From Naegleria gruberi (lineage: Eukaryota): a stretch of DNA of 64,000 nt. The stretch is from NCBI GenBank assembly GCA_000004985.1, contig GG738914.1; one strand, given 5' to 3'. The notes beneath the pieces were generated by a model, which worked only from the letters and a program-made list of their open reading frames with translations, searched no databases and was not told the DNA's origin. Shown here in pieces: positions 1-64,000 of this stretch (positions within the stretch are counted from its first letter, which is position 1; the number at the start of each line of letters is the position of its first letter). The position numbers were made by a program, and so were the translations under genes.

Positions 1-1030
1 AGGAATAAACTTGATGATTACTGGAAGAAGCTCTCTTATTGACCTCGACCAGTGATTGACTTCGAGACGAAAGTGGAGGAAACGCTTGTTCCAATCTTCT
101 CAAACTCAACTGAAATACCTTAACTGTAAACTCTGAAAAATCGTTAAATAACTCTGGTCTATGTGTCTGTACAATGTGATTCTCATTCAAATTTTCAAAA
201 CTGCTCTCTGGTAAACTCAAAATTGAAGTAATCTCTGAATTTTTCTGTAAAACAGAAGAAATATCATTATCCGAATCGACTAAACTGCTGTGAAATAAAG
301 TATTCGATCTAGTTCCAATTGATGAACTTGTCGTTGATTGTACATCATTTTCTCCACTTGTTGCGTTATTGAAAGATCCCATCATGTAATCTTGATCAAG
401 TTTCAGTTGATCAAGTCGTTGTTCTATAATAATTGCCTCAGAAACAGGTACCCTAATAGAAGTTAAATCCTAATATTAATTTTTTTTTCAAAAATCATTA
501 CACGTTCATCATTTTTTACAATAAATATTAAATAGTATTAAATAACAAAATAGTAAAATAATATTAAATATCAATATTCATGATGAATACAAAAATTAAA
601 AACACCAAATAGATAGACTATAACCTACACTTCTAGAAAAACACATCAGTGACCTTCCGTCCCATTCTTCTTGTTTTAATTTTTCAATAGTTGCCGTGCT
701 CACTCCTTCCAGCGATTGTAACCACTTGACAAATAAATCCACATCCCAATCCTTGATGGCTATTATACTCGGATCGTATTCTGCTTCGAATTGCGAACGT
801 GCAGCTGAATTTTAATATAGTTTCGAATAGTTTCGTATAAGTTTAGTGTAATTTCGAATAGGAAGAAAAATGAAATACATTAAAATTCAATGTTTCATGT
901 TTCCAACAAGAAGATATTTTTGTAATTTGTAATATTATTCGAATGATGATGACAAACAGTAAATGCCAAGTGATGTTTAGTGTGGCTTACCTTTGCTCTT
1001 CACTTTGAAAATGCGTTTCAGGAATGACAT
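1..1030 (-). CDS. SAM-domain protein, N-terminal part. Three exons: 1030..991, 804..629, 469..1; the 3' end runs off the window.
   Basis: ATG at 1030..1028 in an AAAAAAATG context. Exon 1 reads MSFLKRIFKVKSK, followed by a GTAAGC donor at 990. The intron 1 acceptor is AG at 806-805. Exon 2 encodes AARSQFEAEYDPSIIAIKDWDVDLFVKWLQSLEGVSTATIEKLKQEEWDGRSLMCFSRS, a SAM-like W..DV..WL.SL motif, and ends at a GTAGGT donor. Intron 2 (628..470) is very AT-rich. Exon 3 opens with DLTSIRVPVSEAIIIEQRL and stays stop-free to position 1. Phases are consistent (40 nt, then 176 nt ending phase 0). It is absent from the ORF track because it is spliced and open at the window edge. Confidence 0.5.
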
Positions 1031-1404
1031 TTTTTTCTGCAGCACTTGACAGCAATTGTTTTTTATTATTCGGAGTATCCAACCAATTAAATTTTTTTAT
1101 TCGAAACCGCTGTGATTATCCTAATGACCACAAGCGTACTGAAGGAAGTTAAACCCAAATAAAATTTTTGACATGCTAAAAAGCCCGTGTGAGTGCTTTA
1201 AGGGAACATTGAACACAATTTTGAGAAAATTTAAAGAGTTTGTTTTTTTTACAATGCAAATTGAAAAAGTGTTGATGAAAGTATTTACAGTTTTTTTTAA
1301 TTAATTAATTAGTGTTTGCTTTTTCTGAAAAGATGACAGCAAAAATATTGAGCTAAGTGGAAGAGCATTGATTCGTATAGTGTTTGATAGGACGTTCCAC
1401 AAGA

Positions 1405-1896
1405 TTAGACGAATAACCATCGTTTGACTTTTCTCTTGTAATTTACAAATTCCTGTCCAAACAATTCCTGTAAAAATCGTTCTTCTGGTTCTATCTGAAA
1501 CTTGTTTAAATACCACACAAAGAATGGAAGAAACACAACCATCACCATCCAATCCATCAAGAACAATGACCATCCAAACAGACATGCCAAAAATCCCACA
1601 TACATTGGATTTCTCGTCCAACGATAGACTCCACCCTGAACTAAACTCGAAGTTTTCTCAGGAGTCATTGGATTGACCGTAGTTTTCATTTTGGAAAATT
1701 CATATTTTCCCGCCAATGCAATTCCCGCGCCAATCATTAATGATGAAGCAAATAATAACAATCTCATCACGAATGAATTATCATCGGACGAACAGAGAGA
1801 GAATGCATTCCGAGTCATGATATTGAATAAATACATAGCTAGCATGCAGAGGAAAGTAAATAGTACGGGTGGAACTTTAAGTTCTAATGAAGACAT
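1405..1896 (-). CDS. Isoprenylcysteine carboxyl methyltransferase / phospholipid methyltransferase family membrane protein (163 aa).
   Basis: Complete ORF with ATG at 1896..1894 in an A-rich context. C-terminal motifs GGVYRWTRNPMYVGFL...EPEERFLQELFGQEFVNYKRKV match the ICMT/PEMT family signature (RHPxY...EE..L...FG..Y..Y). Hydrophobic segments are consistent with a multi-pass membrane protein. Confidence 0.7.
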   Translation of the reverse strand: MSSLELKVPPVLFTFLCMLAMYLFNIMTRNAFSLCSSDDNSFVMRLLLFASSLMIGAGIALAGKYEFSKMKTTVNPMTPEKTSSLVQGGVYRWTRNPMYVGFLACLFGWSLFLMDWMVMVVFLPFFVWYLNKFQIEPEERFLQELFGQEFVNYKRKVKRWLFV

Positions 1897-2910
1897 TTTT
1901 TTTTGATTTGTTTTTTAGCAAGTTTTGGAATTAAGATTTGGAGCTTAAATGGTGAAAAAATTGGCGCGTAGTTTTTAATTGGTGAAAATTTGGGTAAGGA
2001 TAATATTTTCTCAGAGGAAGATATTAATAGTTTATGTGAGGATGGTGAATAATTAGTTTACAATGAGAAGGTGAGGATTGACTGAATGGAGTTGGCTCAA
2101 GCCTAAAAAAGATGTGGATTAGAATAGTAGAAAGATATGGAGCTATTCGAAAGTGAATATTTGATAGAGTGGAAATATAAGGAAGGAGGCAAACATGTGA
2201 GAGAAGAGATTTCAACTCTTGAAAAATAGATATCTGATATTAAATTCGTGGTGTGTTATCCTAAACTGATACGATTTCGGTTTAACTTTCTAATCTCTGG
2301 AAAGTTAACTCAATTTTTGGGCATTTTCAAACCAACATCATTGTCTAAATATATTAAAATGAAAATTGTCACTATTCATCCATTAATAAGCAAAGAATAA
2401 TTCGATTTGGTTATCCTAAAGTTTATTAGAAAGCCATTGTCTTTATTAAGGAATTTTCACAATCAATGTTTATGTGAAAAAACATCAATATTGGTCAAAT
2501 TTTTCAGTATCACCCTCTATTAAATCCAAAAACTCAATCATCAAACCATTATTCGAATCGCACTCGTTATTCGAAACCAAAGAGATAGATCTGTATTTGT
2601 AAAACTGACACTTGTTGACATACAACTGACTCTCAAACCGCTCATTTTACACTTTCGACCATAACACAATCCTCACTTTCGTATAAAAACTCCCACTCAA
2701 TTTTACATTTGAAAAAAAACATTCAACATACAAAAAGTGTAAAAATTTGGCGCCAATTATTCTCAAGCCAATTACAACTCGAAAAAAAAACCTCAAACAA
2801 CAAACTTGCGCCAAACCTTTGCAAATTTTTCTCTTCTCCAAACAAACAACAACAACAAGAACAATTTTGATTCATTGATCAACTAGAACAACCAGAACAA
2901 TATCCGAAAA

Positions 2911-3201
2911 ATGTCCAATCAATTACAAGAATTTGTTAGAATTAGAAGTGAATTCAATGATTTACGTGCTACACAACTTGCCCGAGGACAATCCATGCCA
3001 GTGAGCAATAATAATTCCGTTGCTTCTGCTGCTTCAGCTCAAATTATTCAACAAAATAATCAAAAGGCTAATTTGGCTAGAATTAACAATGATTTGAGAG
3101 CTTTGAGAGGAAGTGCTTTGGTTAGGAATGATAATGCCTCTTTGATTGTGGATACAATGGCTTCTCAATTGATGAATCAAGTCAGTGCCATGAATCAATA
3201 A
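2911..3201 (+). CDS. Small hypothetical protein (96 aa), Q/N/A-rich, possibly coiled-coil.
   Basis: ORF with an ATG in an A-rich context (gaaaaATGtcc). No recognisable domain, so the call rests on ORF length alone. Confidence 0.35.
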   Translation: MSNQLQEFVRIRSEFNDLRATQLARGQSMPVSNNNSVASAASAQIIQQNNQKANLARINNDLRALRGSALVRNDNASLIVDTMASQLMNQVSAMNQ

Positions 3202-3595
3202 GAGAAGGAAGATATTTTCAACCTTGTTTCGAATCTAAAGGTGTGAAATCCAAATAATGTATAGTATAGCCCGAGAATGTAAATAATAATAACCAAACAA
3301 TATTCCATTAATTGAAATGATAATTTATAAAACTTAAATTCTAACGAACTTGTTTCTTCAATGAGTAGTGTACATTCTGTGATTTGAGGAATACTCAAAA
3401 AAGGACAACACCTTAGAACTGATTCATTGAATTTATCTGAAACAAACTTTCGAATACGAATTCTTTTGACAAAACTCAAGCCATCCATTTTCGTATGAAA
3501 CATGACATGCTTTCCGTTACACAATATTAATTCAAAAATCGAGCCGTTTCGTTAAAAAAAATCATCACTTTCGAATAAAAATCAATTAAAAAAAA

Positions 3596-5236
3596 ATGGA
3601 CTTCTTCAGATCACTCAAAAAGCGTAAAATCAACCCAGCAAGTCCACAACAACCAACAACAACAACGGACAACACCAGTGAAGAACCTTCACAACAACAC
3701 GAACCTACCGGAGGTTTCTTCTACAATCTCTTCTTTGGCAACTCTTCGAATAATAATTATTCGAAACCTACCAATAAGAAACGTGTCAATCACGATGAAG
3801 AAGAACAATACGAAAGCGATGATGATTACGAGGAACAGGAAAACCAAGGAAATTCTCGTGTACTTCATCGATCCACTCAACCAAAGAAGAGAATTCATTC
3901 GAAATATCCAGAAATTAAGAAACATCGAGACGAAATTCAGAAAATGAAGAATTCGATACAATCACTCACTGATAAACATGTGGAAGGGGTTTCTGCAGCT
4001 CATGTGAACATGTCCATGCTTACCAATACTGCTCTCACACCAAGAAAGATTTCAGACGAAAGTGAAGAACATTCGAAAGGTTATCCTAAAACTCCAAACA
4101 CACCAGCTTCAGCCAGAAAGAAGAAATCTCTCCTCAGTTCGATATTCTCCTTCAGTTCTGCAGCTAATTCTGATTCTCCACCACCTTTGCCTTCAACACC
4201 AAGCTCAGCAACAACTCCACAAGTTTCGAATTCCATGATTAATGTGAAAATAACCGAATTGAAACAAGACGATTTGCAGAGAATTAAGAATTCATATCGT
4301 TCTCCACTCTACACTCGAACTCCACCAAGAAGGGAAATGCAAAATCATGCCACAACTTTGGACGAAACTTTAGCCAAGAGAAAGAGTGTTGGTTATGGAA
4401 ATCAACAAATTGTTTCTCAAATTAATAATCAAACAAGTGAAATGCCACCTGCTGGATGTAGAAATAGTTTCGATTGTGAAAGTTCAGTTTCTGTTCAAAC
4501 AAGAAAGAGCCAAGGCGGACAATTCCAAACTAATCTTGCAAGAGAAGCTTCCAGTTCGTCTGGTTTCTCCAACTTTAGTGATTCTTCGAATAGTTTCAAT
4601 ACCATGAGTAGCATCTCTCAAACACCTCAAGTTCCTAGTTTCCAATATTTAACTCAACCAACCAGACCTTTCGTATTTAATTTAAATTTATTGAAAGGTC
4701 AATCGATTAAGAATTCTGGAAATGGTTTTAAAGAAAATTCCAATGTTTATGCTGTGATCGAAGTTGGAAATTACAGAAAAACCTCACGAGTTGTGATGAA
4801 TAGTTCAAATCCAGTGTGGAATCAACAATTTCAGTTTATTCTGCCAACTTTCTATCATCCTTTCGTCCAAGATTTGAAGGAAATGCATGATGCCAATACT
4901 GAACCAATTAATAATGTGGTAACGATTCGATTGTATGATCATGATGAAATTTTCGAACATGAATTCCTTGGAAAGGTTGAGTTTAAACTGGACGAATTGT
5001 TTGTGCAATGTTGTCAAGATTCGGGTAAAGTTCATGAAAAAACAGGTCAATTGATAATGAAGAGATCGAAAACCTTCAAGCAAATGATGAATTTATTTGG
5101 AGTTGAAACTGGTCAATTGGAAATTCAATTTCGTGTAGAGTATCATCCAAGAAAGGAAGAAGTTTCTTCTCATGTTTCGAATGGTGTTGCTTCATCATCT
5201 GCTAACAAATCAAATGTTGTTTATTGCTTCTTTTAA
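3596..5236 (+). CDS. C2-domain protein with a long low-complexity N-terminal region (546 aa).
   Basis: ATG preceded by aaaaaaaaa. The C-terminal ~120 aa (NSNVYAVIEVGNYRKTSRVVMNSSNPVWNQQFQF...IRLYDHDEIFEHEFLGKVEFKLDEL) fits the C2 beta-sandwich pattern. The N-terminal region is S/T/N/P-rich. Confidence 0.7.
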   Translation: MDFFRSLKKRKINPASPQQPTTTTDNTSEEPSQQHEPTGGFFYNLFFGNSSNNNYSKPTNKKRVNHDEEEQYESDDDYEEQENQGNSRVLHRSTQPKKRIHSKYPEIKKHRDEIQKMKNSIQSLTDKHVEGVSAAHVNMSMLTNTALTPRKISDESEEHSKGYPKTPNTPASARKKKSLLSSIFSFSSAANSDSPPPLPSTPSSATTPQVSNSMINVKITELKQDDLQRIKNSYRSPLYTRTPPRREMQNHATTLDETLAKRKSVGYGNQQIVSQINNQTSEMPPAGCRNSFDCESSVSVQTRKSQGGQFQTNLAREASSSSGFSNFSDSSNSFNTMSSISQTPQVPSFQYLTQPTRPFVFNLNLLKGQSIKNSGNGFKENSNVYAVIEVGNYRKTSRVVMNSSNPVWNQQFQFILPTFYHPFVQDLKEMHDANTEPINNVVTIRLYDHDEIFEHEFLGKVEFKLDELFVQCCQDSGKVHEKTGQLIMKRSKTFKQMMNLFGVETGQLEIQFRVEYHPRKEEVSSHVSNGVASSSANKSNVVYCFF

Positions 5237-5384
5237 TTAGGAAGGCAATGTTTAATAACAATTTGAATAAATTCTCACAAAATATTATATTAAAAAAAGA
5301 TTATTCTGAATTGTTTGTCATTGCTGATTCGAAATTTCTTGAAAAACTAACAATTATGGCAATTTAATGTAATTCATTTTAACA

Positions 5385-5469
5385 GGTGGGTTGGTCGAGT
5401 GGTCTAAGACGACACTAAGTATTATAACCGTGTTCCGAAAGGGCGTGGGTTCAAATCCCGCACTCATCA
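5385..5469 (+). tRNA. tRNA-Leu (type II), anticodon uncertain (AAG or UAA), probably with a ~5-nt intron.
   Basis: Acceptor stem GGTGGGT/ACTCATC with discriminator A. TG at positions 8-9. D-arm GTC-GAGTGGTCTAA-GAC typical of Leu. Long variable arm TCCGAAAGGGC. T-arm GTGGG-TTCAAAT-CCCGC. The gene is 85 nt against ~80 expected, so the 12 nt between the anticodon-stem halves are read as a 7-nt loop plus ~5-nt intron. There is a T/C mismatch at the base of the anticodon stem. Confidence 0.65.
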
Positions 5470-5620
5470 AATTTTGTTGATTTTATTGTATTCTATCTAT
5501 TCAAGAAATGAATGTTATTTCTACACATATCAGGATTTGTAGACAACTACTTGGCTTGCCAACACAATCTCAAACAATTCATGAATAGTTTTTCAAATTC
5601 ATTGAAATCAGAAATTTGAT

Positions 5621-5700
5621 ATGAAACGAGAAGGAGATCTATTCGGAGAGTCTGTCTTTCTTCTTGTTTCACAAGGTGATGCATTTGCATTCAACTTGTT
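5621..5700 (-). other. Short segment homologous to an internal coding region (12461..12540) of the low-complexity gene 12313..13350. Possible gene fragment or unannotated exon.
   Basis: 50 of 56 nt are identical between 5629..5684 and 12472..12527. The minus-strand translations share the motif ASPCET(R/V)RKT(D/H)SPNR(S/T)PS. Confidence 0.5.
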
Positions 5701-6053
5701 CACAATTCAGTTGCTATAGGTATCTTAGAATTAATTACGGACCAAGAGTGATTTCCTTAATCTCTTTAATTCAAAACACTTCACGCTACGAATACTCGCA
5801 ATAAGCGTCCACAATAAATTAATCACTAAAAGTATTATTATTAAATATGGAGTGGATAGGTAGAATTCAGCCAATTTTTTTTAATTATTAATTTAATATT
5901 TATTAATTTAATATTCATTAATTAGAGTTTGTTTTTTGCCGCGAATAGCATGACATTATCATAATTACGACCCTCACTTTTTTACCCACCCAACCTCCTT
6001 AATTGGTATATAATACTTATGCTAATATTATTTTCGTTTTCAAAATCTCAGAT

Positions 6054-6144
6054 GGTGAGTTGGTCGAGTGGTCTAAGACGACACGTTAAGGTATGATTAA
6101 TACCGTGTTCCGCAAGGGCGTGGGTTCAAATCCCACACTCATCA
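6054..6144 (+). tRNA. tRNA-Leu(AAG) (type II) with a predicted 11-nt intron.
   Basis: Acceptor GGTGAGT/ACTCATC, discriminator A. Same D-arm, variable arm (TCCGCAAGGGC) and T-arm as the copy at 5385. Anticodon stem ACACG/CGTGT encloses TTAAGG+intron(ATGATTAATA)+C, so the anticodon is AAG. Total length is 91 nt. Confidence 0.7.
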
Positions 6145-6248
6145 AATTTTGTTAATAGTAATTATTTTTTAGAATAACAAACTTCACATACTGAATTTTC
6201 ACCTTTGCCTTAGTATTTGAAAGTGTTATTATTAATTAAATACGGAAT

Positions 6249-7050
6249 TTATGTTCTTTTTAGAGTTAATCTTCTTATAATTATCAAATAATTCTTAAAT
6301 TCTGTTTTAACTTGTTCGTCAATCATATCTTTCTCTACAAGAAAATCAAATATTTCCCTCATCTCATCAATAACTAACTCTAAATCTTCATCAATAAACA
6401 CCTCTCTTAATATCGTAACAATATCCAATGAATTCAACATGTTTTTTCCACTATTAAATAAAATTCTTTTCAAAAGAGGAATAAATAAGCTGTTTAAGAG
6501 ACGTGTAAGCAGTTCAGGTATATTAATTGGAAACAAACCTTGGTGATATGGATACAGTAGAAAATATAATGCAGATGTTATACTTTATAATCAACTCTAA
6601 CACGTATAAAGCTCTTTCGTAGTTATTGACATATTTACATAAAAATTGAAATGCTATTGTGGCCTCGTTAAAGTTGTAACAAATGGTTCGAGCAGCTCGA
6701 ACGAGAAATTAACTCTGCCAAGTGTTTCAAATTTTCAGAAGAGAGGTGATCATAATCATTGCTCAGTATCGCAAACACTGTAAACTTGTAGTAAATTGAC
6801 TGATAAAGTGAAACTAACATACCATCAAAATATAAATCAATTGTATCTTCATTATTCCCTCTTTCTATTAATTGAGTTGCCTCAGCGACTATCTTTCTTC
6901 TATCAACGACTTCTGTTCACTATGGTCAACAAACCGTAACTCTTCCATTACATGTTTTCATCAAATATTGTTTTTCAAAAAGAAAAAAATAGCTTACCAT
7001 CACCACCATCAAAAATGTTGAACAACCACTACTAATCTTCTTTTACCTGA
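6249..7050 (-). CDS. Putative multi-exon gene of unknown function; exon structure unresolved.
   Basis: Minus-strand ORF 6249..6536 (LFPINIPELLTRLL...). Minus-strand donor-like sites lie at about 6818 (GTATGT), 6990 (GTAAGC), 7048 (GTAAAA) and 6540 (GTTTGT). Short open segments (e.g. ...IVAEATQLIERGNNEDTIDLYFDG before the GTATGT donor) suggest a spliced minus-strand gene. I could not produce a consistent full model. Confidence 0.25.
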
Positions 7051-7342
7051 TTTTATCAGGAGGAGAAATGATCATTTGCTTCTGTGTGCTTTTTTTGCAT
7101 TACATTCTTCATCTTGAGAATAGTAATACTCTTTCATCTATAGCATTTCCTCTGTTGAAGAATATTCAGTCAGTAACGTATATCGGAGTGAATGAGCAAT
7201 ATTCAGGCTTCTTTTCAGTTTCTTGCCAGTTCCTCCTTATGATGGTTGTTTTATTCCTCGGTTCTACAGGTCATCCTTTGCGTACTGTTGACTGTGGTAT
7301 TTATCAACAAAGTTGTCAAATTCACCTTTCATCCTTTGAATT

Positions 7343-9049
7343 TTGTTTTATGGATTGCAATTAAAAATGTCTTTACTTGCTAGCAGGGCACAACTGAATT
7401 ATCCTAGATGTGTTTTTGTTTCATCAAATAATGAAGTTTATATTGCTGATGAAGGTAATCAAAGAATTAGAAAAGTAGTAGAGAATGGAAATATTGTAAC
7501 AATTGCAGGAAATGGAACTGCTGGATTCAGTGGTGATAATGGCCCTGCAACAAGTGCACAACTGTATAATCCTTTTGGTATTTTTGTTTCATCAAATAAT
7601 GAAGTTTATATTTCTGATTCTGGAAATAATAGAATTAGAAAAGTATTAGAAAATGGAAATATTATAACAATTGCTGGAAATGGAACTGTTGGATTCAGTG
7701 GTGATAATGGCCCTGCAACAAGTGCACAACTGTATAATCCTTTTGGTATTTTTGTTTCAGCAAATAATGAGGTTTATATTTCTGATTCTAACAATAATAT
7801 AATTAGAAAAATATTAGAAAATGGAAATATTGTAACAATTGCTGGAAATGGCACCAGGGGATTCAGTGGTGATTCACCATTTGATATTAGAATGTATCCT
7901 CATGTTGGAAATAGTAGCCTGTATTCCAAAATAGAATTTCATAATTTGAAAAAACATTCAAGAGATCAATTATTTGGATTGCAAATTTATGGATTCATTC
8001 CACTTATTGAAAAAACTTCACCAAAATTTTGTAATATTTTGAAGAATGAAAAGATACTTTGTTTGATGAGTTCATCGCAACAAGAAATTATTCAAAAATT
8101 AATTGACTCTTTGATGTATGATAAGAATAAGGTAAATTTTAGCAAAGAAGAAATCTTGGATGTTTTATTCATTTTGGGTTTATTTAAGAATGGTGAATTT
8201 ATTGATTTGAAAAGATCATTGACAAGTGAATTTGAGAACTCACTCACATTAGAAGGTCTTACTTTCAAATGGGAAACAATTGAAAATTTACTCAAAGTTT
8301 GCAAGGAAGAATTTAATGTTCAAAATTACATTCTTGATCATTTGAATAACTATTGTATTGAATATGCTGTTGTTCAAATGAGGACCAAAGAAGGAAACAC
8401 TTTATTACGGACTCTTCCAATAATTATGAGAAATGGTGTTGCCCTATTTTCAACAATGATTTTTACTCAACCAACTGCAATTAATGTTGAGGAAACAATT
8501 GAAAATGAACCACAAACAATTGAATCATTATATAATGACATGAACACAAGTGATGTGAAAATCAAAATGGGACAAAACAAATACTTATATTGCCACAAAA
8601 CTGTATTGAGTTCATCAAGTACATTCTTTAATGCATTATTTGAAAGTGGATCTTGTTTCAGTGATTTGAGTGATGATGGAGAATTCACACCTGACTAATC
8701 AGAAGATTTGGAATTATTGGAAATTGTGATCAAACATTGTTATGGAATTTCATTTGACAAAATTGATCCTGTTAAAATTATTGGATTACTTGATATGGCA
8801 ATGAAACATGAAATTCAATATCTGGTCGATTATTGCAAGAATAACTTTAATCTATCCATTGATAATTACTTTACTATGCTTGAAGCATGTGAAAATTATT
8901 TTGATTTACAACCATTTGAGCACTTTTTGAGAGAGATTGTCAAATTTAGCATCTCCAACAGAAAACAACTTTTCAGCGATCACAATGGAATTTCCAAATT
9001 ACCTGAAAAAGTTTGGCAAGAAATCTTAAAGCTTTCACAGGACTTTTGA
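7343..9049 (+). CDS. NHL-repeat + BTB/POZ (and BACK-like) domain protein, interrupted by an in-frame TAA at 8696..8698.
   Basis: Three near-identical 56-aa NHL units (SSNNEVYI.D.GN.RIRKV.ENGNI.TIAGNGT.GFSGDNGPATSAQLYNPFGIFV). A BTB motif follows (KYLYCHKTVLSSSSTFFNALFESG...D*SEDLELLEIVIKHCYGISFDKIDPVKIIGLLDMAMKHEIQYLVDYC). ORFs 7343..8698 and 8708..9049 are in the same frame, separated only by one TAA lying inside the BTB fold, with no room for an intron. The N-terminal repeat looks truncated, so upstream exons are possible. Confidence 0.6.
7427..7873 (+). repeat. Intragenic tandem repeat, period 168 nt (2.7 copies, about 90% nucleotide identity), encoding the NHL units.
   Basis: Copies start at 7427, 7595 and 7763, each opening aataatgaagtttatat...ggattcagtggtgataatggccctgcaacaagtgcacaactgtataatccttttggtatttttgtttca. 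The third copy diverges after ggattcagtggtgat. Confidence 0.8.
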
Positions 9050-9569
9050 GATTATTTTGAGATTGAGACGTTATAATTTAATTTTGAAGAACAATTTAAT
9101 TGGATCTTTTTGTGAATACACTGTTCTTTGCAAATAACAAATTGGTTTTCATTGGGTACTACTGCAGCAGTGAGAGATAGGAAAAAAGACTTTCATCCTT
9201 TTGGGAGAGTATTGCAACAGTTATAAGTATTGTTATTTATCATTCCGACAATTTAGTTCTATCAGGAATGATTGTTGAATTTCATTCTTCTCTAGAGTTG
9301 ATTCTCACAACCCAACAACAAACTGTTAAACAGTACATGGCTCGAGAAGTCAAAGTGTTCTCTCTTAGAAAACCTTCGACTAATAATAACACTGTATTAA
9401 GGCACCTTTAAAAACGCAAATTATTAAGCATGTTTAAACTCTAAAAAAAAATGAAAAGAAAAGTCACTACAATTCATGCTATGAAAAGCTGATTGCGTCC
9501 TCAGATAGCAAGAAGAGAAACATTAAAAACAATCATCAAATTATTCTTGATGAATCTATTGCAAGTCCA

Positions 9570-10883
9570 ATGCTAATTAAGAAAATCCGAGATGTTCCTT
9601 CATCACTAAAATACGAAACTATAGCCAAGCCAATTATTAATCAAGTTTTACATAGTAATGACGACCTTGTTAGTGATGACTATTATAACTTTGATTGTAA
9701 GAAACATGGTTTTTATTTAATTTCAAAACTCTTCACCTATAATGATAATAGAATGCTTAATTTGGCAATTAAAGTGATGAACATGTTGAATTTGTGGAAT
9801 AACAAATTCATTGTCATGATGATTGTAAAGATAAATCCAACAACAGTATTTGAAAACGCAAGTAAAGAACTGAAAAGAGACAGAGAAATTGTTTTAGAGG
9901 CTGTTGGGTGTAATCCTTGTGTTTTGAAATATTTATCTTATGATTTGATAAGTGACAGAGCAATTATTATGAAAGCAATGCAAATTAATGGACTAGCTCT
10001 TAAATATGCCTCAAAAGAATTACAAAATGACAGAGAAATAGTACTTCTTGCAGTTAAGAATAATGGAACGAGTCTAAACTATACTAATATTAGAAATGAC
10101 AGAGAAATTGAAATGGAAGCAGTTAAGAAAAATGGTCTTGCACTTGAATATGTCTCACACCATTTGAGTAATGACAAGGAAATTGTATTGACAGCTATTA
10201 ATCAAGACCTGAATGCTTTTATATATGCATCAATTGAAATACAAAATGATAGAGAACTTGTTTTGGAATTAGTTAAAAAATCTGCATGGATTTTTCAATT
10301 TGCTTCAAAAGAATTAAGAGGTGATAGAGAAATTGTTACAGAAGCTATTAAACGAAATGCTTACTGTGTTTATAGACATGTATCAAAAGAATTAAGAAAT
10401 GATAGACAGTTGGCATTGATAGCAATTAAACAACATGCAAGTTTACTTGAATACGCCTCAGAGGAAATTAGAAATGATAGAGAAATTGTAATGGAGGCAA
10501 TTAGGCGTGATGAGCAAACATTAGAAATGGCATCTGATCAATTGAAAAGTGACAAGTCATTTTTGTTGGAAATAGTTCAACAAAATTCCCAAATGTTAGA
10601 ATATTTCTCAGATGAATTAAGAAATGACAAGGAATTTATATTAGAATTAGTTAAAAAAAGTGCATCTACTATCAAATATGCTTCTTATAATTTACGAAAT
10701 GATAGAGAATTTATTCTAAAAGCTGTGAAACTAAATGGAATGGTACTAAAATATGCCACTCTTTTTAGAAATGATAGAGAAATTGTATTGGAGTCAATTA
10801 AGCAAGATATAAACACCTATGAATATGCCTCTCGTGATTTAAAAAAAGATAGAGAGGTTTTATTAGAAAAGTTATTTAATTGA
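9570..10883 (+). CDS. DUF4116-like repeat protein (437 aa) with ~13 tandem ~36-aa repeats (NDREIVLEAVKKNGLALEYASEEL...).
   Basis: Uninterrupted ORF. The repeat consensus L..DREIVL.AVK.NG.AL.YAS.ELRNDRE(I/F)(V/I)L.A is characteristic of the DUF4116 repeat family. A short uORF lies upstream. Confidence 0.7.
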   Translation: MLIKKIRDVPSSLKYETIAKPIINQVLHSNDDLVSDDYYNFDCKKHGFYLISKLFTYNDNRMLNLAIKVMNMLNLWNNKFIVMMIVKINPTTVFENASKELKRDREIVLEAVGCNPCVLKYLSYDLISDRAIIMKAMQINGLALKYASKELQNDREIVLLAVKNNGTSLNYTNIRNDREIEMEAVKKNGLALEYVSHHLSNDKEIVLTAINQDLNAFIYASIEIQNDRELVLELVKKSAWIFQFASKELRGDREIVTEAIKRNAYCVYRHVSKELRNDRQLALIAIKQHASLLEYASEEIRNDREIVMEAIRRDEQTLEMASDQLKSDKSFLLEIVQQNSQMLEYFSDELRNDKEFILELVKKSASTIKYASYNLRNDREFILKAVKLNGMVLKYATLFRNDREIVLESIKQDINTYEYASRDLKKDREVLLEKLFN

Positions 10884-11353
10884 AAGAAACTTGTTTAATT
10901 TTCTTTAGATGAAAATAAAGTATAATATTTGATTGATTTTGGATGATATCCTAATTCAGCTTCTAGAAATTGTACAACAGTTCAAACCAAAGAATTATCT
11001 TGATTGCTCCGAGCCAATCTGTTAAAACATCATTTGTTCGAAACTCTCTAATACCAGACGAGGTCGGATTACTTGATGATGGAACCCAATGCTGCGTTGA
11101 TTGCATTCTAAAATTAATCAACAACGATTCACTAAACCTCATTGTTTGGAGTGGACTCTCTTGAGAATATTGACTTAAATCATTCCATTGATTAGAATGA
11201 ATCAGAATTTGATTCTAAATCCACTCTAATGAATAGAAAAACTATTTAGACACTAATTTTGAAAACAACCATCTTGTAATTCCCTCTGCAACCACTTGTT
11301 TTAGCTCTGACAGTTTTTGACTGGCATATACAATCCTTTCTTCATTCTCTCCT

Positions 11354-12184
11354 TTACAACAACTTCAAGGTCAAAGCCATTGATATTGTTAACAACCTCT
11401 TCGCTCTTTTTTCATCTAATCCAATACCGCCTTCTCCTGTTGAAATGATTAATAATTCTTCAATGGCATCCAGTGTCCAAGAGCAACAATCTTGCTTGTT
11501 TAATTCAAGTTGTTTTACCTGCAAAGTTCCTTTCTTCCTCTTTAGTGTAACTGGTGTTCTTTTGAATTGTAAAATCTCCTTCTCTCGCTTACATATCTTT
11601 TTGTAATCTTTGCTTTCATCTGATAAACCTTCTGTGGAAGAGCTTTCTACATCTGATATCAGATTTTCTACCTCTTCACAAGTACTGATATAATTAAATA
11701 CATCAGTCCAAGTTTTATCTTTGTTCGTCTTTGTTTTAGTAGTATTTGTGGGAGGTGCTGTATTTTCATCACTTGAATACTTGTTTTTAGAATTACCTTT
11801 CATTATGGAAAATTTGTGATGCTCATACGTTGAGGAATTTCTTCCTTCGAAATCAATAGCATACTCTGAAATCCAACTATTATACATTAGTTCCATAAAC
11901 TGTTTCAATCTGGTTATGCATCTTGAAAATACGTGAACCTGAACAGAGGTTTTTGCCTGATTGTTTTTCAAAGATGGTACACAATCTATTCTATTCACTT
12001 CTCCATAAACTACGGACTGTATGGCAAAGGCCCTTATCATCCTTTTCACTAGTTTTCCGGAAGGAACATAAATTGATAGAGTAAAATGGTTGGGAATTTC
12101 ATTATGTATGGATCCAATGGGAATTTCCCTCACTTCACCATCAATAAGGAGAGATACAGTTGTTTGTTGCTTACTGCTTAGCAT
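11354..12184 (-). CDS. Hypothetical protein (276 aa) with a K/E-rich C-terminal part.
   Basis: The ORF track extends to 12217 via a TTG. The first ATG is at 12184..12182 (aaaaaaaaataatcATG), giving MLSSKQQTTVSLLIDGEVREIPIGSIH... No recognised domain. Confidence 0.5.
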   Translation of the reverse strand: MLSSKQQTTVSLLIDGEVREIPIGSIHNEIPNHFTLSIYVPSGKLVKRMIRAFAIQSVVYGEVNRIDCVPSLKNNQAKTSVQVHVFSRCITRLKQFMELMYNSWISEYAIDFEGRNSSTYEHHKFSIMKGNSKNKYSSDENTAPPTNTTKTKTNKDKTWTDVFNYISTCEEVENLISDVESSSTEGLSDESKDYKKICKREKEILQFKRTPVTLKRKKGTLQVKQLELNKQDCCSWTLDAIEELLIISTGEGGIGLDEKRAKRLLTISMALTLKLL

Positions 12185-12312
12185 GATTATTTTTTTTTGT
12201 TCGAAATAATTGAACAATTTCTAAATTCCACAAATTACCAGATAAATGATTTATTATGAGCTGCGGCTATTGCACCTTCTTTCTTTTCAATGTTCATCAT
12301 CATTATCTTTAA

Positions 12313-13350
12313 TTAATGGAGATGCTTTTTACTTTGGTAGGAGTTTGACATGTTTCCAACAACCACATATGAAGCAAAGGCATCTCCCTGTGAAGGTGGA
12401 CACAATGACATGTTAGAATTCATTCTCATCAATCCCTCCTCCTCTTCCATATGACATCTTTGATGAGAAGGAGTTCTATTCGGAGAGTGTGTCTTCCTTA
12501 CTGTTTCACAAGGTGATGCTAATGAATCAATAGTAACATTGTTGTTATTGCATTCGAATTGTTCATGATGACATAGACAGTGTATCTTATTGGATTTAAA
12601 TCTTAGGATCGGAGAGAAATTGTTGTTCTTATTGTAATTGTTGGAGAGAGATGAAGGAAATTGAGCAGATTCTGGGAGTGTATTCTCATGGGGATTTAAT
12701 AAGGGTTCACATCTCTCTGATTGAATTCTTCTCAATTGAGCATGATGATCAAAGGATTTATGAGGGAAGGAAGAGGTGTTGTTTTCAAAAGCTTGTTTCT
12801 TTGAGGTTTCATGGGAAGGGAGAATGACTGGGTAGGATTGATTAGTTTCGTGAGTTTTCTTGTATTGGGAAGGACGAGAATTGGATTGATGAGAATGATT
12901 CAGGTTGGATTGTTGTCGATATTTGAGAAAGTTAGCTGAAATGCTAATCACATCATTTGTGCAAACACTTGAACTGACACAACTTTCATCTAGAGAACTG
13001 GTCAATGAGGAATTGACTGAATTGCAACTCTGAATTTCTTCTTCTTCCATTAAGGTGGAGCAATTACTCGAATTACAATAAACATCTTCACTGCGAGAGC
13101 TGGAGGAGAGATGAGTTGGAATGGAATTAAAGCTATCAATCATATGTTGTGGGTTTCTATTGTTGGGAGAGCTAGCTGATTTGGTAACATTTTGCTGGTG
13201 ATGATGAGATTGAGATGTTGTCGGGGATTGATACTTCTTATGATGGTGATGACTCGGTGTTGAATGCTTTCTTGTTTGGTTTGGTGATTTTTCTACGGCA
13301 ATCATTGAGGTAGAGATGGGAAGAATGGATAATGATTGTTTGGCTCCCAT
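12313..13350 (-). CDS. S/N/H-rich low-complexity protein with an N-terminal myristoylation motif MGAKQS (345 aa).
   Basis: ORF with ATG at 13350. MGAKQSL fits the MG[^EDRKHPFYW]xx[STAGCN][^P] N-myristoylation consensus. His/Gln/Ser runs (HHHHKKYQSPTTSQSHHHQQ) and Cys-containing C-terminal motifs are present. Confidence 0.6.
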   Translation of the reverse strand: MGAKQSLSILPISTSMIAVEKSPNQTRKHSTPSHHHHKKYQSPTTSQSHHHQQNVTKSASSPNNRNPQHMIDSFNSIPTHLSSSSRSEDVYCNSSNCSTLMEEEEIQSCNSVNSSLTSSLDESCVSSSVCTNDVISISANFLKYRQQSNLNHSHQSNSRPSQYKKTHETNQSYPVILPSHETSKKQAFENNTSSFPHKSFDHHAQLRRIQSERCEPLLNPHENTLPESAQFPSSLSNNYNKNNNFSPILRFKSNKIHCLCHHEQFECNNNNVTIDSLASPCETVRKTHSPNRTPSHQRCHMEEEEGLMRMNSNMSLCPPSQGDAFASYVVVGNMSNSYQSKKHLH

Positions 13351-13972
13351 CCCTTAATTAAATCTTCACTCGTTATATATACTGGTTATGTTGCTTTAAA
13401 TAAATTAATTGAGGAAGAGTGATGAAGAGAATATGGATTGTTGTTATTGAGGGTATTGGGGTGACCCTATAACGTGAGGACTACCTTAATATTTTCAACA
13501 ACTTGCATAAACACTCTTCACGTAGTGCTGTTTTTTTAATAATATATGATTTGGAAAATCTCGCTCATCAATGTGGAAATGATGAGACCTTATAGGGTAA
13601 TTAAGGCAACAGATTGAGGTCTCGCAAAAACAGCCAAAAACTCTCAATCTCTCCTCAACAATCCATTGGGTAGTCGCTTTGAATCGAACTTGTGTGAGAT
13701 ACAGCGTGGCGCTACTGAATCAGGTTAATAAACAAAAGGGCCAGTTTGAAATTATGTCTATTTCTGAAAGTGATTACTGTCACCAATATTGGTGAAAATA
13801 TATTTTGGTGCCTTTACTGAGCACATTAATAATTTGCAATTCAATTTTAACGAGAATAGAAGGTATTAATGTTATAAGGATTATATATTCGAATTTGATA
13901 TCAATCAAAAGGAAAAAAGGAATTGGTTCAAAAAGCACAAAATTGTTTACTGATTGCGTTGATTAATATTAT

Positions 13973-15058
13973 TTACATTGTAACTGATAAATATCGCTTG
14001 GGAGTGGATTGTGATCTCGATGCTGTATTTGGCTGATTAGTGGTACAAGGGGGTGTCTCTGGTCTTGTTACTGCAAGAAGAGGAATTGGGCCTGTTGCAT
14101 TAGGATTAAAAAGTGAGGTAATAGAAGCATTGGTTTGGAAACTAGATGTGGAGGTGTTAACACTGACCGATCTTCTTGATCTGTGTGTTGGACTCGTATT
14201 TGATGAGTCAACAATGTTTGAACTTCTCTTGTACATTTGTGCAACTGGAGGAGAGTGGACAACTTGTTGGGAAATTTGAGGAGTGAATGGAGAATCAGAA
14301 ATGAGGGTAGTTCTCTTCTTTGGAGTGGTATGAATACTGCTGCTGAAGTTGGAAGGGGATGAAGGTTGATAGATTGGTGTGACTTGATTTCTCTTTACAC
14401 TAGTGGATCTATTCAAGAGACTAATCATTGGAGGATGTGGTTGAAAGGCAGGTATCATCACTCCACCCAAAGAAGGAGAAAAGGAAACTACTGAAGAACT
14501 TGTTGAAAGTGATGAAAGAGAAGTTTCTGAAGAGATTGAACCTCTATGTCCAAGAATATCATGCTCATCAAATTGATTATTACTCGGAGTATGATAGAGT
14601 TGATTGGGATGAGCAACGGGTGAGAAGAGTTGAGGTGAATTGGAACGTACTGGCGATAGTTGAGGATGTGTTCTCTTACTAAGTCTTGGTGATTGTGACC
14701 TTTTAGGGCTTGAATTGTCATCATGATGAATATCGTAATAATCATTGTGTGAAATTTGTATTGGTGATGATGAATATTGTTGGTGATAATGAGAAGAAGG
14801 TGAATGATGATGTTGTTCTTCCTCAGTGACTCCATAGAGTAAACTTGGACTCGATCTAGTGGCTGTCTGTGGATGTACTACCTTACTTCTCAAATGCTGA
14901 TGACTATTTGCCTTTCTATTAGGATAGGCTTGCTTTTGTGTCTTTTCATAGTTATGCTCTGACTTTTTCAATAGTGATTCAATCTTCTTATTTTCCTTAG
15001 TATTGTCCTTCTTGTAGTAACTGGGCGAACGTATTGTTGTTGATGAATTGGATCCCAT
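13973..15058 (-). CDS. S/T/P/H-rich low-complexity protein with an N-terminal MGSNSS myristoylation motif (361 aa).
   Basis: ORF with ATG at 15058..15056. Composition and architecture resemble the neighbouring genes at 12313 and 15490. Confidence 0.6.
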   Translation of the reverse strand: MGSNSSTTIRSPSYYKKDNTKENKKIESLLKKSEHNYEKTQKQAYPNRKANSHQHLRSKVVHPQTATRSSPSLLYGVTEEEQHHHSPSSHYHQQYSSSPIQISHNDYYDIHHDDNSSPKRSQSPRLSKRTHPQLSPVRSNSPQLFSPVAHPNQLYHTPSNNQFDEHDILGHRGSISSETSLSSLSTSSSVVSFSPSLGGVMIPAFQPHPPMISLLNRSTSVKRNQVTPIYQPSSPSNFSSSIHTTPKKRTTLISDSPFTPQISQQVVHSPPVAQMYKRSSNIVDSSNTSPTHRSRRSVSVNTSTSSFQTNASITSLFNPNATGPIPLLAVTRPETPPCTTNQPNTASRSQSTPKRYLSVTM

Positions 15059-15489
15059 CTCTTGGTGTTTTATATATATTTACTGTTGTTGTTGTTACGA
15101 AAATGGAAAAATCTTATTATTCATAATATTTATCAGGTTGTTAATGCTCTCCTTATTATAACTTGTTATTGTTATTGAATAAATTTTCAGTTGCGGATTA
15201 TGACTATTTGTTCAATGAGTGCAATCGCGTTATTCTTTTGTTTTTGAAAATGCTTTAGAGTTGTCTATTTTTTCGGTATGTTATACACCTTAGTGTGGCC
15301 GCCTAGTTGAACAACAAATTTTTCCTTCCTTGACCAAGATACGCTTCATATGGACATAAATTATCCGTTTCAAAAAAGTATAGAGAACCATGTTGGTTTC
15401 CTAACAAGGAATTCCACAGTTTTGAGACAGCAAGAGATACCTGGATTGTTTTTGATTTACAACAAGATATTGAAGCTTAATAACAAATA

Positions 15490-17367
15490 TTATTTATTTG
15501 CCGTCATTCTATAAGAGGAGAGATTTGAGTAGTTGCATGAAGCTGACACAGTACTCTTCCTCTTGTTGGGACTTGCGTTATTGAGGTTTCGTTTTTTCTT
15601 AGCAATGCGTGCCTTCTTCTCTGTATTTACACTCAGATGAGTTGTGGTGCCATTCTTATGGTCGAGAGTAAGGTGGTCAAGGGATTGAGCTGGGTTAGGT
15701 GGACAAGAAACTGCAATGAGAGGAACTACTGTAATGTTCTTACTCTCAAAAACACTGTGTCTTCTACGAGTGTCAAAAATTGCTGCAGCACTTTGATCTT
15801 TAGAATAAATACTGAATGGGGAGGATTTGTAGGAATGAGATGGATGTGATGGATTGTGTAATGAATCTGAATGTTGCTCGACTGTGACTTGTTCACGTCT
15901 TCCCATCAATTCATTGAACCAATTCTTTTGGAAATCGAGAGCAGCTGAACAGAATGATTTTCTCTCGTCTGAAGAAGAGAATAGAGACTGAGCCATGGAG
16001 GTTGTGGTGGTAGAGCTAGAGATGGAAGATCTGGAGAGTGCGTTGTCTGAGGTTGAGCTGTTTGTTGATTCTAGTTTTGTTGTAGCGGAACCTTTTTGCT
16101 TCCTTTTTACCGATTTTTCCTTAGAAGACTTTACAGGTGAGAATAACGGAGTATCAGTGTTATCAATACTGCTTTCTTCTTTTTTGGATATCTTATCCAG
16201 CTTCAGATTCGTTATATTTCCCTTTTTTGTTTCATTCTTCTTGTCAGATGTTTCAGGATTTTGTTGCATAACCTCGCTCTGCGTTGTGATGGTCTTTTCT
16301 TCCATCTTTGGCATAGCTTGAATATTAGTACATATTTCACCTTGTTCTGGTATTAAGGAAGATTGAGGTTTGGATAGCTTGAGCTTTCTCCTTGATGATG
16401 CGTGTGCATTGTTTTGAACTGCCAGAAAGACAATCTGTTTGGTTGCAGGACTTGGTGCAAAACTGTTAGATCGTTGTCTTTGTGGATGATCTGCATCTTG
16501 TGCTTGAAAATCTGCAGAGGATGGAAGAGGAATATCTGGAAGTGTTACTGAATGGTGCATCACTTCCTTCTTCTCCTTTTCTGGTTCTTCAATTAACGAG
16601 AAATCTTCCACACTCTCAACATGCATAACCCTTGTTGCTTCGAGAAGATTTTTAGAAGATCTATTCGGTATCTTGATTGATGAAACTGATTCCTCATTGC
16701 CCATAAACCACTTATTAGGGGATGGAGGAGAGGAGCTCTTCTGTTGAGATGTTTGCTGTTCTGATTCAGTAGTGTTACTGGTACTGTTTCTTATCAGCTT
16801 ACTGGTAGAGTTGTTTTGAGAAGAGATTGGAGAAGTGGTAGATTTTCTAGGTGAGATTGCAATACTTTCAATGGAGGATTGATGTGAAATACTTGTTGGT
16901 GTGGAATTCCCACTTCTATTGTCAGGTTGTTGTTGTTGTTGAATGGATACAGAAGAATTAGAGGATGATTGATGAATAATAGGATGGGTAGCAGTTGTGT
17001 TGGTTGAAGCATTGGTGGATTTTACATTTGTAGAATTAAGGGAAGATTTTGGATAATGCGCACTCGATGATGATGAGGCATAGCTCATTGAGGAAACTGA
17101 TTTCAATATTGCTCCTTGAGTGGCCGTTGTTGTATCTGTTTTGCTAGAAGCAGTGTGTTTCATCTTTGACAGTGTTATTGATGTTATTGTGTTGGTACTA
17201 TTAGATGATTTATGAGTAGGAGAAGTTTTCGAGGCCACTCTAATGGTTGTGGGAGACTCATCCATATTTAAATTGGCAGAGTACATACTTGGTGCTGATG
17301 AAGCCTTTGGAATATGATCAGCACTGCTGTGATGATATCTTCGATTACTACTGTGTCTATTGCCCAT
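15490..17367 (-). CDS. S/T/N-rich low-complexity protein starting MGNRHSS (626 aa).
   Basis: The track ORF runs to 17601, but the upstream 78 codons lack an ATG-supported start and look like readthrough UTR. ATG at 17367..17365 (aaataatATGG) gives MGNRHSSNRRYHHSS..., again matching the myristoylation consensus. The ORF length is divisible by 3 from this ATG. Confidence 0.55.
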   Translation of the reverse strand: MGNRHSSNRRYHHSSADHIPKASSAPSMYSANLNMDESPTTIRVASKTSPTHKSSNSTNTITSITLSKMKHTASSKTDTTTATQGAILKSVSSMSYASSSSSAHYPKSSLNSTNVKSTNASTNTTATHPIIHQSSSNSSVSIQQQQQPDNRSGNSTPTSISHQSSIESIAISPRKSTTSPISSQNNSTSKLIRNSTSNTTESEQQTSQQKSSSPPSPNKWFMGNEESVSSIKIPNRSSKNLLEATRVMHVESVEDFSLIEEPEKEKKEVMHHSVTLPDIPLPSSADFQAQDADHPQRQRSNSFAPSPATKQIVFLAVQNNAHASSRRKLKLSKPQSSLIPEQGEICTNIQAMPKMEEKTITTQSEVMQQNPETSDKKNETKKGNITNLKLDKISKKEESSIDNTDTPLFSPVKSSKEKSVKRKQKGSATTKLESTNSSTSDNALSRSSISSSTTTTSMAQSLFSSSDERKSFCSAALDFQKNWFNELMGRREQVTVEQHSDSLHNPSHPSHSYKSSPFSIYSKDQSAAAIFDTRRRHSVFESKNITVVPLIAVSCPPNPAQSLDHLTLDHKNGTTTHLSVNTEKKARIAKKKRNLNNASPNKRKSTVSASCNYSNLSSYRMTANK

Positions 17368-18276
17368 ATTATTTAAAGTTGATATGCTGTTGATTAATAG
17401 TAAGGAAATAATTTTAATAACCCCATCAACCTTCTTATGATGAGAGGCAATGTGTACCAATTGCAGTTGTTGATTTTTCAAGTTTAACACTTGAAGAAGA
17501 TGAGAAATTGGTGATGTATTTTGTTTTTCAAAGAGAACACAAATGAATCTAAAACTGTCGTGAGTTAATGGAAGGTTGTTGCTTACTCCCAAGATTCTCA
17601 ATCTGTTGATGATTCCTTGTTGGTTATTTGATAATGGCTTGTGCGAAAATTATTTGGTCGGTTGTGTTGGAGCAAATCTGCAAGAAACCTCAAAAAGTGT
17701 TCTGATGATGGTTGTGTGACTGTTTTTTTTTGGCGATGGGCGTAGAGGTAAGGTTCCTTCTCCACTTACTTGGAACAAACAAAGACAATAAAAACCTTTA
17801 AGGAAATTGTTGAGCAAAGTACGACACTGTGTAAGATGTCAATAGTTGTGTGTTGGAATGGAAACAAAGCAGACTTTTAAACACTCAGCCTATTCTTGCG
17901 CCTTATTATGTTATTACATAACATTCCTTGTGGTGTTACTGAATTATACAAATGCAATCAAGCAAAGTATTGAGGAGAACAGAACTTGCAGTGTTACTCT
18001 TCAGCTCTCGTAGTACTCGGGCTAGTTTTCTTTAAAGCTAATGAGAGAACACAATAGGATTTAAACGAATGAATTTGGTCCTTATCAAGATCAATATACC
18101 CTAGTACATGTTTAATAAGAACTCTGTAAGGCAAAAGAAGTCGGGTTGTTCCTGCACGCTGTATTCGTCAACCATTTTTGGCATTATAAAGTCCTTGTTT
18201 GTCTTCTCTATTTAATTGTCTACTGTAGTAGTTCGCTTCATGTATTGAGTTGACTGAACTTGAAGTACATATTTAC

Positions 18277-19941
18277 TTAATCTTTCCTTATGAAAACAAC
18301 GGTTGAAGGATCTGTTTCCATTGCTTGTTCTAGAATGTCTTGATCGTGTCTTAGTGATTCCCCTACCATCAAAAAGGCAAAGCCATATGTTTTGCAAGCA
18401 AGCAATGCAATTTCCTTGTCATTACGAAACACCTCGGATGCATAGGAGAGTGCCTGCCCATTATTACCCACTGCTGCCATTACAACTTCACGATCCTTCT
18501 TGAGAGCTTCAGAGCAATAATCCAACACGGCACCATCAACTGTGACTGCCTTAAGAACAATGTCCCTATTATTCTTAATTTCCTCAGAAGCATATTGCAA
18601 AGCAGCTGGATATTCTTCCATGGAGAGCATGACAATTTCTTGATCTGATTTCATTTCCTCAGTTAAATGTTCAATGGCAGCTCCTTTCGATTGTTTTATA
18701 ATTTCCTTAATAAATTCCTTATCGGTCTGAAGTGACTCATCCACATATTCCATAATAATAGGTTGATCTCTTATACACTGCAAGATAAAATCACGATCAG
18801 AGCTGAATTCAGTACCATCAATAGCTTGAGGGTATGTGCTGATGGTCTTCAATAACAGTTCACGATTCTTCAAACTTTCATCCAATACATATTCAATAGC
18901 ACATCCATTAGTTGATACTGCCTGTTGAACAACTTCCAAATCACTTCTTAAATCATCAGAGGCGTATTCGAGAGCTTCTGCACTAGTTGTGACAGCTCTC
19001 AGAACAACTTGCTTGTCACCTCTAAGAGCATCGGAGGCATGTTCTAGAAGATTACCATCCCTTTCCACAGCACACATGACAATATCCTTATCATTTCTCA
19101 TTTCTGGATCAAGATGTTCGAAAACATCCTCATTGGTGGACAAGACATTGAGAATAATATTCTTGTCCTTCTTCAACTCTTCTCCAAAGTGTTCGTACAA
19201 ATTTCCTCCTCCCAACTCTAAAGCATGCATGACTAATTCTCTGTCACTCCTCAATTCCTCACTGGCATCTTCAAAAACATAGACATAGTTTGACATTGCC
19301 TTTTTCACAATTGATTTCACAGATTTAATTCTAGGTGAGGCAAATTCCAAAATTGATCCATCCCTCTCGACTGCAATTCCCATAAATTCTTCATCATCCA
19401 ACATTTTCGCATCACTCACTTCAACCAAACTTCTAGGATCTGTTGTTTCTCTTATCAATTCAATCATTAATTCTCGATTTCTTCTCATTGAATTACTGGC
19501 ATATTGGAGTGAATATGCATTCTCCAAAACAGCTACCTTAACAATCTCTCTATCTTCATCATAGATTACTCGAGGAGGACTCACCTGATCCCTATCATCA
19601 AAATACTCAAGTTTCGACAAATATCTCAACGAGCCTCCTCTCACTCCAACAGCTTGCAATATAAATTCCCTATCATTCAACAATTCATCGGGAATAAATT
19701 GGAGAGCATTTCCAAGAGTATTGGCCACAGCCTTTAAAACAAAATTCCGATCAGAGAGCATTTCCCGAGTAGCATATCTGAAGAAATCATTATTCGATGA
19801 TGAAATGGCCAAAATGAAATTCTTATTTGTGAATTTTTCGGTGGGAATATTTCGAATGGAGACTTCTCCAGTTAAAAGCTTGGAAATTAAAAGAAAATCC
19901 TCATCCGATAAAGAAGATGTACCTGTTTGGTGATTGTTCAT
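18277..19941 (-). CDS. DUF4116-like repeat protein (554 aa), paralog of the 9570..10883 gene.
   Basis: Uninterrupted ORF with ATG in an aaaaaaATG context. It contains ~14 repeats of the same consensus (ELRSDRELVMHALELGG..., NDKDIVMCAVERDGNLLEHAS..., KNDREVVMAAVGNNGQALSYAS...). Confidence 0.7.
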   Translation of the reverse strand: MNNHQTGTSSLSDEDFLLISKLLTGEVSIRNIPTEKFTNKNFILAISSSNNDFFRYATREMLSDRNFVLKAVANTLGNALQFIPDELLNDREFILQAVGVRGGSLRYLSKLEYFDDRDQVSPPRVIYDEDREIVKVAVLENAYSLQYASNSMRRNRELMIELIRETTDPRSLVEVSDAKMLDDEEFMGIAVERDGSILEFASPRIKSVKSIVKKAMSNYVYVFEDASEELRSDRELVMHALELGGGNLYEHFGEELKKDKNIILNVLSTNEDVFEHLDPEMRNDKDIVMCAVERDGNLLEHASDALRGDKQVVLRAVTTSAEALEYASDDLRSDLEVVQQAVSTNGCAIEYVLDESLKNRELLLKTISTYPQAIDGTEFSSDRDFILQCIRDQPIIMEYVDESLQTDKEFIKEIIKQSKGAAIEHLTEEMKSDQEIVMLSMEEYPAALQYASEEIKNNRDIVLKAVTVDGAVLDYCSEALKKDREVVMAAVGNNGQALSYASEVFRNDKEIALLACKTYGFAFLMVGESLRHDQDILEQAMETDPSTVVFIRKD

Positions 19942-20270
19942 TTTTTTAATTATTTAAAATTAATATTTAATAAATATTTAATTTTCAATCATGAGTTAAT
20001 TATTAAATATTAAATATCAAAGCAAGTTCTGATTTTCATGGTATATTCACATCACGTTAATAAACTGTGAACCAATATTTTGTTTGATGTTTTGTGATGT
20101 TTGGCAGTTGGGTGTGAAGTTAAATTTGCAATTACCAAGAAAATATTTTTGGTAACCTCTAATTGATAGCAGCCAAACTCAATAGGGAGATAGATACCTT
20201 ATTCAATGTTGATCGTTGCATGAATAAAACAACACGCCAGTTTTCAATTTTCAGAACAAGATAAAAAAAT

Positions 20271-21575
20271 ATGGGGAACAGACATTTGAAAGCAAAATCA
20301 ATTTCTAACAAGATCGCTCCGAGTGAGCAGATACAGATAGCAAATATTCATGATAAATCATATTCTTCATCACTTTCTGAATCACTAGAATTTACTCATC
20401 TATTATCTATGGGAAGTAATGATAAAGGTCAACTTGGACGAAACTTGTTTAAAGAAGATGATACTGAAACTTATCCGATAGGACCAGTTCTTGAACTCTA
20501 CCATAAAGAAACACCAAAATCCATCGAAGATGAATACGAGAGATTAGAAATGGATTCAAGAATTCTCAGAGATATCAAACATGTAGCCGCCGGCAGATCT
20601 CATCTCTTGCTGGTGACCAATTCCAATAAGATTTATGCGATGGGCTTCAATAACTATTCACAATTGGGATTCAAGGAGGAAGAACAATACATTCCCAGAT
20701 TGAGACCTGTTGAGCTACCAGAAAAAGTTTCATCAGTGGATGGAGTTGCTGCTGGTTGGTTTCACTCAATTATTCTATGTGATGGTGGAAAGATTTTCAG
20801 TAGTGGACATTCGTTCTTTGGTCAGACTTTTGATGTCAAGATGGGTTCATCATTTCAGAGGTCGAATAAGATGAAATTTCTGGAGAGGGATAATTGTAAA
20901 GTGAATAGTGTGCATACAGCAACATTTTCATCGAGTTTGCTTGTGGATGGTTGGAAGATTTATGCATGTGGAGAAATGGATGCCAATTCGAATTCGTCTA
21001 ATTATTTGGTGCCTGGATGTGACATTTTCAAACAAAAGGAATCAATTAAGAGTGTGAAACATGCTGATAAGGGAATTGTTGTGCTAACGCATAAGGGAAA
21101 TGTCTATATGGCCAATAAGGATAGAGGTTTCCATGAAATAGTTCAGAATGTTTACAGTTTCGTACCATCTCACATGTATGAAACAACTTATTTCTTGAAG
21201 AATAATTCAAATATCTTGACAGAGTGTAATTTGGGACCATTCTCTGTTCGATCCAATATTGACATTGGACGATTTGTACAGAAATATGGACTCGAAAATA
21301 TTCAAATATGTGCAGGATATTGTTTCTACTATTTGGTTGTAAATAAGAAAAGAGTTTACTCAATTAATGGAACAGAACTCAAAGAAATACTAAACCTCGA
21401 AGGAGTTTCCACCAGTGTCCTCATTAAGGAAGTCGTTTCGACCTCAGACTGTACTTATGTTGTATTCGAAAGATGTATTTCCACAGCCAGTGAAAAGCTA
21501 ATGAAAACAAGACTCTTGAAAAATCAAAAGCATGCAGATCTCCTCATTACCACCCAAACCACTCAACTGGATTGA
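20271..21575 (+). CDS. RCC1-like (regulator of chromosome condensation) beta-propeller repeat protein (434 aa).
   Basis: Repeats of the type LLSMGSNDKGQLGRN, KIYAMGFNNYSQLGF, KIFSSGHSFFGQ, KIYACGEMDANSNSS, NVYMANKDRGF. ATG in an aaaaaaatATG context. Confidence 0.6.
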   Translation: MGNRHLKAKSISNKIAPSEQIQIANIHDKSYSSSLSESLEFTHLLSMGSNDKGQLGRNLFKEDDTETYPIGPVLELYHKETPKSIEDEYERLEMDSRILRDIKHVAAGRSHLLLVTNSNKIYAMGFNNYSQLGFKEEEQYIPRLRPVELPEKVSSVDGVAAGWFHSIILCDGGKIFSSGHSFFGQTFDVKMGSSFQRSNKMKFLERDNCKVNSVHTATFSSSLLVDGWKIYACGEMDANSNSSNYLVPGCDIFKQKESIKSVKHADKGIVVLTHKGNVYMANKDRGFHEIVQNVYSFVPSHMYETTYFLKNNSNILTECNLGPFSVRSNIDIGRFVQKYGLENIQICAGYCFYYLVVNKKRVYSINGTELKEILNLEGVSTSVLIKEVVSTSDCTYVVFERCISTASEKLMKTRLLKNQKHADLLITTQTTQLD

Positions 21576-22121
21576 GTTTTCCATCAACTTCTTCTCCGAT
21601 TCCTTCCGAGCTCCAAATAAAACTCCAACTCCGAATCTCGACTGATTCATATTCCATTCCAATTACCTTCCCATTAATTATCTTTGCTTATTCCATTTTT
21701 CAATTCCAAATTATTAAATATCACTTTTAATTTTAATTATTAAAATGAAATTGTTCTCTCATCACCAAAGAAAGATCCCAATGTTCAAAAAGGCTTTAAA
21801 AATTTATTAACGTTAAATCTTCCTAGTGAGTACGATTCGCACTTGGTGCAGATTTTTTCAATTTTGTTCATCCTCAAAAAAAAATTTACAACTTCTGCTT
21901 TGAACGGTAGCTGCTATTTTTCGATTCGAGAAAAGAATACCTTTCATTATTGGCCAATTCGGAAGCCCTAACACGCAACACTGAAAAATCAACTTGCTGA
22001 TTCACGTGTGTCGTGCTCGAGTACTAGTAGTAACACCTATATAACATCGTTTTGGATTGTGCTAGTAATAATAATATTTTAATAATAGAATTTATACAAT
22101 TTAATAATATATTGGAAGAAA

Positions 22122-23279
22122 ATGGGACAAAATCAAGGAAGTGAAGCCTATGAGGATGGTTCATCATCGTCGACAGGATTTACTTTTAATAGGGACTATC
22201 TGGATGAAGAAAGAGGAGCTAGTAAAGGCATTGCCATCAACAAGCATAATAATTATGGAAGTGAATCTGGCTCTCTAACAAATGATACTCCAATACGTAC
22301 CTATCACTACACTGGCAGTACACGTGAGATGAGAGAGTATTTGCCTTCAAAAGTAGTAACACCTGGTTCTCCTGTTAAAAAAGAAAGAATTTCTTCTAAT
22401 TTACATGAAACCAGCTCCGAAGTTTGGAAAAAGAGTTATCTCTACAAATTATGCGAACAATTATCACCTAGTTTAGTAGTATGCATTGAACATTGGGTGA
22501 AAGAAGACTCGGACACACTGACCGGATTATGTATCAGGTATAATATTGATGAAAAGGTAGAATTAGCAACTATTAATTCTACAGGAGTGGATGATGAAAG
22601 TCTTTCTCACGCTCCTAGTATGTTCATACCAGTTCATGAATATAACATTCAAATATTGAAATCCATGTCAAAATCCTCCCAAAACTCACCAACAACATCA
22701 ACCCCTAAAAAGAAGTCTAAAAAACCTTCGGAAGAATTTGTAAATAATTTCATGTCTCCAGAACTTTTGGCTAGTATGATATTCAGCGATGGACATGCAT
22801 CTTTTTCAGCAACACATTTATATTTGCATGATTACTATTTTACTTCACACCAACCTGATTTGACAGCAATCAAGCATTGTGCTGAAAATTGTCAATTTTA
22901 TAGAACTATTGATTTCAAACATATTTCCCTAGTTACTAAAATATCTTCAGTCAAATCTATTGCTTCACTCGCTTCAGGAAATAACGTGTGTATTTCTAAA
23001 GAAGTATTCAATTTTGTATCCTCCCCACACAAACACGAGTCACAATTTGATAATTTATTCATGGTCCATTTCAAAGAACCAAAGGAAATAGAGAATACTA
23101 TGATCTCAGAAAATCCAGAAAGAATTGGTGTCATGAAAAGCACCAAGCTAGAGGGTAATTTACTTCGCCACACATTATCACGTCAAATGCCAATTTTGTT
23201 CCTCATTAACTCGGAGAAAGTTAGTGAATTTTTGGAAACTTTACAGGACTATGTAGCTGTCAACGATGAGCAATTATAA
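22122..23279 (+). CDS. Hypothetical protein (385 aa) starting MGQNQGS, a possible N-myristoylation site.
   Basis: Single ORF with A-rich start context and no recognised domain. Confidence 0.5.
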   Translation: MGQNQGSEAYEDGSSSSTGFTFNRDYLDEERGASKGIAINKHNNYGSESGSLTNDTPIRTYHYTGSTREMREYLPSKVVTPGSPVKKERISSNLHETSSEVWKKSYLYKLCEQLSPSLVVCIEHWVKEDSDTLTGLCIRYNIDEKVELATINSTGVDDESLSHAPSMFIPVHEYNIQILKSMSKSSQNSPTTSTPKKKSKKPSEEFVNNFMSPELLASMIFSDGHASFSATHLYLHDYYFTSHQPDLTAIKHCAENCQFYRTIDFKHISLVTKISSVKSIASLASGNNVCISKEVFNFVSSPHKHESQFDNLFMVHFKEPKEIENTMISENPERIGVMKSTKLEGNLLRHTLSRQMPILFLINSEKVSEFLETLQDYVAVNDEQL

Positions 23280-23507
23280 ATACATGATTTAAATTTTGTT
23301 AAATCTAAAATAATGTTTTTTAATATCACAATTCATTATTCCTAACAAGATATCAATATCCATAGGTTCCTTAAAGACTTCCAAGTGGATTAAGTTCAAA
23401 AGGCAGTTTGTAATATTGTCCATTATTATTGTGTTGAGTAGTGAACATATTCTCCTAGTAGTTTTTCAGTAATCAACTTAATTATCATTGCAATATATTA
23501 CACAAAT

Positions 23508-24213
23508 TTACATTTCTTCCACATCATCCCCTTTAGGTCCTCTCTTTTTAGATGTTGTCTTTTCCTTCTTGGCTTTTTGACTTTGTCTGTATTGATTCAA
23601 AGTTCTAACCATTTCATCTTTATATTCACCAAGTTCCAATTCATCCAAAGCCTCAAGAACATCATCAGCTGTGAGTGTTGATCGTTTGTGTTTTGTTGCT
23701 TGTTCTTGAGCACTATAATTATATTAAATAATATAAATAATCATTTGAGTATAATTATCATTCGTCATCAATTAATTGATTTTAAAATCCAATAAGAATA
23801 ATAAGAACATTAACCATTAAATTATCATCTCGAATTAAAACATACGTTGCAGTTAGATACATAATAAAAACAACAGCAGCCTTTGAAAAGGCTAATTTGG
23901 TATCATTAGAAAGTTGTACCTCATCAGGAATTATTCTCCTAATCACTCTCAACACATTTGATCTTGGTAAATCAAAGCTATATTCTCCTTCGCCACCATC
24001 ACCACCACCAGATGTTGAATTTGCCAAACTAGATGATGAAGCACTTGCCGATACGGTTTGTTGATGACTTGTACGATTACCTGCTGAAGATCCACCTCTT
24101 GTACTTCCCTTCTTTGGTCCTCTCTTTCCAGGTGTTGATTGTTGTTGTTGTTGCGGCTGTGGTGGAAGGTGATGAAATCCACCGTGGAATGGCTGATGAG
24201 GAGGATGATCCAT
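23508..24213 (-). CDS. Histone-fold protein of the DNA polymerase epsilon subunit 3 / Dpb4 / CHRAC (NF-YB-like) type. Two exons: 24213..23846 and 23712..23508.
   Basis: Exon 1 is a Q/S/G-rich disordered N-terminal region followed by LPRSNVLRVIRRIIPDEVQLSNDTKLAFSKAAVVFIMYLTAT. Donor AC|GTATGT at 23846/23845. A 133-nt AT-rich intron follows, with acceptor tattatAG at 23714-23713. Exon 2 reads T-AQEQATKHKRSTLTADDVLEALDELELGEYKDEMVRTLNQYRQ..., matching the POLE3/NF-YB alpha2-L2-alpha3 consensus (KRKT(L/I)..(D/E)DVL.A.(E/D).(L/F)). Phases agree (exon 1 is 368 nt, phase 2). Stop TAA at 23510..23508. Confidence 0.65.
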
Positions 24214-24609
24214 CTTGTATTCTTGTTAATGTTATTTTGTTTTTAATATTTTAAATTTTAAAAAATAATATTTAAAAAAATTTACAAATCCAGTTTGATG
24301 AATTAATTTTTGGTTTTCATTGTTGTTTTTGATGATGAATTAATTGTTAGAATTCATGGAAACAAATTTTAGGAATCAAGATATTTCCGAAGGCTTTGAT
24401 GATTCATTAGAATTTTACGTTTTTTACAATATTTCTCGGATAGATGTAAAGAAAGGAGAAAGGAAATTAGTTTGTACTCATATCTTGATTATAGGAGGTC
24501 CAAGGTAGCAAGTCCTGAGTTTCTACGCCATGTCCTGTAAAAGGACAAATTCCAATCATCTATTTATGTGATGAAGATTGATTCCAAACAAAGCAACACA
24601 ACAAACAAA

Positions 24610-25581
24610 ATGTCTAGAATTATTCTCTTGACTGGTGCTACAGGTACTATTGGAAAGCTTTTACTTGAATTTTTGAATGAAAAATCAACAACAGAAGAAT
24701 TGACTGTTAGAATTATTGTAAGAAATGTTGAGAAGGCAAGGGAAAATGTAAAGAATTTTGAAAAGTTAAAATTTGAATTTGTTGAAGGAGATTTGAATGA
24801 TTTGGATAGCTTGAAGGATCCACAAGAGGTATTCAATCAAATTGAAAGATTATTTATTCTCACAATTGATAGTCCTGATAAATCAGATATTGAAACTAGA
24901 TTGGCAGAGTTGGCACTTGAACATTCACCATCTTTGGAACAAATTGTCAAGTTCAGTGCTTTGGGAGCATCTGAAGATTGTGAAACAAATAGTGTTTTCC
25001 GTTGGCAAGGAGAAGCTGAAAAGTCACTCATCAAGCTCCTTAAAAATCATAACAAGAAAGAAAAGAATCATTTGGTTTCACTTGTCTTGATTAGACCTAA
25101 TCTATTCATGCAAAATTTATTGTGGAATGATGAATTGGAATCTATTAAGGGAGGATTTCTCATTCGTCCAGATTCCAATCCAACAAGTTTATTCCACATT
25201 TCTCATGTTGATGCCAGAGACATTGCCGAATTAATTTCCATCGTATTATTGGAGAAGGATCACAAGAAGCATGGCAATCAAACCTATAACATTACAGGAC
25301 CAATGGTTTTAACCTATGAAGAAATTGCAACCATGCTTTCCAATCATTCAGGAAAGGAAATTACCTATCAAGCAGTTCCAGAATCCTACTATGCTGACAT
25401 TCTCAAACAAGCTCAACTTCCCAACGAGTTCATCTGGACAATGCTCAAACTCTATCAAACCTACAAGTGGAATCCAATGACTCGTCTCATTTTCAGTGAT
25501 TTCCAAATAATCACTGGCAAGCCACAACGTTCCTTTGAGCAATTCCTCTCTGACTATCAATTCTCCCTCAAATTACAATAA
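24610..25581 (+). CDS. NmrA-like / atypical short-chain dehydrogenase, NAD(P)-binding Rossmann protein.
   Basis: MSRIILLTGATGTIGKLLLEF gives a TGxxGxxG Rossmann motif directly after an ATG in an aaacaaaATG context. The track ORF starts 14 codons earlier, at 24568. Confidence 0.6.
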   Translation: MSRIILLTGATGTIGKLLLEFLNEKSTTEELTVRIIVRNVEKARENVKNFEKLKFEFVEGDLNDLDSLKDPQEVFNQIERLFILTIDSPDKSDIETRLAELALEHSPSLEQIVKFSALGASEDCETNSVFRWQGEAEKSLIKLLKNHNKKEKNHLVSLVLIRPNLFMQNLLWNDELESIKGGFLIRPDSNPTSLFHISHVDARDIAELISIVLLEKDHKKHGNQTYNITGPMVLTYEEIATMLSNHSGKEITYQAVPESYYADILKQAQLPNEFIWTMLKLYQTYKWNPMTRLIFSDFQIITGKPQRSFEQFLSDYQFSLKLQ

Positions 25582-25689
25582 ATCCAATGATTTTACAATA
25601 TTCTCCTCAACAACATGTAAAACTGAAACAAAATGACCTGAAATGAACTTTGATAAAAAGTTCATGGCGCCAAAATAAATACAAAAAAA

Positions 25690-26202
25690 ATGTCTCAACA
25701 AGAATCATTAGATGCTCCACCAATTATTGAACAAATGGTGATGCAATCACAAATGTTTGAAGATCCGATCACTGGTGAGATGAATGTGAGTCATACCTAT
25801 GTAAAACCAAACTGTGGAGGAGGAAAATATCATGGTGAATTAATTGATGTTCGTATCAAGGCAAAGAAGGCTCATGATTTGTATCAAGTCATTGTTAAGC
25901 CTCATGATCAAAAAGTCATGAAGGGAATTGGAAGTGTCAGAGTTCTTCATAATGATCAGGAACTTGTTGCTGATAGCTCTAACTTTGGATCGGAAAGTTC
26001 AATTGATCTCGATTTTAAAGCAAGTAATGGAATGAAGGTTGTTGTTGAAATCGATTGGAAGTACAAGTAAGTTTATTGAGGAGTATATTTTATATTCATT
26101 TTTCTTATTATTAGTATTAAAGCTGTTTGGCCACCAATCATTCAAGAAGAATTAACTGTAGATAGTCATAAAGAAGTCCACATTGTTGTGAAAGTCAAAT
26201 AA
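25690..26202 (+). CDS. Small hypothetical protein with two exons: 25690..26066 and 26115..26202.
   Basis: Exon 1 ends ...EIDWKY then AA|GTAAGT. A 48-nt AT-rich intron ends ttattattAG. Exon 2 (T ATT AAA GCT GTT TGG CCA ...) continues the frame to TAA at 26200-26202 (…NIKAVWPPIIQEELTVDSHKEVHIVVKVK). Without splicing the ORF stops at 26070. The intron is unusually short. Confidence 0.4.
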
Positions 26203-26254
26203 GAAGATTCAATTGTGAACTATTCAATGAAATGTAATTAAATAATTATGAAAA

Positions 26255-27177
26255 TCAATCATGCACTACAAATTTCTTATCAGTGACAATTGCAAGATAT
26301 TTGCATTTCTTTAAAAAGAAAAAAGCCAATGGACTATTTTGGACGTTCACTGGTACTTTCTTTTTGTAATCACTATCATAACAATCAATAATGGGTTTGG
26401 ATGCAGTTGCAAAATAGATTTTCTTCTTATAGAGATCCAAAGCAAATTGGGTTGGTGGATTACTGCAATAAGTTTTGTTCACCACTTTCATTTGCTTTGA
26501 CAAATGATATATTGTATAATAATAATGTGGTCCAAATGTACAAGTACTCAGAATCAAATTATGATTCAATTCATCATATCCAAATCCATATAATCCACCA
26601 TTTGACTTATCGACCCCTTTTGCCTTAATTTTATCCAATACTTGACCTGTCTTGGTATCCATCAAGTATATATGTTCTCCATAATCCGGCATACTATAGA
26701 TTATGCCTCTTTCATCCTCCAAAAATCGTTGATTACGTGCTTCAACATGAACACTCCACAATACAGACCCACTCTCCAAATCTACTTTTTTCACCTCTGT
26801 TCCATCACCATTAATAAGGAAGCTTTTCTCTGTCTTTAAAGGAAATAATCTAGAATAGGGTTGGGCCAGTGCATATCTTCCGAGTGTTTTAATTTGAATT
26901 TCGTTGTGGAATTATCATCATCAGCATTAATTATAATAATTTCTCCAACAAACACTTGCGGATTGTTGTCTGGTGAATAGGGATTATTAACTTTTACAGT
27001 GATAGCAACAATGTAATCCTTATCGGAATGAGGACAGTGAATCGAGCTCATGACACAGTTTTCATTCTCCAGCAGAGGAAAATCAATATTTGCCACTACG
27101 TTTTGTTTAGATTGATAACCTTTATTATCATCACTGCTGAACTGTTGCTGTTGAGCATTAACGTTGTTCGTGCTCAT
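26255..27177 (-). CDS. Hypothetical protein (possible beta-propeller-like fold) split by an apparent -1 frameshift near 26836..26842.
   Basis: ORF 26836..27177 (MSTNNVNAQQQQ...HWPNPILDYFL*) and ORF 26255..26794 both look coding. The second ORF's frame is open upstream to 26830 (…LKTEKSFLINGDGTEVKKVDLESGSVLW). No GT..AG pair can join the two frames. They are related by a single-nucleotide shift inside cctttaaag. Confidence 0.45.
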
Positions 27178-27301
27178 CGTATTTTATTTCAATATCTAAT
27201 ACAACAGCAAAGTGAACTTGATCTCTACTAACTTTAACATGTTTGTACTAAGGAATTTGGAAATGGTTGCCAACTTGTGTTGAGGGAAATATTGTTGTGC
27301 T

Positions 27302-29008
27302 TTATTCCTTCTTTTGATGTTTACCTGTTGATGGAATAAGTGTTAAAAATACATAAATTGGAATGAAGAGGAGATGTCCAATCCAACGCATTGATGAGAA
27401 GAATTGAATGGAACTATCCCATGAAAGTAAGAGGAATGGTGGTAATAAATAACTGGTGAAAATATTGGTTCCAATGAAGGAGAGGGTTTTGTAAAAGATG
27501 GACATGAATTTGGAATTCTTTTCACTGAAAGTATTCTCCACATCATTCAAAAAGAGTGGACGCACTTTCTTGTGAGCCATTCTTCCAATGAAATGCAAAC
27601 AAATAGCATAGTTTGTCCACATGACATAGTAACCAGAGTAAAGACCGTGCCATGAAGCACTAACGAGGAAAGTAATGATGGTATTCTTAGTGCCAGCTCC
27701 AGATCCAACTCTTGAATAGACATAGTTACGGAGCCATTTGGAAACTGAAACATTCCATGTTGTGGTAATATCACGAAGATTTGAAGAAAGAAGATGATTC
27801 AAATATTCAATTGATTCACATCCAGCATAGCTGTACTGATCTGTCTTTCTATCCTTTTGATATCCCATACCACAGATAATCATGGCCGATTCAGACCAAC
27901 ACCAACCGACAATATATTTGAACTTGATTGCAACCATACATGCCCACGAGAAAGCAAGTTTGTACAATAGAGAACTTCCGAATAATTGTTGATCTCCCAC
28001 TCTATCATAAATAACATCCTCCAATTGTGGTCTATCAAAGATTGGCAATGCCTTCAAGGTCAATACCATATTCACCATAGCAATTAAAAGATTTGTGAAA
28101 ATTTTCTTCCAGTGAATTGGTGGATTTTGACGATTTGGTTTCAATTCCATCTTGTTTAAGAATGAAATATCCTCATCAAACTCTCCATAAATCATTCTCA
28201 AGTAATCACTAATTTCATAAATTGGACCTGTCAAAATTGAAGGGAAGAAGAACATGTAACTGAAATATTCCAATAGCCCTGGCATTCTCTCCATACGATT
28301 TACCTTGTGATAATAATTCATCTTTTCATCAGATTGAGCAATCATTCCATCGTAGATATTCCAAGCAACTGAGATAGTCTTGAGAGTGGCAAGCATTTGA
28401 AGTCCAGTAAAATCCAACTTCCAACCAAGATAATCAGTAATCATTCTATTATAATGACAAATTAACAAGTATCCAAATGAAAAGAAGAAGGCAAATAATG
28501 GAACAATCAATCCCAACCTCGATTTCTTCAAATATTCTCTCACTGAACTACTCATTCCAACTGTCAAAAACAACCACACATAAACAATCAAAGGAATGGC
28601 AACTGAATGCAAAGTAGCACTTCCAAATGTGTAGAAACAATAAAACAATCCAACAATCAATCCAAATAATATCCTAGCCATTCCAAAAGGTAAACTTCTC
28701 ATCAAGAATGCCATCGGAATATTCACAACAATCAAAAACATCATATATGTACAAGCACTCACATCCAAACCAACCAATGAAGCAGCCTTTTCCATCCATT
28801 GATCCACAGGCTTCACCAGCCTTTTCATTGTTTCAATCATCATCACCAAGCCTTCGTGCGAACCAAGTAAAACACCTGGCCATGATATCAACTTTCCAAC
28901 CATTCCATCCAACCATATATTCCCCACCAAATTGGTTCCAATACTTCCTTGTTGCATTAATTTTCCAATCAAATCAGAAACACCCACATCAATAGACGAT
29001 GATGACAT
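27302..29008 (-). CDS. Membrane-bound O-acyltransferase (MBOAT) family, lysophospholipid acyltransferase-like (568 aa).
   Basis: Multi-pass hydrophobic protein with MBOAT signature regions (...WNIYDGMIAQSDEKMNYYHKV... and SASWHGLYSGYYVMW with the conserved His). ATG in a gaaaATG context. Confidence 0.7.
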   Translation of the reverse strand: MSSSSIDVGVSDLIGKLMQQGSIGTNLVGNIWLDGMVGKLISWPGVLLGSHEGLVMMIETMKRLVKPVDQWMEKAASLVGLDVSACTYMMFLIVVNIPMAFLMRSLPFGMARILFGLIVGLFYCFYTFGSATLHSVAIPLIVYVWLFLTVGMSSSVREYLKKSRLGLIVPLFAFFFSFGYLLICHYNRMITDYLGWKLDFTGLQMLATLKTISVAWNIYDGMIAQSDEKMNYYHKVNRMERMPGLLEYFSYMFFFPSILTGPIYEISDYLRMIYGEFDEDISFLNKMELKPNRQNPPIHWKKIFTNLLIAMVNMVLTLKALPIFDRPQLEDVIYDRVGDQQLFGSSLLYKLAFSWACMVAIKFKYIVGWCWSESAMIICGMGYQKDRKTDQYSYAGCESIEYLNHLLSSNLRDITTTWNVSVSKWLRNYVYSRVGSGAGTKNTIITFLVSASWHGLYSGYYVMWTNYAICLHFIGRMAHKKVRPLFLNDVENTFSEKNSKFMSIFYKTLSFIGTNIFTSYLLPPFLLLSWDSSIQFFSSMRWIGHLLFIPIYVFLTLIPSTGKHQKKE

Positions 29009-29295
29009 TTTCCTTTTTCTCTCTCTTTTATAAACCTAACCAAGTTTCACTATTATCTTTTCGTAGCTGCTGTTTGTTTGTTTGCTGTTATCTTTGAAAA
29101 CTACAAAAAAACCTGTGGCGCGTAATTTTGTGTTTTTTTTTGTTATGTGTGAAGTTTACTTGAAGTGTGTTTGACAATGATGACGAGAATTTGTTGAAGG
29201 TTCATCACCTCAACTAGCTCCGAAGGGATTGGTTTGTGTAAAGTAGGTGTTTGAATGCTGCTGAACTTTCTTCCATGGTTTTATTGGAATGTATA

Positions 29296-30383
29296 TTACA
29301 ATTTGGATGGCAATTCAATGATTATTTTGGTTCCTTCATAAGGTGGAAGATCAATTTGTAATTTATCCAATAGAGATTGAGGCATGAATCGTCCACCAAT
29401 GAAATGTCTTCCCTTAAAATGAATGGCACACTTCTTTGGAGATGGCAATGAGACAATGACATCACATCTCAATCCAATCTGTAAATTTTCCTCAATATTT
29501 TCATTATCAACATCCCATCCACTTGGTAGATCAATTGAAAGAATTGGAGTGTTATTTCCTGGCTTTTTTAAAGTGTCAATAACTGTCTTGAAAGGTTCTC
29601 TAATTCCTTGTTTTCCTGAGAAGGAATATCCAAAGATTGCATCAACAATGAAATCGAATGAAGAATCTTCCAATAATGGTGAATTAGTTTCATAATGAAT
29701 TGGAATTGAAAAGTGGGTACATTGTAAAAGCAATCGCTTGTATAAATCCTTTTGTGCAGCCTCCTTCTTTGGATATAAAACAATTGGAGAATAACCAAAT
29801 TGTTTCAAATGTCTGGCACATACCAAACCATCACCTCCATTATTTCCAGGTCCACAAACAACTATTTTCAAATATTATTATGAAAATATATTAAATATTA
29901 TTACAATTATTAATAAATATTAATAATTCCAGAATATTAATCATTATGAAATCAAAAGTATCGTGATGAAAACATACTCAAACATTTTCCACCATTCTTC
30001 AATCCACTCAATGGAAAAGCCTCCACACAAGCATGACTCACCGATAATCCAGCAAGTTCCATCAATTGATCAGTGGAAAATCCATACGATTCTCCCATCA
30101 ATTCTACATCAATCTCGAGTGATTCCGAAGCAGATAAATACTTGTGCATTTTTTTAATATTTGTTGTTGTTCGTGGAACTTCCAATGTTGATCGTTTATC
30201 GGGTTGTTGCTGATGATCATCATATTTACAAAATATTAAATTGGTGTGATAATTTAAATTCTCACTACTTGTATTTCGATGCATGATTGAGAGTTTGGAA
30301 TACCTGGAAGGTTTACAATAATAATATTGTGTTGAAATTGGAGAGGATGAGAATTTAACAAGGTTGAGAAATTGCTTGTTCAT
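29296..30383 (-). CDS. NAXE: NAD(P)H-hydrate epimerase (YjeF N-terminal domain, AIBP/NAXE homolog). Two exons: 30383..29978 and 29861..29296.
   Basis: Exon 1 is an N-terminal presequence-like region followed by ESLEIDVELMGESYGFSTDQLMELAGLSVSHACVEAFP...GGKCL, then A|GTATGT. A 116-nt AT-rich intron (29977..29862) ends aaaatAG. Exon 2 reads (I)VCGPGNNGGDGLVCARHLKQFGYSP...DAIFGYSFSGKQGIREPF...SIDLPSGWDV...LPSPKK, conserved across the family. Phases agree (406 nt, phase 1). Confidence 0.8.
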
Positions 30384-30466
30384 TATTTGATGAATAAATA
30401 TATGTTTGTTATTTTTTTTAATGTAGATATAAAGACCTTAATTGGGTTTCTCACGTTATTGTAAAG

Positions 30467-31906
30467 TTATTTGAAAATTTGAACTCGATGATTACAAAAA
30501 TCAGCAACGTATAATTCTCCTGAGAATTCGTTTAAACAGAGAGAGAAGGGTTTGAAGAATTGATCCATTCTCCTACCTGCGCTACCGAAAATTTGAACCA
30601 CATCACCTGTTGTGTTGTTCAAGGATACAATACGGTTATTGTCTTGATCACAAACAATAATGTTGTTTCTGACCTTATCAATGACAATACTTCTTGGATG
30701 ATTGAATGAAGAGGAATATCCACTAATAATTCCAAAAGTTTGAATAGAGGTCCAATTTCCACTATCATTCTTGACCAATGTTTGTAAACGATGTCCATCA
30801 ACTTCACAAACAATCACCTCTCCACGAGCATTCAAATCAATACTCCAAGGTCCCTTGAAAAAAATGGAATCAACCTCTGGGGTTTCTCCAATGCTTTCCA
30901 ATAAATTACCATTACTAGTTCTCAAAATTTGTACTCTATTATTGTTACAATCACAAACATAGAGAATTCTCTCAAAATTGTTCTCCTTATTTCCATTCGA
31001 GCAAACCATACCACTTGGTAAATTGAATTGGTTTGGACTCTTTCCCTTAGAGTTTGGTGTACCAGCTCTCCAAATAAAGTCGCACTTTTGGCCATTCTTT
31101 GAGCATGCTATAAGTTTTTCCAAATCATACTTGTAAATACAATGGTCGTTGCAACTAATAATGAGAGCATCATTCTTCTTTCCATCAAAATTTGGTTCAA
31201 TGCACAAATGTTTAGCTGGTAGATTAATGGTAGTTCTATATCTCCATCCTGTTGTAAAAACTTGTATTCTATTATTTCCCATATCCAATACGAGAATTGT
31301 TGAGCTATTGTAAGAGATGGCAATATCGCAAGGACAATAGAACATGTCATTTGTTTTTCCACTAGCTCTTGTTTTACCAATACTATTCTCAATTGAAAAT
31401 TCCAATGAAAATGGTTTCAATACAGTTCCTCTCATCTTTTCCTTGAGCGCGTTGTAGAATGGATTGATAATTGAGGCATCCAATGTGAGAGTTACAGCTT
31501 CCTCCTCTTCAGCAATAGATACAGGTTCTATTGGTCTAACGAGTCTAACAGTTACATTCTTGGCAATTTCCTTATTTTGTCTCAAGTAATTAATAAAGTC
31601 ACGACTGGAAATTGGATAAGAAGGAGGTGCAGAACGAGAGCTCTGACGAGTGGCCACAGTTGTCACATTTTGCATGATCGGTCTGGTATTGCTTCTCTTT
31701 CTCGAGGCACCACAACGTGAGCAGTGACCCTTCTGATCCATAGTAGAACTTGTACAGTGTTGTACATTTCCGTTTGTTTTGTTTCCAATACGTTCATGAT
31801 CATCTCCATTAACGACAATTGATGAATCAATAATTGTCAATGATGATGGTGATGGTGGCTCGTCTGCTGAGGCTGCTGATGGTGTCAATGTTGAGGCAGA
31901 AGTCAT
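30467..31906 (-). CDS. NHL-repeat (six-bladed propeller) protein with an upstream filamin/Ig-like region and a possible Cys/His zinc-binding segment. Additional 5' exons are possible.
   Basis: Repeats of the form ...LVLDMGNNRIQVF, LYVCDCNNNRVQIL, VIVCEVDGHRLQTL, IIVCDQDNNRIVSL and LYVADFCNHRVQIF. The first ATG is at 31906 (aaaataATGACT); the track extends to 31978 via a TTG. The TRIM-NHL-like architecture suggests missing upstream exons in 32000..32800. Confidence 0.55.
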   Translation of the reverse strand: MTSASTLTPSAASADEPPSPSSLTIIDSSIVVNGDDHERIGNKTNGNVQHCTSSTMDQKGHCSRCGASRKRSNTRPIMQNVTTVATRQSSRSAPPSYPISSRDFINYLRQNKEIAKNVTVRLVRPIEPVSIAEEEEAVTLTLDASIINPFYNALKEKMRGTVLKPFSLEFSIENSIGKTRASGKTNDMFYCPCDIAISYNSSTILVLDMGNNRIQVFTTGWRYRTTINLPAKHLCIEPNFDGKKNDALIISCNDHCIYKYDLEKLIACSKNGQKCDFIWRAGTPNSKGKSPNQFNLPSGMVCSNGNKENNFERILYVCDCNNNRVQILRTSNGNLLESIGETPEVDSIFFKGPWSIDLNARGEVIVCEVDGHRLQTLVKNDSGNWTSIQTFGIISGYSSSFNHPRSIVIDKVRNNIIVCDQDNNRIVSLNNTTGDVVQIFGSAGRRMDQFFKPFSLCLNEFSGELYVADFCNHRVQIFK

Positions 31907-32804
31907 TATTTTGATGAGTAATAATAGCACTGGCGTTACTAGTAGAATAATAATAATTATTTGGTTTTTCCTTTTCAATGTACAAATTAATTAGCAATTC
32001 AAAAGAAGCAAGTCTAAACAACAAGGCTTCAAAGCAAGAAATTAATTTCAAAGAGTTGTTATATTGTTGATGATTCAAGAGGAGTAACTTTTCCTGCATG
32101 CAATATCGGGTGTGTGTGATCGTCTATTCTATATAACAAGGCTTGTTTCTTCTTGTGATCCGACAAGGAAAAAGAACAAATTTTGTATGTTGATATACCT
32201 ATAGTATGAGCCTTCCGATCAAGAAAATATATATTTCTTTTTGTTAGAGTTGTTGGTGATGATTTGTATTTCTGAGGTTGACTACAATCAAGGGTGTTGT
32301 TTGATTTTTTAAAGATATTTTTAGAGAGGACACTATTGGGCCATTGAGACTATTTATGGTTACGTGCATGGATAGAATGTCAAATCACAGTAGTGTGGTG
32401 ATGGATTGAGAGGTTGTGTTACAAGCATGAAAAACTATTTCAAGACTTTCATGAAGTGTCATCAATCTTGTTTGATAGAAATAGGGTTTACAATTGAAAC
32501 TGGAAGAGGATTCGAAATGTATACAATAGATTTGATTAGATTTCAAAGATTTTATTGATTTGAAATGTGTTGTCAGCCGATGGGTCAGGTCCTCTCATTT
32601 TAATATGATTGTTTAAAACAATTAAGAAGCATACCTTGAAACAACTCGATTGTATAATTTTTTAAAAATATTTTATTAAGAGAATCTTATATCAACTCCT
32701 TATTCTCTATTAGAGAAACATCTTTTTATGCAATAACAATTATTGCATGCTCACGATATTTATATATTTAATATACAAATATATTTGTTGTTTTATTTTG
32801 TTGT

Positions 32805-34052
32805 CTATGGAGGTGGGACAATCGTATATAGTCTTTCGACTGCAGGGCAACCAGCATATGGTGTCTGTCTATAAAAAGTACCCAGTTCTTCATCCTCTTC
32901 TAATATTGTGGTAATAATCTTTACAATTCCTTTAATATCTTGCATAATCTTGTAAGTTAGCAGGAAGAATGTTAGTGGATAATCCTTCCATAATTTCAAA
33001 ACATTTTTTGGTATGGTCTTTTTAACCAGCTTGGCATAATTAAAGCCAATAGGTTGTGATGATGCAATGGATGCATTTTTGAGGTCGTCCTTAATCTTTT
33101 CCACGTTTGGGATTGGTGTTTCTTTTTTCAAGTATTCCAGTGTTACCGTCCAGCTACGGGTAAGACTATCAGTTTTTCTTGCCTTTTCTATGTATTCTGA
33201 TGATTTCTTATTTGAAGAGGATGATGTTGTTGGTGTTTCATTGAGTTGAGCAACATCTTCTTGCTGTTTGTTGGTTGATGTACTTAATGTCGAATTGGTT
33301 TGTTTAGATGAGGATGGTGATGATCTCTTCTCAGTCCTGAGTGCTTTTGATTTAGGGACAGCCACATCTACTGACTCAGTGTCAGACTGCGCTAATTCAG
33401 CGATTGCTTCAATGGCAGTAGACTTGGCTCTTCTTTTTGGAGGTGTTCTTTTGTTGCTAGAATTCTCATCTGGGGATTCATCGCTCGAAGAGGATGGTGT
33501 CTGAGCAGATGGCGATTCGCTGTTGATAGTGTTTCTGGATCTACTACTTGCTCTTGTTTTTCTCTTGTTTTTCTTTTCCTGAAAGAGAGAAGGGCTACCA
33601 TCATTATAGTCGGTTGGCATATCAACAGCACCATTTGTATCCAGTACACTTCGTTGATTGCTACTTTGGCTTGTTTGGTTTGTTAGTGTACCAATATTTG
33701 GTTGTTGGTTATTTGTCAGATGCGATGATATAAAACCACGAGTGGACGCATCCGTGATTTCAATCACACTTTCTTCTTCTTCTATTTTCGTTATTACTTT
33801 ACAATTTTCTCCCATTAAATTGAGGCACTTTTGCCAGTATTTGGCATCTGGATCTGGACTTATTCTGTTCTCTGTTAATTTAAATAAAAGCTTTCCGGTA
33901 TCTACACCAGCAAAAACTTTTTTAAAACTTGTGAGTGTCTCCTTGATGGTGGTATTATCATCGACTTTTTGCAGGGTCGTAAGTGTTTTCTTTAGAAAGA
34001 GTGTAATATTTGTGAGTGCTATTGCCTCCGAAGTATCATCATTATTTAGCAT
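32805..34052 (-). CDS. Hypothetical protein (415 aa) with a central S/T/K-rich disordered region.
   Basis: Single long ORF with no recognised domain. The start context is weak (tcaagcATGC). Confidence 0.45.
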   Translation of the reverse strand: MLNNDDTSEAIALTNITLFLKKTLTTLQKVDDNTTIKETLTSFKKVFAGVDTGKLLFKLTENRISPDPDAKYWQKCLNLMGENCKVITKIEEEESVIEITDASTRGFISSHLTNNQQPNIGTLTNQTSQSSNQRSVLDTNGAVDMPTDYNDGSPSLFQEKKNKRKTRASSRSRNTINSESPSAQTPSSSSDESPDENSSNKRTPPKRRAKSTAIEAIAELAQSDTESVDVAVPKSKALRTEKRSSPSSSKQTNSTLSTSTNKQQEDVAQLNETPTTSSSSNKKSSEYIEKARKTDSLTRSWTVTLEYLKKETPIPNVEKIKDDLKNASIASSQPIGFNYAKLVKKTIPKNVLKLWKDYPLTFFLLTYKIMQDIKGIVKIITTILEEDEELGTFYRQTPYAGCPAVERLYTIVPPP

Positions 34053-35186
34053 GCTTGATTATTATTGTTGTTGGTATTTTTTTTTAAACGAGCTTTGAGA
34101 GAAACAACACTTTTTGCGTCTTGGTTTTTTCGCTTATAAAGCTTGGTTTACAATGTGTTTTGTAACGCTGTTTAGTTTAGCAAACTCTGTTGTATAATCC
34201 GTATAGTGCCTTGACGTTTAGATGTTAAGGGTTTGTTACACAAATGATTAACTACTTGCTTGTTAACCAAATTTCTTTTGTTATTGACTGGTTGGCATAT
34301 ATTCTGTAAATTGATAATCTACCTCGAATACTTATGTACCCATAAAGAATTTACGAAATAATAAAAGTCAAGTAGCAATGTATTTGTAAATTGTATCATA
34401 TACATTTTCCCATTCAATAGTTTTTTGTAAGCATGTGATAAAAACCATTCACATGTTACGTATCTATGCCACATAAATAACCATTATTATGAATTGTTGG
34501 GTGTTTGTCGGGTGTATCCAATAGAAATCCATTATTTTTCCAAACTCCTCTTAACTGGTGAAATCTCAAAAGTTCGTTTGTTAAAACCGAAAAACTCTGG
34601 GAGCATAATACTTTTTGATTGGTTCCAAAGTACAATTCTAAAAATCATTAAAATAACTACTATTTCATTGATTTAATTCGGGATTGAACTTCTGTGCTAA
34701 AGCATGTATTATTGCTTTGATATTAAATTTGTTTGAATAATATCTTGTTTAAAATAGATCTCTGTAAATACTATTCTATATTTCTTCCGCTAGGATGTTG
34801 TTTGATGGTTGGTGCAACCGTTACATATGATGAACATTTTTTTATCAAAATAAAAAATACAATTTTTTGTAATTTTCGAACAACTTGTTAATGCAAGAAA
34901 ATGATATGTACAAAATCAGTAATATTTAACACTCTACAGTATTTCAATTTAAACAAAAGTATTCAAGACGGTTTTTATCCAAAAAAAGAAAAATGGCGTT
35001 CCTTCCACCGTAACGCACCTTTGCCTTCAATCAATTTTACTCGTGAGCTTGTTTTCATCATCTTCATATTGATAGATTAGAGAGAATCCTGCATCATGGA
35101 CTTTATTTCAACTAAGAATAACACACCAGTAAATATTCATTTCAATTCTCTTAGAAAAAAAGTGTCCGTACAACCTTTATTACAAG

Positions 35187-37452
35187 ATGATGAAAACAAG
35201 CTCCTACTCTCTGATGAAGAAGGCCTCTAACAAGGGAAGTAAAACTCTTGCAGCATTGGGTTCTTCTTCTTCATCGCCATCGGTTCTCTCTTGCTATAAT
35301 CATTCATGCTCGATATTGTCATCATCATCCACTAAACAATTATCATCAACAAGTTTATTTACTGGTGGTAATAATAATAACATTTGTAGAAGTTTTTCCA
35401 CCTCTTCTACTAATAGACAATCAATTTCATTAGATAACAATTCATCCTCATCATCATCTTCATCCAATAATAATAAGAAATCATCTTCGGTTTTTGTCAT
35501 GCTCCGAAACTTTCTCATCAAGGCTTTGAAAATCTATGGCAAGATACTTTTAGGACTTGGTGCCATTGTTTTAACAATGTATGGAGCACTTCGTGGATTC
35601 TTGGCCATTATTCACTTTGCACAATTTGATAATCCATCATCTCCTTATTATAACAAGGATTTGGCTGATAAATTGGAAGGTGCTGTTCAGATTGGTGAAG
35701 GATTGAATCGTTATATCAAATCACTCATGACAATTTATGCAATTGCTATCGATTACTTTTGGTTATTGATAACAGAACCATATAATCCTCATTATTGGTT
35801 TGTGGAAAAACCAGATAAGAATAGTGAAGAATTTATACAAAAGAAGAAGCAAGCTCACAAGAGAAATGCAGAAAGATTATTGGATTTATTTATTGAACAA
35901 AGAGGTGTCTATATCAAGATTGGGCAATTTTTGTCATCTTTGGTTTCTGCCATTCCTGATGAATATATTGATACATTGAAAGTTTTGAGAGATAGAGCAC
36001 CAACAATTCCATTTGATGATGTAAGAAAGGTCATTCATCAAGATTTTGGCAAGTCTATTGAGGAATTATTTGACGAATTCGATGAAAAACCAATTGCTGC
36101 AGCAAGGTTAGTTTAATTTCAATCAATTGTTTTTATTTAACTGCACCTTCAATTAATTTCAATTAACTTTGATTTAATCTTTGGAATTAACATTTTGGAA
36201 TTTCTGTTGATATACTTTTTAAACTTTGGATATTAAACTTGAAATCAACATATATAGTATTGCTCAAGTACATAGAGCTCGTACCAAGGATGGTAGATTA
36301 GTTGCCGTAAAGGTACAATACCCATTTGTTAGAAGTTATTTCGAAGGAGATATGAGAACCAACGATTCAATGAGTACTCTCAGTCTCAAACTCTACTACA
36401 TGCAAGAAGATGCTGAAAATATTGACACTCTAGTGGAAATGAATAACAAGTTCAATAGAGAATTGGAAAATGGTTTATATTCTGAATTGGACTTTAGACA
36501 TGAAGCATCTAATGCAAGACAAGCTGCTGACCATATGAAAGACCGTCCAGATGTCTACGTTCCAAAAATGTTTGACGAATTGACAAGCGAAAGAGTACTT
36601 ACTATGGAATTTATTGAAAATGCCTGTACTGCTAACAATGTAGAGCGTATCAAGGAAATGGGATTCAAGGAAGAGGATGTTGCTGAAAGAATTTTGTCTG
36701 CCTTTTCAGATCAATTATTTGTTCACGGTTTCATTCAAGCCGATCCTCATTCTTCAAATGTCTTTGTGAGACGTAATCCTTTGAAACCTTCCGAACCTCA
36801 ATTGGTCCTTTTGGATCACGGATTGTACAAGAAATTCGATGAGGATTTCAGAATTGGTTATGCCAAGTTTGTCAATTCTATTGTCCTAGGAGATGAAAAG
36901 GGAATGAAGGATTATTGTGAATCATTAGGTATTACAGATTACAAAATGTATGCCAGTATGATGATGATGCAAGCTTTTGATCAATTGGAAGGTGGAGAAG
37001 ATTATTCAGGAAAGAATTTTGAGGAATTCAATGATGTCGTCAAGGAACAATTTGAAGGAATTTTGGATATTTACAAGAAAATGCCAGCCGACATGTTATT
37101 CATCTCGAGAGCTGACAATATTTTGAGAGGACTCAATAAGGATTTAGGAGCTAAGGTCAATCGTTTTACTGTTATGGCTAGATCAGCCGCTAGGGGAATG
37201 AACATCAATTCCAAAACACCATCCGAAACTGGAATTTTCTCTCAAATGAATGAATGGAGGAGAAGAATGTACTTTGAATTAAGATTGTACATTCTTGCCG
37301 TTCACTCATGGTTTATCATGTTCTACATGAAACTCTTTGGCATGAATGCAGAAACAATGATGATCAAGAAGGAACACGACAAGATTGAAATGTTGGAAAA
37401 GGAAGTTGATTTATTGGAAACTCCTAAACATCTTGCATCTGAATTCAAGTAA
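35187..37452 (+). CDS. ABC1/ADCK (aarF-domain-containing, UbiB-family) atypical protein kinase. Two exons: 35187..36106 and 36258..37452.
   Basis: Exon 1 ends ...FDEKPIAAA + AG|GTTAGT. A 151-nt AT-rich intron ends tatatAG. Exon 2 (T ATT GCT CAA GTA CAT AGA GCT...) restores the family motif AAAS-IAQVHRA...KDGRLVAVKVQYP, followed by HGFIQADPHSSNVFV and the catalytic LLDHGLYK region. Frames agree (split codon AG+T gives Ser). Confidence 0.8.
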
Positions 37453-37531
37453 AATCATTATTTACAACCTCTAGAATTGCACTTTTTCACACAACCATCT
37501 CTTTTCACACTCAATTATCCAATCATAAAAA

Positions 37532-40500
37532 ATGTTCAACTTTCACAAGTATGCACTCGTCACTTCCCCTCCGAATCAACAGGAACAACAACAAACAATT
37601 CTATCCAACAACAAATTCCAACCACTTTTGACAGGAATTTCCTTCGGAGATATGCTTTTAATTCTAGAAACAGTTCCATGCACAAATGATCATCATCACG
37701 ACGATGACAATTCCTCTTCCTCACAGCAATCATCATCAATGAGTTATGTGCAACGAGTGAATATTCATGCCCTGCACAAGCACGGCTATAAACTCTATGA
37801 TCATCGTAATAGACCTCAGAAACCACAACTCTTCAGCACCTGTGGTTGGATCCCAACCAGTTATCTGACAACCATTCTGCCAGATCCATTGGTGTGTAGT
37901 CCCAATAAGAGTTTGGATCTGGGAAGGGCACTCGTTGATAGAGAAGAAGATATTGAACAAGCAGAGCAGTATCAGAAGGAGCATGGTATGAGGATGGATA
38001 ATTATGAGAGTTTCTGTAGGGATATGTATCGATTTGAGTGTTGGAATGATGTGGAGAAGGTCAGAGGAGGAGAATTGGATCGATTGGAGAAGGTTTCCAC
38101 ACAGCAATGTCATGTACATTGTTTGGAAGCTCCAAAATATGATGAGTTCAATATTGGTGTGGAAAGTTTTGAGAAGGAGAAGGAGGAGTGGAAGAAATTG
38201 GCGAGGGAAAAGTTTAAGGACTGTAGAGATGTATTCTTTGTGAAGAATTCGAAACATCCTGGATATTTGCATTGGCTCATTAGGAGTGCCTACATTTCAG
38301 AGACAATTATTAATGCTCTGAATGCCTTTGGAGATCGTCCTTGCTTGGGTTATCGTAGAAGAATTTCTGCAACTGAATTTGAAACTTTTCATAGATGGTT
38401 CACTTTCGAACAGTTGCATGAACGAGTGATGAGATTTGGTTTGGGTCTCTATCAATTTGAAAAGGAATTTTTAAATCAACCAAGACCATTTAGTCAAGAG
38501 GAAGGCAGAGGATTCGTTGGAATTTGTTCGAGCAATAGAGCCGATTGGTTTGTAGCTGATTGGGCCTCTCTCACTCAGAGTTTCATTTCTGTTGCATTGC
38601 CTCAAACCAAAGTCGATTGCATTAGTGAAGATATTGTGAATATGGAAAGTGTTGATGTTTTGAAAAGTATTTCACATGAAATTATTTGCATTATCAACAA
38701 TTCACAAATTCCATTATTGGTTTGCAGTCGTGATTTGACAGTCAAATTTTTGAAATTAATCAAACATGGATTGATTCCTTCTGTTAAGGTAATTGTTCAA
38801 ATGGAAGATTTCCTTGTAAAGAAGGAAGAATTTGATGAAACAAGTTATAAGAATGCAGGAGAGGAAGAATTGACCAAATATTTGAAAAATTTGAGAGCTG
38901 TTCATCAGGGAAAAGTGAAACAACATGCTAAGAAATTAACTTCTCAAGATGATTCCACGTCATCACCACTCTATTATCTCATGAAGAGTCGCTATAAGAA
39001 TTCAAATCTTAATATGAATGTTTCCATTGAGGAATTGTGTGATTTTAATAAGAGCGATGATGAATTTGTCATTCACAATTACATTTCTGAAAATGATATC
39101 AACTTGGATTGTAAGTCAATCATGTTAGCTAGAGAACTCTCGATAGAATTGACAGATATGACAAGTATCGAATTGAGTACTTGCAAGGACTATCCAACTT
39201 TTAACAATGCGCTCAGATTTAACATTAGAACTAATAATTCAGTGAACGACTTGACCACCATTGTCTATACTTCTGGATCGACTTCAACAGAACCTAAAGG
39301 AGCTGTCATGACCGATCGACAATATAATGAAAATGTACAAATGGAAATCTATCATTACCATCCACTAGTGTTCATTACCTATGCTCCATTGTCACACATT
39401 ACAGATAGAATGAACACTACAGCATGCATGGTAAATGGTGGAAGAAGTGGATTCAATTGTGGAGAGATGGATAAGGTATTTGATGATTATCAATCTATTC
39501 AACCAGTGACTGAGTCAAACACTCCAAGATTTTACAATATTCTTTATGCAGAATATCAAAGATTGAAAGTTTTGGAAGGTGATTCACTCACCCCTGAAAA
39601 GGAAGAAGAAATTATGCAAAAGGTCAGAAATATGCTTGGAGGAAGAATTAAATCCCTCGTGACAGGTGGTGCTTCAACTTCACCACAAGTAGTTGAATTT
39701 TTAAAGGAGTGTTTCAAATGTAATGTTTACAATGGGTATTCTTCAACAGAATGTGGATATATTGGACCAATTGGTGTTGATGGAGTTGACTATTTGAGTG
39801 AGAAAATTCAAGAGGAAAACAAACAACTTCCTAGACATATTATGAAATTGAAAGATGTGGAAATCAAATTGGAAAGCGTTCCAGAACTTGGCTATTTTAT
39901 AACTGATGTGCCATTTCCAAGAGGAGAAATTTGTGTCAAGAGCTCGACTATAATTTCAGGATATTACAGAGATACTGAAAAGACTAAACTTTCATTCGAT
40001 TCGGAAAATTATTTCCAAACAGCTGACATTGGTGAAATTGATAAGGAAAAGCTCAGATTGAGAATTATTGATAGAAAGAAGAATATTTTCAAATTGAGTC
40101 AGGGAGAATTCGTAGCTCCAGAAAATTTGGAAAATTTGTTCATTTCCAAAACATTATTTGTGGATCAAATTTACATTTACGGAAATTCTGAAAAATCCTT
40201 CCTTGTGGCTGTAATTGTTCCAAGGAATTTACCATTACTGAAAGAGAAAGCTAAGAGTATGGCTATAGAAAGAAATCAAATCTTTGAAGATTCGGATTTA
40301 TCGAGAAATGGTTTCATTTACAAGGTCATTCAAGATGATTTGAACAAGTGTGCAAGAGAAGCCAAATTGGAATCGTACGAAATTCCAAAAGGTTTCATTA
40401 TTGAGATGGAAATATTCACTCCAGAGAATGGTAAAATGACAGCATCTTACAAGCTTTGTAGACCAGCACTTGTAAAGTCTTACAAGGAAGATTTAGAGAA

Positions 40501-42062
40501 ATTGTATAAGGAAATTGAAGGAGAAGATATGTCCACTCTGGATCAAGTTTCCAATAAGGTTCAATTGGAGGAATTTTTGAAAAAACTATTCGAAAGTGGA
40601 GGAGTTGTCGATTCGTTGAGCTCTGTTCGATTATCCAACCTTCTGTCACAGAAATTCAATGTAAAACTTGGTGCAGATAAAATCTTACAAGAATGCAAGA
40701 ATAATGAAAATCCAGCACTTGCCATTATGGAAATGATTGAGAAGCTGCTGGAAAATGGACAAGCCCAAGATGAATTATTTAGAAATGATGAAGAGTTGTT
40801 GCGGGAAGTTAAAGATCTCATCAAGGATATTCCAATAGTTGACGAAACTCTTTCGAAAACTATCGAACTGAATAAGAATAGAAATATTTTAATCACTGGA
40901 TCAACTGGATTCATTGGAGTTGGATTGGTATGTGAGCAATTATTCAGCAATCCAGAATCCAATTTGACATGTATTATAAGAGGAAAATCATTGGATAATG
41001 AAAGGGAAAGATTAATCAGTAATGTAATGAATTATTGTTATCATTTTTCACCTGAAGAGAAGAAATCTCTATTGGAAACATTTAATAGTCGAGTTTCAGT
41101 AATTTTAGGAGATATTTCAATGAATAGATTTGGACTAGATCAAGATATTTATAACAAATTAGAAACCGATATTGATACAGTCATTCATTGTGCAGCCAAT
41201 GTCAACTTCATCATGAATTATACTCAACTTGAAGCACGTCAATGTTCAAAGTGTTATTGAATGTTTGAAATTATGTACCTCTCAAAGAATCAAACACTTG
41301 CACTTTGTTTCAACTATTAGTGTCATTCCATATTCAATGATTGATCAATATAAGGAGCTGAACAAGCTTGTCGCACAAGATTTCATTCCTCTTTCTCTTC
41401 AAAATTTCAATGACCTTTCAGATGGTTATCCACAATCCAAATACATTGCAGAGCATGCTCTCCGTTTAGCTATGGAACAATGCAACTTTAGTCAATTGAA
41501 AATTTACAGACCTGGACTCGTAGTTGGACATACCATGAATGGATTCAGCAGTGTGAGGGAATGGATTTGTAGATTGATATGTGGATTTGCTCATTTGGGT
41601 GAAATTCCAATTGAATATTCCAAACATGGCATGCAAGTTATTCCAGTCAATTGCTGCGCCAAAGGAATTATTGACCTCATCAATAATCAATCAAAATCCA
41701 ACACTACAATTCATCATTTAACCAATTGGAACAAACTCTACAGAACCATTGATAACATCCTGCTAGCCATGAAGAATTTAAATCTCACATGGAAATCCAT
41801 CCATTACAAAAATTGGATTGAAAATATTCACACACAAATGAATAATGGAAAAATGGAAAAGTTTCCACAAATGACAAAAGAAAATTCGATATTTGGAATT
41901 GTACACATGTTTCCACTCGAACATGACATGCTTAATATTGATTCGACAATGGAAGAGCAAATTTGCCAACACGATTTGAGTTATCTTTCGGATGAGAAAG
42001 TGGACGATAGAAAGTTAGTGGAAAGGGAAATTGAATTTCTAATTAGAAACAAACAGATCTAA
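37532..42062 (+). CDS. NRPS-like adenylation - thiolation (PCP) - thioester reductase enzyme of carboxylic-acid-reductase / Lys2 type. It has a ~250-aa N-terminal extension and an apparent +1 frameshift near 41237..41241.
   Basis: AMP-binding core motifs are present (TIVYTSGSTSTEPKGAVMT, YGYSSTECGYIG, GEICVKSSTIISGYY, DRKKNIFKLSQGEFVAPENLE). A carrier-protein motif (FESGGVVDSLSSVRL) and an R-domain Rossmann (ILITGSTGFIGVGL...VIHCAANVNF) follow. ORF 37532..41260 and ORF 41229..42062 (…NVQSVIECLKLCTS...HFVSTISV...YPQSKYIAE with the SDR YxxxK motif) overlap in different frames. The joined reading LEAR-NVQSVIECL requires removing 1 nt, and no intron is possible. Confidence 0.7.
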
Positions 42063-42475
42063 TGGTTATACAAAATGAAATTGGAATTGCTGTAGAAACT
42101 CAAATAAAGTTAGAACCAAATTCTAGACCTTTCAGATTTTTTATTCGAACAGATACGAAACCTTTCAAAAATCATTATTTAACATTCCAATCTTTTTCAA
42201 ACAATGCTTTACAATGCAACATTAGATCTCATGGATAATAATCATTTCACACCTCAAACAAGGAAAGTGAAAAGGTTGAAATTTGATTGATTTGACACTG
42301 GTCGCTTATTTCAAACCTCATTTGTGAATGTCAAGCTTTTAAATGGGTAATTACAAGGATTATAAGCAAACATGAATGGTTGGATTATCTAAACAGCTCC
42401 GCTCAACCACTATTCGAAACATTTTTCACACAAGGACAATAAATTATATTATTCGAAAGGTATCTTACTTAAAAA

Positions 42476-45400
42476 ATGACTCAACAAGTTAGTACAACCA
42501 ACATGTTGCGTTTAGTCTTGTTTCTACTCTCATTGATGTGTTGTTTGTCCACCATAACACATGCCACAACCATCAATGGTTACACTTTGGATTTGTTCAT
42601 TGGTGGTAATTTTACGAGTGGATTGAAAGTTGCCGAAACTTCACCAACCTTCTCAACCAACAACTTTGAATATCGACTCGTCTATCTGGATAAGAGAAAC
42701 GGTGATTTGTACTATTCTGTTTCAGGAAAGGTTATTCGAAAGCTCGATAAGAATGGAATTGTAACCAATGTGGCAGGAAGCATGAGAAATAATGGTAATT
42801 ATGAAGATATAGCCACCATTCAAGATTATTACTATGCCTTGGACAGAGAATTGATAGATATTGGTGGTTTAATTATTGACACCAAGTCAAATGATATTTA
42901 CTATTTAAATAATGGAATTTATATGGAAAGAATTCGAAACTCTGATAAGAAATCGATTATTGCAGTTGGTTATGGCACCAATAACGAACTTCCCTCTGAA
43001 GGATTGGGAAATCAAATCAATTTTGCTTACAATTATCCTTCTTACAATAATTACGTTCGTGGACTTGCCATAAATGGTAAGAATGAAATATTTATTGTCC
43101 AAAGAAGTTCAATTTCCAAATATAATATTGGAAATTATAGCGTTACTAATATTTTGACAGATTTTGAACCTGGCACTTATTCACAAATTGTTCTTTCCAA
43201 AGACGAAACTTTTTTGTTTGCCAAAAATGGTGAAGCAATTGATAAGATTTCCATGAATGGACAAGTGACATTTGGTTATACTAGTATTTCTAATTTAATG
43301 AGTATTGATACTGTTGATAATGAACTCTACATGTTAACTTTAACTGGTGTTTACGTTTTCAGAAACAATTCGAATCAACTTATTGCTGCCGGAAGTTCAG
43401 GAAGTTTCGTCGATGGCATGAATTCTACCAATTTACTAATTAATTATGGTACTACCATGCTTGTTGATGATAATAAGGATATTTACTTGACTGATTTGTA
43501 TAGTTCTGTAATTCTCAAGATTGACCATGCTAGTCAATTGGTCACAAATTTGTTAGCTGTTGAAATTCCAACATCTAGTGAAACAGTTTATTCAGCAAAG
43601 AATTTTACTAGTAGAGGTATTTCACATGCAGTTCATAATAAGGTCAATGGTTTCGTATACATGTGTGATTCGAATGGAAATGTATTCGAATATGACAATA
43701 ATTTAGTTTCTCAAAAAGTAACTGGTTATTCCTGTATTGATATTGCTGTAAATTCCCTCGGAGAAGTATACTTCCTTTCTAATTACTTTATTTATCAATT
43801 ATTAAGCAATGGAACTGTTATTACCTTTGCAGGAGATGGAACTTGGGGTGTTCCTATAAATGGAACTTATCTTGACCAAAACCCAGTTGCAGCAGTTAGA
43901 TTTGGTTTCTATTCGAATAATGACATGTTTCTTCAATCCAGTTATTACATTTTCAGAGTTGACCACACAACCAAATTTGTCCAAAAAATTTATTCCTCAA
44001 CCAATAGTGAATTAAGAATTACAATCATCGATCCAGACACTGACAACTTGTACACTTCTGAAGGATCGTCAATTAGTTTAGTTTATCCTAATGGAATTGC
44101 CGAAATAGTTGCTGGAATTAACTCTCAACCAGCAGTTCGTTCATTCAAGAGAAAGATTAGTTTATCCGATGTAGGAGAAGATGCATTCGCCAATTACATT
44201 AATCCAACTGGTATGTCCATTGGAGCCGATGGAAAATTATACATTTCCTATCAATATATGGTTAAGAGACTTGAGAATGGATTGTTATGGACACAGCAAT
44301 TTGTGGACACACAACAAGGACCTATGAGTGCTGCCTTTATTAGTGATGTGGTCATTTTGGGAAGATTTGGAGATGCAATCATGTTGACGAATCCAAATGG
44401 AAATATTTATTTATTGAATCCAGTTTCTAGTTTTACCTGTTTTGGTAATTTACCTTCTTCATCAAGTGTTTGTTCAGGTTACGGTTCATGTGTTGGTCCA
44501 AATCGATGCAACTGTCAAAATACCAACTTTGGTTTCGAATGTGAATATTCCACTTGTTTCGACGTTTCAGGATTCGACTATCAAACTGTTTGTGGAGGTG
44601 TCGGTAAATGTTCCATACAAGATCAATGCTCATGTCCATCTGGATACACTGGCACCACCTGTTCCACACCACTTTACAATATCTGTTATGGAATTTCCTC
44701 AAATTCGTCGAATGTTTGTTCTGGAAAGGGAAGTTGCGTTTCGACTGATTCCTGTAAATGCAATGCTGGAAGAGTTGGAAGTTATTGTCAGTATGAGTTT
44801 TGTGCAAGTACTTGGAATGCAAATTCTGAAACCTTGACATGTGCTGTTCCATCCTCGAGTTCTGTTGAGGTCAATCAGGAAATTGTGGCTGTCAATCAAT
44901 TAAGTTCAAAGGTTTTGAGGTTTAGTAGAACTCCATCAGTTTCTATAACGTTCCCATCTGATTTTTATTCGTATGTGTTAAAGACTTATCCTGAAATTGG
45001 TGATCAGTTGACAGTTGTTTCTTCCATTTATGATCCAACACTTGACACTTCTCAAGAATTGCTTGTAGTGAGTTCGACTGCTTCAGTTTCTGTCTTTAAA
45101 AATACTTCAGATATTCTCCCAGTCTATAATCTTCCAAATCCAATTGTCATTCAATTCAACAGCATCAAAATTGACAAGACAGGTGGCAGTTTCAACTATT
45201 CCTGTATGTATTATGACACTGCATCAAATTCTTGGAGCAGTAGTGGAATTAAGAGTACCATCACATCCTCACAACTTTCCTCTACTTATTACACATTCTC
45301 ACTCAAGTGTGAAACCTATCACTTGACATCTTTCTCAGTAATTGACATGAATTATAAAAAGACAAGTCGAGATGACACATTACAATTAGGAGGATTGACT

Positions 45401-45538
45401 ACTGGTGGAATCATTGCACTTGCTGTTACATTGGGAGGTGCTGGTTTGATTTGTATTGTGGTTGGAATAATCGTGGCTGCCATTATTGGCGTTTGTATGT
45501 GGACGAAACATAACAAGAAGAAGAATATGGCCAATTAG
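42476..45538 (+). CDS. Type-I membrane glycoprotein (1020 aa): signal peptide, large extracellular region, tenascin-type EGF-like repeats, one C-terminal transmembrane helix.
   Basis: N-terminal hydrophobic signal (MLRLVLFLLSLMCCLSTITHA). EGF-like CxCxxGxxGxxC units (CSGYGSCVGPNRCNCQNTNFGFECEYSTC; CSGKGSCVSTDSCKCNAGRVGSYCQYEFC). TM segment GIIALAVTLGGAGLICIVVGIIVAAIIGVCMW with a short basic tail. Confidence 0.7.
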   Translation: MTQQVSTTNMLRLVLFLLSLMCCLSTITHATTINGYTLDLFIGGNFTSGLKVAETSPTFSTNNFEYRLVYLDKRNGDLYYSVSGKVIRKLDKNGIVTNVAGSMRNNGNYEDIATIQDYYYALDRELIDIGGLIIDTKSNDIYYLNNGIYMERIRNSDKKSIIAVGYGTNNELPSEGLGNQINFAYNYPSYNNYVRGLAINGKNEIFIVQRSSISKYNIGNYSVTNILTDFEPGTYSQIVLSKDETFLFAKNGEAIDKISMNGQVTFGYTSISNLMSIDTVDNELYMLTLTGVYVFRNNSNQLIAAGSSGSFVDGMNSTNLLINYGTTMLVDDNKDIYLTDLYSSVILKIDHASQLVTNLLAVEIPTSSETVYSAKNFTSRGISHAVHNKVNGFVYMCDSNGNVFEYDNNLVSQKVTGYSCIDIAVNSLGEVYFLSNYFIYQLLSNGTVITFAGDGTWGVPINGTYLDQNPVAAVRFGFYSNNDMFLQSSYYIFRVDHTTKFVQKIYSSTNSELRITIIDPDTDNLYTSEGSSISLVYPNGIAEIVAGINSQPAVRSFKRKISLSDVGEDAFANYINPTGMSIGADGKLYISYQYMVKRLENGLLWTQQFVDTQQGPMSAAFISDVVILGRFGDAIMLTNPNGNIYLLNPVSSFTCFGNLPSSSSVCSGYGSCVGPNRCNCQNTNFGFECEYSTCFDVSGFDYQTVCGGVGKCSIQDQCSCPSGYTGTTCSTPLYNICYGISSNSSNVCSGKGSCVSTDSCKCNAGRVGSYCQYEFCASTWNANSETLTCAVPSSSSVEVNQEIVAVNQLSSKVLRFSRTPSVSITFPSDFYSYVLKTYPEIGDQLTVVSSIYDPTLDTSQELLVVSSTASVSVFKNTSDILPVYNLPNPIVIQFNSIKIDKTGGSFNYSCMYYDTASNSWSSSGIKSTITSSQLSSTYYTFSLKCETYHLTSFSVIDMNYKKTSRDDTLQLGGLTTGGIIALAVTLGGAGLICIVVGIIVAAIIGVCMWTKHNKKKNMAN

Positions 45539-45751
45539 AATTAGTTAACATATTTCCATTATTGAACAATAAACCTATCGCTCTATTTTTTCACAGAGCC
45601 TTATAAATTCTTAGATATAAATCAATTAAAAAACATCATTGTGAAATTAATCAATTTGAAAGCAATTTGTATGTGAACCAATTATTTTGTTCAAGTAAAA
45701 AGTTGATTGCTCAACTCATAGAGTTGGAGCATTGAAATACGGAAGAGCTTC

Positions 45752-46900
45752 TCATTCAATTGGTTCTTCCTCGCTGTCACTAAATGTATCAGCATTTTCT
45801 TGATATTCCTCATCATCATCCTCATCATCCTCTTCCTCACTACTAGATCCAAAATCTGTCGAGCCCACTTCACGAACCACCAATCTAACTTTTCCAACAA
45901 ACGGTACCCATCCAAGACTAAATCTTCTGAACATGGTACCATTCTTTCCGAAGCAACATTGTAAAAATTCATATAACAAAGAGAGCTTGACATCTGTAAG
46001 ATCCTTCTCTGGAATTTTACCTTCCTTCACCAGTACTTCATCAACATTTTTGGAGAAGAGTAATTCTTGTAGAGTTGCTAACATTTCCTTATCGAACTTA
46101 TCGGTGGCATCTCCATGACTCAATTGATGCATGAACACATGTTTTCCAAACACATCCAATTTCTCCTTAATAGATCCATGACTCATACTAAAATATTCAC
46201 TCTTAAAGAAGAGTGGATATCCAAAACTAGTAAATAAACAAAGATTAATCTCTGTCGAATTTGCAGTAGTTGCTATCAAGAACAAATCCTTCACATTTCC
46301 AAAAATCTTCAATAAAACCTTCTCTGAAATGATAAAATCCTTAGAACGAGTCATGATTCTCTGTGGCTCCTCACTCGTGAAATAATTAAACGATTTCAAT
46401 AAGTAACTTTCCAATTGTAAGGTCATCAATTCCTCCTGAGCAGTTTCCAACACATGAACCGTTCCCTTATGAAACTCTTTCAATCTCTCAATAACATCCC
46501 ACTTGATAGACTCTGAATCATATGCACTACACATTTCAAAATAAATCCACAACACTTCCCTCATTGATTTTGCAATTCTATTCATTCCCAATTTTTCATT
46601 AGCCTCATCGTCATCATCATCGTGATGAATTTTTCTCTTCTTTTTTCTAGGCTTTAATAACGAACGTGAATTATTATACATCATCAGACATGCCTTTTCT
46701 AATTGTTCTACCTGTTCCGAAGAGAGTTTGAATAAATTGATGAGAAATTGCTTGGCGAATTCTTCCGATGAGCAAACGAGAGAAAATTTGCTCGAGATGA
46801 GGAAAGGCTTGCTAATTCGCCAATCCTTCGGAGGTAAGAAGAGTAGAATGGAATTGCAAATAATTTCATCGAAGAGAGTATTATTGTTGTTGTTGGACAT
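45752..46900 (-). CDS. Hypothetical protein (382 aa) with a basic KKKRK stretch and a highly acidic Asp/Glu-rich C-terminal tail.
   Basis: Single ORF with ATG in an aaaaaaATG context. It looks like a nuclear or nucleolar protein, but no specific family could be assigned. Confidence 0.5.
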   Translation of the reverse strand: MSNNNNNTLFDEIICNSILLFLPPKDWRISKPFLISSKFSLVCSSEEFAKQFLINLFKLSSEQVEQLEKACLMMYNNSRSLLKPRKKKRKIHHDDDDDEANEKLGMNRIAKSMREVLWIYFEMCSAYDSESIKWDVIERLKEFHKGTVHVLETAQEELMTLQLESYLLKSFNYFTSEEPQRIMTRSKDFIISEKVLLKIFGNVKDLFLIATTANSTEINLCLFTSFGYPLFFKSEYFSMSHGSIKEKLDVFGKHVFMHQLSHGDATDKFDKEMLATLQELLFSKNVDEVLVKEGKIPEKDLTDVKLSLLYEFLQCCFGKNGTMFRRFSLGWVPFVGKVRLVVREVGSTDFGSSSEEEDDEDDDEEYQENADTFSDSEEEPIE

Positions 46901-47324
46901 TTTTTTTTAGTATTAAAACTTTTAAAAGTTAAATGTAATTGGTTAATATTTTAAATATTAAATAATGTTAAATGTTAATGTATGTTTCAATATGAAATTT
47001 TCTGAAAATGATAGTAATTCGCTAATTGCACTAATGCCTTTTTAAAGATGAGCGTACAATAATATTTTAATATTGTAAAGTGGTGCATTCCTGAAAATCT
47101 AACATTGATTTTAGAAATATTAACCAATTAGGTAGCGATTCACAACATTCCTAAAATCCTTACAAAATCCATGATCTAACCGGCTATTATGAAACTCCTA
47201 AAGAAAATGAGCGAAATTGCACTTTAAATTTCCAAATAAATTGCACCTAATCATTTCACACCAATTCGTTTGTAACACAAAAAAAACAATTAATCGATTA
47301 TCCGTGTGTGTGTTGTGGTGGAAA

Positions 47325-48128
47325 ATGAAAGCTGTTCGTTGTGTGAATGTTTGTTGCTTGCTCTTGTTAGCAATTGTCTCTGCTATGATGTTATTAGAAA
47401 CTAGTGTTGGAAAGGATGTCAAGTTTTGCATGCCTCCACAAGCTACCTTCTGGGAGACTACCAAGGATGCTAGCTATATCATGAAGGAATTCAAAAATAA
47501 TGATCAGGTTATCAAGAACCAATACAATGTCAAGACTTCACAACAACGTCAAGATTTTATCGTAAAAGGAAATGTTGTAAAAAGTGAAATTTCCATTCAA
47601 AATCCAATGAATAATGATACCATCGTGTATACTCTGACCAGTGACAATGGTGATTGTTCTTGCATGAATTTTGGTCCATCTGATTCCAGTGTTTTTGTAC
47701 AATGTCACACTTTACCAATTTTGGAAAAGGGTAGTATAGCTGGAATTAATGCATTGAAAATTGGTTACAATCAAAGTGATTTGTATCCAACATGGACTGA
47801 AATTAATTATTATTGGGTTGTTCCTGCTAAGGAAAGTGGATATTGGTGGTTTTTGAGTAGAACTAGTTATGTCATTGATGATTCGAATAATGTTCAATTG
47901 GGAACTACTACTTATTATAATCAAGAAGATAAGGCTGATCCTTATGCATTCTATCTTCCAAAGTATTGTCCTCATTACTCACAATGTACCAATCCAAGAA
48001 AAAATAAACTGTTTTTGAATGACTTCCATATTTGGCAGTTTACTTGTCAATCACAAGATGAATTAAATTTTGCATTTGATTTAGAAATTTCTGTCCTTCA
48101 TCAGTTATACCATTTGAATAAACATTAA
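47325..48128 (+). CDS. Secreted Cys-containing hypothetical protein. The 3' end is uncertain because it overlaps the minus-strand LRR gene.
   Basis: ATG at 47325 (ggaaaATGAAA) followed by a signal-peptide-like MKAVRCVNVCCLLLLAIVSAMMLLETSVG. The last ~30 codons (48040..48128) overlap the 3' coding end of the LRR gene on the other strand, so the true terminus may lie earlier or be spliced. Confidence 0.45.
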   Translation: MKAVRCVNVCCLLLLAIVSAMMLLETSVGKDVKFCMPPQATFWETTKDASYIMKEFKNNDQVIKNQYNVKTSQQRQDFIVKGNVVKSEISIQNPMNNDTIVYTLTSDNGDCSCMNFGPSDSSVFVQCHTLPILEKGSIAGINALKIGYNQSDLYPTWTEINYYWVVPAKESGYWWFLSRTSYVIDDSNNVQLGTTTYYNQEDKADPYAFYLPKYCPHYSQCTNPRKNKLFLNDFHIWQFTCQSQDELNFAFDLEISVLHQLYHLNKH

Positions 48129-49264
48129 GATCAGTCAAACTATTCAATTGACTAATGAAATTTGCTCCCTGATCACGAATGCAGTTATTACCAATGTTAA
48201 GCGTAGTCAATCTATCCAATCCACTAATGTGTTCAGCTCCTTTTTGTCCAATATTATTTCCACAAATAGTAAGGTTGGTCAACTGTTTCATTTCACTAAT
48301 ATATTGAGCGCCTTCATCGCCTAATTTGTTATATCCAATACCAAGAGTAGTCAATTGCTTGAGTACACATAAATGTTTTGCACCTTCTTCACTAATATTA
48401 GATGTGTAAATATAAAGATTTGTGAGTTTGGACATTTCGCTAATATATTTAGCTCCTTCATCACCAACTTTTGTGTTATTAATAGAGATAGGTTAATTGT
48501 TTCAAAGAGTGAATGTGTTTAGCACCTTCAACTCCAATATCATTGTTACTAATGTTGAGACTAGTCAATTGATTCATTCTACCAATGTATTGAGCTCCTA
48601 TATGACCAATATTATTCGAAAGGATGAGCAGTGTGGTTAACTGGTTGAGTTGACTAATAGATTTTGCTCCTTCATCTCCAATTTCATTTTCTGATATTTC
48701 GAGATATCTTAGTTGTTGCATATTACCGATATACTTGGCTCCCCCCATATCGATAGGATACAAATACCCACACATATCAAGATGAGTCAATTGATTCATT
48801 TTGCTAATGTATTTAGCACCTTCATTACCAAAATCATTGGCAGTAATATCAAGAATTCTTAATTTCTTCAGTTGACTAATGTGTTTTATATCTTCACTAC
48901 CAAGATTGTTATAATGAATATCAAGAACAGTCAACTGCTTCATCAATTCCAATATTTTACAATCAAATTTAAAAGATAAATCTCTATTTTCCACTTTTAA
49001 AGTTACAATATTTTGTAAAAATTGACCTTTCACCATTCTATCATTCCTACATATTACCGAAAGTTTACATCTTTCTCTAACAATTTTCAACCACTGTTTT
49101 GAAACTAGTGCACAACTCATTGCAATAAATTTAAAATCATCGGAATGAAAAGATAAAATCTCTCCGAGTATATCATCATCAATAACATGATGAGAATTAT
49201 TCATTGTATTGAGTGTCGATACCTCTGCAGCAGCAGAAGGGTTGCTTGTTTGTTGTTGGCCCAT
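48040..49264 (-). CDS. F-box-like + leucine-rich-repeat (ribonuclease-inhibitor-type) protein with an apparent frameshift near 48479..48495.
   Basis: N-terminal MGQQQTS..., then an F-box-like DDILGEILSFHSDDFKFIAMSCALVSKQWLKIV, then ~24-aa LRRs (QLTxLxISxNxIGDEGAKxIS). ORF 48479..49264 ends ...AKHIHSLKQLTYLY*. The next repeat continues in the +1 frame (ISINNTKVGDEGAKYISEMSKLTNLYI...), which is ORF 48040..48435. There is no space for an intron. Confidence 0.6.
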
Positions 49265-49368
49265 TTTTTTAAAATTCTATTTTTGAAAAACTTTTATTAA
49301 GGAAGGAAATTTTGTTTGAATTTGAATGTAATTTATATTAGAAATTTTGGAAATGGGCCCATAGTTGA

Positions 49369-50663
49369 CTAATGGTTTAAGCAAACTGTCTTGATATATT
49401 TCCCAGAATAGGTAATATTTGGTCGTCTCAACATTTGAGCTGTACTTCCAACCACATGCAAATAATAATTCATATAACATTGAATTACTGACAATGCTCC
49501 ACAATCAGAAGGATCTACCGAAATGGAAATTTCAAATAAGAGAGATCCTTTTTGTAAGTTTTCAGGGCTCACATAGAATTGAACCCAAGGATTCAAATAG
49601 CTTGTATCAATTCCTGATTTGGCAATTACTTTTCTACTCTTCTTTTCAGTAATTTGAATCTTGAAATTCTTGGCATAAATATCTGGAACTACCAATACGG
49701 AAACATATTGAGGTTCTGTAACGTTAACAACATAAACGTCTGCGTTAAGTGAGCCAGTTGTTGTAACCATAAAACTGGTATCCAATTGACCAAGAGAACT
49801 TAATTGCATCGCTCTATTTTTTGTGTAATCTTCATAGAGTGGCCATCTCACATTCGTTTTATCATCCCATGCAACAGTGACAAATCTCTGAATAACTCCC
49901 TTTGAATCTACATAATCTCCATTTTCATTCCTAGTAAACCCATGAATTCCAATTGGTCCCAATGGCCCTAATCCACCCAGAGGGCCCAAAGGACCTAGAG
50001 GACCCATAATTGACCAAACTCCCAATCCTTGCATGTGTTTAGTAAAATCATTAATCAATGGCATTAAATTATAGAAAGAATCACCTAGAGGCCCATCAGC
50101 AGACAATGGATTTTCCGAATTATAAATAAGAGGATTATATTCCTTATAGTATGGACCTAGCAAGATTTCCAAATATTCCTGAAAGAGAGCATAAGCTCCA
50201 CTAGGACTAGGTACTTCATGACTCAATGGTCTATCAATTGGTTCGATATTCTCATTCAAAAACAACTTACCCTAATGTTCCCAGAGGTCCATACGCAGCT
50301 ATTGGTCTATGTCCCCATTTGTGAGAATTATTTAACAATCATTCACACTTACCCATTCCATCCCAAACAACTCGAAGGTGTAATATACAAATCACAATCA
50401 GGTGCAGCTGGACAATTTCTAGGATAAGGCACCACACCAGACCCCACAAACGTATCATCCAATCCAAATATCGTGTCAGAACTAGTATATCTGTAGCAGT
50501 TTGGAGAATTTGTTTGTATCTTGCCAGATACGAGCGAGAGAGCATCCACTACCACTACTACTTGATTGTTACTGATCAGTAGCAGTACAAGCAGTAGTAG
50601 TTGTGTGATCAATAATGAGGTGTTGTTGAATTTTTGGTGGGTTGTGACCTTGTTTTGTTGCAT
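49369..50663 (-). CDS. Secreted protein with short collagen-like Gly-X-Y runs. Three exons: 50663..50353, 50306..50271 and 50230..49369.
   Basis: Exon 1 has a signal peptide (LLITQLLLLVLLLISNN) and Cys-containing region ending ...CLGWN + GG|GTAAGT. A 36-nt mini-exon (A CCA ATA GCT GCG TAT GGA CCT CTG GGA ACA TTA GG) encodes GPIAAYGPLGTLG and is flanked by the AG acceptor and a GTAAGT donor. Exon 3 begins A CCA TTG... and contains IMGPLGPLGPLGGLGPLGPIGIHG followed by a ~200-aa C-terminal globular region. Phases agree (phase 2 / 1-nt carry). Introns are only 46 and 40 nt; skipping the mini-exon is also frame-compatible. Confidence 0.5.
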
Positions 50664-50982
50664 TTTTTTTGCTTGTAGAAAAACGCGAAAAGATTACAAT
50701 TTATTTTCGCGTTTTTCATTTGGAAATTGTGCGAATGGTAGTATCACCAAATGTTAATGTTGAACGCATTCGGAGCATTTTCCTACGTGGATATTTGTTT
50801 TAAGATGATGATGAGGAGAATGAATAGTTTTTAATGGTGATCGATTTATTACTTCCTTTATAGCTTCCTTTTGAATATTAATTAAATTATTTTTCAATAT
50901 TGTTTGTGATGCAAATTGATATCATCCTAGAAATTGCATTGTAATTAAAATTTTATTTATTAATTTTCAAATTAAAAAAATT

Positions 50983-53271
50983 ATGAAGAATGAATTTTCC
51001 AGGGAGTATGACTTGTTATTGTTCATAGAGGAGGCAATTGAAGCGAAAATTATTCTTCCTTCATCATTATCATCAAATCATCATCAAAATCAACCGACAT
51101 CATCGACATCTTCCTCTCAAATTCTTCATGTTTACTTGTATGGATCCCGAGCCTACTTTCCATCTGATGAAGATCAACAACAACAGCAGCTCGGATCTAA
51201 CAGAGACTATGATACTGTTGTCATTGTTGAGAATTGTACCTTTATCAAATTGATGAATTATTGCAAAACTCTTCAACAAGAACCTTCTCATCATCACACA
51301 GAGGAAAATATTAAACTTGAAGAATTCCTACTCAATTCTAACAAGCAATACTACAAGATTCTGTACACTTTTATGAGGAATAACGTGGAAATATCCATGT
51401 CGATCTATTCGGAAAGGATTTTCCAGAGAATGATTCAGGATCACTCGATATTCATCTTGTTTTGTGTTCATAATAGGAATTCAATAGTAAAGTGGAAGGA
51501 AACTTGGAATGAACGAGTGGAGGGCTATAATTCCAATGATCTCTCCCTTTCCGAATGTTACTATAGGAAATACTTTCAGAAACACAAGTTTGTTCCATCT
51601 GTACTATCGGAAGTGAATAGAGCTTGGCAAAAGTTCTATAACAAGATTGTGAAAGATCATGATGAGAGTAAGGGAACTAAGTTGGTGGTGTACTGCTTTA
51701 GATTCTTGGCTTGGGCTACAGAATTATTGCAATATCATTGTGTGGATGAGTCAGTGTTTAGTGGAAATGAAATTTATTGGAATTTACAGCAAAATGTGTT
51801 GGATAAATTTGATAGACAGGATTATAAGGCCCTGTACAAGACTATCGATGAAGAGTATGGAGAAAAGTATAGTCTGACAGTAGATTCATTCACGAAATTG
51901 TCTGAATTTTCATCTCTCTATCCAAATATTAGTCTCACAAAATCCGAAACAACTGAAGTGATTATTAGTGATCCTTCAATGGTATTGAAAGAAATGAAGC
52001 AATTATTGGAAGGATTGAACAGCATTGAGGATCTGTATAGACTCTTTTCAATTTATTACAAAAATTCAGCACAAAGTCAAGGTATTGCATTGAGTGCTAC
52101 CGATATGAGTCCAAGGGATTATCCAATTATTAGCCTGTGCATTAACTCATCTGTAAATAATTCAATATTATTTGACACTGCTCAACATTCAATTCTCAAA
52201 GCAATACCATTTATTCCTAATATTAGAATAGAGATGAACGAAAGTGCTTGCAGAGAAGTGATGTTGAAGAATAGTCCTGGATCAACTTGGCATGAAATTT
52301 ATACCTCTCGAAATCATCAGAATTGCTTTTTAGTTTGGTGGAACTTTCAAAGTTCAAAGTGGTGCGTGAATGAAGCAACTAATTTAACATTGGCTTTGAG
52401 AATATTCATTAATTACCTACCATGTTTATTGAATAATGATCAATTTGAAAATTATTCAATAACTATACAACTAGAAAATTCGAATGATATTACTATAATA
52501 GGATTTAATTATTTGGAAAAATCTGGAAATTATAGACAACAACTGGTTACCAAATTTGAGGATTTTGCTCCAAATATTATTTTCTCTAAAGAGAATTTTA
52601 ATAGAGATGAATTTAATTTAACATTTAGAAAACCAATACTCAAAATTCAGCAACCTAGTGTAGCTTTAACATTTGATGGATACAGAACCTTTGTATTGAA
52701 TCACGATGAAATTCAAGATATTCTCCATGACAATCAAGTGGAAGTTATTGAAATATTTACCTATTCTTCTGATGTGGACACAAAGCCACTCTATACCTCC
52801 ATAACTACGCCTTCATATAATTGCCTTCGTAAAATGAAACAGGTAATTCTCGATAATGGAGATTGCACGCTCAGAGAAGTCTCACAACTACCAAAGCATA
52901 TAAAGGAATTGTGCTTGGAATTCACTCGTTGGAATTTAAATATTAACAAGTTATTGGAGGACATACAGCTTGAATTTTATGGAAATACAGTGGAGATGAT
53001 TTGTCAACAAATTGAATTATATAGTTCTTTAATTTCAAACCTTAGAGAAACTATTCAAAAGCTATCTAATATTTCGGAACCCAAACTTTTGGACAAGAAT
53101 ATAAAAGAAATTATCACCAGTAAGCAAACAGTTTCACTACTCAAGGCAATTCTATTCCGAGTTCAACAAAAATCCTCAGTGGGTGATATAATTATTAGAT
53201 GCATTAGAAATACATACCGTCAAAGATTATTAACACTGTTGGAAGAAGTTTCTAAAAAACCTCAACAGTAG
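50983..53271 (+). CDS. Large hypothetical protein (762 aa) with a possible N-terminal nucleotidyltransferase-fold (Pol-beta superfamily) motif.
   Basis: Single uninterrupted ORF. Residues ~50-85 read ILHVYLYGSRAYFPSDED(QQQQQLGSNR)DYDTVVIVEN. This resembles the GS-x(n)-[DE]h[DE]h catalytic signature of nucleotidyltransferases, with a poly-Q insertion. The rest of the protein is not recognisable. Confidence 0.5.
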   Translation: MKNEFSREYDLLLFIEEAIEAKIILPSSLSSNHHQNQPTSSTSSSQILHVYLYGSRAYFPSDEDQQQQQLGSNRDYDTVVIVENCTFIKLMNYCKTLQQEPSHHHTEENIKLEEFLLNSNKQYYKILYTFMRNNVEISMSIYSERIFQRMIQDHSIFILFCVHNRNSIVKWKETWNERVEGYNSNDLSLSECYYRKYFQKHKFVPSVLSEVNRAWQKFYNKIVKDHDESKGTKLVVYCFRFLAWATELLQYHCVDESVFSGNEIYWNLQQNVLDKFDRQDYKALYKTIDEEYGEKYSLTVDSFTKLSEFSSLYPNISLTKSETTEVIISDPSMVLKEMKQLLEGLNSIEDLYRLFSIYYKNSAQSQGIALSATDMSPRDYPIISLCINSSVNNSILFDTAQHSILKAIPFIPNIRIEMNESACREVMLKNSPGSTWHEIYTSRNHQNCFLVWWNFQSSKWCVNEATNLTLALRIFINYLPCLLNNDQFENYSITIQLENSNDITIIGFNYLEKSGNYRQQLVTKFEDFAPNIIFSKENFNRDEFNLTFRKPILKIQQPSVALTFDGYRTFVLNHDEIQDILHDNQVEVIEIFTYSSDVDTKPLYTSITTPSYNCLRKMKQVILDNGDCTLREVSQLPKHIKELCLEFTRWNLNINKLLEDIQLEFYGNTVEMICQQIELYSSLISNLRETIQKLSNISEPKLLDKNIKEIITSKQTVSLLKAILFRVQQKSSVGDIIIRCIRNTYRQRLLTLLEEVSKKPQQ

Positions 53272-53325
53272 CAGTAGATTTTCAACAATGAAGTACACCA
53301 AGGTTGATTATTAATAAGGAGCTAT

Positions 53326-55962
53326 CTACTGTTTCCACATTTTATTGATTTTCTTACAGAAAACATCACTCATCAACAGTTGATTTCCATTCGAATTGAA
53401 ATTTCTGAAACAACTTTGCATTTCACATTCCTTTCCAAAATATCCCTCATCACAAACACAACTATTCGGTGCAGCACAATAACCACGGGATGAGCATGCT
53501 AGGGCATTTGTTGAATTATATCCAAAACATGAAAATTCATCTCTTGTGTAAAGGGAAACTCTTGTTTGTCTAAGAGCTACCAAATAAGGAATTCCATCGT
53601 ATAGTTTAGGATAGAGATCTGGAGTGGCTATTGGTGGTTGTCTATATCGAATAGGAGAAGTTTGAAAGTAATCATTCACACCACCTGCATATAAATTACC
53701 TTTCCTTGTGATCAAATAATAACTCTTGTCCATCGTATAGCCCGAAACTACATACGAATCATCGGAAGGTAATATGATGGGATAGGGTTGACCATAAAAA
53801 TAATAAGGCTTTCCAATTGTTGAGATAAGAAGCATAGAAGAAGTACCTCCTGTAACCAATTGCCTAACTTTGACATCTCCATTAACTCGAATAAAGTTTA
53901 CAATATTTGTTTCTGAACTCAATGACAAGTATTTTGAATTATCATTATTTCCACAGCCATACACATTTCCTTGATTGGTTAATAATAGCAATGTTGCTGC
54001 ATAGGTTATTACTTTCAAATCCACAACTCTTTCACCAACTCCTAAAAAGGAAATATCTAACATGGTAAATGAATTGAAAACTGTTGGAGCATTTACACCA
54101 AATCCAAATTGATAATTGGAATTTCTACCAATTCCAAGGACACTTCCATTTTTCATCAAGAAGAAAATATTGTCGTCTCCTATTAAGGCGAATTTTTCAA
54201 CATTCGAATAGAAAAGTTGTGGACTTGAAGTGAAGGTAATTGGAAGAGAGAATTGGTAAGCTGGGGATCCCCAACCATACAAATCTCCATTCGAAAGCAG
54301 AATGAATCCAACTTGGTTTCCCAATTCGATTGAAACTATTTCTTGTTTCGTCAAGTTGGACGAAATTAAACTTTCCTTAACTGGTAATATAGAAGATGGG
54401 AAGAGTCCAGAGCAGAGTCCCCAATACTCCATTGAAGTGATATTTCCATTAGATTTTGAAATTATCACTGAACAATCTCCATTCGATTTGGCAGAAATAA
54501 TCGAAACACTGTTCGAAATGTTCATTGATGGAATTGTCAAATTTCTAGGATAACGAATCTCTCTTTCTTCACCTTTAGCCAATATTCCATCTCTATTTGT
54601 TCCCCAAACATATGCCATCCCTTCAGAAGTGACTGAAACTCCATTTGCATCTGTAAACCCAACTTTCGTCAAGTTTCCACCATTCATCATTACAATCTTA
54701 TCAAAATTTGGACCATAAAAATCATGTCCATAATTATCTTGTCTTCCATATCCCCAAGAATACAAATTTCCACCAATAATACAAGCCGAAATCAAACCAG
54801 AAGCATAACATTCGGTAACATTCGAATTAATGTAACTCATTTTTCTTGGAACCCAAACAACCTGTCCAGCACTTGGATCACACTGTTGTGCATCATTATC
54901 ACCAAACACATACACATTTCCATTTTCCAAAATTGTCAAGGCATGTGAAACTCCAAAATGAATTTTTTTGACTTTTGAAGGAAGCAATGTGACTTGTCTA
55001 GGTGTTTCAGTATAATCAAGAGAAGTATCATTCACACCCATAGATCCACGATAATTACTTCCCCACGTATATAATTTACCATCCTTATCAATTGCTGCCA
55101 TTACTGACCTTCCACTAGAATAGGAAGATTTCGAACCACTTAACGAAACTATATTTTGCAATGAAGCAATCTGATTAATCACATAACTATTAATAGCAGT
55201 TGCTACTCCTCTAATATAATCTCCACATCCAAAACTGAAAACATGTCCATAATTAGTAAGTGCAAAATAAGTTTGGCAATAAATATAACCACAAATTTCA
55301 ATATCAACAATTTCTACATTCTGATAAGGTTGAAAATCATCTTGATTGATGTAATTATTGAGAATGAATGTTTCTGTCCAAGGTGTCATTGAATTAGACG
55401 TGTCAAGATATTCTTGAATGAAAACTTTTCCATCACTTGTCAAAATTAAACATGAAAATAAGCAAACCATTTTAGTGACAGTTCTGTTACCAGTAATGAA
55501 TGGATTTTCATTCTTTCCTTCTTCTGTATAGATGTATGTTGGTTCTGGAAGTGTGAAAATTTTTGGTGGTGAAGTTTTTGGATTTCCTCCACTTACGAGA
55601 ATTGTTTGATTGATTGGCATGGATGTGGTTGTGTTGGAGTATTGTAGAATGTAGTAAATTGAATAAGTTGCTGGAACTATTTGTTGAAGCTTGACAGAAA
55701 CGTCACGTGCTTGAATGCCAGTTGTCAATCTGTAAGATTCAGAGCCGTTGAAGAATAAAGTGGAAAGATAAGAGTTGGGTTCTGCTGGATATCCGATTGA
55801 TGTTGGGTAATAGAAATTAAAACCATTGTTGTCAGCGTTACCAAAGTTGTAAATATTTTTCACATTAATTGAACAGCTGGCATGATGTAATATTGACAGG
55901 AAGCATATCACAAACAATAGACCTATCGGTAGCAATTGTTCCCCGCTACGTTTTACACTCAT
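53326..55962 (-). CDS. Secreted RCC1-like beta-propeller repeat protein with a C-terminal EGF-like module (878 aa).
   Basis: N-terminal signal (LLPIGLLFVICFLSILHHASC). RCC1-type repeats (LYTWGSNYRGSMG, VYVFGDNDAQQC, LYSWGYGRQDNYGHD, AYVWGTNRDGILAKG, LYGWGSPAYQFS, VYGCGNNDNSKY, LYAGGVNDYFQTSP). C-terminal CSSRGYCAAPNSCVCDEGYFGKECEMQSC. Confidence 0.65.
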   Translation of the reverse strand: MSVKRSGEQLLPIGLLFVICFLSILHHASCSINVKNIYNFGNADNNGFNFYYPTSIGYPAEPNSYLSTLFFNGSESYRLTTGIQARDVSVKLQQIVPATYSIYYILQYSNTTTSMPINQTILVSGGNPKTSPPKIFTLPEPTYIYTEEGKNENPFITGNRTVTKMVCLFSCLILTSDGKVFIQEYLDTSNSMTPWTETFILNNYINQDDFQPYQNVEIVDIEICGYIYCQTYFALTNYGHVFSFGCGDYIRGVATAINSYVINQIASLQNIVSLSGSKSSYSSGRSVMAAIDKDGKLYTWGSNYRGSMGVNDTSLDYTETPRQVTLLPSKVKKIHFGVSHALTILENGNVYVFGDNDAQQCDPSAGQVVWVPRKMSYINSNVTECYASGLISACIIGGNLYSWGYGRQDNYGHDFYGPNFDKIVMMNGGNLTKVGFTDANGVSVTSEGMAYVWGTNRDGILAKGEEREIRYPRNLTIPSMNISNSVSIISAKSNGDCSVIISKSNGNITSMEYWGLCSGLFPSSILPVKESLISSNLTKQEIVSIELGNQVGFILLSNGDLYGWGSPAYQFSLPITFTSSPQLFYSNVEKFALIGDDNIFFLMKNGSVLGIGRNSNYQFGFGVNAPTVFNSFTMLDISFLGVGERVVDLKVITYAATLLLLTNQGNVYGCGNNDNSKYLSLSSETNIVNFIRVNGDVKVRQLVTGGTSSMLLISTIGKPYYFYGQPYPIILPSDDSYVVSGYTMDKSYYLITRKGNLYAGGVNDYFQTSPIRYRQPPIATPDLYPKLYDGIPYLVALRQTRVSLYTRDEFSCFGYNSTNALACSSRGYCAAPNSCVCDEGYFGKECEMQSCFRNFNSNGNQLLMSDVFCKKINKMWKQ

Positions 55963-56356
55963 TGTTTGGGTGTTGTTCTTTTGATATTGTTTAATTTTTT
56001 TATAATGACGTTTGGCAGTGAAATCCGATAATTCACCTACGAAGAGCTTTCATTATTTGGAAAATAATTCGCACAACACAGTAACACCAATGTCGGACTA
56101 TTTGACCATCACTGTTATTAATGACTTTTGGCAGTGATATTAAAGTGACATTTGAAGTTGACTGACTTTGAATTTAATTTCCATTCCAATGAGAAACTAG
56201 TTGAATATCTTAATAATATTTTGAACAAGACGAATGAGGTTGAACATTAGAAACTGGCGTTACTTGTTTCGATGTCGAAACCTTTCGTCTTGTTTCTCTA
56301 TCTTGCTTCCAGATTCCCAAACTTTTAAGATTCGAATATTTTTCTCTTAAAAAAAA

Positions 56357-57748
56357 ATGTCAGAATTAAAAACCACACCATCACCATCTTGCTCTCTATT
56401 TCTTCCTGATGATATTTGTTATGAAATATTAACTTTTTTACATTGTAACGATGAATACGATGAATACGATGATGATGGATCATTTTTAACACATCAATTA
56501 TTTATTTTAAATACTTGTTGTTTAATATCTAAACAATGGTTAAATGTAATTCGGAATCGATGTGAATTTACTATTTTTATTCATCATGCCAGCTGTCAAG
56601 TATTAAATTCTTTAATGGATTCGCAATTTGTTTCTAATTTTACAACACTACATGTCACTGAATCTTGGGATTGTAATATGGAAATGATTAGTTCTATGAA
56701 TCATTTAACTAAATTGCACATTAACAATAATTACACCAGTAAGAAAATGGAATTTATATGTAAATTGAATCAATTGAAAATATTGGAATTGGAATTGAGT
56801 GATATTGGAAATGAACAACTTATTCAAATTTCCCAATCTATGAAACAATTAACAAAACTTAGTGTTGGTTTTAATGATATTGGAGGAGAAGGATTGAAAT
56901 TAATTAAAGAGTTGAGTAATTCCTTGACTATCTTAAATATTGAACATAATCAAATAGGAAATGAAGGTTTGGAATTATTAAGTGGATTGACACGATTGGA
57001 TAGTCTTGATATTTCTACGAATAAGATTGATAAATTCAATTCAATTTGTAATTTGAATCAATTAACAATATTAAATGTCAGTAATAATATTGTTGGAAAT
57101 GAGGGTGTGAAATTCATAAGTAAATTGAAACATTTAACTGAGCTAGTTATGCAGAGTTGTAACGTTAAGGAGGAAGGAATGAAATCAATTTGTGAATTGA
57201 AGAATTTAACCAACTTTAACATTAGTAATAATTTTATTCGAAATGAAGGAATGATATTGATATGTAATTCATTTCCACTATTGAAATGTCTACGTGCAAG
57301 CTCAAACAAGATTAGCAACGAAGGAGTTCAAGATATTACTAAATTAGAAAGATTGACCGATCTGAATATTTGCCGAAATGAAATTAGCAATAATGGAATG
57401 AAATCAATTAGTGGATTAAAGAAGCTAACTTGTCTAGATGTTAGTGGTAATAATATTAGTGATGAAGGTGCAACATCTATTAGTCAACTTTCTCAATTAT
57501 CAAGTCTTTATATTAATGACAATCAAATTGGTGATGAAGGAATGGAATCAATTAGTGAAATGAACAATTTATCTAAACTTTGGATTAATGATAATCAAAT
57601 TGGCAATATAGGAGCCAAGGCAATTTCAGTTAACATGCATCAATTAACCTTCCTTTTTATTGCCAACAATAGGATTGGTGAGGAAGGAATTAAACTTCTT
57701 GAGAATATGAAACTGACCTATTTGGAGACCTTTGATAAACTTTATTAG
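56357..57748 (+). CDS. F-box-like + leucine-rich-repeat protein (463 aa), paralog of the 48040..49264 gene.
   Basis: ATG in an aaaaaaaaATG context. F-box-like DDICYEILTFLH...CLISKQWLNVIRNRCEF, then ~14 LRRs of the form LTxLNISxNxIGNEGxKxIS.L. Confidence 0.7.
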   Translation: MSELKTTPSPSCSLFLPDDICYEILTFLHCNDEYDEYDDDGSFLTHQLFILNTCCLISKQWLNVIRNRCEFTIFIHHASCQVLNSLMDSQFVSNFTTLHVTESWDCNMEMISSMNHLTKLHINNNYTSKKMEFICKLNQLKILELELSDIGNEQLIQISQSMKQLTKLSVGFNDIGGEGLKLIKELSNSLTILNIEHNQIGNEGLELLSGLTRLDSLDISTNKIDKFNSICNLNQLTILNVSNNIVGNEGVKFISKLKHLTELVMQSCNVKEEGMKSICELKNLTNFNISNNFIRNEGMILICNSFPLLKCLRASSNKISNEGVQDITKLERLTDLNICRNEISNNGMKSISGLKKLTCLDVSGNNISDEGATSISQLSQLSSLYINDNQIGDEGMESISEMNNLSKLWINDNQIGNIGAKAISVNMHQLTFLFIANNRIGEEGIKLLENMKLTYLETFDKLY

Positions 57749-57824
57749 TGAAACATTTCGAATAAACAATCATGATATGTAAGCAATTGTTTTCACATAT
57801 ATTAAATTTTCTCAAGTAAATGTA

Positions 57825-57905
57825 GCAGACTTGGCCGAGTGGTTAAGGCGACAGACTTGAAATCTGTTGGGGAAACCTTCGTAGGTTCGAATCCTGCAGT
57901 CTGCG
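57825..57905 (+). tRNA. tRNA-Ser(UGA), type II.
   Basis: Acceptor GCAGACT/AGTCTGC with discriminator G. D-arm GCC-GAGTGGTTAA-GGC. Anticodon stem-loop ACAGA-CTTGAAA-TCTGT, giving anticodon TGA. Long variable arm TGGGGAAACCTTC. T-arm GTAGG-TTCGAAT-CCTGC. Confidence 0.85.
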
Positions 57906-57987
57906 TCTGAGATTTTGATTTGGCTTTAATTGGGGAGCGTAAAGTGTTTCCCTAGTATTGATTAAGAGGCTTTTATCAGAGTGTAAG

Positions 57988-58068
57988 GCGGTCTTGACCG
58001 AGTGGTTAAGGTGATTGACTAGAAATCAATTGGGGCGACCCGCACAGGTTCGAGTCCTGTAGATCGCG
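57988..58068 (+). tRNA. tRNA-Ser(AGA), type II.
   Basis: Acceptor GCGGTCT/AGATCGC with discriminator G. D-loop AGTGGTTAAGG. Anticodon stem-loop ATTGA-CTAGAAA-TCAAT, giving anticodon AGA. Variable arm TGGGGCGACCCGCA. T-arm CAGGTTCGAGTCCTG. Confidence 0.85.
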
Positions 58069-58515
58069 ATCAGTTTTATCTTTTAAAAAATTAACTATCT
58101 TTTACAAATATTTAAACATATTACACCATTAATAATGAATTAATCACATATCATATCACATAATCTTTCTATTAAGTTAACTTGCATACTTGAGAGATTC
58201 ATACAAGATATTGTACTACTTTTTGTTGTCGAGAAAAGGTTTACCCGAGCTAAAGTCTTACACCAGGTTTTACAGTACTCTGCCTTCAACTCATCTCCTT
58301 TAAAGTGGGTAATAACCTTATTAATAATTCCACAGTAAACCATCTGGAAATTGTCCATTGAATTTCCAAACCGTAACACTCGCTGCTGTTCACGCCACGC
58401 ACCTTCACGCTATCAATAGTAAAATCAATCTACACAGCCTTAATCAAAAAAGTGTTTGCTGGCAATTTTTCGTAAATTTTGAGTGGCGCTCAAATCCGTT
58501 TTTTGATTAAAAAAA

Positions 58516-61500
58516 ATGCAAGGAAGAACGCTACTGCTTTTCACGCTCATCCTTTTATGTGTGCTAGCTTATTGTTGTGTAGAGAATGTTACTGCTGAAT
58601 CATGGGGAAGTTTCTTGAGTCAATCTATGCAAGTTACAAATGGTAAGTGGAGTGTAATTTGACATTTTGGAAGAATTAAGCATTATGATCATTATTCATA
58701 TTTAGGAAAATTATTTTCATCATCAAAAAGATCACAAGTTGTTTGTCCTCCAAATACCTTTGGAAGTAAATGTAATAATAAGGTGAATCTCCCAGATACA
58801 TATCCTCTCAAAAAAGGTCCGTTAATGATTGGCCAGATGGAGATTAATGATGGAAATTCTTATTCATGCGAGTGGACTATTTTTGTTTTAGAATTTAATC
58901 AAAGTTTTAGTTATCCCTGTTTTTTTGTCGTAGCCGATACAACTGTTCCACCAATCAATTACACTCTAACCTATTCAGTGTGGTCTGCAGGTTTCATAAT
59001 TTTTTCAAAGGATGTTGTGTTTATTGATGGGATAATTCCAACATTGAATACTAAGGTGACCTACATGGGTGATTTCAATTTCTTGATTGACAAACCAATG
59101 AGCTGGGATGATTCTGCCAACACATGCCAAGTTGGAATAGTTCAACAAAAGATTTCTTCATTGCAAGAACTTTCAAAGTTGAAAAACTTAACTACATTTG
59201 ACATTCCTTGCAATTCATCTTCAACAATCAAGGTTCCATATTTTGGATATCCTTACTAAGATAGTGTTTTCCTATCATAATTTAAAATATTCAATGTATG
59301 ATAATTATATTCAAGAAAGAACCTTAATTGAATACTTTCCAACATTTTTTGCAAATCTTGGAAACACGACAGACATTAGCATTTCAAACTCTGATAGAAT
59401 TATCTCTTTCTATAGCATTGTGAGTTCTAACATTCCTGTTTTGAAATGCAAAGTCCAATTGAGTCTAGGAAATTCTCTCACTACCCTATTCGAATCTAAT
59501 TGTTCTTCCTTTTTGAACTTTACCCATTCACTCACTCAATACAGCACCAATACGAATGCCTCCATCATAGTCACTCTCTCAAATCAAGAATACATGTTTG
59601 AAGAAAGTGAAACTTTTGACATGAATCTATCAAATTGTTCTCAGTGTCAAAATGGAATTTGTCGATTGTCTCAAAGTAGTATTGATGGTTCAACTCATTG
59701 CGAATGCTCAGGCTTGTTTGAAGGAGAATTTTGTCAAGAGTGTAAAGATGGTTTTGTCAAATTATCGGACAAGTGCGTTTGTCCGAATGGTTATCAACAA
59801 ATTGGTTTTGGCTGTGTCTTTGTTAGTAGCTCAAACGCCACTTCCTGTTTTGGATATAGTGTCAAAGAAGGTGATCGTGCATGTTCTTATCATGGAATTT
59901 GTAATTTGAATACTCATTTGTGTGAATGTAGTGAAAACTTTGATGGTGACAGATGTTCAACATGTAAGACAGGTTACACTGGTTCAAAGTGTGATATTCC
60001 AATTTGTCATGATGTGAGTGCCATCGATTCAACTGTTTGTAATTCCAAAGGTGATTGTGTAGCACCTGACAGCTGTCAATGTAATGCAAATTATTATGGA
60101 CCTAATTGTGCAAGCTTTAAATGTAATGGCATTGAAAAGAATAATGCTTTAGTTTGTTCATCACATGGTACATGTTCCAATGCTGATGTATGCACTTGTT
60201 CCTCAAATTATGATTCGTCCACTTTCTGTTCAAAATGTCTTCCTTCCTACAATGGAACTGATTGTTCCATAAAAATTTGCAGCCCAGAAACCACTTGTAG
60301 AGGCCATGGACAATGTAACGATCAATTACAATGTATCTGTAATGGAAAATTCACAGGCACCTATTGTGAAAAGTGTTTAGATGGTTGGGTTGGCAGTAAT
60401 TGCGACATTACTTGTTCTGCACAGACAACTTGTTCTGGAAAGGGAAGTTGTTCATCAACTGGATCTTGTATCTGCTCGGCAACTTCCTATGGAGATCATT
60501 GTGAGAATTGTAAAGATGGTTGGTATGGAGCTAATTGCGACTTTAGAATAGATTTTACATCTTTTGAATTTAATGAGAATGGTGATTCGATTAGTGCTTC
60601 TGTAAACTCTGTCATGAAGAAGAATATCAACTGTTCATCGCTCATTGTAAACACTGAAGTGTTAGGACAAGGTGCAACTTGTGTATTGGATGGTGATAAG
60701 AGTTTATTGATCATTAATCTTGGCACCTTGGCAACTATTGTCATTAATGGAAATCTCATTATCAGAAACTACATTGACAGCAAATTAACAACCAATGCCA
60801 AAGTGTCAGGAACTTTCTATCAAAGAGTTGATCCTGTCGCCTCCTTGACATCTGAAAAGTCTGTCATTGGTTGTGGAACAATGTTCTTGGATGCTTCTTC
60901 ATCCACTTCATTGGACAGAAGAAGATTGTTATTCACATTCTCTGCAGTCACAGCTCCAAATAATCAAGCCTTATCAAACCTTAATAATCTCATTTCTGGA
61001 AATAGTGCAAGTACTGTCAAATTCTCAGTGAATAATTTTACAGGTGGATCTTATTCTGTTCAGGTTGCTGTTCAGAGCACATTCTCTGGTAGAGTTTCGT
61101 ATGCTACGTTTGCATTCATGGTGACTGATGCCTCCCCACCAAATTTGAGTATTAAGAATGGTGTTTCGAGTACTGTGACTATTGGAAACTCATTTGTGGT
61201 TACACCAATTGTTTCATTCCCTTCATGTTATTCTGGTTCTGCTTTAATATCTAATCTGAAATTTACCTATACTCAAGTTAGCGGTGCTGCACTCCAGATT
61301 AAACAAAAGAATGAATTGTTGGTGTTTAGTTCAGATTATACCAAGTTGACTGAAGAAGGTAAATATGTATTTAGTTTGAGTGCTGTTGAACAGGGATATC
61401 CAGGAGCATCCATCACATTCGAAATCATCGCAGTAGCCCTTCCATTGAAAGTTTCGTTCAATATTCGTGACATGTCTCAATCCATGGAAGATAAAATCTC

Positions 61501-63454
61501 GTTTACAGTACTCAAACAGGATCCAAGTAATCCAGATGATGCAAGTGGACAAGTAGCTCTATCTTGTGTCAATATGGAAACTTTACAAAGTTGTGATGGT
61601 TTCGTCCAGAATGGTGCAAATATTGATCAGACCACTTTGTTATTTAACCAAAAGTATGGACCTGGCGTTTATTTGTTTACTGCTGTGTACACCAAGGGTT
61701 CGAGATTCTCCTCTTCCAAAGTTAAAATCACTGTCACAAGTCAATCGAAATCATCCTTCTTGAGAATATACATTAATACTCCTTCCAATATTGATCTGAC
61801 CTCAGTTGACCCATCCACTTATTTAATTCTTCAAGCACAAAGCATCGACTCACTAAGCGTTCAAAGAATCTACTCATGGACAACTGATTTTGATTCCTCC
61901 TCCACCTCCTCATTGGATCTCAACAAGAAATACTTGTCCATTCCAAAGAGTTTACTTGTTCCTGGTGCTTCTTACACAGTTTCTGTTAAGGTTGTGGATG
62001 GAGCAAAGGTAGGTGAGGGAGTTATTTCATTTGTGGTCAATTCGCCTCCAACATTGGGAAGTTTGGAAATTAATCCATCGACAGGTGTTGCCCTCACTGA
62101 TGAATTTAAGGTTTCATGTGGAAATGGGTGGTCGGATGTTCAACTCCCGCTGACCTTCAAGTTTTTGTACAGACTTCAAGGAGATGTGTTCTGGAAAGTA
62201 TTGAAAGAAAGATCTGAAACGAGGTCTTTCAGTACTGTCATGCCAAGTGGACATATAGAAATCAAATCCATTGTCTATGATGCTTTAGGAGCCGCCACAG
62301 AAACAACACAAATCATTCAAGTCACTAATCCAGTTGACATTACATCAGCCGTTCAATCTTTGAATGCTATTAGTACTTCTTCAGTCACTTCCTCTTCGAC
62401 CTCATCTGCATTGAGTGTTATTCAATCATTGAAACCTCAAACTCAAGAAGAAAAGCAAAAATTGAGTGAAACTGGATCAAAGATTGCAATTGCCTATTTT
62501 TCACAGATAGAAAAGGAAGAAACCGTCACTTCCCAAACAGTTTCATCAACAGCCTCTTCAATTTCTGTTATTTCATCCATCAGTACTTGTATTTCAAATC
62601 TGCCTGAAAGCACAGTCAGTTTTATCATTACTAAATTCAAGTCAACTGTCGATGGCGCCAATTCAAAGCTTAATTTACCAGATGAAGATATTGAATCATC
62701 ATTCAACAGTGCCACCACCATTCAATCCTATGTTGTCAAAAATGGAGAAAAGAGGGCAATCTATGTCTTCTCCAAAGTTGATATTACAATGTTAGATCAA
62801 ATTAAGGAAACTCTTGTTAACCTACAAGTGAAGAATTTAGTTGCAGACATGCCTGCTGCTAGAACATTCGGCACAGATTACTATTCATATATGAGATTAA
62901 TGAGCGTTTCGTCTTTGAGTAATTTGAATGATACAATCAGTTCAGAATCTTCATTCTCTCTCAGTCAACCATTCAGCACACTATCACAATTTTCTAATTT
63001 GGATACTGTTAAACTTGTGATGAAAGTCCAACAACAAAACGAAAGTGTTACCAAACTTTTCTCATTCAAGGTAGTTTCTACCAATACTGAAATACCAATC
63101 AGTTCTGATTCAATTGCTGAACTCACCATTGAAAATAATGATGGAGTTGTACAAAATGCTGCCACTTACGAATGCAAGATTTTACAAAATGGACAATTGA
63201 CATCATTGTCCTCATGTGTGATTGTTTCACACTCTGCAACCAGCTTTACAGTTAGGGTTCCTTCAACTGGTTCTTATGCAATTGTGGCCAATGTTAAGAA
63301 AGATGTTATTGTTGACATATTGTCAGAAGATAATTTGAAATATCTTGCTTTCCTATCATTGATTGTTCCAATTGTTGTGTTGATTGTCATTGTTTTCATT
63401 GTTGTGGTTTGTGTTATTAGAAAGAGAAAGAGAGCAAAAGTTCAAGGTGTTTAA
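58516..63454 (+). CDS. Large type-I membrane protein (~1600 aa) with a signal peptide and multiple EGF-like repeats. Exons 58516..58642 and 58706..~59250, then an apparent +1 frameshift in 59192..59259 leading into ORF 59198..63454.
   Basis: Exon 1 has ATG at 58516 (aaaaaaATG), signal peptide MQGRTLLLFTLILLCVLAYCC..., and a donor AAT G|GTAAGT at 58642/58643. A 63-nt intron ends tcatatttAG at 58705. Exon 2 continues in the frame of ORF 58783..59259. The 1418-aa ORF (8+ EGF-like CxC modules, a C-terminal TM LAFLSLIVPIVVLIVIVFIVVVCVI and an RKRKRAKVQGV tail) is in the +1 frame and open only from 59192. The only GT..AG option would give a 28-nt intron, so a frameshift is inferred. Confidence 0.6.
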
Positions 63455-63597
63455 GATTTTTAATAAACAATTAAAATAATTCAAGTTGCATTTCGTATTT
63501 TATTATTAAAGGGCAAGTTACGATTTAGTCACTTTTTATCAACAATTACTTGTGAATATTGGAATTATGTGTTAATGTACTCAAACATTTGTGTAAG

Positions 63598-63678
63598 GCG
63601 GTCTTGACCGAGTGGTTAAGGTGATTGACTAGAAATCAATTGGGGAGACCCGCACAGGTTCGAGTCCTGTAGATCGCG
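63598..63678 (+). tRNA. tRNA-Ser(AGA), second copy.
   Basis: Identical to 57988..58068 except for one substitution in the variable arm (GGGGAGACCC against GGGGCGACCC). The 7 nt upstream (gtgtaag) and ~27 nt downstream (atcagttttatcttttaaaaa) are also shared. Confidence 0.85.
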
Positions 63679-63712
63679 ATCAGTTTTATCTTTTAAAAAT
63701 TAACAAATCTGT

Positions 63713-64000
63713 TTATTCACCCAATAATCTTCCTGCCTCCAATTTTAAGGCCTTTCCAATTGTGTTGGCCTCCATTGTTTCTTTCACATTCTCCAAATAT
63801 TTTAACATGACTTCCAAGATTCCATCATGAAATATTTTAATGGCATCTTCATTGAAAATCACTTGATTCTTCTCTGGTGTGTTGTCTTGTTCTTCTTCTA
63901 ATTGATTGGAAAGAAATTCTTTAAACGTATAAAAGGATATGATATTTCTTGCCAACTTCATTTTCTTTTTCAATTCGTTTCGTTTTCGTTTCTTCTTCAT
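63713..64000 (-). CDS. C-terminal fragment of a hypothetical gene that continues beyond the window end.
   Basis: Open minus-strand frame from the window edge to a stop at 63713 (…ILEVMLKYLENVKETMEANTIGKALKLEAGRLLGE*). No domain assignment. Confidence 0.3.
   Translation of the reverse strand: MKKKRKRNELKKKMKLARNIISFYTFKEFLSNQLEEEQDNTPEKNQVIFNEDAIKIFHDGILEVMLKYLENVKETMEANTIGKALKLEAGRLLGE

Follow-up and report, generated by a model that had tools for sequence, protein, structure and literature searches.

Single frame-breaking lesions in five genes of a Naegleria gruberi scaffold: very recent null alleles and/or draft sequencing errors

Five genes within a 64,000-nt stretch of Naegleria gruberi DNA (hereafter, the window) are each disrupted by one stop codon or frameshift: one lesion is a nonsense substitution and the other four are indels of 1-2 nt. 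The lesions are very young: ordinary null mutations of very recent origin and/or sequencing errors in the draft, with no new biological mechanism involved. We lean slightly towards real null alleles over Sanger consensus errors, assigning a probability of roughly 0.5 to the reading that genuine null alleles or very young pseudogenes make up most of the lesions and that some are possibly consensus errors. A preliminary description of this DNA had claimed five genes with a single disruption apiece, and all five are present at or near the positions that it gave.

The window is nuclear DNA within a 233-kb scaffold (233,110 nt) of the 2010 Sanger whole-genome-shotgun draft of N. gruberi NEG-M, and the proteins that it encodes match public N. 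gruberi NEG-M proteins at 100%. These matches and the presence of canonical introns rule out a bacterial or giant-virus source. A stop-to-stop scan of the whole window revealed no further convincing split genes, and the long genes of the window contain no additional in-frame TAA. Dispensable families are not over-represented among the affected genes relative to coding length (by our own tally). The genes and their lesions are as follows.

7367..9049, plus strand: NHL-repeat/BTB gene (Pfam NHL, TEN_NHL and BTB).
8696-8698, plus strand: lesion 1, a TAA nonsense codon that is in frame and lies midway through the BTB domain, flanked by open frames 7340..8698 and 8699..9049.
26255..27177, minus strand: gene 2, a lineage-specific gene of ~307 aa that aligns with its paralogue XP_002670107 in one stretch over the break.
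Between 26907 and 26906, minus strand: lesion 2, one base missing at TCCA^CAACG, placed by comparison with a second-strain contig.
37532..42062, plus strand: NRPS-like gene with adenylation, weak carrier and thioester reductase domains (A-T-R), assigned by Pfam and orthologues.
41234..41240, plus strand: lesion 3, one extra base, in the simplest case the C at 41237, which follows codon GCA (Ala) and precedes GTC (Val).
48040..49264, minus strand: leucine-rich-repeat (LRR) gene of the LRR_6 type with an F-box-like N-terminus (Pfam LRR, repeat period).
48481..48490, minus strand: lesion 4, where the frame breaks at 48484, inside TATCTCTATT, with a lone T between CTC (Leu) and ATT (Ile).
58516..63454, plus strand: gene for an EGF/REJ-domain type I membrane protein (Pfam, signal peptide, intron, transmembrane helix).
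59192..59259, plus strand: lesion 5, where the frame shifts by +1 at some point within a 68-nt stretch over which both frames are open (codon usage).

Each gene has one lesion and its remaining frames are intact, the pattern of a young pseudogene or null allele, in which a lone disabling lesion is set against intact homologues; at the EGF/REJ site we infer this pattern. Continuity across the break is supported in four of the five genes by Pfam domains, orthologues, repeat period or a paralogue, and for the EGF/REJ gene the signal peptide and codon usage make it probable. The earlier statement that homology continues cleanly across every breakpoint holds for four genes; it is not borne out for the EGF/REJ gene, where the 271 residues on either side of and including the break have no aligning homologue. 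Gene-finding pipelines had been predicted to truncate or split all five genes, and public models bear this out at four sites (XP_002670527, XP_002670586/XP_002670585, XP_002670534 and XP_002670540).

In the NHL-BTB gene, the Pfam BTB profile (PF00651) matches in a single stretch, residues 398-501, that spans the stop at residue 452. This match is above the gathering score (36.9 bits versus a cut-off of 20.5) and covers profile positions 6-105 of 110, with the second half of the domain encoded by the open frame that continues at 8699..9049. The public model XP_002670527 corresponds to 7367..8698: it ends at the in-frame TAA and so contains only half of the BTB domain. No intron with GT..AG boundaries and a normal donor crosses the TAA; the sole in-frame pair is 33 nt in length with the donor GTGATG.

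The A-T-R gene reads ...NYTQLEA|VNVQSV... at lesion 3. Orthologues have QLKP-TNV and QLRS-VNV at this point, equal in length to the repaired QLEA-VNV, and in two other Naegleria species they are intact, collinear and in a single frame. Only once one base is removed does Pfam PF07993 (NAD_binding_4) match over positions 1-258 of 258 (E=1.1e-48), compared with positions 1-108 in the unrepaired sequence. Conservation with respect to the orthologues is as high in the downstream half of the reductase, after the shift, as in the upstream half. XP_002670534 (1202 aa) terminates at the shifted stop and so lacks more than half of the reductase domain.

In the LRR gene, 10 of 11 repeats span 24 residues, a length that the broken repeat reaches only with two bases restored. 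Lesion 4 is therefore best read as a 2-nt loss, which would be consistent with slippage in a CT or TA dinucleotide run. The F-box previously ascribed to this gene is not reported by Pfam at E<=0.01.

The EGF/REJ gene begins with an ATG at 58516 and a signal peptide, followed by a 63-nt intron (58643..58705), the frame change, a long exon and, at its end, a transmembrane helix. Codon usage switches frame at approximately 59235-59280. We infer continuity over lesion 5 from the signal peptide, the upstream 63-nt intron and codon usage; the unalignable N-terminus has no paralogues within the window. XP_002670540 begins at an internal Met, without the signal peptide and N-terminal region.

Gene 2 has a frame change of -1, and its annotation is divided between two models, XP_002670586 (113 aa) and XP_002670585 (145 aa). 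Its homologues in an exhaustive HMMER search are these two N. gruberi models and the paralogue; a word-indexed search returned no matches, a false negative given that the exhaustive search succeeded. Describing the gene as conserved was an overstatement, as its sole full-length relative is this one in-species paralogue, at 31-34% identity. A second strain, present in an independent Illumina/MEGAHIT metagenome assembly (ENA ERZ929261) at 96.6-97.8% identity to the window, has a T at lesion 2 (TCCATCAACG versus TCCACAACG in the window). Because the second strain has the missing base, lesion 2 is specific to the reference; the contig comparison also places the site outside the T/A runs near 26840-26860. 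Putting the T back gives the frame ...DDDNSINEIQIKTLG..., whose alignment to the paralogue needs fewer gaps than that of the unrepaired sequence.

The second-strain comparison that had been recommended, run here at gene 2, has a divided outcome: the missing base is present there, yet that strain carries its own, different frameshift ~30 nt upstream of lesion 2, read in contig k127_45824 (run ERR1078381) as an extra A at the equivalent of ~26935. Frame-breaking alleles of at least gene 2 therefore exist outside the reference assembly. Between the strains, gene 2 shows 11 synonymous versus 2 non-synonymous differences (dN/dS ~0.05, P=2e-6). Three neighbouring genes and an unannotated ORF (2911..3201) show no net frame change between strains, and non-coding DNA shows 17 gap openings in 2.1 kb. 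An intron over the variable zone of gene 2 was ruled out, as the downstream frame is kept with the paralogue to ~26905; 276 nt downstream of the zone identical between the strains also argue against it. Second-strain DNA was searched for at the four other lesion sites and not found (no cluster members): JGI metagenome scans with BTB-region and reductase-domain queries found nothing. The A-T-R and EGF clusters contained no Logan or ENA members, and exact-protein look-ups of the window ORFs and XP_002670534 returned no encoding contig. No mention of PRJEB11402 was found in the literature searched.

The least credible account of the breaks is that the organism bridges them by introns that are very short or non-canonical, by programmed ribosomal frameshifting, by readthrough of the stop codon or by RNA editing. 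Nothing direct favours it; what can be cited are the 33-nt in-frame GT..AG pair over the TAA and the few GT..AG pairs that could link the EGF frames. Introns confirmed in the window measure 63, 116 and 151 nt and have the donors GTAAGT, GTATGT and GTTAGT (consensus GT[A/T][A/T]GT), and the candidate donors at the breaks (GTGATG, GTTCCA and GTTGAA) are unlike these. When all GT..AG pairs linking the EGF frames were enumerated and the other sites inspected, none showed either the local donor consensus or a plausible intron length. Moreover, three of the breaks amount to 1-2 nt inside conserved domain or repeat sequence, the long genes lack another in-frame TAA, and gene 2 would require a shift of one sign in one strain and of the opposite sign in the other, in stretches that do not overlap. 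A conserved recoding site is likewise absent: the A-T-R orthologues are in a single frame and the gene 2 shift stretches do not overlap. The breaks do resemble programmed ribosomal frameshifting (antizyme +1, Euplotes +1, retroviral -1) in having two overlapping open frames for one protein, but differ from it in that there is no common slippery site, the sign and place of the gene 2 shift depend on the strain, and orthologues are single-frame.

It is also highly improbable that these are old pseudogenes, or genes of a relaxed-constraint lineage, that have long been non-functional. In favour of this reading, expanded families (NHL-BTB, LRR and EGF/REJ) account for three of the five genes, and gene 2 is lineage-specific. 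At 33% G+C, however, a neutral frame soon closes (~7% stop codons per codon), whereas 113 to 1,418 open codons lie downstream of each lesion. The gene 2 dN/dS of ~0.05 is far from the neutral value near 1, there is one lesion per gene, and the C-terminal half of the reductase is kept with respect to its orthologues. The lesions are accordingly young, given intact frames elsewhere in the genes and so low a dN/dS in gene 2. The pseudogene-rich region or relaxed constraint suggested in the preliminary description, if taken as long-standing, is contradicted by single lesions in clean frames.

The remaining choice is between real null alleles and sequencing error, a pair of candidates that had been correctly identified at the outset. 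The long-read form of error is excluded: the NEG-M assembly is listed as 'Sanger' (PMC9928731 Table 1), and none of the three exactly localised indels (TCCA^CAACG, GCA[C]GTC and CTC-T-ATT) is in a homopolymer, site 5 having no exact position. Uncorrected Nanopore or PacBio homopolymer errors would resemble the present lesions in producing frameshifts that split gene models, and differ from them on exactly these two points. The check for homopolymers proposed earlier places the localised lesions outside such runs. Nor is the assembly a finished genome, the standard against which the density had been called atypical: it is a draft in 1,977 scaffolds (PMC9928731).

Sanger consensus or base-calling errors may well account for all or most of the lesions, with the genes intact in the organism, although we rate this somewhat below an even chance. 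Such errors could arise at low-coverage or low-quality positions, or by the merging of haplotypes that differ by indels. Random consensus errors in functional genes would leave just such a pattern, one lesion per gene and frames perfect elsewhere; both halves of gene 2 are under strong purifying selection, the second strain has the T missing at lesion 2, and the A-T-R orthologues are intact and collinear. The lesions are also spread evenly along 51 kb and over gene types, and the draft is unfinished. Against this, the NEG-M assembly is 85.7% complete and 1.3% fragmented by BUSCO, the lowest fragmented share among 14 Naegleria assemblies (PMC9928731), a figure difficult to reconcile with a genome-wide indel error near 1e-4 per nt. 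Five lesions in ~45 kb of coding sequence would, at a uniform rate, affect ~14% of 1.35-kb genes (versus the 1.3% of BUSCO), so that uniform error at such a density is not supported. The density is ~5-10 times that suggested by BUSCO fragmentation, and if the genome-wide rate is <=2e-5 per nt, the probability of at least five lesions in the window is <=0.002. Assembly of one haplotype at half coverage could, on the other hand, raise local error well above the BUSCO-based estimate.

The nature of the lesions bears on the same question. The stop substitution and the probable 2-nt loss are both atypical of Sanger error, and base-call errors would rarely give a nonsense codon such as the TAA of lesion 1. 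The window has no Ns and no gaps that would point to a poor region, and a gene 2 frameshift is found in an independent strain as well. Sanger shotgun-draft consensus errors are comparable in their isolated, non-homopolymer 1-nt indels, truncated gene models and unfinished assembly, but not in the stop substitution, the probable 2-nt loss or the density.

Genuine null alleles would fit the biology of the genus: Naegleria is described as mainly heterozygous and diploid, with mitotic reproduction (PMC9928731). The haplotype assembled from such a heterozygous, mainly clonal diploid would have happened to carry the null alleles. An intact second allele would exist, and recessive loss-of-function alleles masked by the other copy could hence persist; one or more of the five lesions may nevertheless be draft consensus errors. 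The closest parallel is with segregating loss-of-function alleles or young unitary pseudogenes in clonal heterozygous diploids, which likewise show a single lesion in a gene otherwise intact under selection, intact orthologues or paralogues and, in one gene, a different lesion in a second strain; for segregating alleles, this comparison is made from one assembled sequence of NEG-M and a presumed second allele. Natural N. gruberi lineages could go further and contain unusually many segregating frame-breaking alleles (~1 per 10 kb of coding sequence), held as recessive nulls masked in a mainly clonal diploid, with the AT-rich linker of gene 2 (26906-26938) an indel hot spot struck independently in two strains and the rest of the gene under strong purifying selection. 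We regard this broader proposal as speculative and rather unlikely.

Whichever holds, no mechanism needs to be understood differently. The value of these observations is mainly practical: comparative studies with the N. gruberi proteome inherit the truncated and split models. If the lesions are errors, the reference needs polishing; if they are real, they offer a small sample of the load of null alleles that a clonal, heterozygous protist carries.

Five genes of the window each carry a single disruption of the reading frame. In the NHL-BTB gene, one and the same reading frame is open on either side of a TAA at 8696-8698. When this stop is masked, a single continuous match to the Pfam BTB domain (36.9 bits) covers residues 398-501 and runs through residue 452. 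RefSeq protein XP_002670527 spans exactly 7367..8698, and the model is therefore cut at the TAA. In the NRPS-like A-T-R gene (37532..42062, +), the match to the thioester reductase domain (NAD_binding_4) covers profile positions 1-108 as the sequence stands, and all of 1-258 (of 258) once one base is removed at about 41237. The orthologues of N. lovaniensis and N. fowleri (64% and 47% identical, respectively) have QLKP-TNVHSV and QLRS-VNVGSV at this place, and the repaired protein, with QLEA-VNVQSV, is collinear with them. A recoding signal was rejected for this gene, as the orthologues are in a single frame. XP_002670534 begins at an internal Met (MLLILETV...), the gene start being at 37532 (+), and ends in the shifted frame (...EARQCSKCY); this model is thus too short at its start as well as at its end.

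Ten of the 11 repeat units in the LRR gene are 24 residues long, and the broken unit reaches this length only with one codon completed. The period places two missing bases at 48484, within TATCTCTATT, and slippage by 2 nt is the probable nature of the lesion.

Spliceosomal introns of the ordinary kind occur in this genome, and three were confirmed within the window:

36107..36257, intron of 151 nt (GTTAGT..AG); removal restores the ABC1 motif PIAAAS/IAQVHRA
29862..29977, minus strand, intron of 116 nt (GTATGT..AG); removal restores ...CL-I-VCGPGNNGGDG
58643..58705, intron of 63 nt (GTAAGT..AG) in the 5' part of the EGF/REJ gene

The long EGF/REJ ORF extends 132 codons further upstream than the RefSeq model (XP_002670540, which starts MFEESETF...) and has no signal peptide. 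Ahead of it lies another ORF, in the -1 frame as seen from the long one; before this second ORF come an ATG (58516) with a signal peptide and then the 63-nt intron. Codon usage, when stop codons are neutralised in the scoring, changes from one frame to the other at about 59235-59280. Neither a homologue covering the region around the break nor a credible intron joining the two frames was found. As the simplest model we infer a single +1 shift, on grounds other than homology. The preliminary description, which had five single disruptions with homology continuing across each, is largely correct, this gene being the exception.

G+C content is 30-38% across the window and ORFs are tightly packed, many encoding the serine-rich or repeat proteins typical of protists. 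The repaired A-T-R protein is a 100% match to "predicted protein [Naegleria gruberi]" in a protein search, and nine more ORFs of the window encode proteins identical to N. gruberi RefSeq entries. Five tRNA genes lie on the plus strand (5385-5469, 6054-6144, 57825-57905, 57988-58068 and 63598-63678). Three are tRNA-Ser (anticodons TGA, AGA, AGA), two of them just upstream of the EGF/REJ gene; that at 6054 (91-93 nt), to which no anticodon is assigned, may be interrupted by an intron. Four tandem genes for serine/threonine-rich low-complexity proteins occupy 11354-17601 (-), a region of markedly higher G+C with strong positive GC skew on the plus strand. The products of 12313..13350 and 13973..15058 begin MG.., the plus-strand ORF 20271..21575 begins MGNRHL, and MGNRHS is internal in 15490..17601; the MG../MGNRHL starts resemble N-myristoylation starts. 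Proteins composed almost wholly of DUF4116 repeats are encoded at 9570-10883 (+) and 18277-19941 (-), with 9 and 14 Pfam matches, respectively.

The remaining lesion is in gene 2 (26255..27177, -), a lineage-specific gene of about 307 aa. A word-indexed protein search returned no homologue, but its negatives are unreliable for short proteins (it missed the gene's own RefSeq pieces). An exhaustive search gave three proteins:

XP_002670586, RefSeq piece of 113 aa; query 100% identical over 113 residues
XP_002670585, RefSeq piece of 145 aa; query 100% identical over 145 residues
XP_002670107, N. gruberi paralogue of 291 aa; aligned in one stretch over residues 17-307

Contig L001 (849 nt, from an ENA metagenome assembly), reached from a member of the gene 2 protein cluster, is 97.8% identical to 26427..27279. 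An extra T in L001 between 26907 and 26906 merges both frames (...DDDNSINEIQIKTLGRYAL...), and repair with this T leaves fewer gaps against the paralogue than repair placed from the overlapping frames. This places the lesion, the absence of one base, at 26906/7; overlapping frames alone would have put it about 50-70 nt further downstream. Gene 2 is likewise broken in the second strain: an extra A, adjoining an in-frame 6-nt deletion, lies about 30 nt upstream of the lesion seen in the window, so frame-breaking alleles of this gene exist beyond the reference assembly. Recoding was also rejected: the shift would have to lie downstream of about 26912 in the window and, with opposite sign, upstream of about 26926 in the second strain. 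The AT-rich linker (26906-26938 (-); L001 340-380) has a different single-base frameshift in each strain within about 35 nt, through either an indel hot spot or coincidence. Its flanks show synonymous change only, and the two strains do not differ over 276 nt downstream.

L001, L002 and L003 belong to a public "metagenome" assembly (ENA ERZ929261, run ERR1078381, PRJEB11402); no paper mentioning PRJEB11402 was found. They represent a second Naegleria strain, 96.6-97.8% identical to NEG-M, and cover 1260-3331 and 25320-27279 of the window. Its non-coding DNA is rich in indels, with 17 gap openings over 2.1 kb, and there is no net frame change in the PEMT-like gene, ORF 2911..3201, gene 25690..26070 or the NmrA-like 3' end; its differences behave like natural variation. 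A possible unannotated intron lies at 26067-26114 (+), where GTAAGT overlaps the stop codon of gene 25690..26070 (XP_002670532) and a 48-nt GT..AG interval would add 29 residues to the protein. In the second strain, a 1-nt indel and four substitutions fall here (three of the substitutions inside the interval, one just upstream), and beyond it there is one synonymous change only.

Each gene has one lesion, with 113 to 1,418 codons still open downstream; as roughly 7% of random codons in this genome are stops, the lesions are very young. The half of the A-T-R reductase downstream of the shift matches orthologues as well as the upstream half. When gene 2 of the window is compared with L001 and L002, leaving aside the 35-nt variable zone, 11 differences are synonymous and 2 are non-synonymous (dN/dS about 0.05; P=2e-6 against neutrality); both halves have therefore been under selection, each in its own frame. 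These observations exclude old pseudogenes and the relaxed constraint initially proposed.

The long-read origin suggested at the same time is also wrong: the NEG-M assembly (40.9 Mb, 1,977 scaffolds) is Sanger-based (PMC9928731 Table 1), and this platform and the non-homopolymer contexts of the lesions exclude long-read homopolymer error. The choice between error and pseudogene was nevertheless right in kind. That the lesions are mostly Sanger-draft errors is a serious, if somewhat less probable, explanation: random errors would give just this pattern, a single lesion in every one of several genes under selection, the T missing at 26906/7 is present in the other strain, and separate assembly of the two haplotypes could have left local coverage low. 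However, uniform error at the window's rate (5 lesions in about 45 kb of coding sequence) would strike about 14% of BUSCO-size genes, whereas only 1.3% of BUSCOs are fragmented (85.7% complete; the lowest fragmented share among 14 Naegleria assemblies; PMC9928731 Table 1). At 2e-5 per nt or less, five lesions here have P<=0.002. One lesion is a nonsense substitution, another probably the 2-nt slippage, and the gene 2 frameshift of the second strain lies outside the reference assembly. We give a probability of about one half to the lesions being real (null alleles or young pseudogenes), with some errors perhaps among them.

The phenomenon itself is ordinary. ERZ929261 could act as a second strain across the whole scaffold, and the main use of these results is in fixing four or five public gene models and in pointing to a simple read-mapping test.

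Follow-up and report, generated by a model that had tools for sequence, protein, structure and literature searches.

A probable carboxylic acid reductase of eukaryote type in Naegleria, read across a one-base frame break in the N. gruberi assembly

The closest described relatives of the gene analysed here are the bacterial type I carboxylic acid reductases (CARs), represented by the CARs of Nocardia iowensis, Segniliparus rugosus and Mycobacterium marinum, by mycobacterial FadD9 and by the structures 5msc, 5msd, 5msp and 5msw. These enzymes carry an ACSL-like adenylation (A) domain, a phosphopantetheinyl carrier (PCP) and a thioester reductase (R) in that order in one chain. The Naegleria protein has the same order, together with the block KLSQGEFV...YGxSxxSxLxAVxVP, the A10 Lys and the essential His, Glu, Ser, Tyr and Lys. 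Replacement of the His, Glu, Ppant-Ser, Tyr or Lys by Ala abolishes CAR activity (PMC5826065). The fungal CARs and NRPS-like reductases, such as Neurospora crassa NcCAR and Aspergillus terreus AtCAR, and Lys2 follow a common A-PCP-R logic and share the TGxxGxxG and GYxxxK motifs with the Naegleria protein. These enzymes are PPTase-dependent, and fungal CARs have a hydroxylic residue at the position of the motif A10 Lys (PMC5826065); unlike them, the Naegleria protein has retained the Lys, and its profile matches are to bacterial CARs and ACSLs. The A-domain motifs are also common to the ACSL/FadD enzymes, and many NCBIfam FadD/ACSL profiles match aa ~530-860, with every one of their cutoffs missed. 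ACSLs differ from the Naegleria protein in lacking carrier and reductase domains and in using CoA as the acyl acceptor.

The window, a stretch of 64,000 nucleotides of N. gruberi contig GG738914.1, contains the gene without an intron. A preliminary description, made from the letters of the same DNA, had proposed a single A-PCP-R gene of about 1500 aa, with its A-T and reductase parts in different frames, 37532..41260 and 41229..42062. The ORF listing returns exactly these two + strand ORFs, of 1242 and 277 aa, the second in the +1 frame relative to the first and overlapping it by 32 nt.

37532..42062, + strand: whole gene, 1509 codons and a stop after removal of one base
41225..41258, + strand: interval of the surplus base, narrowed by orthologue comparison to 41239-41243 (CGT-C-AAT)

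Removal of any one base within this interval joins the frames into an ORF of 1509 aa, from which the domains are recovered. The best repair, a deletion at 41239 or 41240, gives ...NYTQLEAR/NVQSVIECLKL and so restores the reading LEAR/NVQSVIECL, for which a one-base deletion near 41237-41241 had been predicted. The repaired junction aligns gaplessly to NYSQLKPT/NVHSVVECLKL and NYDQLRSV/NVGSVVECLKL in orthologues, and the N. fowleri, N. lovaniensis and Willaertia genes read straight through it; the start MFNFHKYA is kept in the same three. The end of the first ORF matches positions 1-110 of the TIGR01746 profile and the second ORF matches positions 112-304, arguing that they encode contiguous halves of one domain. 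The two ORFs are two pieces of one gene. In the N. gruberi assembly the reading frame is interrupted within 41225-41258, and A, PCP and R stand in one polypeptide only after one base is removed. The public N. gruberi protein (P0001) shows 100% identity and stops where the frame shifts; the surplus base accounts for the truncation, at both ends, of the public gene model, which has 1202 aa and the terminus ...QCSKCY.

The repaired protein consists, in order, of a probable SH3-like domain, a relic ZZ finger, an adenylation domain, a phosphopantetheinyl carrier and an NAD(P)H thioester reductase. The adenylation domain and its motifs lie as follows.

38279..40486, + strand: adenylation domain, ACSL/CAR type, aa ~250-985
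38819..39211, + strand: insertion of ~130 aa in the N-terminal A subdomain, Naegleria and Willaertia only
39266-39301, + strand: P-loop YTSGSTSTEPKG, aa 579-590
39386-39397, + strand: motif PLSH
39734-39757, + strand: motif GYSSTECG
40019-40036, + strand: motif TADIGE
40064-40132, + strand: motif IIDRKKNIFKLSQGEFV
within 40421-40465, + strand: A10 Lys

AMP-binding (PF00501) is found on the repaired protein with E 2.4e-35, the best NCBIfam match of the A domain is carboxyl_red, and H622, E859 and K974 are conserved. A search of the repaired protein for AMP-binding_C (PF13193) gave no match, and among 40 relatives scanned the domain was found in 2. AF2 models aa 251-1231 with a pLDDT of 86.3. 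In the PDB, each of the 8 leading Foldseek matches to this model is a CAR structure, either A or A-PCP (E 4e-45 to 5e-40), and seven of them have target-normalised TM-scores in the range 0.73-0.80. Luciferases form the next class (9e-24); other ANL enzymes trail the CAR A domains by 17-21 orders of magnitude in this search. Unlike the A domains of bacterial CARs, that of Naegleria has insertions of ~130 and ~30 aa and the P-loop STSTEPKG. The longer insertion corresponds to alignment columns ~490-620, which are gapped in all other family members; AF2 predicts it as mainly helical, for the most part at high pLDDT. The P-loop is atypical in having a one-residue insertion and Ser in place of Gly, a form limited to the four heterolobosean sequences.

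40544..40756, + strand: carrier (PCP/ACP-like) domain, aa ~1005-1075
40598-40624, + strand: GGVVDSLSS with the putative phosphopantetheine Ser1028, aa 1023-1031

The carrier domain also differs from that of bacterial CARs, in a shortened loop between helices 1 and 2 that carries GGVVDSL. On the isolated N. gruberi segment, PP-binding (PF00550) scores a marginal 21.7 bits against a cutoff of 20.8; it goes unreported at E<=0.01 when the whole repaired protein is scanned, and the two other Naegleria species score 19.7 and 18.3 bits. The same profile is matched by 34 of 40 relatives. The Ser that had been read in the DSL motif is present: Ser1028 aligns with NiCAR Ser689, its position is invariant in 59 aligned family members, and in the AF2 model, which shows four helices here, it opens helix 2.

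40886..41687, + strand: thioester-reductase (SDR, NAD_binding_4) domain, aa ~1119-1385, interrupted by the frame break
40895-40918, + strand: motif TGSTGFIG, aa 1122-1129
41304-41324, + strand: motif FVSTISV
41424-41453, + strand: motif GYPQSKYIAE
41688..42062, + strand: reductase C-terminal subdomain and stop codon, aa 1386-1509

NAD_binding_4 (PF07993) matches the repaired protein over its full 258-position profile (E 7.2e-47), and the N. fowleri orthologue passes TIGR01746 (215 bits against 213.35). T1261, Y1299 and K1303 are conserved, with the Tyr and Lys encoded downstream of the frame break. The C-terminal subdomain aligns with the C-termini of N. fowleri, Willaertia and amoebozoan proteins (e.g., ENSIFGI...FP). 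The preliminary description had expected domain searches to recover A, PCP and R; A and R are recovered on the repaired protein, and PCP marginally on the isolated segment.

Bacterial CARs are the best match both in fold and in sequence. When the N. fowleri orthologue is searched against the PDB with phmmer, CARs come first (5msc, E 1.5e-84; 5msp, 1.1e-79; 5mso, 2.3e-75), and for 5msc and 5msp one stretch covers the A core, PCP and R. H622, E859, S1028, Y1299 and K1303 align with NiCAR H300, E521, S689, Y956 and K960. The top NCBIfam match is NF041592, carboxylic acid reductase (EC 1.2.1.30; E 3.3e-124), but the relationship to this best-scoring family is distant: identity to bacterial CARs is about 30% or less, and the 1300-bit equivalog cutoff is missed by both the N. 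fowleri orthologue (415.8 bits) and N. gruberi P0001 (364.9 bits). The carboxylic acid reductase architecture proposed at the outset is upheld, with bacterial CAR/FadD9 as the closest solved and curated relatives. Based on these data, the gene probably encodes a genus-conserved, single-polypeptide carboxylate reductase orthologue of the CAR/FadD9 type, belongs to a eukaryote-type clade and carries a break that is artefactual or recent. By homology to the characterised CARs, the A domain would use ATP to convert a free carboxylic acid, most likely aliphatic or fatty and possibly aryl, to an acyl-AMP, and the acyl group would pass to the phosphopantetheine thiol on Ser1028. The carrier would then swing to the reductase, where the Thr1261/Tyr1299/Lys1303 centre is predicted to reduce the thioester with NAD(P)H and release an aldehyde.

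The labels "NRPS-like" and Lys2 in the preliminary description do not fit an A domain of the ACSL/CAR type. Lys2, the alpha-aminoadipate reductase (L-aminoadipate-semialdehyde dehydrogenase) of lysine biosynthesis, and generic NRPS-like amino-acid-activating enzymes have the same A-PCP-R order, and TIGR03443 does match with E 5.3e-55; however, the score is 186.4 bits against a cutoff of 1030 and the match is confined to PCP-R (profile 742-1360). With the A domain matching ACSL/CAR profiles, lacking an AMP-binding_C match and led by CAR A domains in the fold search, this identity is very improbable and was rejected. As for the terminal reduction, a gating role at the active site of the reductase has been proposed for NiCAR Asp984 (Gahloth 2017, cited by PMC5826065). 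The corresponding residue is Gly1328 in N. gruberi, so strict aldehyde release is not assured; Gly is found there in all four heterolobosean sequences, from Naegleria and Willaertia, and in 31 of 40 eukaryote-type members. The R domain by itself is closest to MxaA (4u7w, E 1.3e-36) and to a PKS R domain (8v1x), which would suit a four-electron reduction to the alcohol, as in MxaA, or the reduction of a thioester supplied in trans. Both the alignment over the entire A-PCP-R unit and the A-PCP fold nonetheless resemble CARs, and several bacterial-type sequences also have Gly or Ser at the switch, so that the residue there is not diagnostic. A reductase of either of these kinds is possible but rather unlikely.

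Comparison with the orthologues indicates that the surplus base near 41240 is not ancient. The second ORF stays open for 273 codons, up to the conserved C-terminus, and the part after the break is 55-66% identical to the orthologues, against 47-49% for the reductase part before it. Because conservation is no lower downstream of the break than upstream and the orthologues align gaplessly at the junction, the base is either recent or artefactual. Synonymous sites are saturated in the comparison of N. gruberi with its orthologues (pS 0.7-0.8). Most likely the base is a base-call or consensus error in the reference assembly, which we take to have been built from Sanger reads; failing a sequence error, it would be a very recent or single-allele lesion. 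If the base were instead genuinely present and fixed in N. gruberi NEG-M, the gene would be a young pseudogene or would encode a truncated A-PCP protein without the catalytic half of the reductase, and its product would not be released reductively. This is a substantial minority prospect. Sanger reads are usually accurate, the base lies outside any homopolymer run, and the public annotation accepted the truncation. Four private substitutions of N. gruberi fall at family positions that are at least 90% conserved, G831A (in TGD), E1282Q, N1340S (in GxxNxxD/E) and D1373N, and the last three are all downstream of the break. Private changes after the break also number 13 in N. gruberi and 5 in N. 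lovaniensis, but this trend lacks significance (p = 0.096; Fisher p = 0.11). The acceleration before the break that a plain pseudogene predicts is absent, lineage-specific changes there being balanced (37 in N. gruberi, 39 in N. lovaniensis). The long open frame, the downstream conservation, the intact active-centre Tyr, Lys and Thr, and the frame kept here by three related species likewise speak against a fixed lesion. A programmed +1 ribosomal frameshift, or a correction at the RNA level, could make use of the 32-nt overlap and the intact downstream frame, but is hardly credible. The conserved NV.SV residues would force the shift at or before CGT-C-AAT, where neither a stop codon nor a rare-codon pause nor a known slippery heptamer is found, and the corresponding peptide is read in a single frame in N. 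lovaniensis, N. fowleri and Willaertia. Nuclear indel editing is not known from Heterolobosea. An artefactual or recent base in an otherwise conserved reductase gene remains the favoured reading.

A further difference from bacterial CARs is an N-terminal extension of ~245 aa. The preliminary description had found no recognisable similarity in the first ~250 aa; profile comparison recovers a probable SH3-like domain and a degenerate ZZ finger there.

37544..37879, + strand: probable SH3-like domain, aa ~5-116
38024..38179, + strand: relic ZZ-type zinc finger, aa ~165-216, most Cys ligands lost

A profile of 8 family N-termini against the PDB finds SH3 domains almost exclusively (best 2lcs, E 4.4e-5). 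In 6 homologues, Pfam SH3 matches that are weak and below cutoff (E 1e-4 to 1e-2) coincide in alignment position, and a Pfam search of the N. gruberi N-terminus alone gave no SH3 match. Two inserts interrupt the domain, one a low-complexity loop rich in His, Asp and Ser (aa 47-70, nt 37670-37741) and the other a heterolobosean insert in the distal loop. AF2 gave no usable model of this part (pLDDT 41.5). The Pfam ZZ cutoff is passed by 11 of 40 family members (e.g., P0015 with 25.4 bits and P0017 with 23.4), and hhalign relates the heterolobosean region to the ZZ-bearing region of these relatives with 97.6% probability (E 4.3e-12). In Naegleria and Willaertia most of the ZZ (PF00569) ligands are replaced; in the alignment the second CxxC pair, FNLCxxC, has become FNIGVES. 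The Naegleria region is a relic rather than a functional ZZ finger. A probable role of the front end is to anchor the enzyme, either on a partner or at some site in the cell.

The upstream neighbour is a co-oriented ABC1/UbiB kinase gene, split by an intron. The preliminary description placed the reductase gene directly downstream of it, and the adjacency stands, at 79 nt; it is not conserved at the N. lovaniensis and N. fowleri loci and therefore carries no functional weight. The suggestion of secondary metabolism is unsupported, with no biosynthetic neighbours seen at the locus.

The gene, which unlike those of bacterial CARs is eukaryotic and nuclear, belongs by sequence comparison to a eukaryote-type clade that includes Heterolobosea, many Amoebozoa (dictyostelids among them) and a bdelloid rotifer. 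By neighbour joining, the clade splits from the bacterial CARs in 100 of 100 bootstraps. The gene is genuinely eukaryotic, as indicated by this split, the SH3-like and ZZ modules, the intron in the upstream neighbour and the species-specific GT-AG introns of the orthologues (52 and 46 nt). The literature searched yielded neither a paper describing the clade nor a published function or biochemistry for its members. Their annotations include the following.

KAL9644932, Willaertia magna
KAL6055781, Balamuthia mandrillaris, "long chain acyl-CoA synthetase 7"
KYQ96747 (Tieghemostelium), KAF2072257 (Polysphondylium violaceum) and XP_012747882 (Acytostelium), dictyostelid "Carrier domain-containing proteins"
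AEN94433, Philodina roseola, "FadD9"

The eukaryotic homologues share the A-PCP-R core, with 33-50% identity over it, and several also share an SH3-like and/or ZZ N-terminus. The clade would represent a little-studied, amoeba-wide branch of the CARs whose front end carries extra protein-binding modules, a new eukaryotic variant of a known enzyme type. Unlike Naegleria, its amoebozoan members have a canonical ZZ finger, an STGxPKG P-loop and GGDSL, and they are without the heterolobosean insertions. The host had been taken for an amoebozoan; the complete identity of P0001 places the DNA in N. gruberi (Heterolobosea, Discoba). Homologues are nonetheless present in many Amoebozoa.

The preliminary description had claimed two open reading frames in a +1 relation as a single gene, and this is borne out, since the two halves of the reductase domain join after a one-base deletion. 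The motifs that it quoted are all seen on translation of the window. In the ORF listing the two frames appear as follows:

37532..41260 (+), ORF of 1242 aa, ending ...VIHCAANVNFIMNYTQLEAR-QCSKCY and a stop codon
41229..42062 (+), ORF of 277 aa in the +1 frame, beginning ...NVQSVIECLKLCTS...

A single NAD_binding_4 domain is divided between the end of the first ORF and the start of the second. On the TIGR01746 profile the first ORF covers positions 1-110 and the second covers positions 112-304, which locates the break to within one codon. Deletion of any one base in 41225-41258 results in an ORF of 1509 codons, and deletion at 41239/41240 gives LEAR/NVQSV (slash at the junction). An intron in place of the frameshift is ruled out because the alignment of orthologues is gapless over the junction, and for the same reason exactly one nucleotide must go; the N. 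gruberi reductase gene is without introns. When the repaired protein was scanned with Pfam, AMP-binding (E 2.4e-35) and full-length NAD_binding_4 (E 7.2e-47) were recovered; PP-binding is absent from the whole-protein scan and was recovered on the isolated segment (21.7 bits vs a cutoff of 20.8). The earlier observation is confirmed, and its interpretation is partly supported.

The host had been described as an amoebozoan. A public N. gruberi protein, P0001 ('predicted protein', 1202 aa), is 100% identical to the window protein, and the organism is therefore a heterolobosean, Naegleria gruberi, and not an amoebozoan. The P0001 model spans Met41 to ...QCSKCY and so is short at both ends, its end at QCSKCY being a truncation by the frameshift. 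Three heterolobosean orthologues were compared:

N. lovaniensis, P0002: 1375 aa, 64% identity
N. fowleri, P0003: 1524 aa, 47% identity
Willaertia magna, P0009: 1496 aa, 50% identity

All three are continuous over the junction, with no gap, and share with the window ORF the common start MFNF(H/R)..A. One short GT-AG intron lies in the adenylation (A) domain of the N. lovaniensis gene and another, at a different place, in that of the N. fowleri gene (52 nt, L001:10506-10557 of the N. lovaniensis locus; 46 nt, L002:10152-10197 of the N. fowleri locus), and the intron pattern among the three Naegleria indicates lineage-specific intron gain or loss. The N. lovaniensis model stops early, with the conserved C-terminal ~130 aa running on in two other frames (L001:12150-12640); these breaks in the tail, the first at a GAAAG run, look like long-read homopolymer indel errors in that assembly. 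The public names of relatives are 'acyl-CoA synthetase' or 'hypothetical'. As corrected, the 1509-aa reading is a complete reductase of the carboxylic acid reductase (CAR) type, conserved in the genus of the pathogen N. fowleri.

The nearest structural relatives of the catalytic core are bacterial CARs. They rank first in a phmmer search of the PDB (5msc at E 1.5e-84, then 5msp and 5mso), and 5msc and 5msp each give one alignment that takes in the P-loop, passes the carrier Ser and reaches into the reductase. The top NCBIfam match is NF041592, 'carboxylic acid reductase' (E 3.3e-124), at 416 bits vs an equivalog cutoff of 1300, while the Lys2 profile TIGR03443 matches the carrier-reductase (PCP-R) part only, at 186 bits vs a cutoff of 1030. 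From an alignment of 57 sequences, AF2 modelled aa 251-1231 at a pLDDT of 86.3; in the model the carrier domain has four helices, and Ser1028 stands where helix 2 starts. With this model as query, each of the best eight Foldseek matches in the PDB is an A or A-PCP structure of a CAR (E 4e-45 to 5e-40), and the next class is luciferases (9e-24). All five residues that mutagenesis showed a CAR to need (PMC5826065) are kept, as H622, E859, S1028, Y1299 and K1303.

The protein nevertheless differs from the bacterial CARs in several respects. Their Asp984 'switch' residue (Nocardia iowensis CAR numbering) is replaced by Gly1328, the P-loop reads STSTEPKG, the A domain has insertions of ~130 aa and ~30 aa, and the loop between helices 1 and 2 of the carrier domain is shorter. 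Two further motifs depart from the usual form in N. gruberi and not in the three other heterolobosean sequences: motif A7 (window 40019-40036) reads TADIGE for TGD, and the reductase GxxNxxD/E motif (window 41538-41564) has Ser for Asn.

By homology, a free carboxylic acid would be adenylated using ATP, the acyl group would pass as a thioester to the phosphopantetheine arm on Ser1028, and the SDR-type domain would reduce the thioester with NAD(P)H to release an aldehyde. Over-reduction to the alcohol may be possible, given the Gly at the switch position. The A domain lies nearest to CAR/FadD9 and long-chain acyl-CoA ligase profiles, a sequence resemblance that makes an aliphatic or aryl acid a likelier substrate than an amino acid.

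The first ~250 aa had been described as having no recognisable similarity, and this did not hold. Residues ~5-116 carry an SH3 signature, GD.L.ILE...GWS...G.[VI]P..[FY]L, in the alignment with relatives; a profile of eight family N-termini matches almost only SH3 domains in the PDB (best E 4.4e-5), and Pfam SH3 matches fall below cutoff at the same aligned place in six homologues. The AF2 model of the N-terminal 260 aa, from a 3-sequence alignment, is unusable (pLDDT 41.5), and so the SH3 call rests on profile searches. The stretch of residues ~165-216 corresponds in the alignment to a ZZ zinc finger of relatives, which is found in 11 of 40 members and is above the Pfam cutoff in the ZZ-bearing relatives P0015 and P0017; hhalign of the heterolobosean region against the ZZ region of relatives gives 97.6% probability. 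Most of the Zn ligands are missing in Naegleria and Willaertia, and their ZZ domain is therefore a relic. The SH3-like module probably serves in localisation or partner binding.

Word-index homology searches return few relatives, and the family becomes visible only by exhaustive HMMER search, which finds 1364 proteins at E<=1e-30. AMP-binding and NAD_binding_4 are present in 40/40 scanned members and PP-binding in 34/40. The closest named members in the HMMER list are eukaryotic, with bacterial CARs (Maricurvus, Hellea) lower down:

Heterolobosea: Willaertia
non-dictyostelid Amoebozoa: Rhizamoeba, Balamuthia, Cavostelium, Stenamoeba, Protostelium
dictyostelids: Acytostelium, Tieghemostelium, Polysphondylium, Dictyostelium dimigraforme
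bdelloid rotifer: Philodina

In a neighbour-joining tree of 710 columns, the eukaryote-type and bacterial-type sequences are split in 100/100 bootstraps and the Heterolobosea are monophyletic (bootstrap 100). The Heterolobosea adjoin other SH3-bearing sequences, including Rhizamoeba, at bootstrap 72-80. Many tips are metagenome or transcriptome sequences; the method is simple, and the deeper branching order should be taken as no more than an indication. An origin of the gene by bacterial contamination or by very recent transfer is ruled out by the spliceosomal introns of the orthologues, the eukaryotic SH3/ZZ modules within the protein and the intron-bearing upstream neighbour. Tentatively, the patchy spread points to a single ancient acquisition from bacteria and, after it, transfer between eukaryotes or repeated loss.

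The enzyme kind is already known and its chemistry is not new; what is new is a eukaryotic variant with a mis-annotated reference copy. Work on CARs has dealt with bacterial and fungal enzymes and with their use as biocatalysts. A literature search for CAR, FadD9 or NRPS-like enzymes in Naegleria or amoebae found nothing on the eukaryote-type clade; FAALs are mentioned in one paper for two Naegleria species, with no detail. Tentatively, these proteins may form an undescribed eukaryotic family in which a CAR-type reductase of carboxylates or fatty acids is fused to SH3 and ZZ modules for protein interaction, distributed patchily in amoeboid protists (Heterolobosea and many Amoebozoa, including dictyostelids) and bdelloid rotifers, with the history just outlined. 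If so, they would let these organisms turn free acids into aldehydes or alcohols independently of CoA, at a specific cellular site. The presence in many amoebae of a distinct eukaryotic clade with SH3/ZZ modules hints that protist lipid or signalling metabolism draws aldehydes or fatty alcohols from a source as yet unexplored, and it would be a new sequence pool for biocatalysis.

The frameshift itself is most likely trivial. The conserved NV.SV residues force the shift to CGT-C-AAT, a site that has neither a stop codon nor a slippery motif, and a single frame serves in the orthologues; programmed frameshifting is thus unlikely. Because synonymous sites are saturated between species (pS 0.7-0.8), amino-acid conservation and a relative-rate count were used instead of dN/dS. 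Identity to the orthologues is 55-66% in the reductase part after the break vs 47-49% before it, the post-break frame is open as far as the conserved C-terminus, and Thr, Tyr and Lys of the catalytic centre are kept; the break is therefore recent or artefactual. It is probably an error of base calling or consensus, or else a lesion that is very recent or allelic. That the gene is an established pseudogene or truncation is the less probable but still substantial alternative. Hints towards this alternative are that, of four changes private to N. gruberi at highly conserved positions, three (E1282Q, N1340S, D1373N) fall downstream of the break, and that private changes in N. gruberi vs N. lovaniensis number 13 vs 5 after it and 37 vs 39 before it, a non-significant trend (p = 0.096; Fisher p = 0.11). 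No independent copy of the junction was found by exact public-protein look-up in assemblies, or in metagenome scans for the junction with a variable gap or with the repaired reductase domain.

An ABC1/UbiB atypical kinase gene lies upstream of the reductase gene, with 79 nt between its end and the reductase start. In the two orthologous loci compared, those of N. lovaniensis and N. fowleri, other genes flank the reductase, so that a functional tie is ruled out and the kinase is a chance neighbour. Other features of the window are:

6053-6145, odd 93-nt ARAGORN call with no definite anticodon
9570-10883 (+) and 18277-19941 (-), ORFs filled almost entirely by DUF4116 repeats (9 and 13 copies, E 1e-127 and 1e-147)
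15490-17601 (-), ORF with no Pfam match, one of three long minus-strand ORFs at 12000-18000
27302-29008 (-), MBOAT membrane-bound O-acyltransferase ORF, ~8.5 kb upstream of the reductase gene
35187-37452, the ABC1/UbiB gene, with a GTTAGT...TAG intron of ~150 nt at ~36107-36257
42476-45538 (+), 53326-55962 (-) and 59198-63454 (+), large EGF-like-repeat ORFs around the locus, one with an RCC1-like domain and one with a REJ domain
57825-57905 (TGA), 57988-58068 (AGA) and 63598-63678 (AGA), three tRNA-Ser genes, all (+)

GC content is ~33% throughout the window, and GC skew on the + strand is strongly positive (+0.21 to +0.27) at 12000-18000, the stretch that holds these three long minus-strand ORFs.

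Follow-up and report, generated by a model that had tools for sequence, protein, structure and literature searches.

The 762-aa protein studied here, from Naegleria gruberi, begins with a nucleotidyltransferase (NTase) module of the Pol-beta superfamily whose closest relatives are RlaP-like minimal NTases (phrog_388) of large and jumbo phages. We read the whole protein, with a probability of about one half, as an RNA 3'-end nucleotidyltransferase joined to a module that derives from a ligase and is probably not catalytic, its probable role being that of an RNA-end repair or modification factor rather than a signalling enzyme.

The gene and its protist family

The 762-aa open reading frame had been placed correctly in the window, that is, the whole 64,000-nt stretch of DNA that was analysed, and it runs from ATG to TAG (Table 1). 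Its product is 100% identical to the NCBI/UniRef entry 'predicted protein [Naegleria gruberi]' (P0001), a deposited protein that carries no precomputed Pfam domain. No paralogues of the 762-aa protein were found within the window; the neighbouring genes there (LRR, RCC1-EGF and REJ) are functionally uninformative.

The original prediction regarded the protein as an orphan, a description that did not survive an exhaustive HMMER search, which recovered 8 homologous clusters. Among them are an orthologue in N. fowleri (33% identity, E=7.6e-70), another in N. lovaniensis and, in metagenomic/WGS microbial eukaryotes, about six further relatives. Word-indexed protein searches, one with the single sequence and two with profiles, returned the query alone; the first two of them were probably swamped by low-complexity words, and the family is also genuinely sparse. 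Homology to the N. gruberi protein starts at aa 44-45 and continues across the motif region in P0004 (E=4.5e-18), P0007 (E=2.5e-12), P0006 and the repaired JAESGV protein. Loci related to the full-length family were found neither in viral contigs nor in bacterial or archaeal genomes, and the full-length family is therefore taken as eukaryotic. The gene neighbourhoods of the relatives gave no functional clue (BBS2, PPR, ELO and RasGAP-like genes for the JAESGV protein; RGS and ABCG for P0006). Orthologues are present in the pathogen N. fowleri and apparently absent from animals, which lends the family a modest applied interest.

Table 1. Positions of the gene in the window and of the features assigned to its product
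Feature	Positions	Strand	Basis
Complete single-exon gene, 762 codons plus TAG	50983..53271	+	Open reading frame; identity to the deposited protein; N. fowleri orthologue
aa 1-24, predicted N-terminal helix, alpha1 of the NTase fold	50983..51054	+	AF2 helix 2-24; a short helix-forming leader precedes strand 1 in relatives
aa 25-45, Ser/Gln/His-rich low-complexity linker, N. gruberi-specific	51055..51117	+	pLDDT<50 for 23-45; missing from all aligned relatives
aa 46-160, Pol-beta-type nucleotidyltransferase core, 5 strands plus helices	51118..51462	+	PF18765 match, Pfam matches of relatives, AF2 strands, PDB profile matches
G54-S55, predicted hG[GS] NTP-binding motif	51142..51147	+	Invariant in 9/9 N-terminus-bearing family sequences and both phage homologues
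aa 62-74 (DEDQQQQQLGSNR), lineage-specific loop insertion holding the decoy 'DED'	51166..51204	+	Gap in all non-Naegleria relatives; pLDDT<50 for 61-73; deletion raises the PF18765 score
D75-Y76-D77, predicted catalytic DxD metal-binding pair, start of strand 2	51205..51213	+	Neither Asp varies in the family or in phage homologues
E113, secondary third-carboxylate candidate, in a beta-hairpin specific to the eukaryotic family	51319..51321	+	E in all members but N. fowleri (K); hairpin missing in phage homologues
E136, best third-carboxylate candidate, V-E-I at the start of strand 5, 59 aa past D77	51388..51390	+	Alignment
aa 189-311, helical domain of the NTase module	51547..51915	+	Conserved block VLxEvNRaWxKa-N-I-K--D--KG-KL--Y-FR-L-Wa--L
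aa 331-609, beta-rich middle domain, candidate degenerate Rnl1-type ligase nucleotidyltransferase fold	51973..52809	+	Invariant S356, C386, W460; Rnl1 profile similarity
aa 610-762, C-terminal all-helical domain	52810..53268	+	Invariant P610, C628, G667; conserved QLPKxI

The N-terminal nucleotidyltransferase module

The Gly-Ser...Asp-x-Asp motif first noticed in the N-terminal region (aa 48-84, LHVYLYGSRAYFPSDEDQQQQQLGSNRDYDTVVIVEN) proved to be a property of the family: G54, S55, D75 and D77 do not vary among the nine family sequences in which an N-terminus is present, each of which keeps hhFGSRxYG-x5-SDYDhhhh. F115, Q122 and H165 share this invariance in the family alignments. Within the N. 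gruberi protein the motif is weak evidence when a loose pattern is used, G[SG]-x5-25-D-x-[DE] being found in 17% of shuffles, and the frequency falls to 0.04% once a hydrophobic strand context is added (hhG[SG]-x9-20-D-x-[DE]-x-hhh); its invariance across homologues therefore places it far beyond chance. GS and DxD are separated by 10 residues in the relatives; N. fowleri has 13 and N. gruberi 19, the last owing to a loop insertion. As judged from the alignment, the conserved DxD is D75-Y76-D77, and D62-E63-D64 sits in the insertion that relatives lack. In the Pol-beta superfamily the [DE]h[DE]h pair lies 9-13 residues past G[GS], sometimes more. The 19-residue spacing is unusually long and counts against an NTase reading.

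Whether taken whole or in thirds, the N. gruberi protein gave nothing above threshold in Pfam, NCBIfam, PHROG and PDB-sequence searches. Deleting the poly-Q insert lifts its sub-threshold match to PF18765 (15.6 bits, E=0.018; cutoff 26.9) to 20.3 bits (E=6e-4), which is still under the cutoff. The relatives P0004, P0006 and P0007 and the repaired JAESGV protein, on the other hand, lie above the gathering thresholds of both PF01909 (30-37.5 bits vs 21) and PF18765 (31-33.7 bits vs 26.9), and by transitive homology the N. gruberi protein therefore belongs to the same superfamily. Family profiles also match minimal NTases in the PDB (9xbd_E, E=1.9e-4; the MNT antitoxin 5yep_A). The AF2 model has a beta-alpha-beta core in the NTase strand order (pLDDT 75-90), with strands at 47-53, 74-82, 108-116, 122-132 and 135-143. 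The invariant motif, the relatives above Pfam thresholds and this predicted core together uphold the initial assignment of the N-terminus to the Pol-beta superfamily.

An acidic residue was also to be looked for ~50-80 aa downstream of the DxD pair, and E136, 59 aa past D77, answers to it, with D/E in all relatives. A D/E stands within 1-3 residues of the E136 position in every eukaryotic member and in both phage NTases, and the PF18765 match of P0006 takes in the equivalent strand and ends at profile position 89/93. E136 falls in a loosely aligned turn. We infer that the third carboxylate is supplied by E136 or, alternatively, by E113, which is replaced by K in N. fowleri.

Alignment shows that the core and the helical domain together (aa ~46-311) are homologous end to end to stand-alone phage NTases of ~200 aa. 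The P0007 segment aa 1-230 matches phage proteins over 93-94% of its own length (RAS14, 8e-14 by tblastn and 3e-21 by blastp; Nate gp167, 3e-17), and the AF2 helices at 189-307, which come after the core, are conserved with the phage NTases. The phage homologues all fall in phrog_388 (PHROG 388), a group only distantly like RlaP, examples being Stenotrophomonas phage RAS14 WAX21744, Xanthomonas phage XacN1 ORF208, Bacillus phage Nate gp167 and PJN02 UNH58439; we know of no phage NTase of this group that has been characterised biochemically. Phage NTases and the protist family have in common GSRxYG-x5-SDYD, an acidic residue before a [VI]S-x-x-[IV]Y strand and, in the helical domain, K[LS]xx[YH]x[FI]R...Q[LI]A..G.I.D. 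The phage enzymes have neither the E113 beta-hairpin nor the loop insertions of Naegleria, and the ~430-aa C-terminal region is missing from them altogether; their identity to the protist relatives is ~24-27%, and the N. gruberi protein itself matches them at E~0.01. An HEPN RNase reading of the helical domain was ruled out because it has no Rx4-6H motif.

Matches to the RlaP family proper (PF10127) are graded: P0007 passes the threshold over profile positions 8-96 only (24.9 bits vs 23), the phage proteins stay below it (RAS14, 19.8 bits, positions 16-170 of 249; Nate, 17.0 bits) with matches that reach into the helical domain, and the N. gruberi protein itself has none. The ~650 aa outside the motif region, which had been called unrecognisable, deserve that description in part: residues ~189-311 are the helical partner of a phage-type NTase, and ~331-762 may be a degenerate Rnl1-type ligase.

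The C-terminal region and Rnl1-type ligases

Residues 331-762 gave no Pfam, NCBIfam, PHROG, PDB-sequence or fold match, and the AF2 model of this region, built with 9 sequences, is of low confidence and did not recover a ligase fold. In hhalign comparisons the non-Naegleria C-terminal profile matched a 9-sequence Rnl1 profile with a score of 31.8 (P=0.0038) over 146 colinear columns, in an alignment that starts at FS/IFSY, takes in CNG/CRG and the region of motif I, and ends at SfIFE/TxnFE (motif III). Over the Rnl1 comparisons P ranged from 0.0038 to 0.03 on ~146-360 colinear columns, at an hhalign probability of only 1.6-9%. With an 8-sequence profile the real score was 30.8, which none of 200 block-shuffled decoys reached (mean 16-17, sd 1.5-1.8, max 22); the Rnl1 hypothesis had arisen from a motif resemblance, and this decoy test was thus not fully blind. 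Reversed profiles scored 15-17 and unrelated modules 13.6-15.1, and the independent, non-T4 half of the Rnl1 set repeated the match (26.1, P=0.024). The best local alignment of a Naegleria-only profile fell on the same Rnl1 positions with a score of 11, which is not significant. Nothing significant was obtained by hhalign with T4-like ligases alone (14.7), no ligase was matched either by hhalign against a single phage ligase or in a PDB profile search with the C-terminal alignment, and no PF09511 match appeared at E<=1-10. Taken together, we regard the weak similarity of the C-terminal region to Rnl1 as no more than statistically suggestive.

The family does not conserve the KxDG, R54 or motif V lysines of Rnl1. 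The K-E-D-G of motif I corresponds to S-R-N-H in N. gruberi, K/R occurs at the adjacent column in only 4/5 protist relatives, and D-G is absent. With the KxDG lysine lost, the tail would, we propose, no longer seal RNA but serve as a module that binds and targets RNA ends or tRNA.

On a rather unlikely but serious alternative, the NTase is real and the C-terminal ~430 aa form a pair of new domains that are confined to protists and have no kinship with RNA ligases, in which case the acceptor substrate could not be deduced and might be anything. Such a view would accommodate the failure of aa 331-762 to match any family, PDB sequence or fold, the hhalign probability below 10%, the disappearance of the signal with T4-like ligases alone or Naegleria alone, and the nature of the invariant S356, C386, W460, P610, C628 and G667, which are not ligase catalytic residues. 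It is harder to reconcile with a real score far above the 200 decoys, both reversals and both unrelated-module controls, or with an alignment that is colinear and pairs recognised Rnl1 motifs. Also against it stands the proximity of Rnl1 ligases to phage homologues of the N-terminal module, which independently predicts a fusion of this kind. The NTase gene of the Bacillus phages Nate and PJN02, which belong to two genera, is followed 1.3-1.6 kb downstream by an Rnl1-type ligase (PF09511 at 3e-12 and 4e-18) with an AAA_33 kinase and an HD phosphatase close behind, and tRNA arrays adjoin the NTase of Bacillus phage G and that of a Vibrio jumbo phage. Beside the NTases of RAS14, XacN1 and the Vibrio phage lie NAD-salvage genes and no ligases.

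Proposed function and known systems

RlaP, which consists of an NTase and a helical domain, adds 1-2 NMP to the RNA 3'-OH, as biochemical work on the bacterial enzyme has established (PMC12776372), and its distribution in jumbo phages mirrors that of RNA ligases (PMC7824862). By analogy, the N. gruberi enzyme would bind NTP-Mg2+ and move one or a few NMPs, without a template, onto the 3'-OH of RNA; that the substrate is RNA we infer solely from the phage gene neighbourhoods and the RlaP analogy. Less firmly, aa ~331-762 may descend from a T4 Rnl1-type ligase, with its beta-rich nucleotidyltransferase domain followed by a helical domain, so that the N. gruberi protein would be the fused form of the NTase and ligase pair that adjoin each other in phage RNA-repair cassettes. 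It is tempting to go further, although only tentatively, and to see in this family of Heterolobosea and a few other protists a 'Rosetta-stone' fusion of an RlaP-like 3'-end NTase with a lysine-less Rnl1 that would now recognise broken-RNA or tRNA ends; the fusion would probably have come from a bacterium or from something like a jumbo phage. N. gruberi has an unusual wealth of RNA-repair enzymes, 15 putative ligases among them (PMC4408790).

Other substrates have been considered. The protein might AMPylate or otherwise nucleotidylate a metabolite, an antibiotic-like compound or a partner protein in the manner of KNTase/LinB/MNT enzymes, its helical domain forming the acceptor pocket, but this seems improbable to us. 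The MNT antitoxins and KNTase-LinB NTases (PF01909, PF18765) are bacterial proteins of 100-290 aa that act on HEPN toxins or antibiotics, and the N. gruberi protein differs from them in its architecture, its eukaryotic distribution and its lack of the HEPN Rx4-6H motif.

A non-canonical poly(A)/poly(U) polymerase of the TENT/TUTase type, tailing cellular RNAs processively, is less probable still. A Foldseek search with the predicted structure, proposed at the outset, did enrich for Pol-beta-fold enzymes, albeit weakly; the top matches were TUT7, HalB, GLD-2, URT1, alarmone synthetases and Pol mu, and TUT7, GLD-2 and URT1 among these PDB entries, like the sub-threshold matches of three relatives to PF22600 (MTPAP-like central domain; E=0.0035-0.009), speak for a tailing enzyme. 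The Foldseek E values of 0.018-0.1 are nevertheless non-significant, the PF22600 scores of 16.5-17.9 bits fall short of 27, Pfam searches picked up neither a PAP-associated nor a nucleotide-recognition domain, and the helical domain is homologous instead to that of the ~200-aa phage NTases. The poly(A)/TUTase kinship first suggested is thus reduced to a generic fold, with PF22600 below threshold and TUT7 and GLD-2 at E>0.01. The mab-21/cGAS and CD-NTase kinship proposed beside it fared worse, Pfam and PADLOC giving no Mab-21, cGAS, OAS or CD-NTase match. An enzyme of the cGAS/DncV-like type (CD-NTase, Mab-21, OAS) making cyclic or linear oligonucleotide messengers, which shares with our protein only a GS...DxD motif generic to the superfamily and was matched in neither sequence-model nor fold searches, is rejected as exceedingly unlikely.

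The assignment of an intact, phage-associated, RlaP-like Pol-beta NTase module gives a testable biochemical function to proteins so far unannotated or listed as 'predicted' or 'hypothetical', and it ties the poorly studied phage group PHROG 388 to eukaryotes. If the C-terminal region is ligase-derived, its fusion to an NTase would directly support the proposed cooperation of NTases and ligases in RNA repair, and a catalytic domain would have been recycled for substrate recognition. A true Rosetta-stone fusion would add a new type to the eukaryotic enzymes that repair or mark RNA ends, and would be the first case of a pseudo-ligase put to use for targeting. Should the tail prove to be an unrelated novel domain, what remained would be the annotation, new but routine, of a divergent NTase.

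Returning to the reading of the protein as a 3'-end NTase with a ligase-derived tail, its C-terminal part would resemble T4 Rnl1-type ligases (PF09511; T4/T6 RnlA and the ligase domain of fungal and plant Trl1) in the succession of an N-terminal helix, a beta-rich part of ~250 aa and an all-helical domain of ~130-150 aa. Its N-terminal part is like RlaP in having an NTase core followed by a helical domain, with GS and DxD motifs, although the matches of the family to RlaP are marginal and mostly limited to the catalytic core. RlaP is a single-module protein of ~250 aa with three strictly conserved Asp, whereas the third acid of our family is Glu or uncertain. The association with RNA ligases known for RlaP is seen among the phage homologues in part, as neighbouring genes in Nate and PJN02, and possibly, as a fusion, in the N. 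gruberi protein.

The gene and its nucleotidyltransferase motif

The ATG-to-TAG open reading frame encodes a protein that shares 100% identity with a 'predicted protein [Naegleria gruberi]' already deposited, an entry without a precomputed Pfam domain. The frame is therefore an accepted single-exon gene model, and the window is N. gruberi nuclear DNA; it has ~33% GC, and LRR, RCC1-EGF and REJ-EGF genes flank the frame (see the table of coordinates). The peptide on which the original prediction of a divergent Pol-beta-type nucleotidyltransferase (NTase) was based was found at aa 48-84. A loose G[SG]-x5-25-D-x-[DE] pattern is unremarkable; 17% of shuffled versions of this protein contain it, a share that falls to 0.04% when the flanking hydrophobic strands are included. 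Every family sequence having its N-terminus carries the motif hh[FY]GS[RT]x[YF]G-x5-[SA]D-x-D-hhhh, and G54, S55, D75 and D77 are invariant in the alignments of these sequences. The motif is thus real, but the prediction had left ambiguous which DxD is catalytic; since D75 and D77 are invariant, the catalytic pair is D75-Y-D77 and not the DED at 62-64, which is part of an insertion (DEDQQQQQLGSNR) absent from relatives and modelled by AlphaFold with pLDDT <50.

The match of the N. gruberi protein to PF18765 is sub-threshold (E=0.018), reaching E=6e-4 and 20.3 bits (cutoff 26.9) upon in-silico deletion of the insert. The relatives P0004, P0006 and P0007 and the repaired JAESGV protein pass the thresholds of both PF01909 and PF18765, P0007 passing as well that of the bacterial RNA nucleotidyltransferase RlaP (PF10127), and the family profiles match minimal NTases in the PDB (9xbd_E, E=1.9e-4) plus MNT antitoxins. 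Taken together, these passing scores and profile matches make the originally proposed Pol-beta superfamily membership well supported by transitive homology; fold search supports it only loosely.

The check suggested with the original prediction was for an acidic residue ~50-80 aa downstream that would complete the triad, and E136, 59 aa past D77 in the V-E-I opening the [VI]S-x-x-[IV]Y strand, lies within that range, although it has a rival in E113 at 36 aa. The latter is a beta-hairpin residue kept in all members but N. fowleri (K), and its hairpin is missing from the phage homologues. Every eukaryotic member and both phage proteins have a D/E no further than 1-3 residues from the E136 position, and the P0006 match to PF18765 also spans the equivalent strand. 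E136 is the favoured candidate for the third catalytic carboxylate.

Homologues and their genomes

A word-indexed protein search retrieved only the query itself; an exhaustive HMMER scan of 1.84 billion cluster representatives recovered eight further homologous clusters, which refutes the earlier description of the protein as an orphan. These include a homologue from N. fowleri (E=7.6e-70, 33% identity) and a fragment from N. lovaniensis, the remaining six coming from metagenomes, WGS assemblies or sequencing-run (Logan) assemblies. Recovered contigs for three of these are eukaryotic. Those of JAESGV hold BBS2-like, PPR, ELO and RasGAP-like genes and a relative with a 31-nt GT..AG intron, and the 38-kb contig of P0006 holds RGS, LRR, HMG-box and ABCG genes. 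Full-length relatives were found neither in viral contigs nor in the 185,579 bacterial and archaeal genomes searched.

N-terminal truncation hides the NTase domain in several public models: P0003, N. fowleri XP_044569348 (600 aa, versus 737 aa for N. fowleri CAG4718469) and N. lovaniensis XP_044550858 (521 aa). Truncated models that omit the motif comprise proteins P0003, P0005 and P0011 and those at two JAESGV loci, the JAESGV gene model lacking the exon 1 that the intron separates from the rest. These loci, L003 (JAESGV010001840.1) and L004 (JAESGV010000885.1), are two contigs of one assembly on which a BBS2-like gene, the NTase family member and a PPR protein gene form near-identical three-gene blocks, probably representing haplotypes or a recent duplication.

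Coordinates of the NTase gene, its surroundings and features of related loci
Sequence	Position (strand)	Feature
Window	12001-18000	6-kb stretch covered by minus-strand ORFs; positive GC skew unusually strong (+0.21 to +0.27); GC 0.36-0.38, above rest of window
Window	42476-45538 (+)	EGF-containing protein, 1020 aa; extracellular modules of animal-like kind
Window	48040-49264 (-)	Two adjacent LRR_6/LRR_8 ORFs of 131 and 261 aa, resembling a single RNI-type leucine-rich-repeat gene with a short intron between
Window	49369-50265 (-)	298-aa ORF, collagen-like GPLGPLGPLGGLGPLGPIG stretch; no Pfam match
Window	50983-53271 (+)	NTase gene, 762 aa
Window	53326-55962 (-)	878 aa; RCC1-like beta-propeller (PF25390, 8e-50), C-terminal EGF domain; convergent with NTase gene, 54 bp between stop codons
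Window	56357-57748 (+)	Third LRR gene
Window	59198-63454 (+)	1418 aa; REJ domain (PF02010, 4e-35), EGF/teneurin-type EGF repeats; extracellular modules of animal-like kind
L003	3197-5366	Truncated relative model without NTase motif
L004	2643-4815	Truncated relative model without NTase motif
Bacillus phage G (L016)	1303-3398	tRNA gene array
Vibrio jumbo phage (L018)	8550-10438	tRNA gene array

Phage kinship and a possible role at RNA ends

Large and jumbo phages encode ~200-aa stand-alone proteins that align along 93-94% of their length with residues 1-230 of P0007, among them a Stenotrophomonas RAS14/CM1 protein (8e-14 in tblastn, 3e-21 in blastp) and Bacillus phage Nate gp167 (3e-17). The RAS14 protein as query retrieved 77 phage records; XacN1, Bacillus phage G, Lak phages, SCTP-2 and a Vibrio phage are among them, and each of the listed records is at least 140 kb in size. 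Motifs are shared, and because the phage alignment spans both the core and the helical domain, to ~aa 311 of the Naegleria protein, the NTase core and its helical partner at aa ~46-311 form a single evolutionary module. The phage NTase group PHROG 388 ('nucleotidyltransferase') takes in P0007 and the phage proteins, the latter with sub-threshold RlaP matches that reach the helical part of that model. Judged from these alignments, the module is nearest to an uncharacterised phage group, RlaP-like yet not bona fide RlaP. The suggested resemblance to PAP/TUTases is only generic, and kinship with cGAS/CD-NTases is not supported: no family member matches Mab-21, OAS, CD-NTase or CBASS cyclase models.

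In Nate and PJN02, representing two Bacillus phage genera, an Rnl1-type RNA ligase (PF09511, 3e-12 and 3.7e-18) lies 1.3-1.6 kb downstream of the NTase, followed by an AAA_33 kinase + HD phosphatase, directly in Nate and behind an endonuclease gene in PJN02; together these genes form a heal-and-seal RNA-repair cassette. The tRNA arrays of phage G and the Vibrio jumbo phage are within 1-4 kb of the NTase, and a gene for a macro (Appr-1-p processing) domain lies 5.5 kb downstream in phage G. An alternative functional link is suggested as possible by RAS14, XacN1 and Vibrio phage 2.275.O, where NAD-salvage genes occur within a few genes of the NTase and RNA ligases are not among the neighbours. 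RAS14 and XacN1 carry a NadM NMN adenylyltransferase/ADP-ribose pyrophosphatase, XacN1 and the Vibrio phage a nicotinate phosphoribosyltransferase; a DUF1768 gene also lies near the XacN1 NTase. Bacterial RlaP, an NTase with a helical domain, extends RNA 3'-OH ends by one or two NMPs (PMC12776372), the distribution of RNA ligases in jumbo phages is mirrored by that of RlaP (PMC7824862), and N. gruberi is noted for possessing many RNA-repair enzymes (PMC4408790). From the phage gene context and the published work on RlaP we infer RNA 3'-end nucleotidyl transfer as the best-supported role.

The C-terminal region and T4 RNA ligase 1

The C-terminal ~430 aa conserve the motifs R-x-F-S-[VI] and P-M-[VI]-x-x-C-N-G-x-[VI], which resemble RIFSY...ECRGIMF in T4 RNA ligase 1. 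Because of this resemblance and the adjacency of phage NTases to Rnl1 ligases, the region was compared by hhalign with a profile of 8-9 diverse phage ligases.

Profile-profile comparison of the C-terminal region with Rnl1 ligases
Comparison	Score	P
Whole family vs Rnl1 (8-9 sequences)	22.5-25.0	0.07-0.03
Seven non-Naegleria sequences vs Rnl1 (8-9 sequences)	30.8-31.8	0.005-0.004
Seven non-Naegleria sequences vs five non-T4 ligases only	26.1	0.024
Seven non-Naegleria sequences vs three T4-like ligases only	14.7	not significant
Three Naegleria sequences vs Rnl1 (8-9 sequences)	~11	not significant
Block-shuffled decoys, n=200	mean 16-17, sd 1.5-1.8, max 22.0	
Reversed profiles	15.4 and 17.2	
Unrelated-module controls	13.6 and 15.1	

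The non-Naegleria sequences align with Rnl1 in 142-146 colinear columns, which start at the FS motif, pass CNG/CRG and the motif-I region and reach S-f-I-F-E/T-x-n-F-E (motif III). The best local alignment of the Naegleria-only profile falls on the same Rnl1 positions. Since the hhalign probability is <10% and the hypothesis was motif-prompted, we put homology to Rnl1 ligases at roughly even odds.

The description that fits the N. gruberi protein best is a protist-specific fusion in which a phage-type RlaP-like NTase module is joined to a C-terminal region, possibly a dead Rnl1 ligase; the evidence for this tail is modest. Its main interest lies in this possible NTase-pseudoligase fusion and in the link between phages and eukaryotes, and the reading yields clear biochemical predictions. 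Should the Rnl1 homology be real, the loss of ligase residues points to a degenerate, non-catalytic, RNA-end-binding domain: the motif-I K-x-D-G lysine, R54 and the motif-V lysines of Rnl1 are not conserved in the family, and motif I reads S-R-N-H in N. gruberi where Rnl1 has K-x-D-G.
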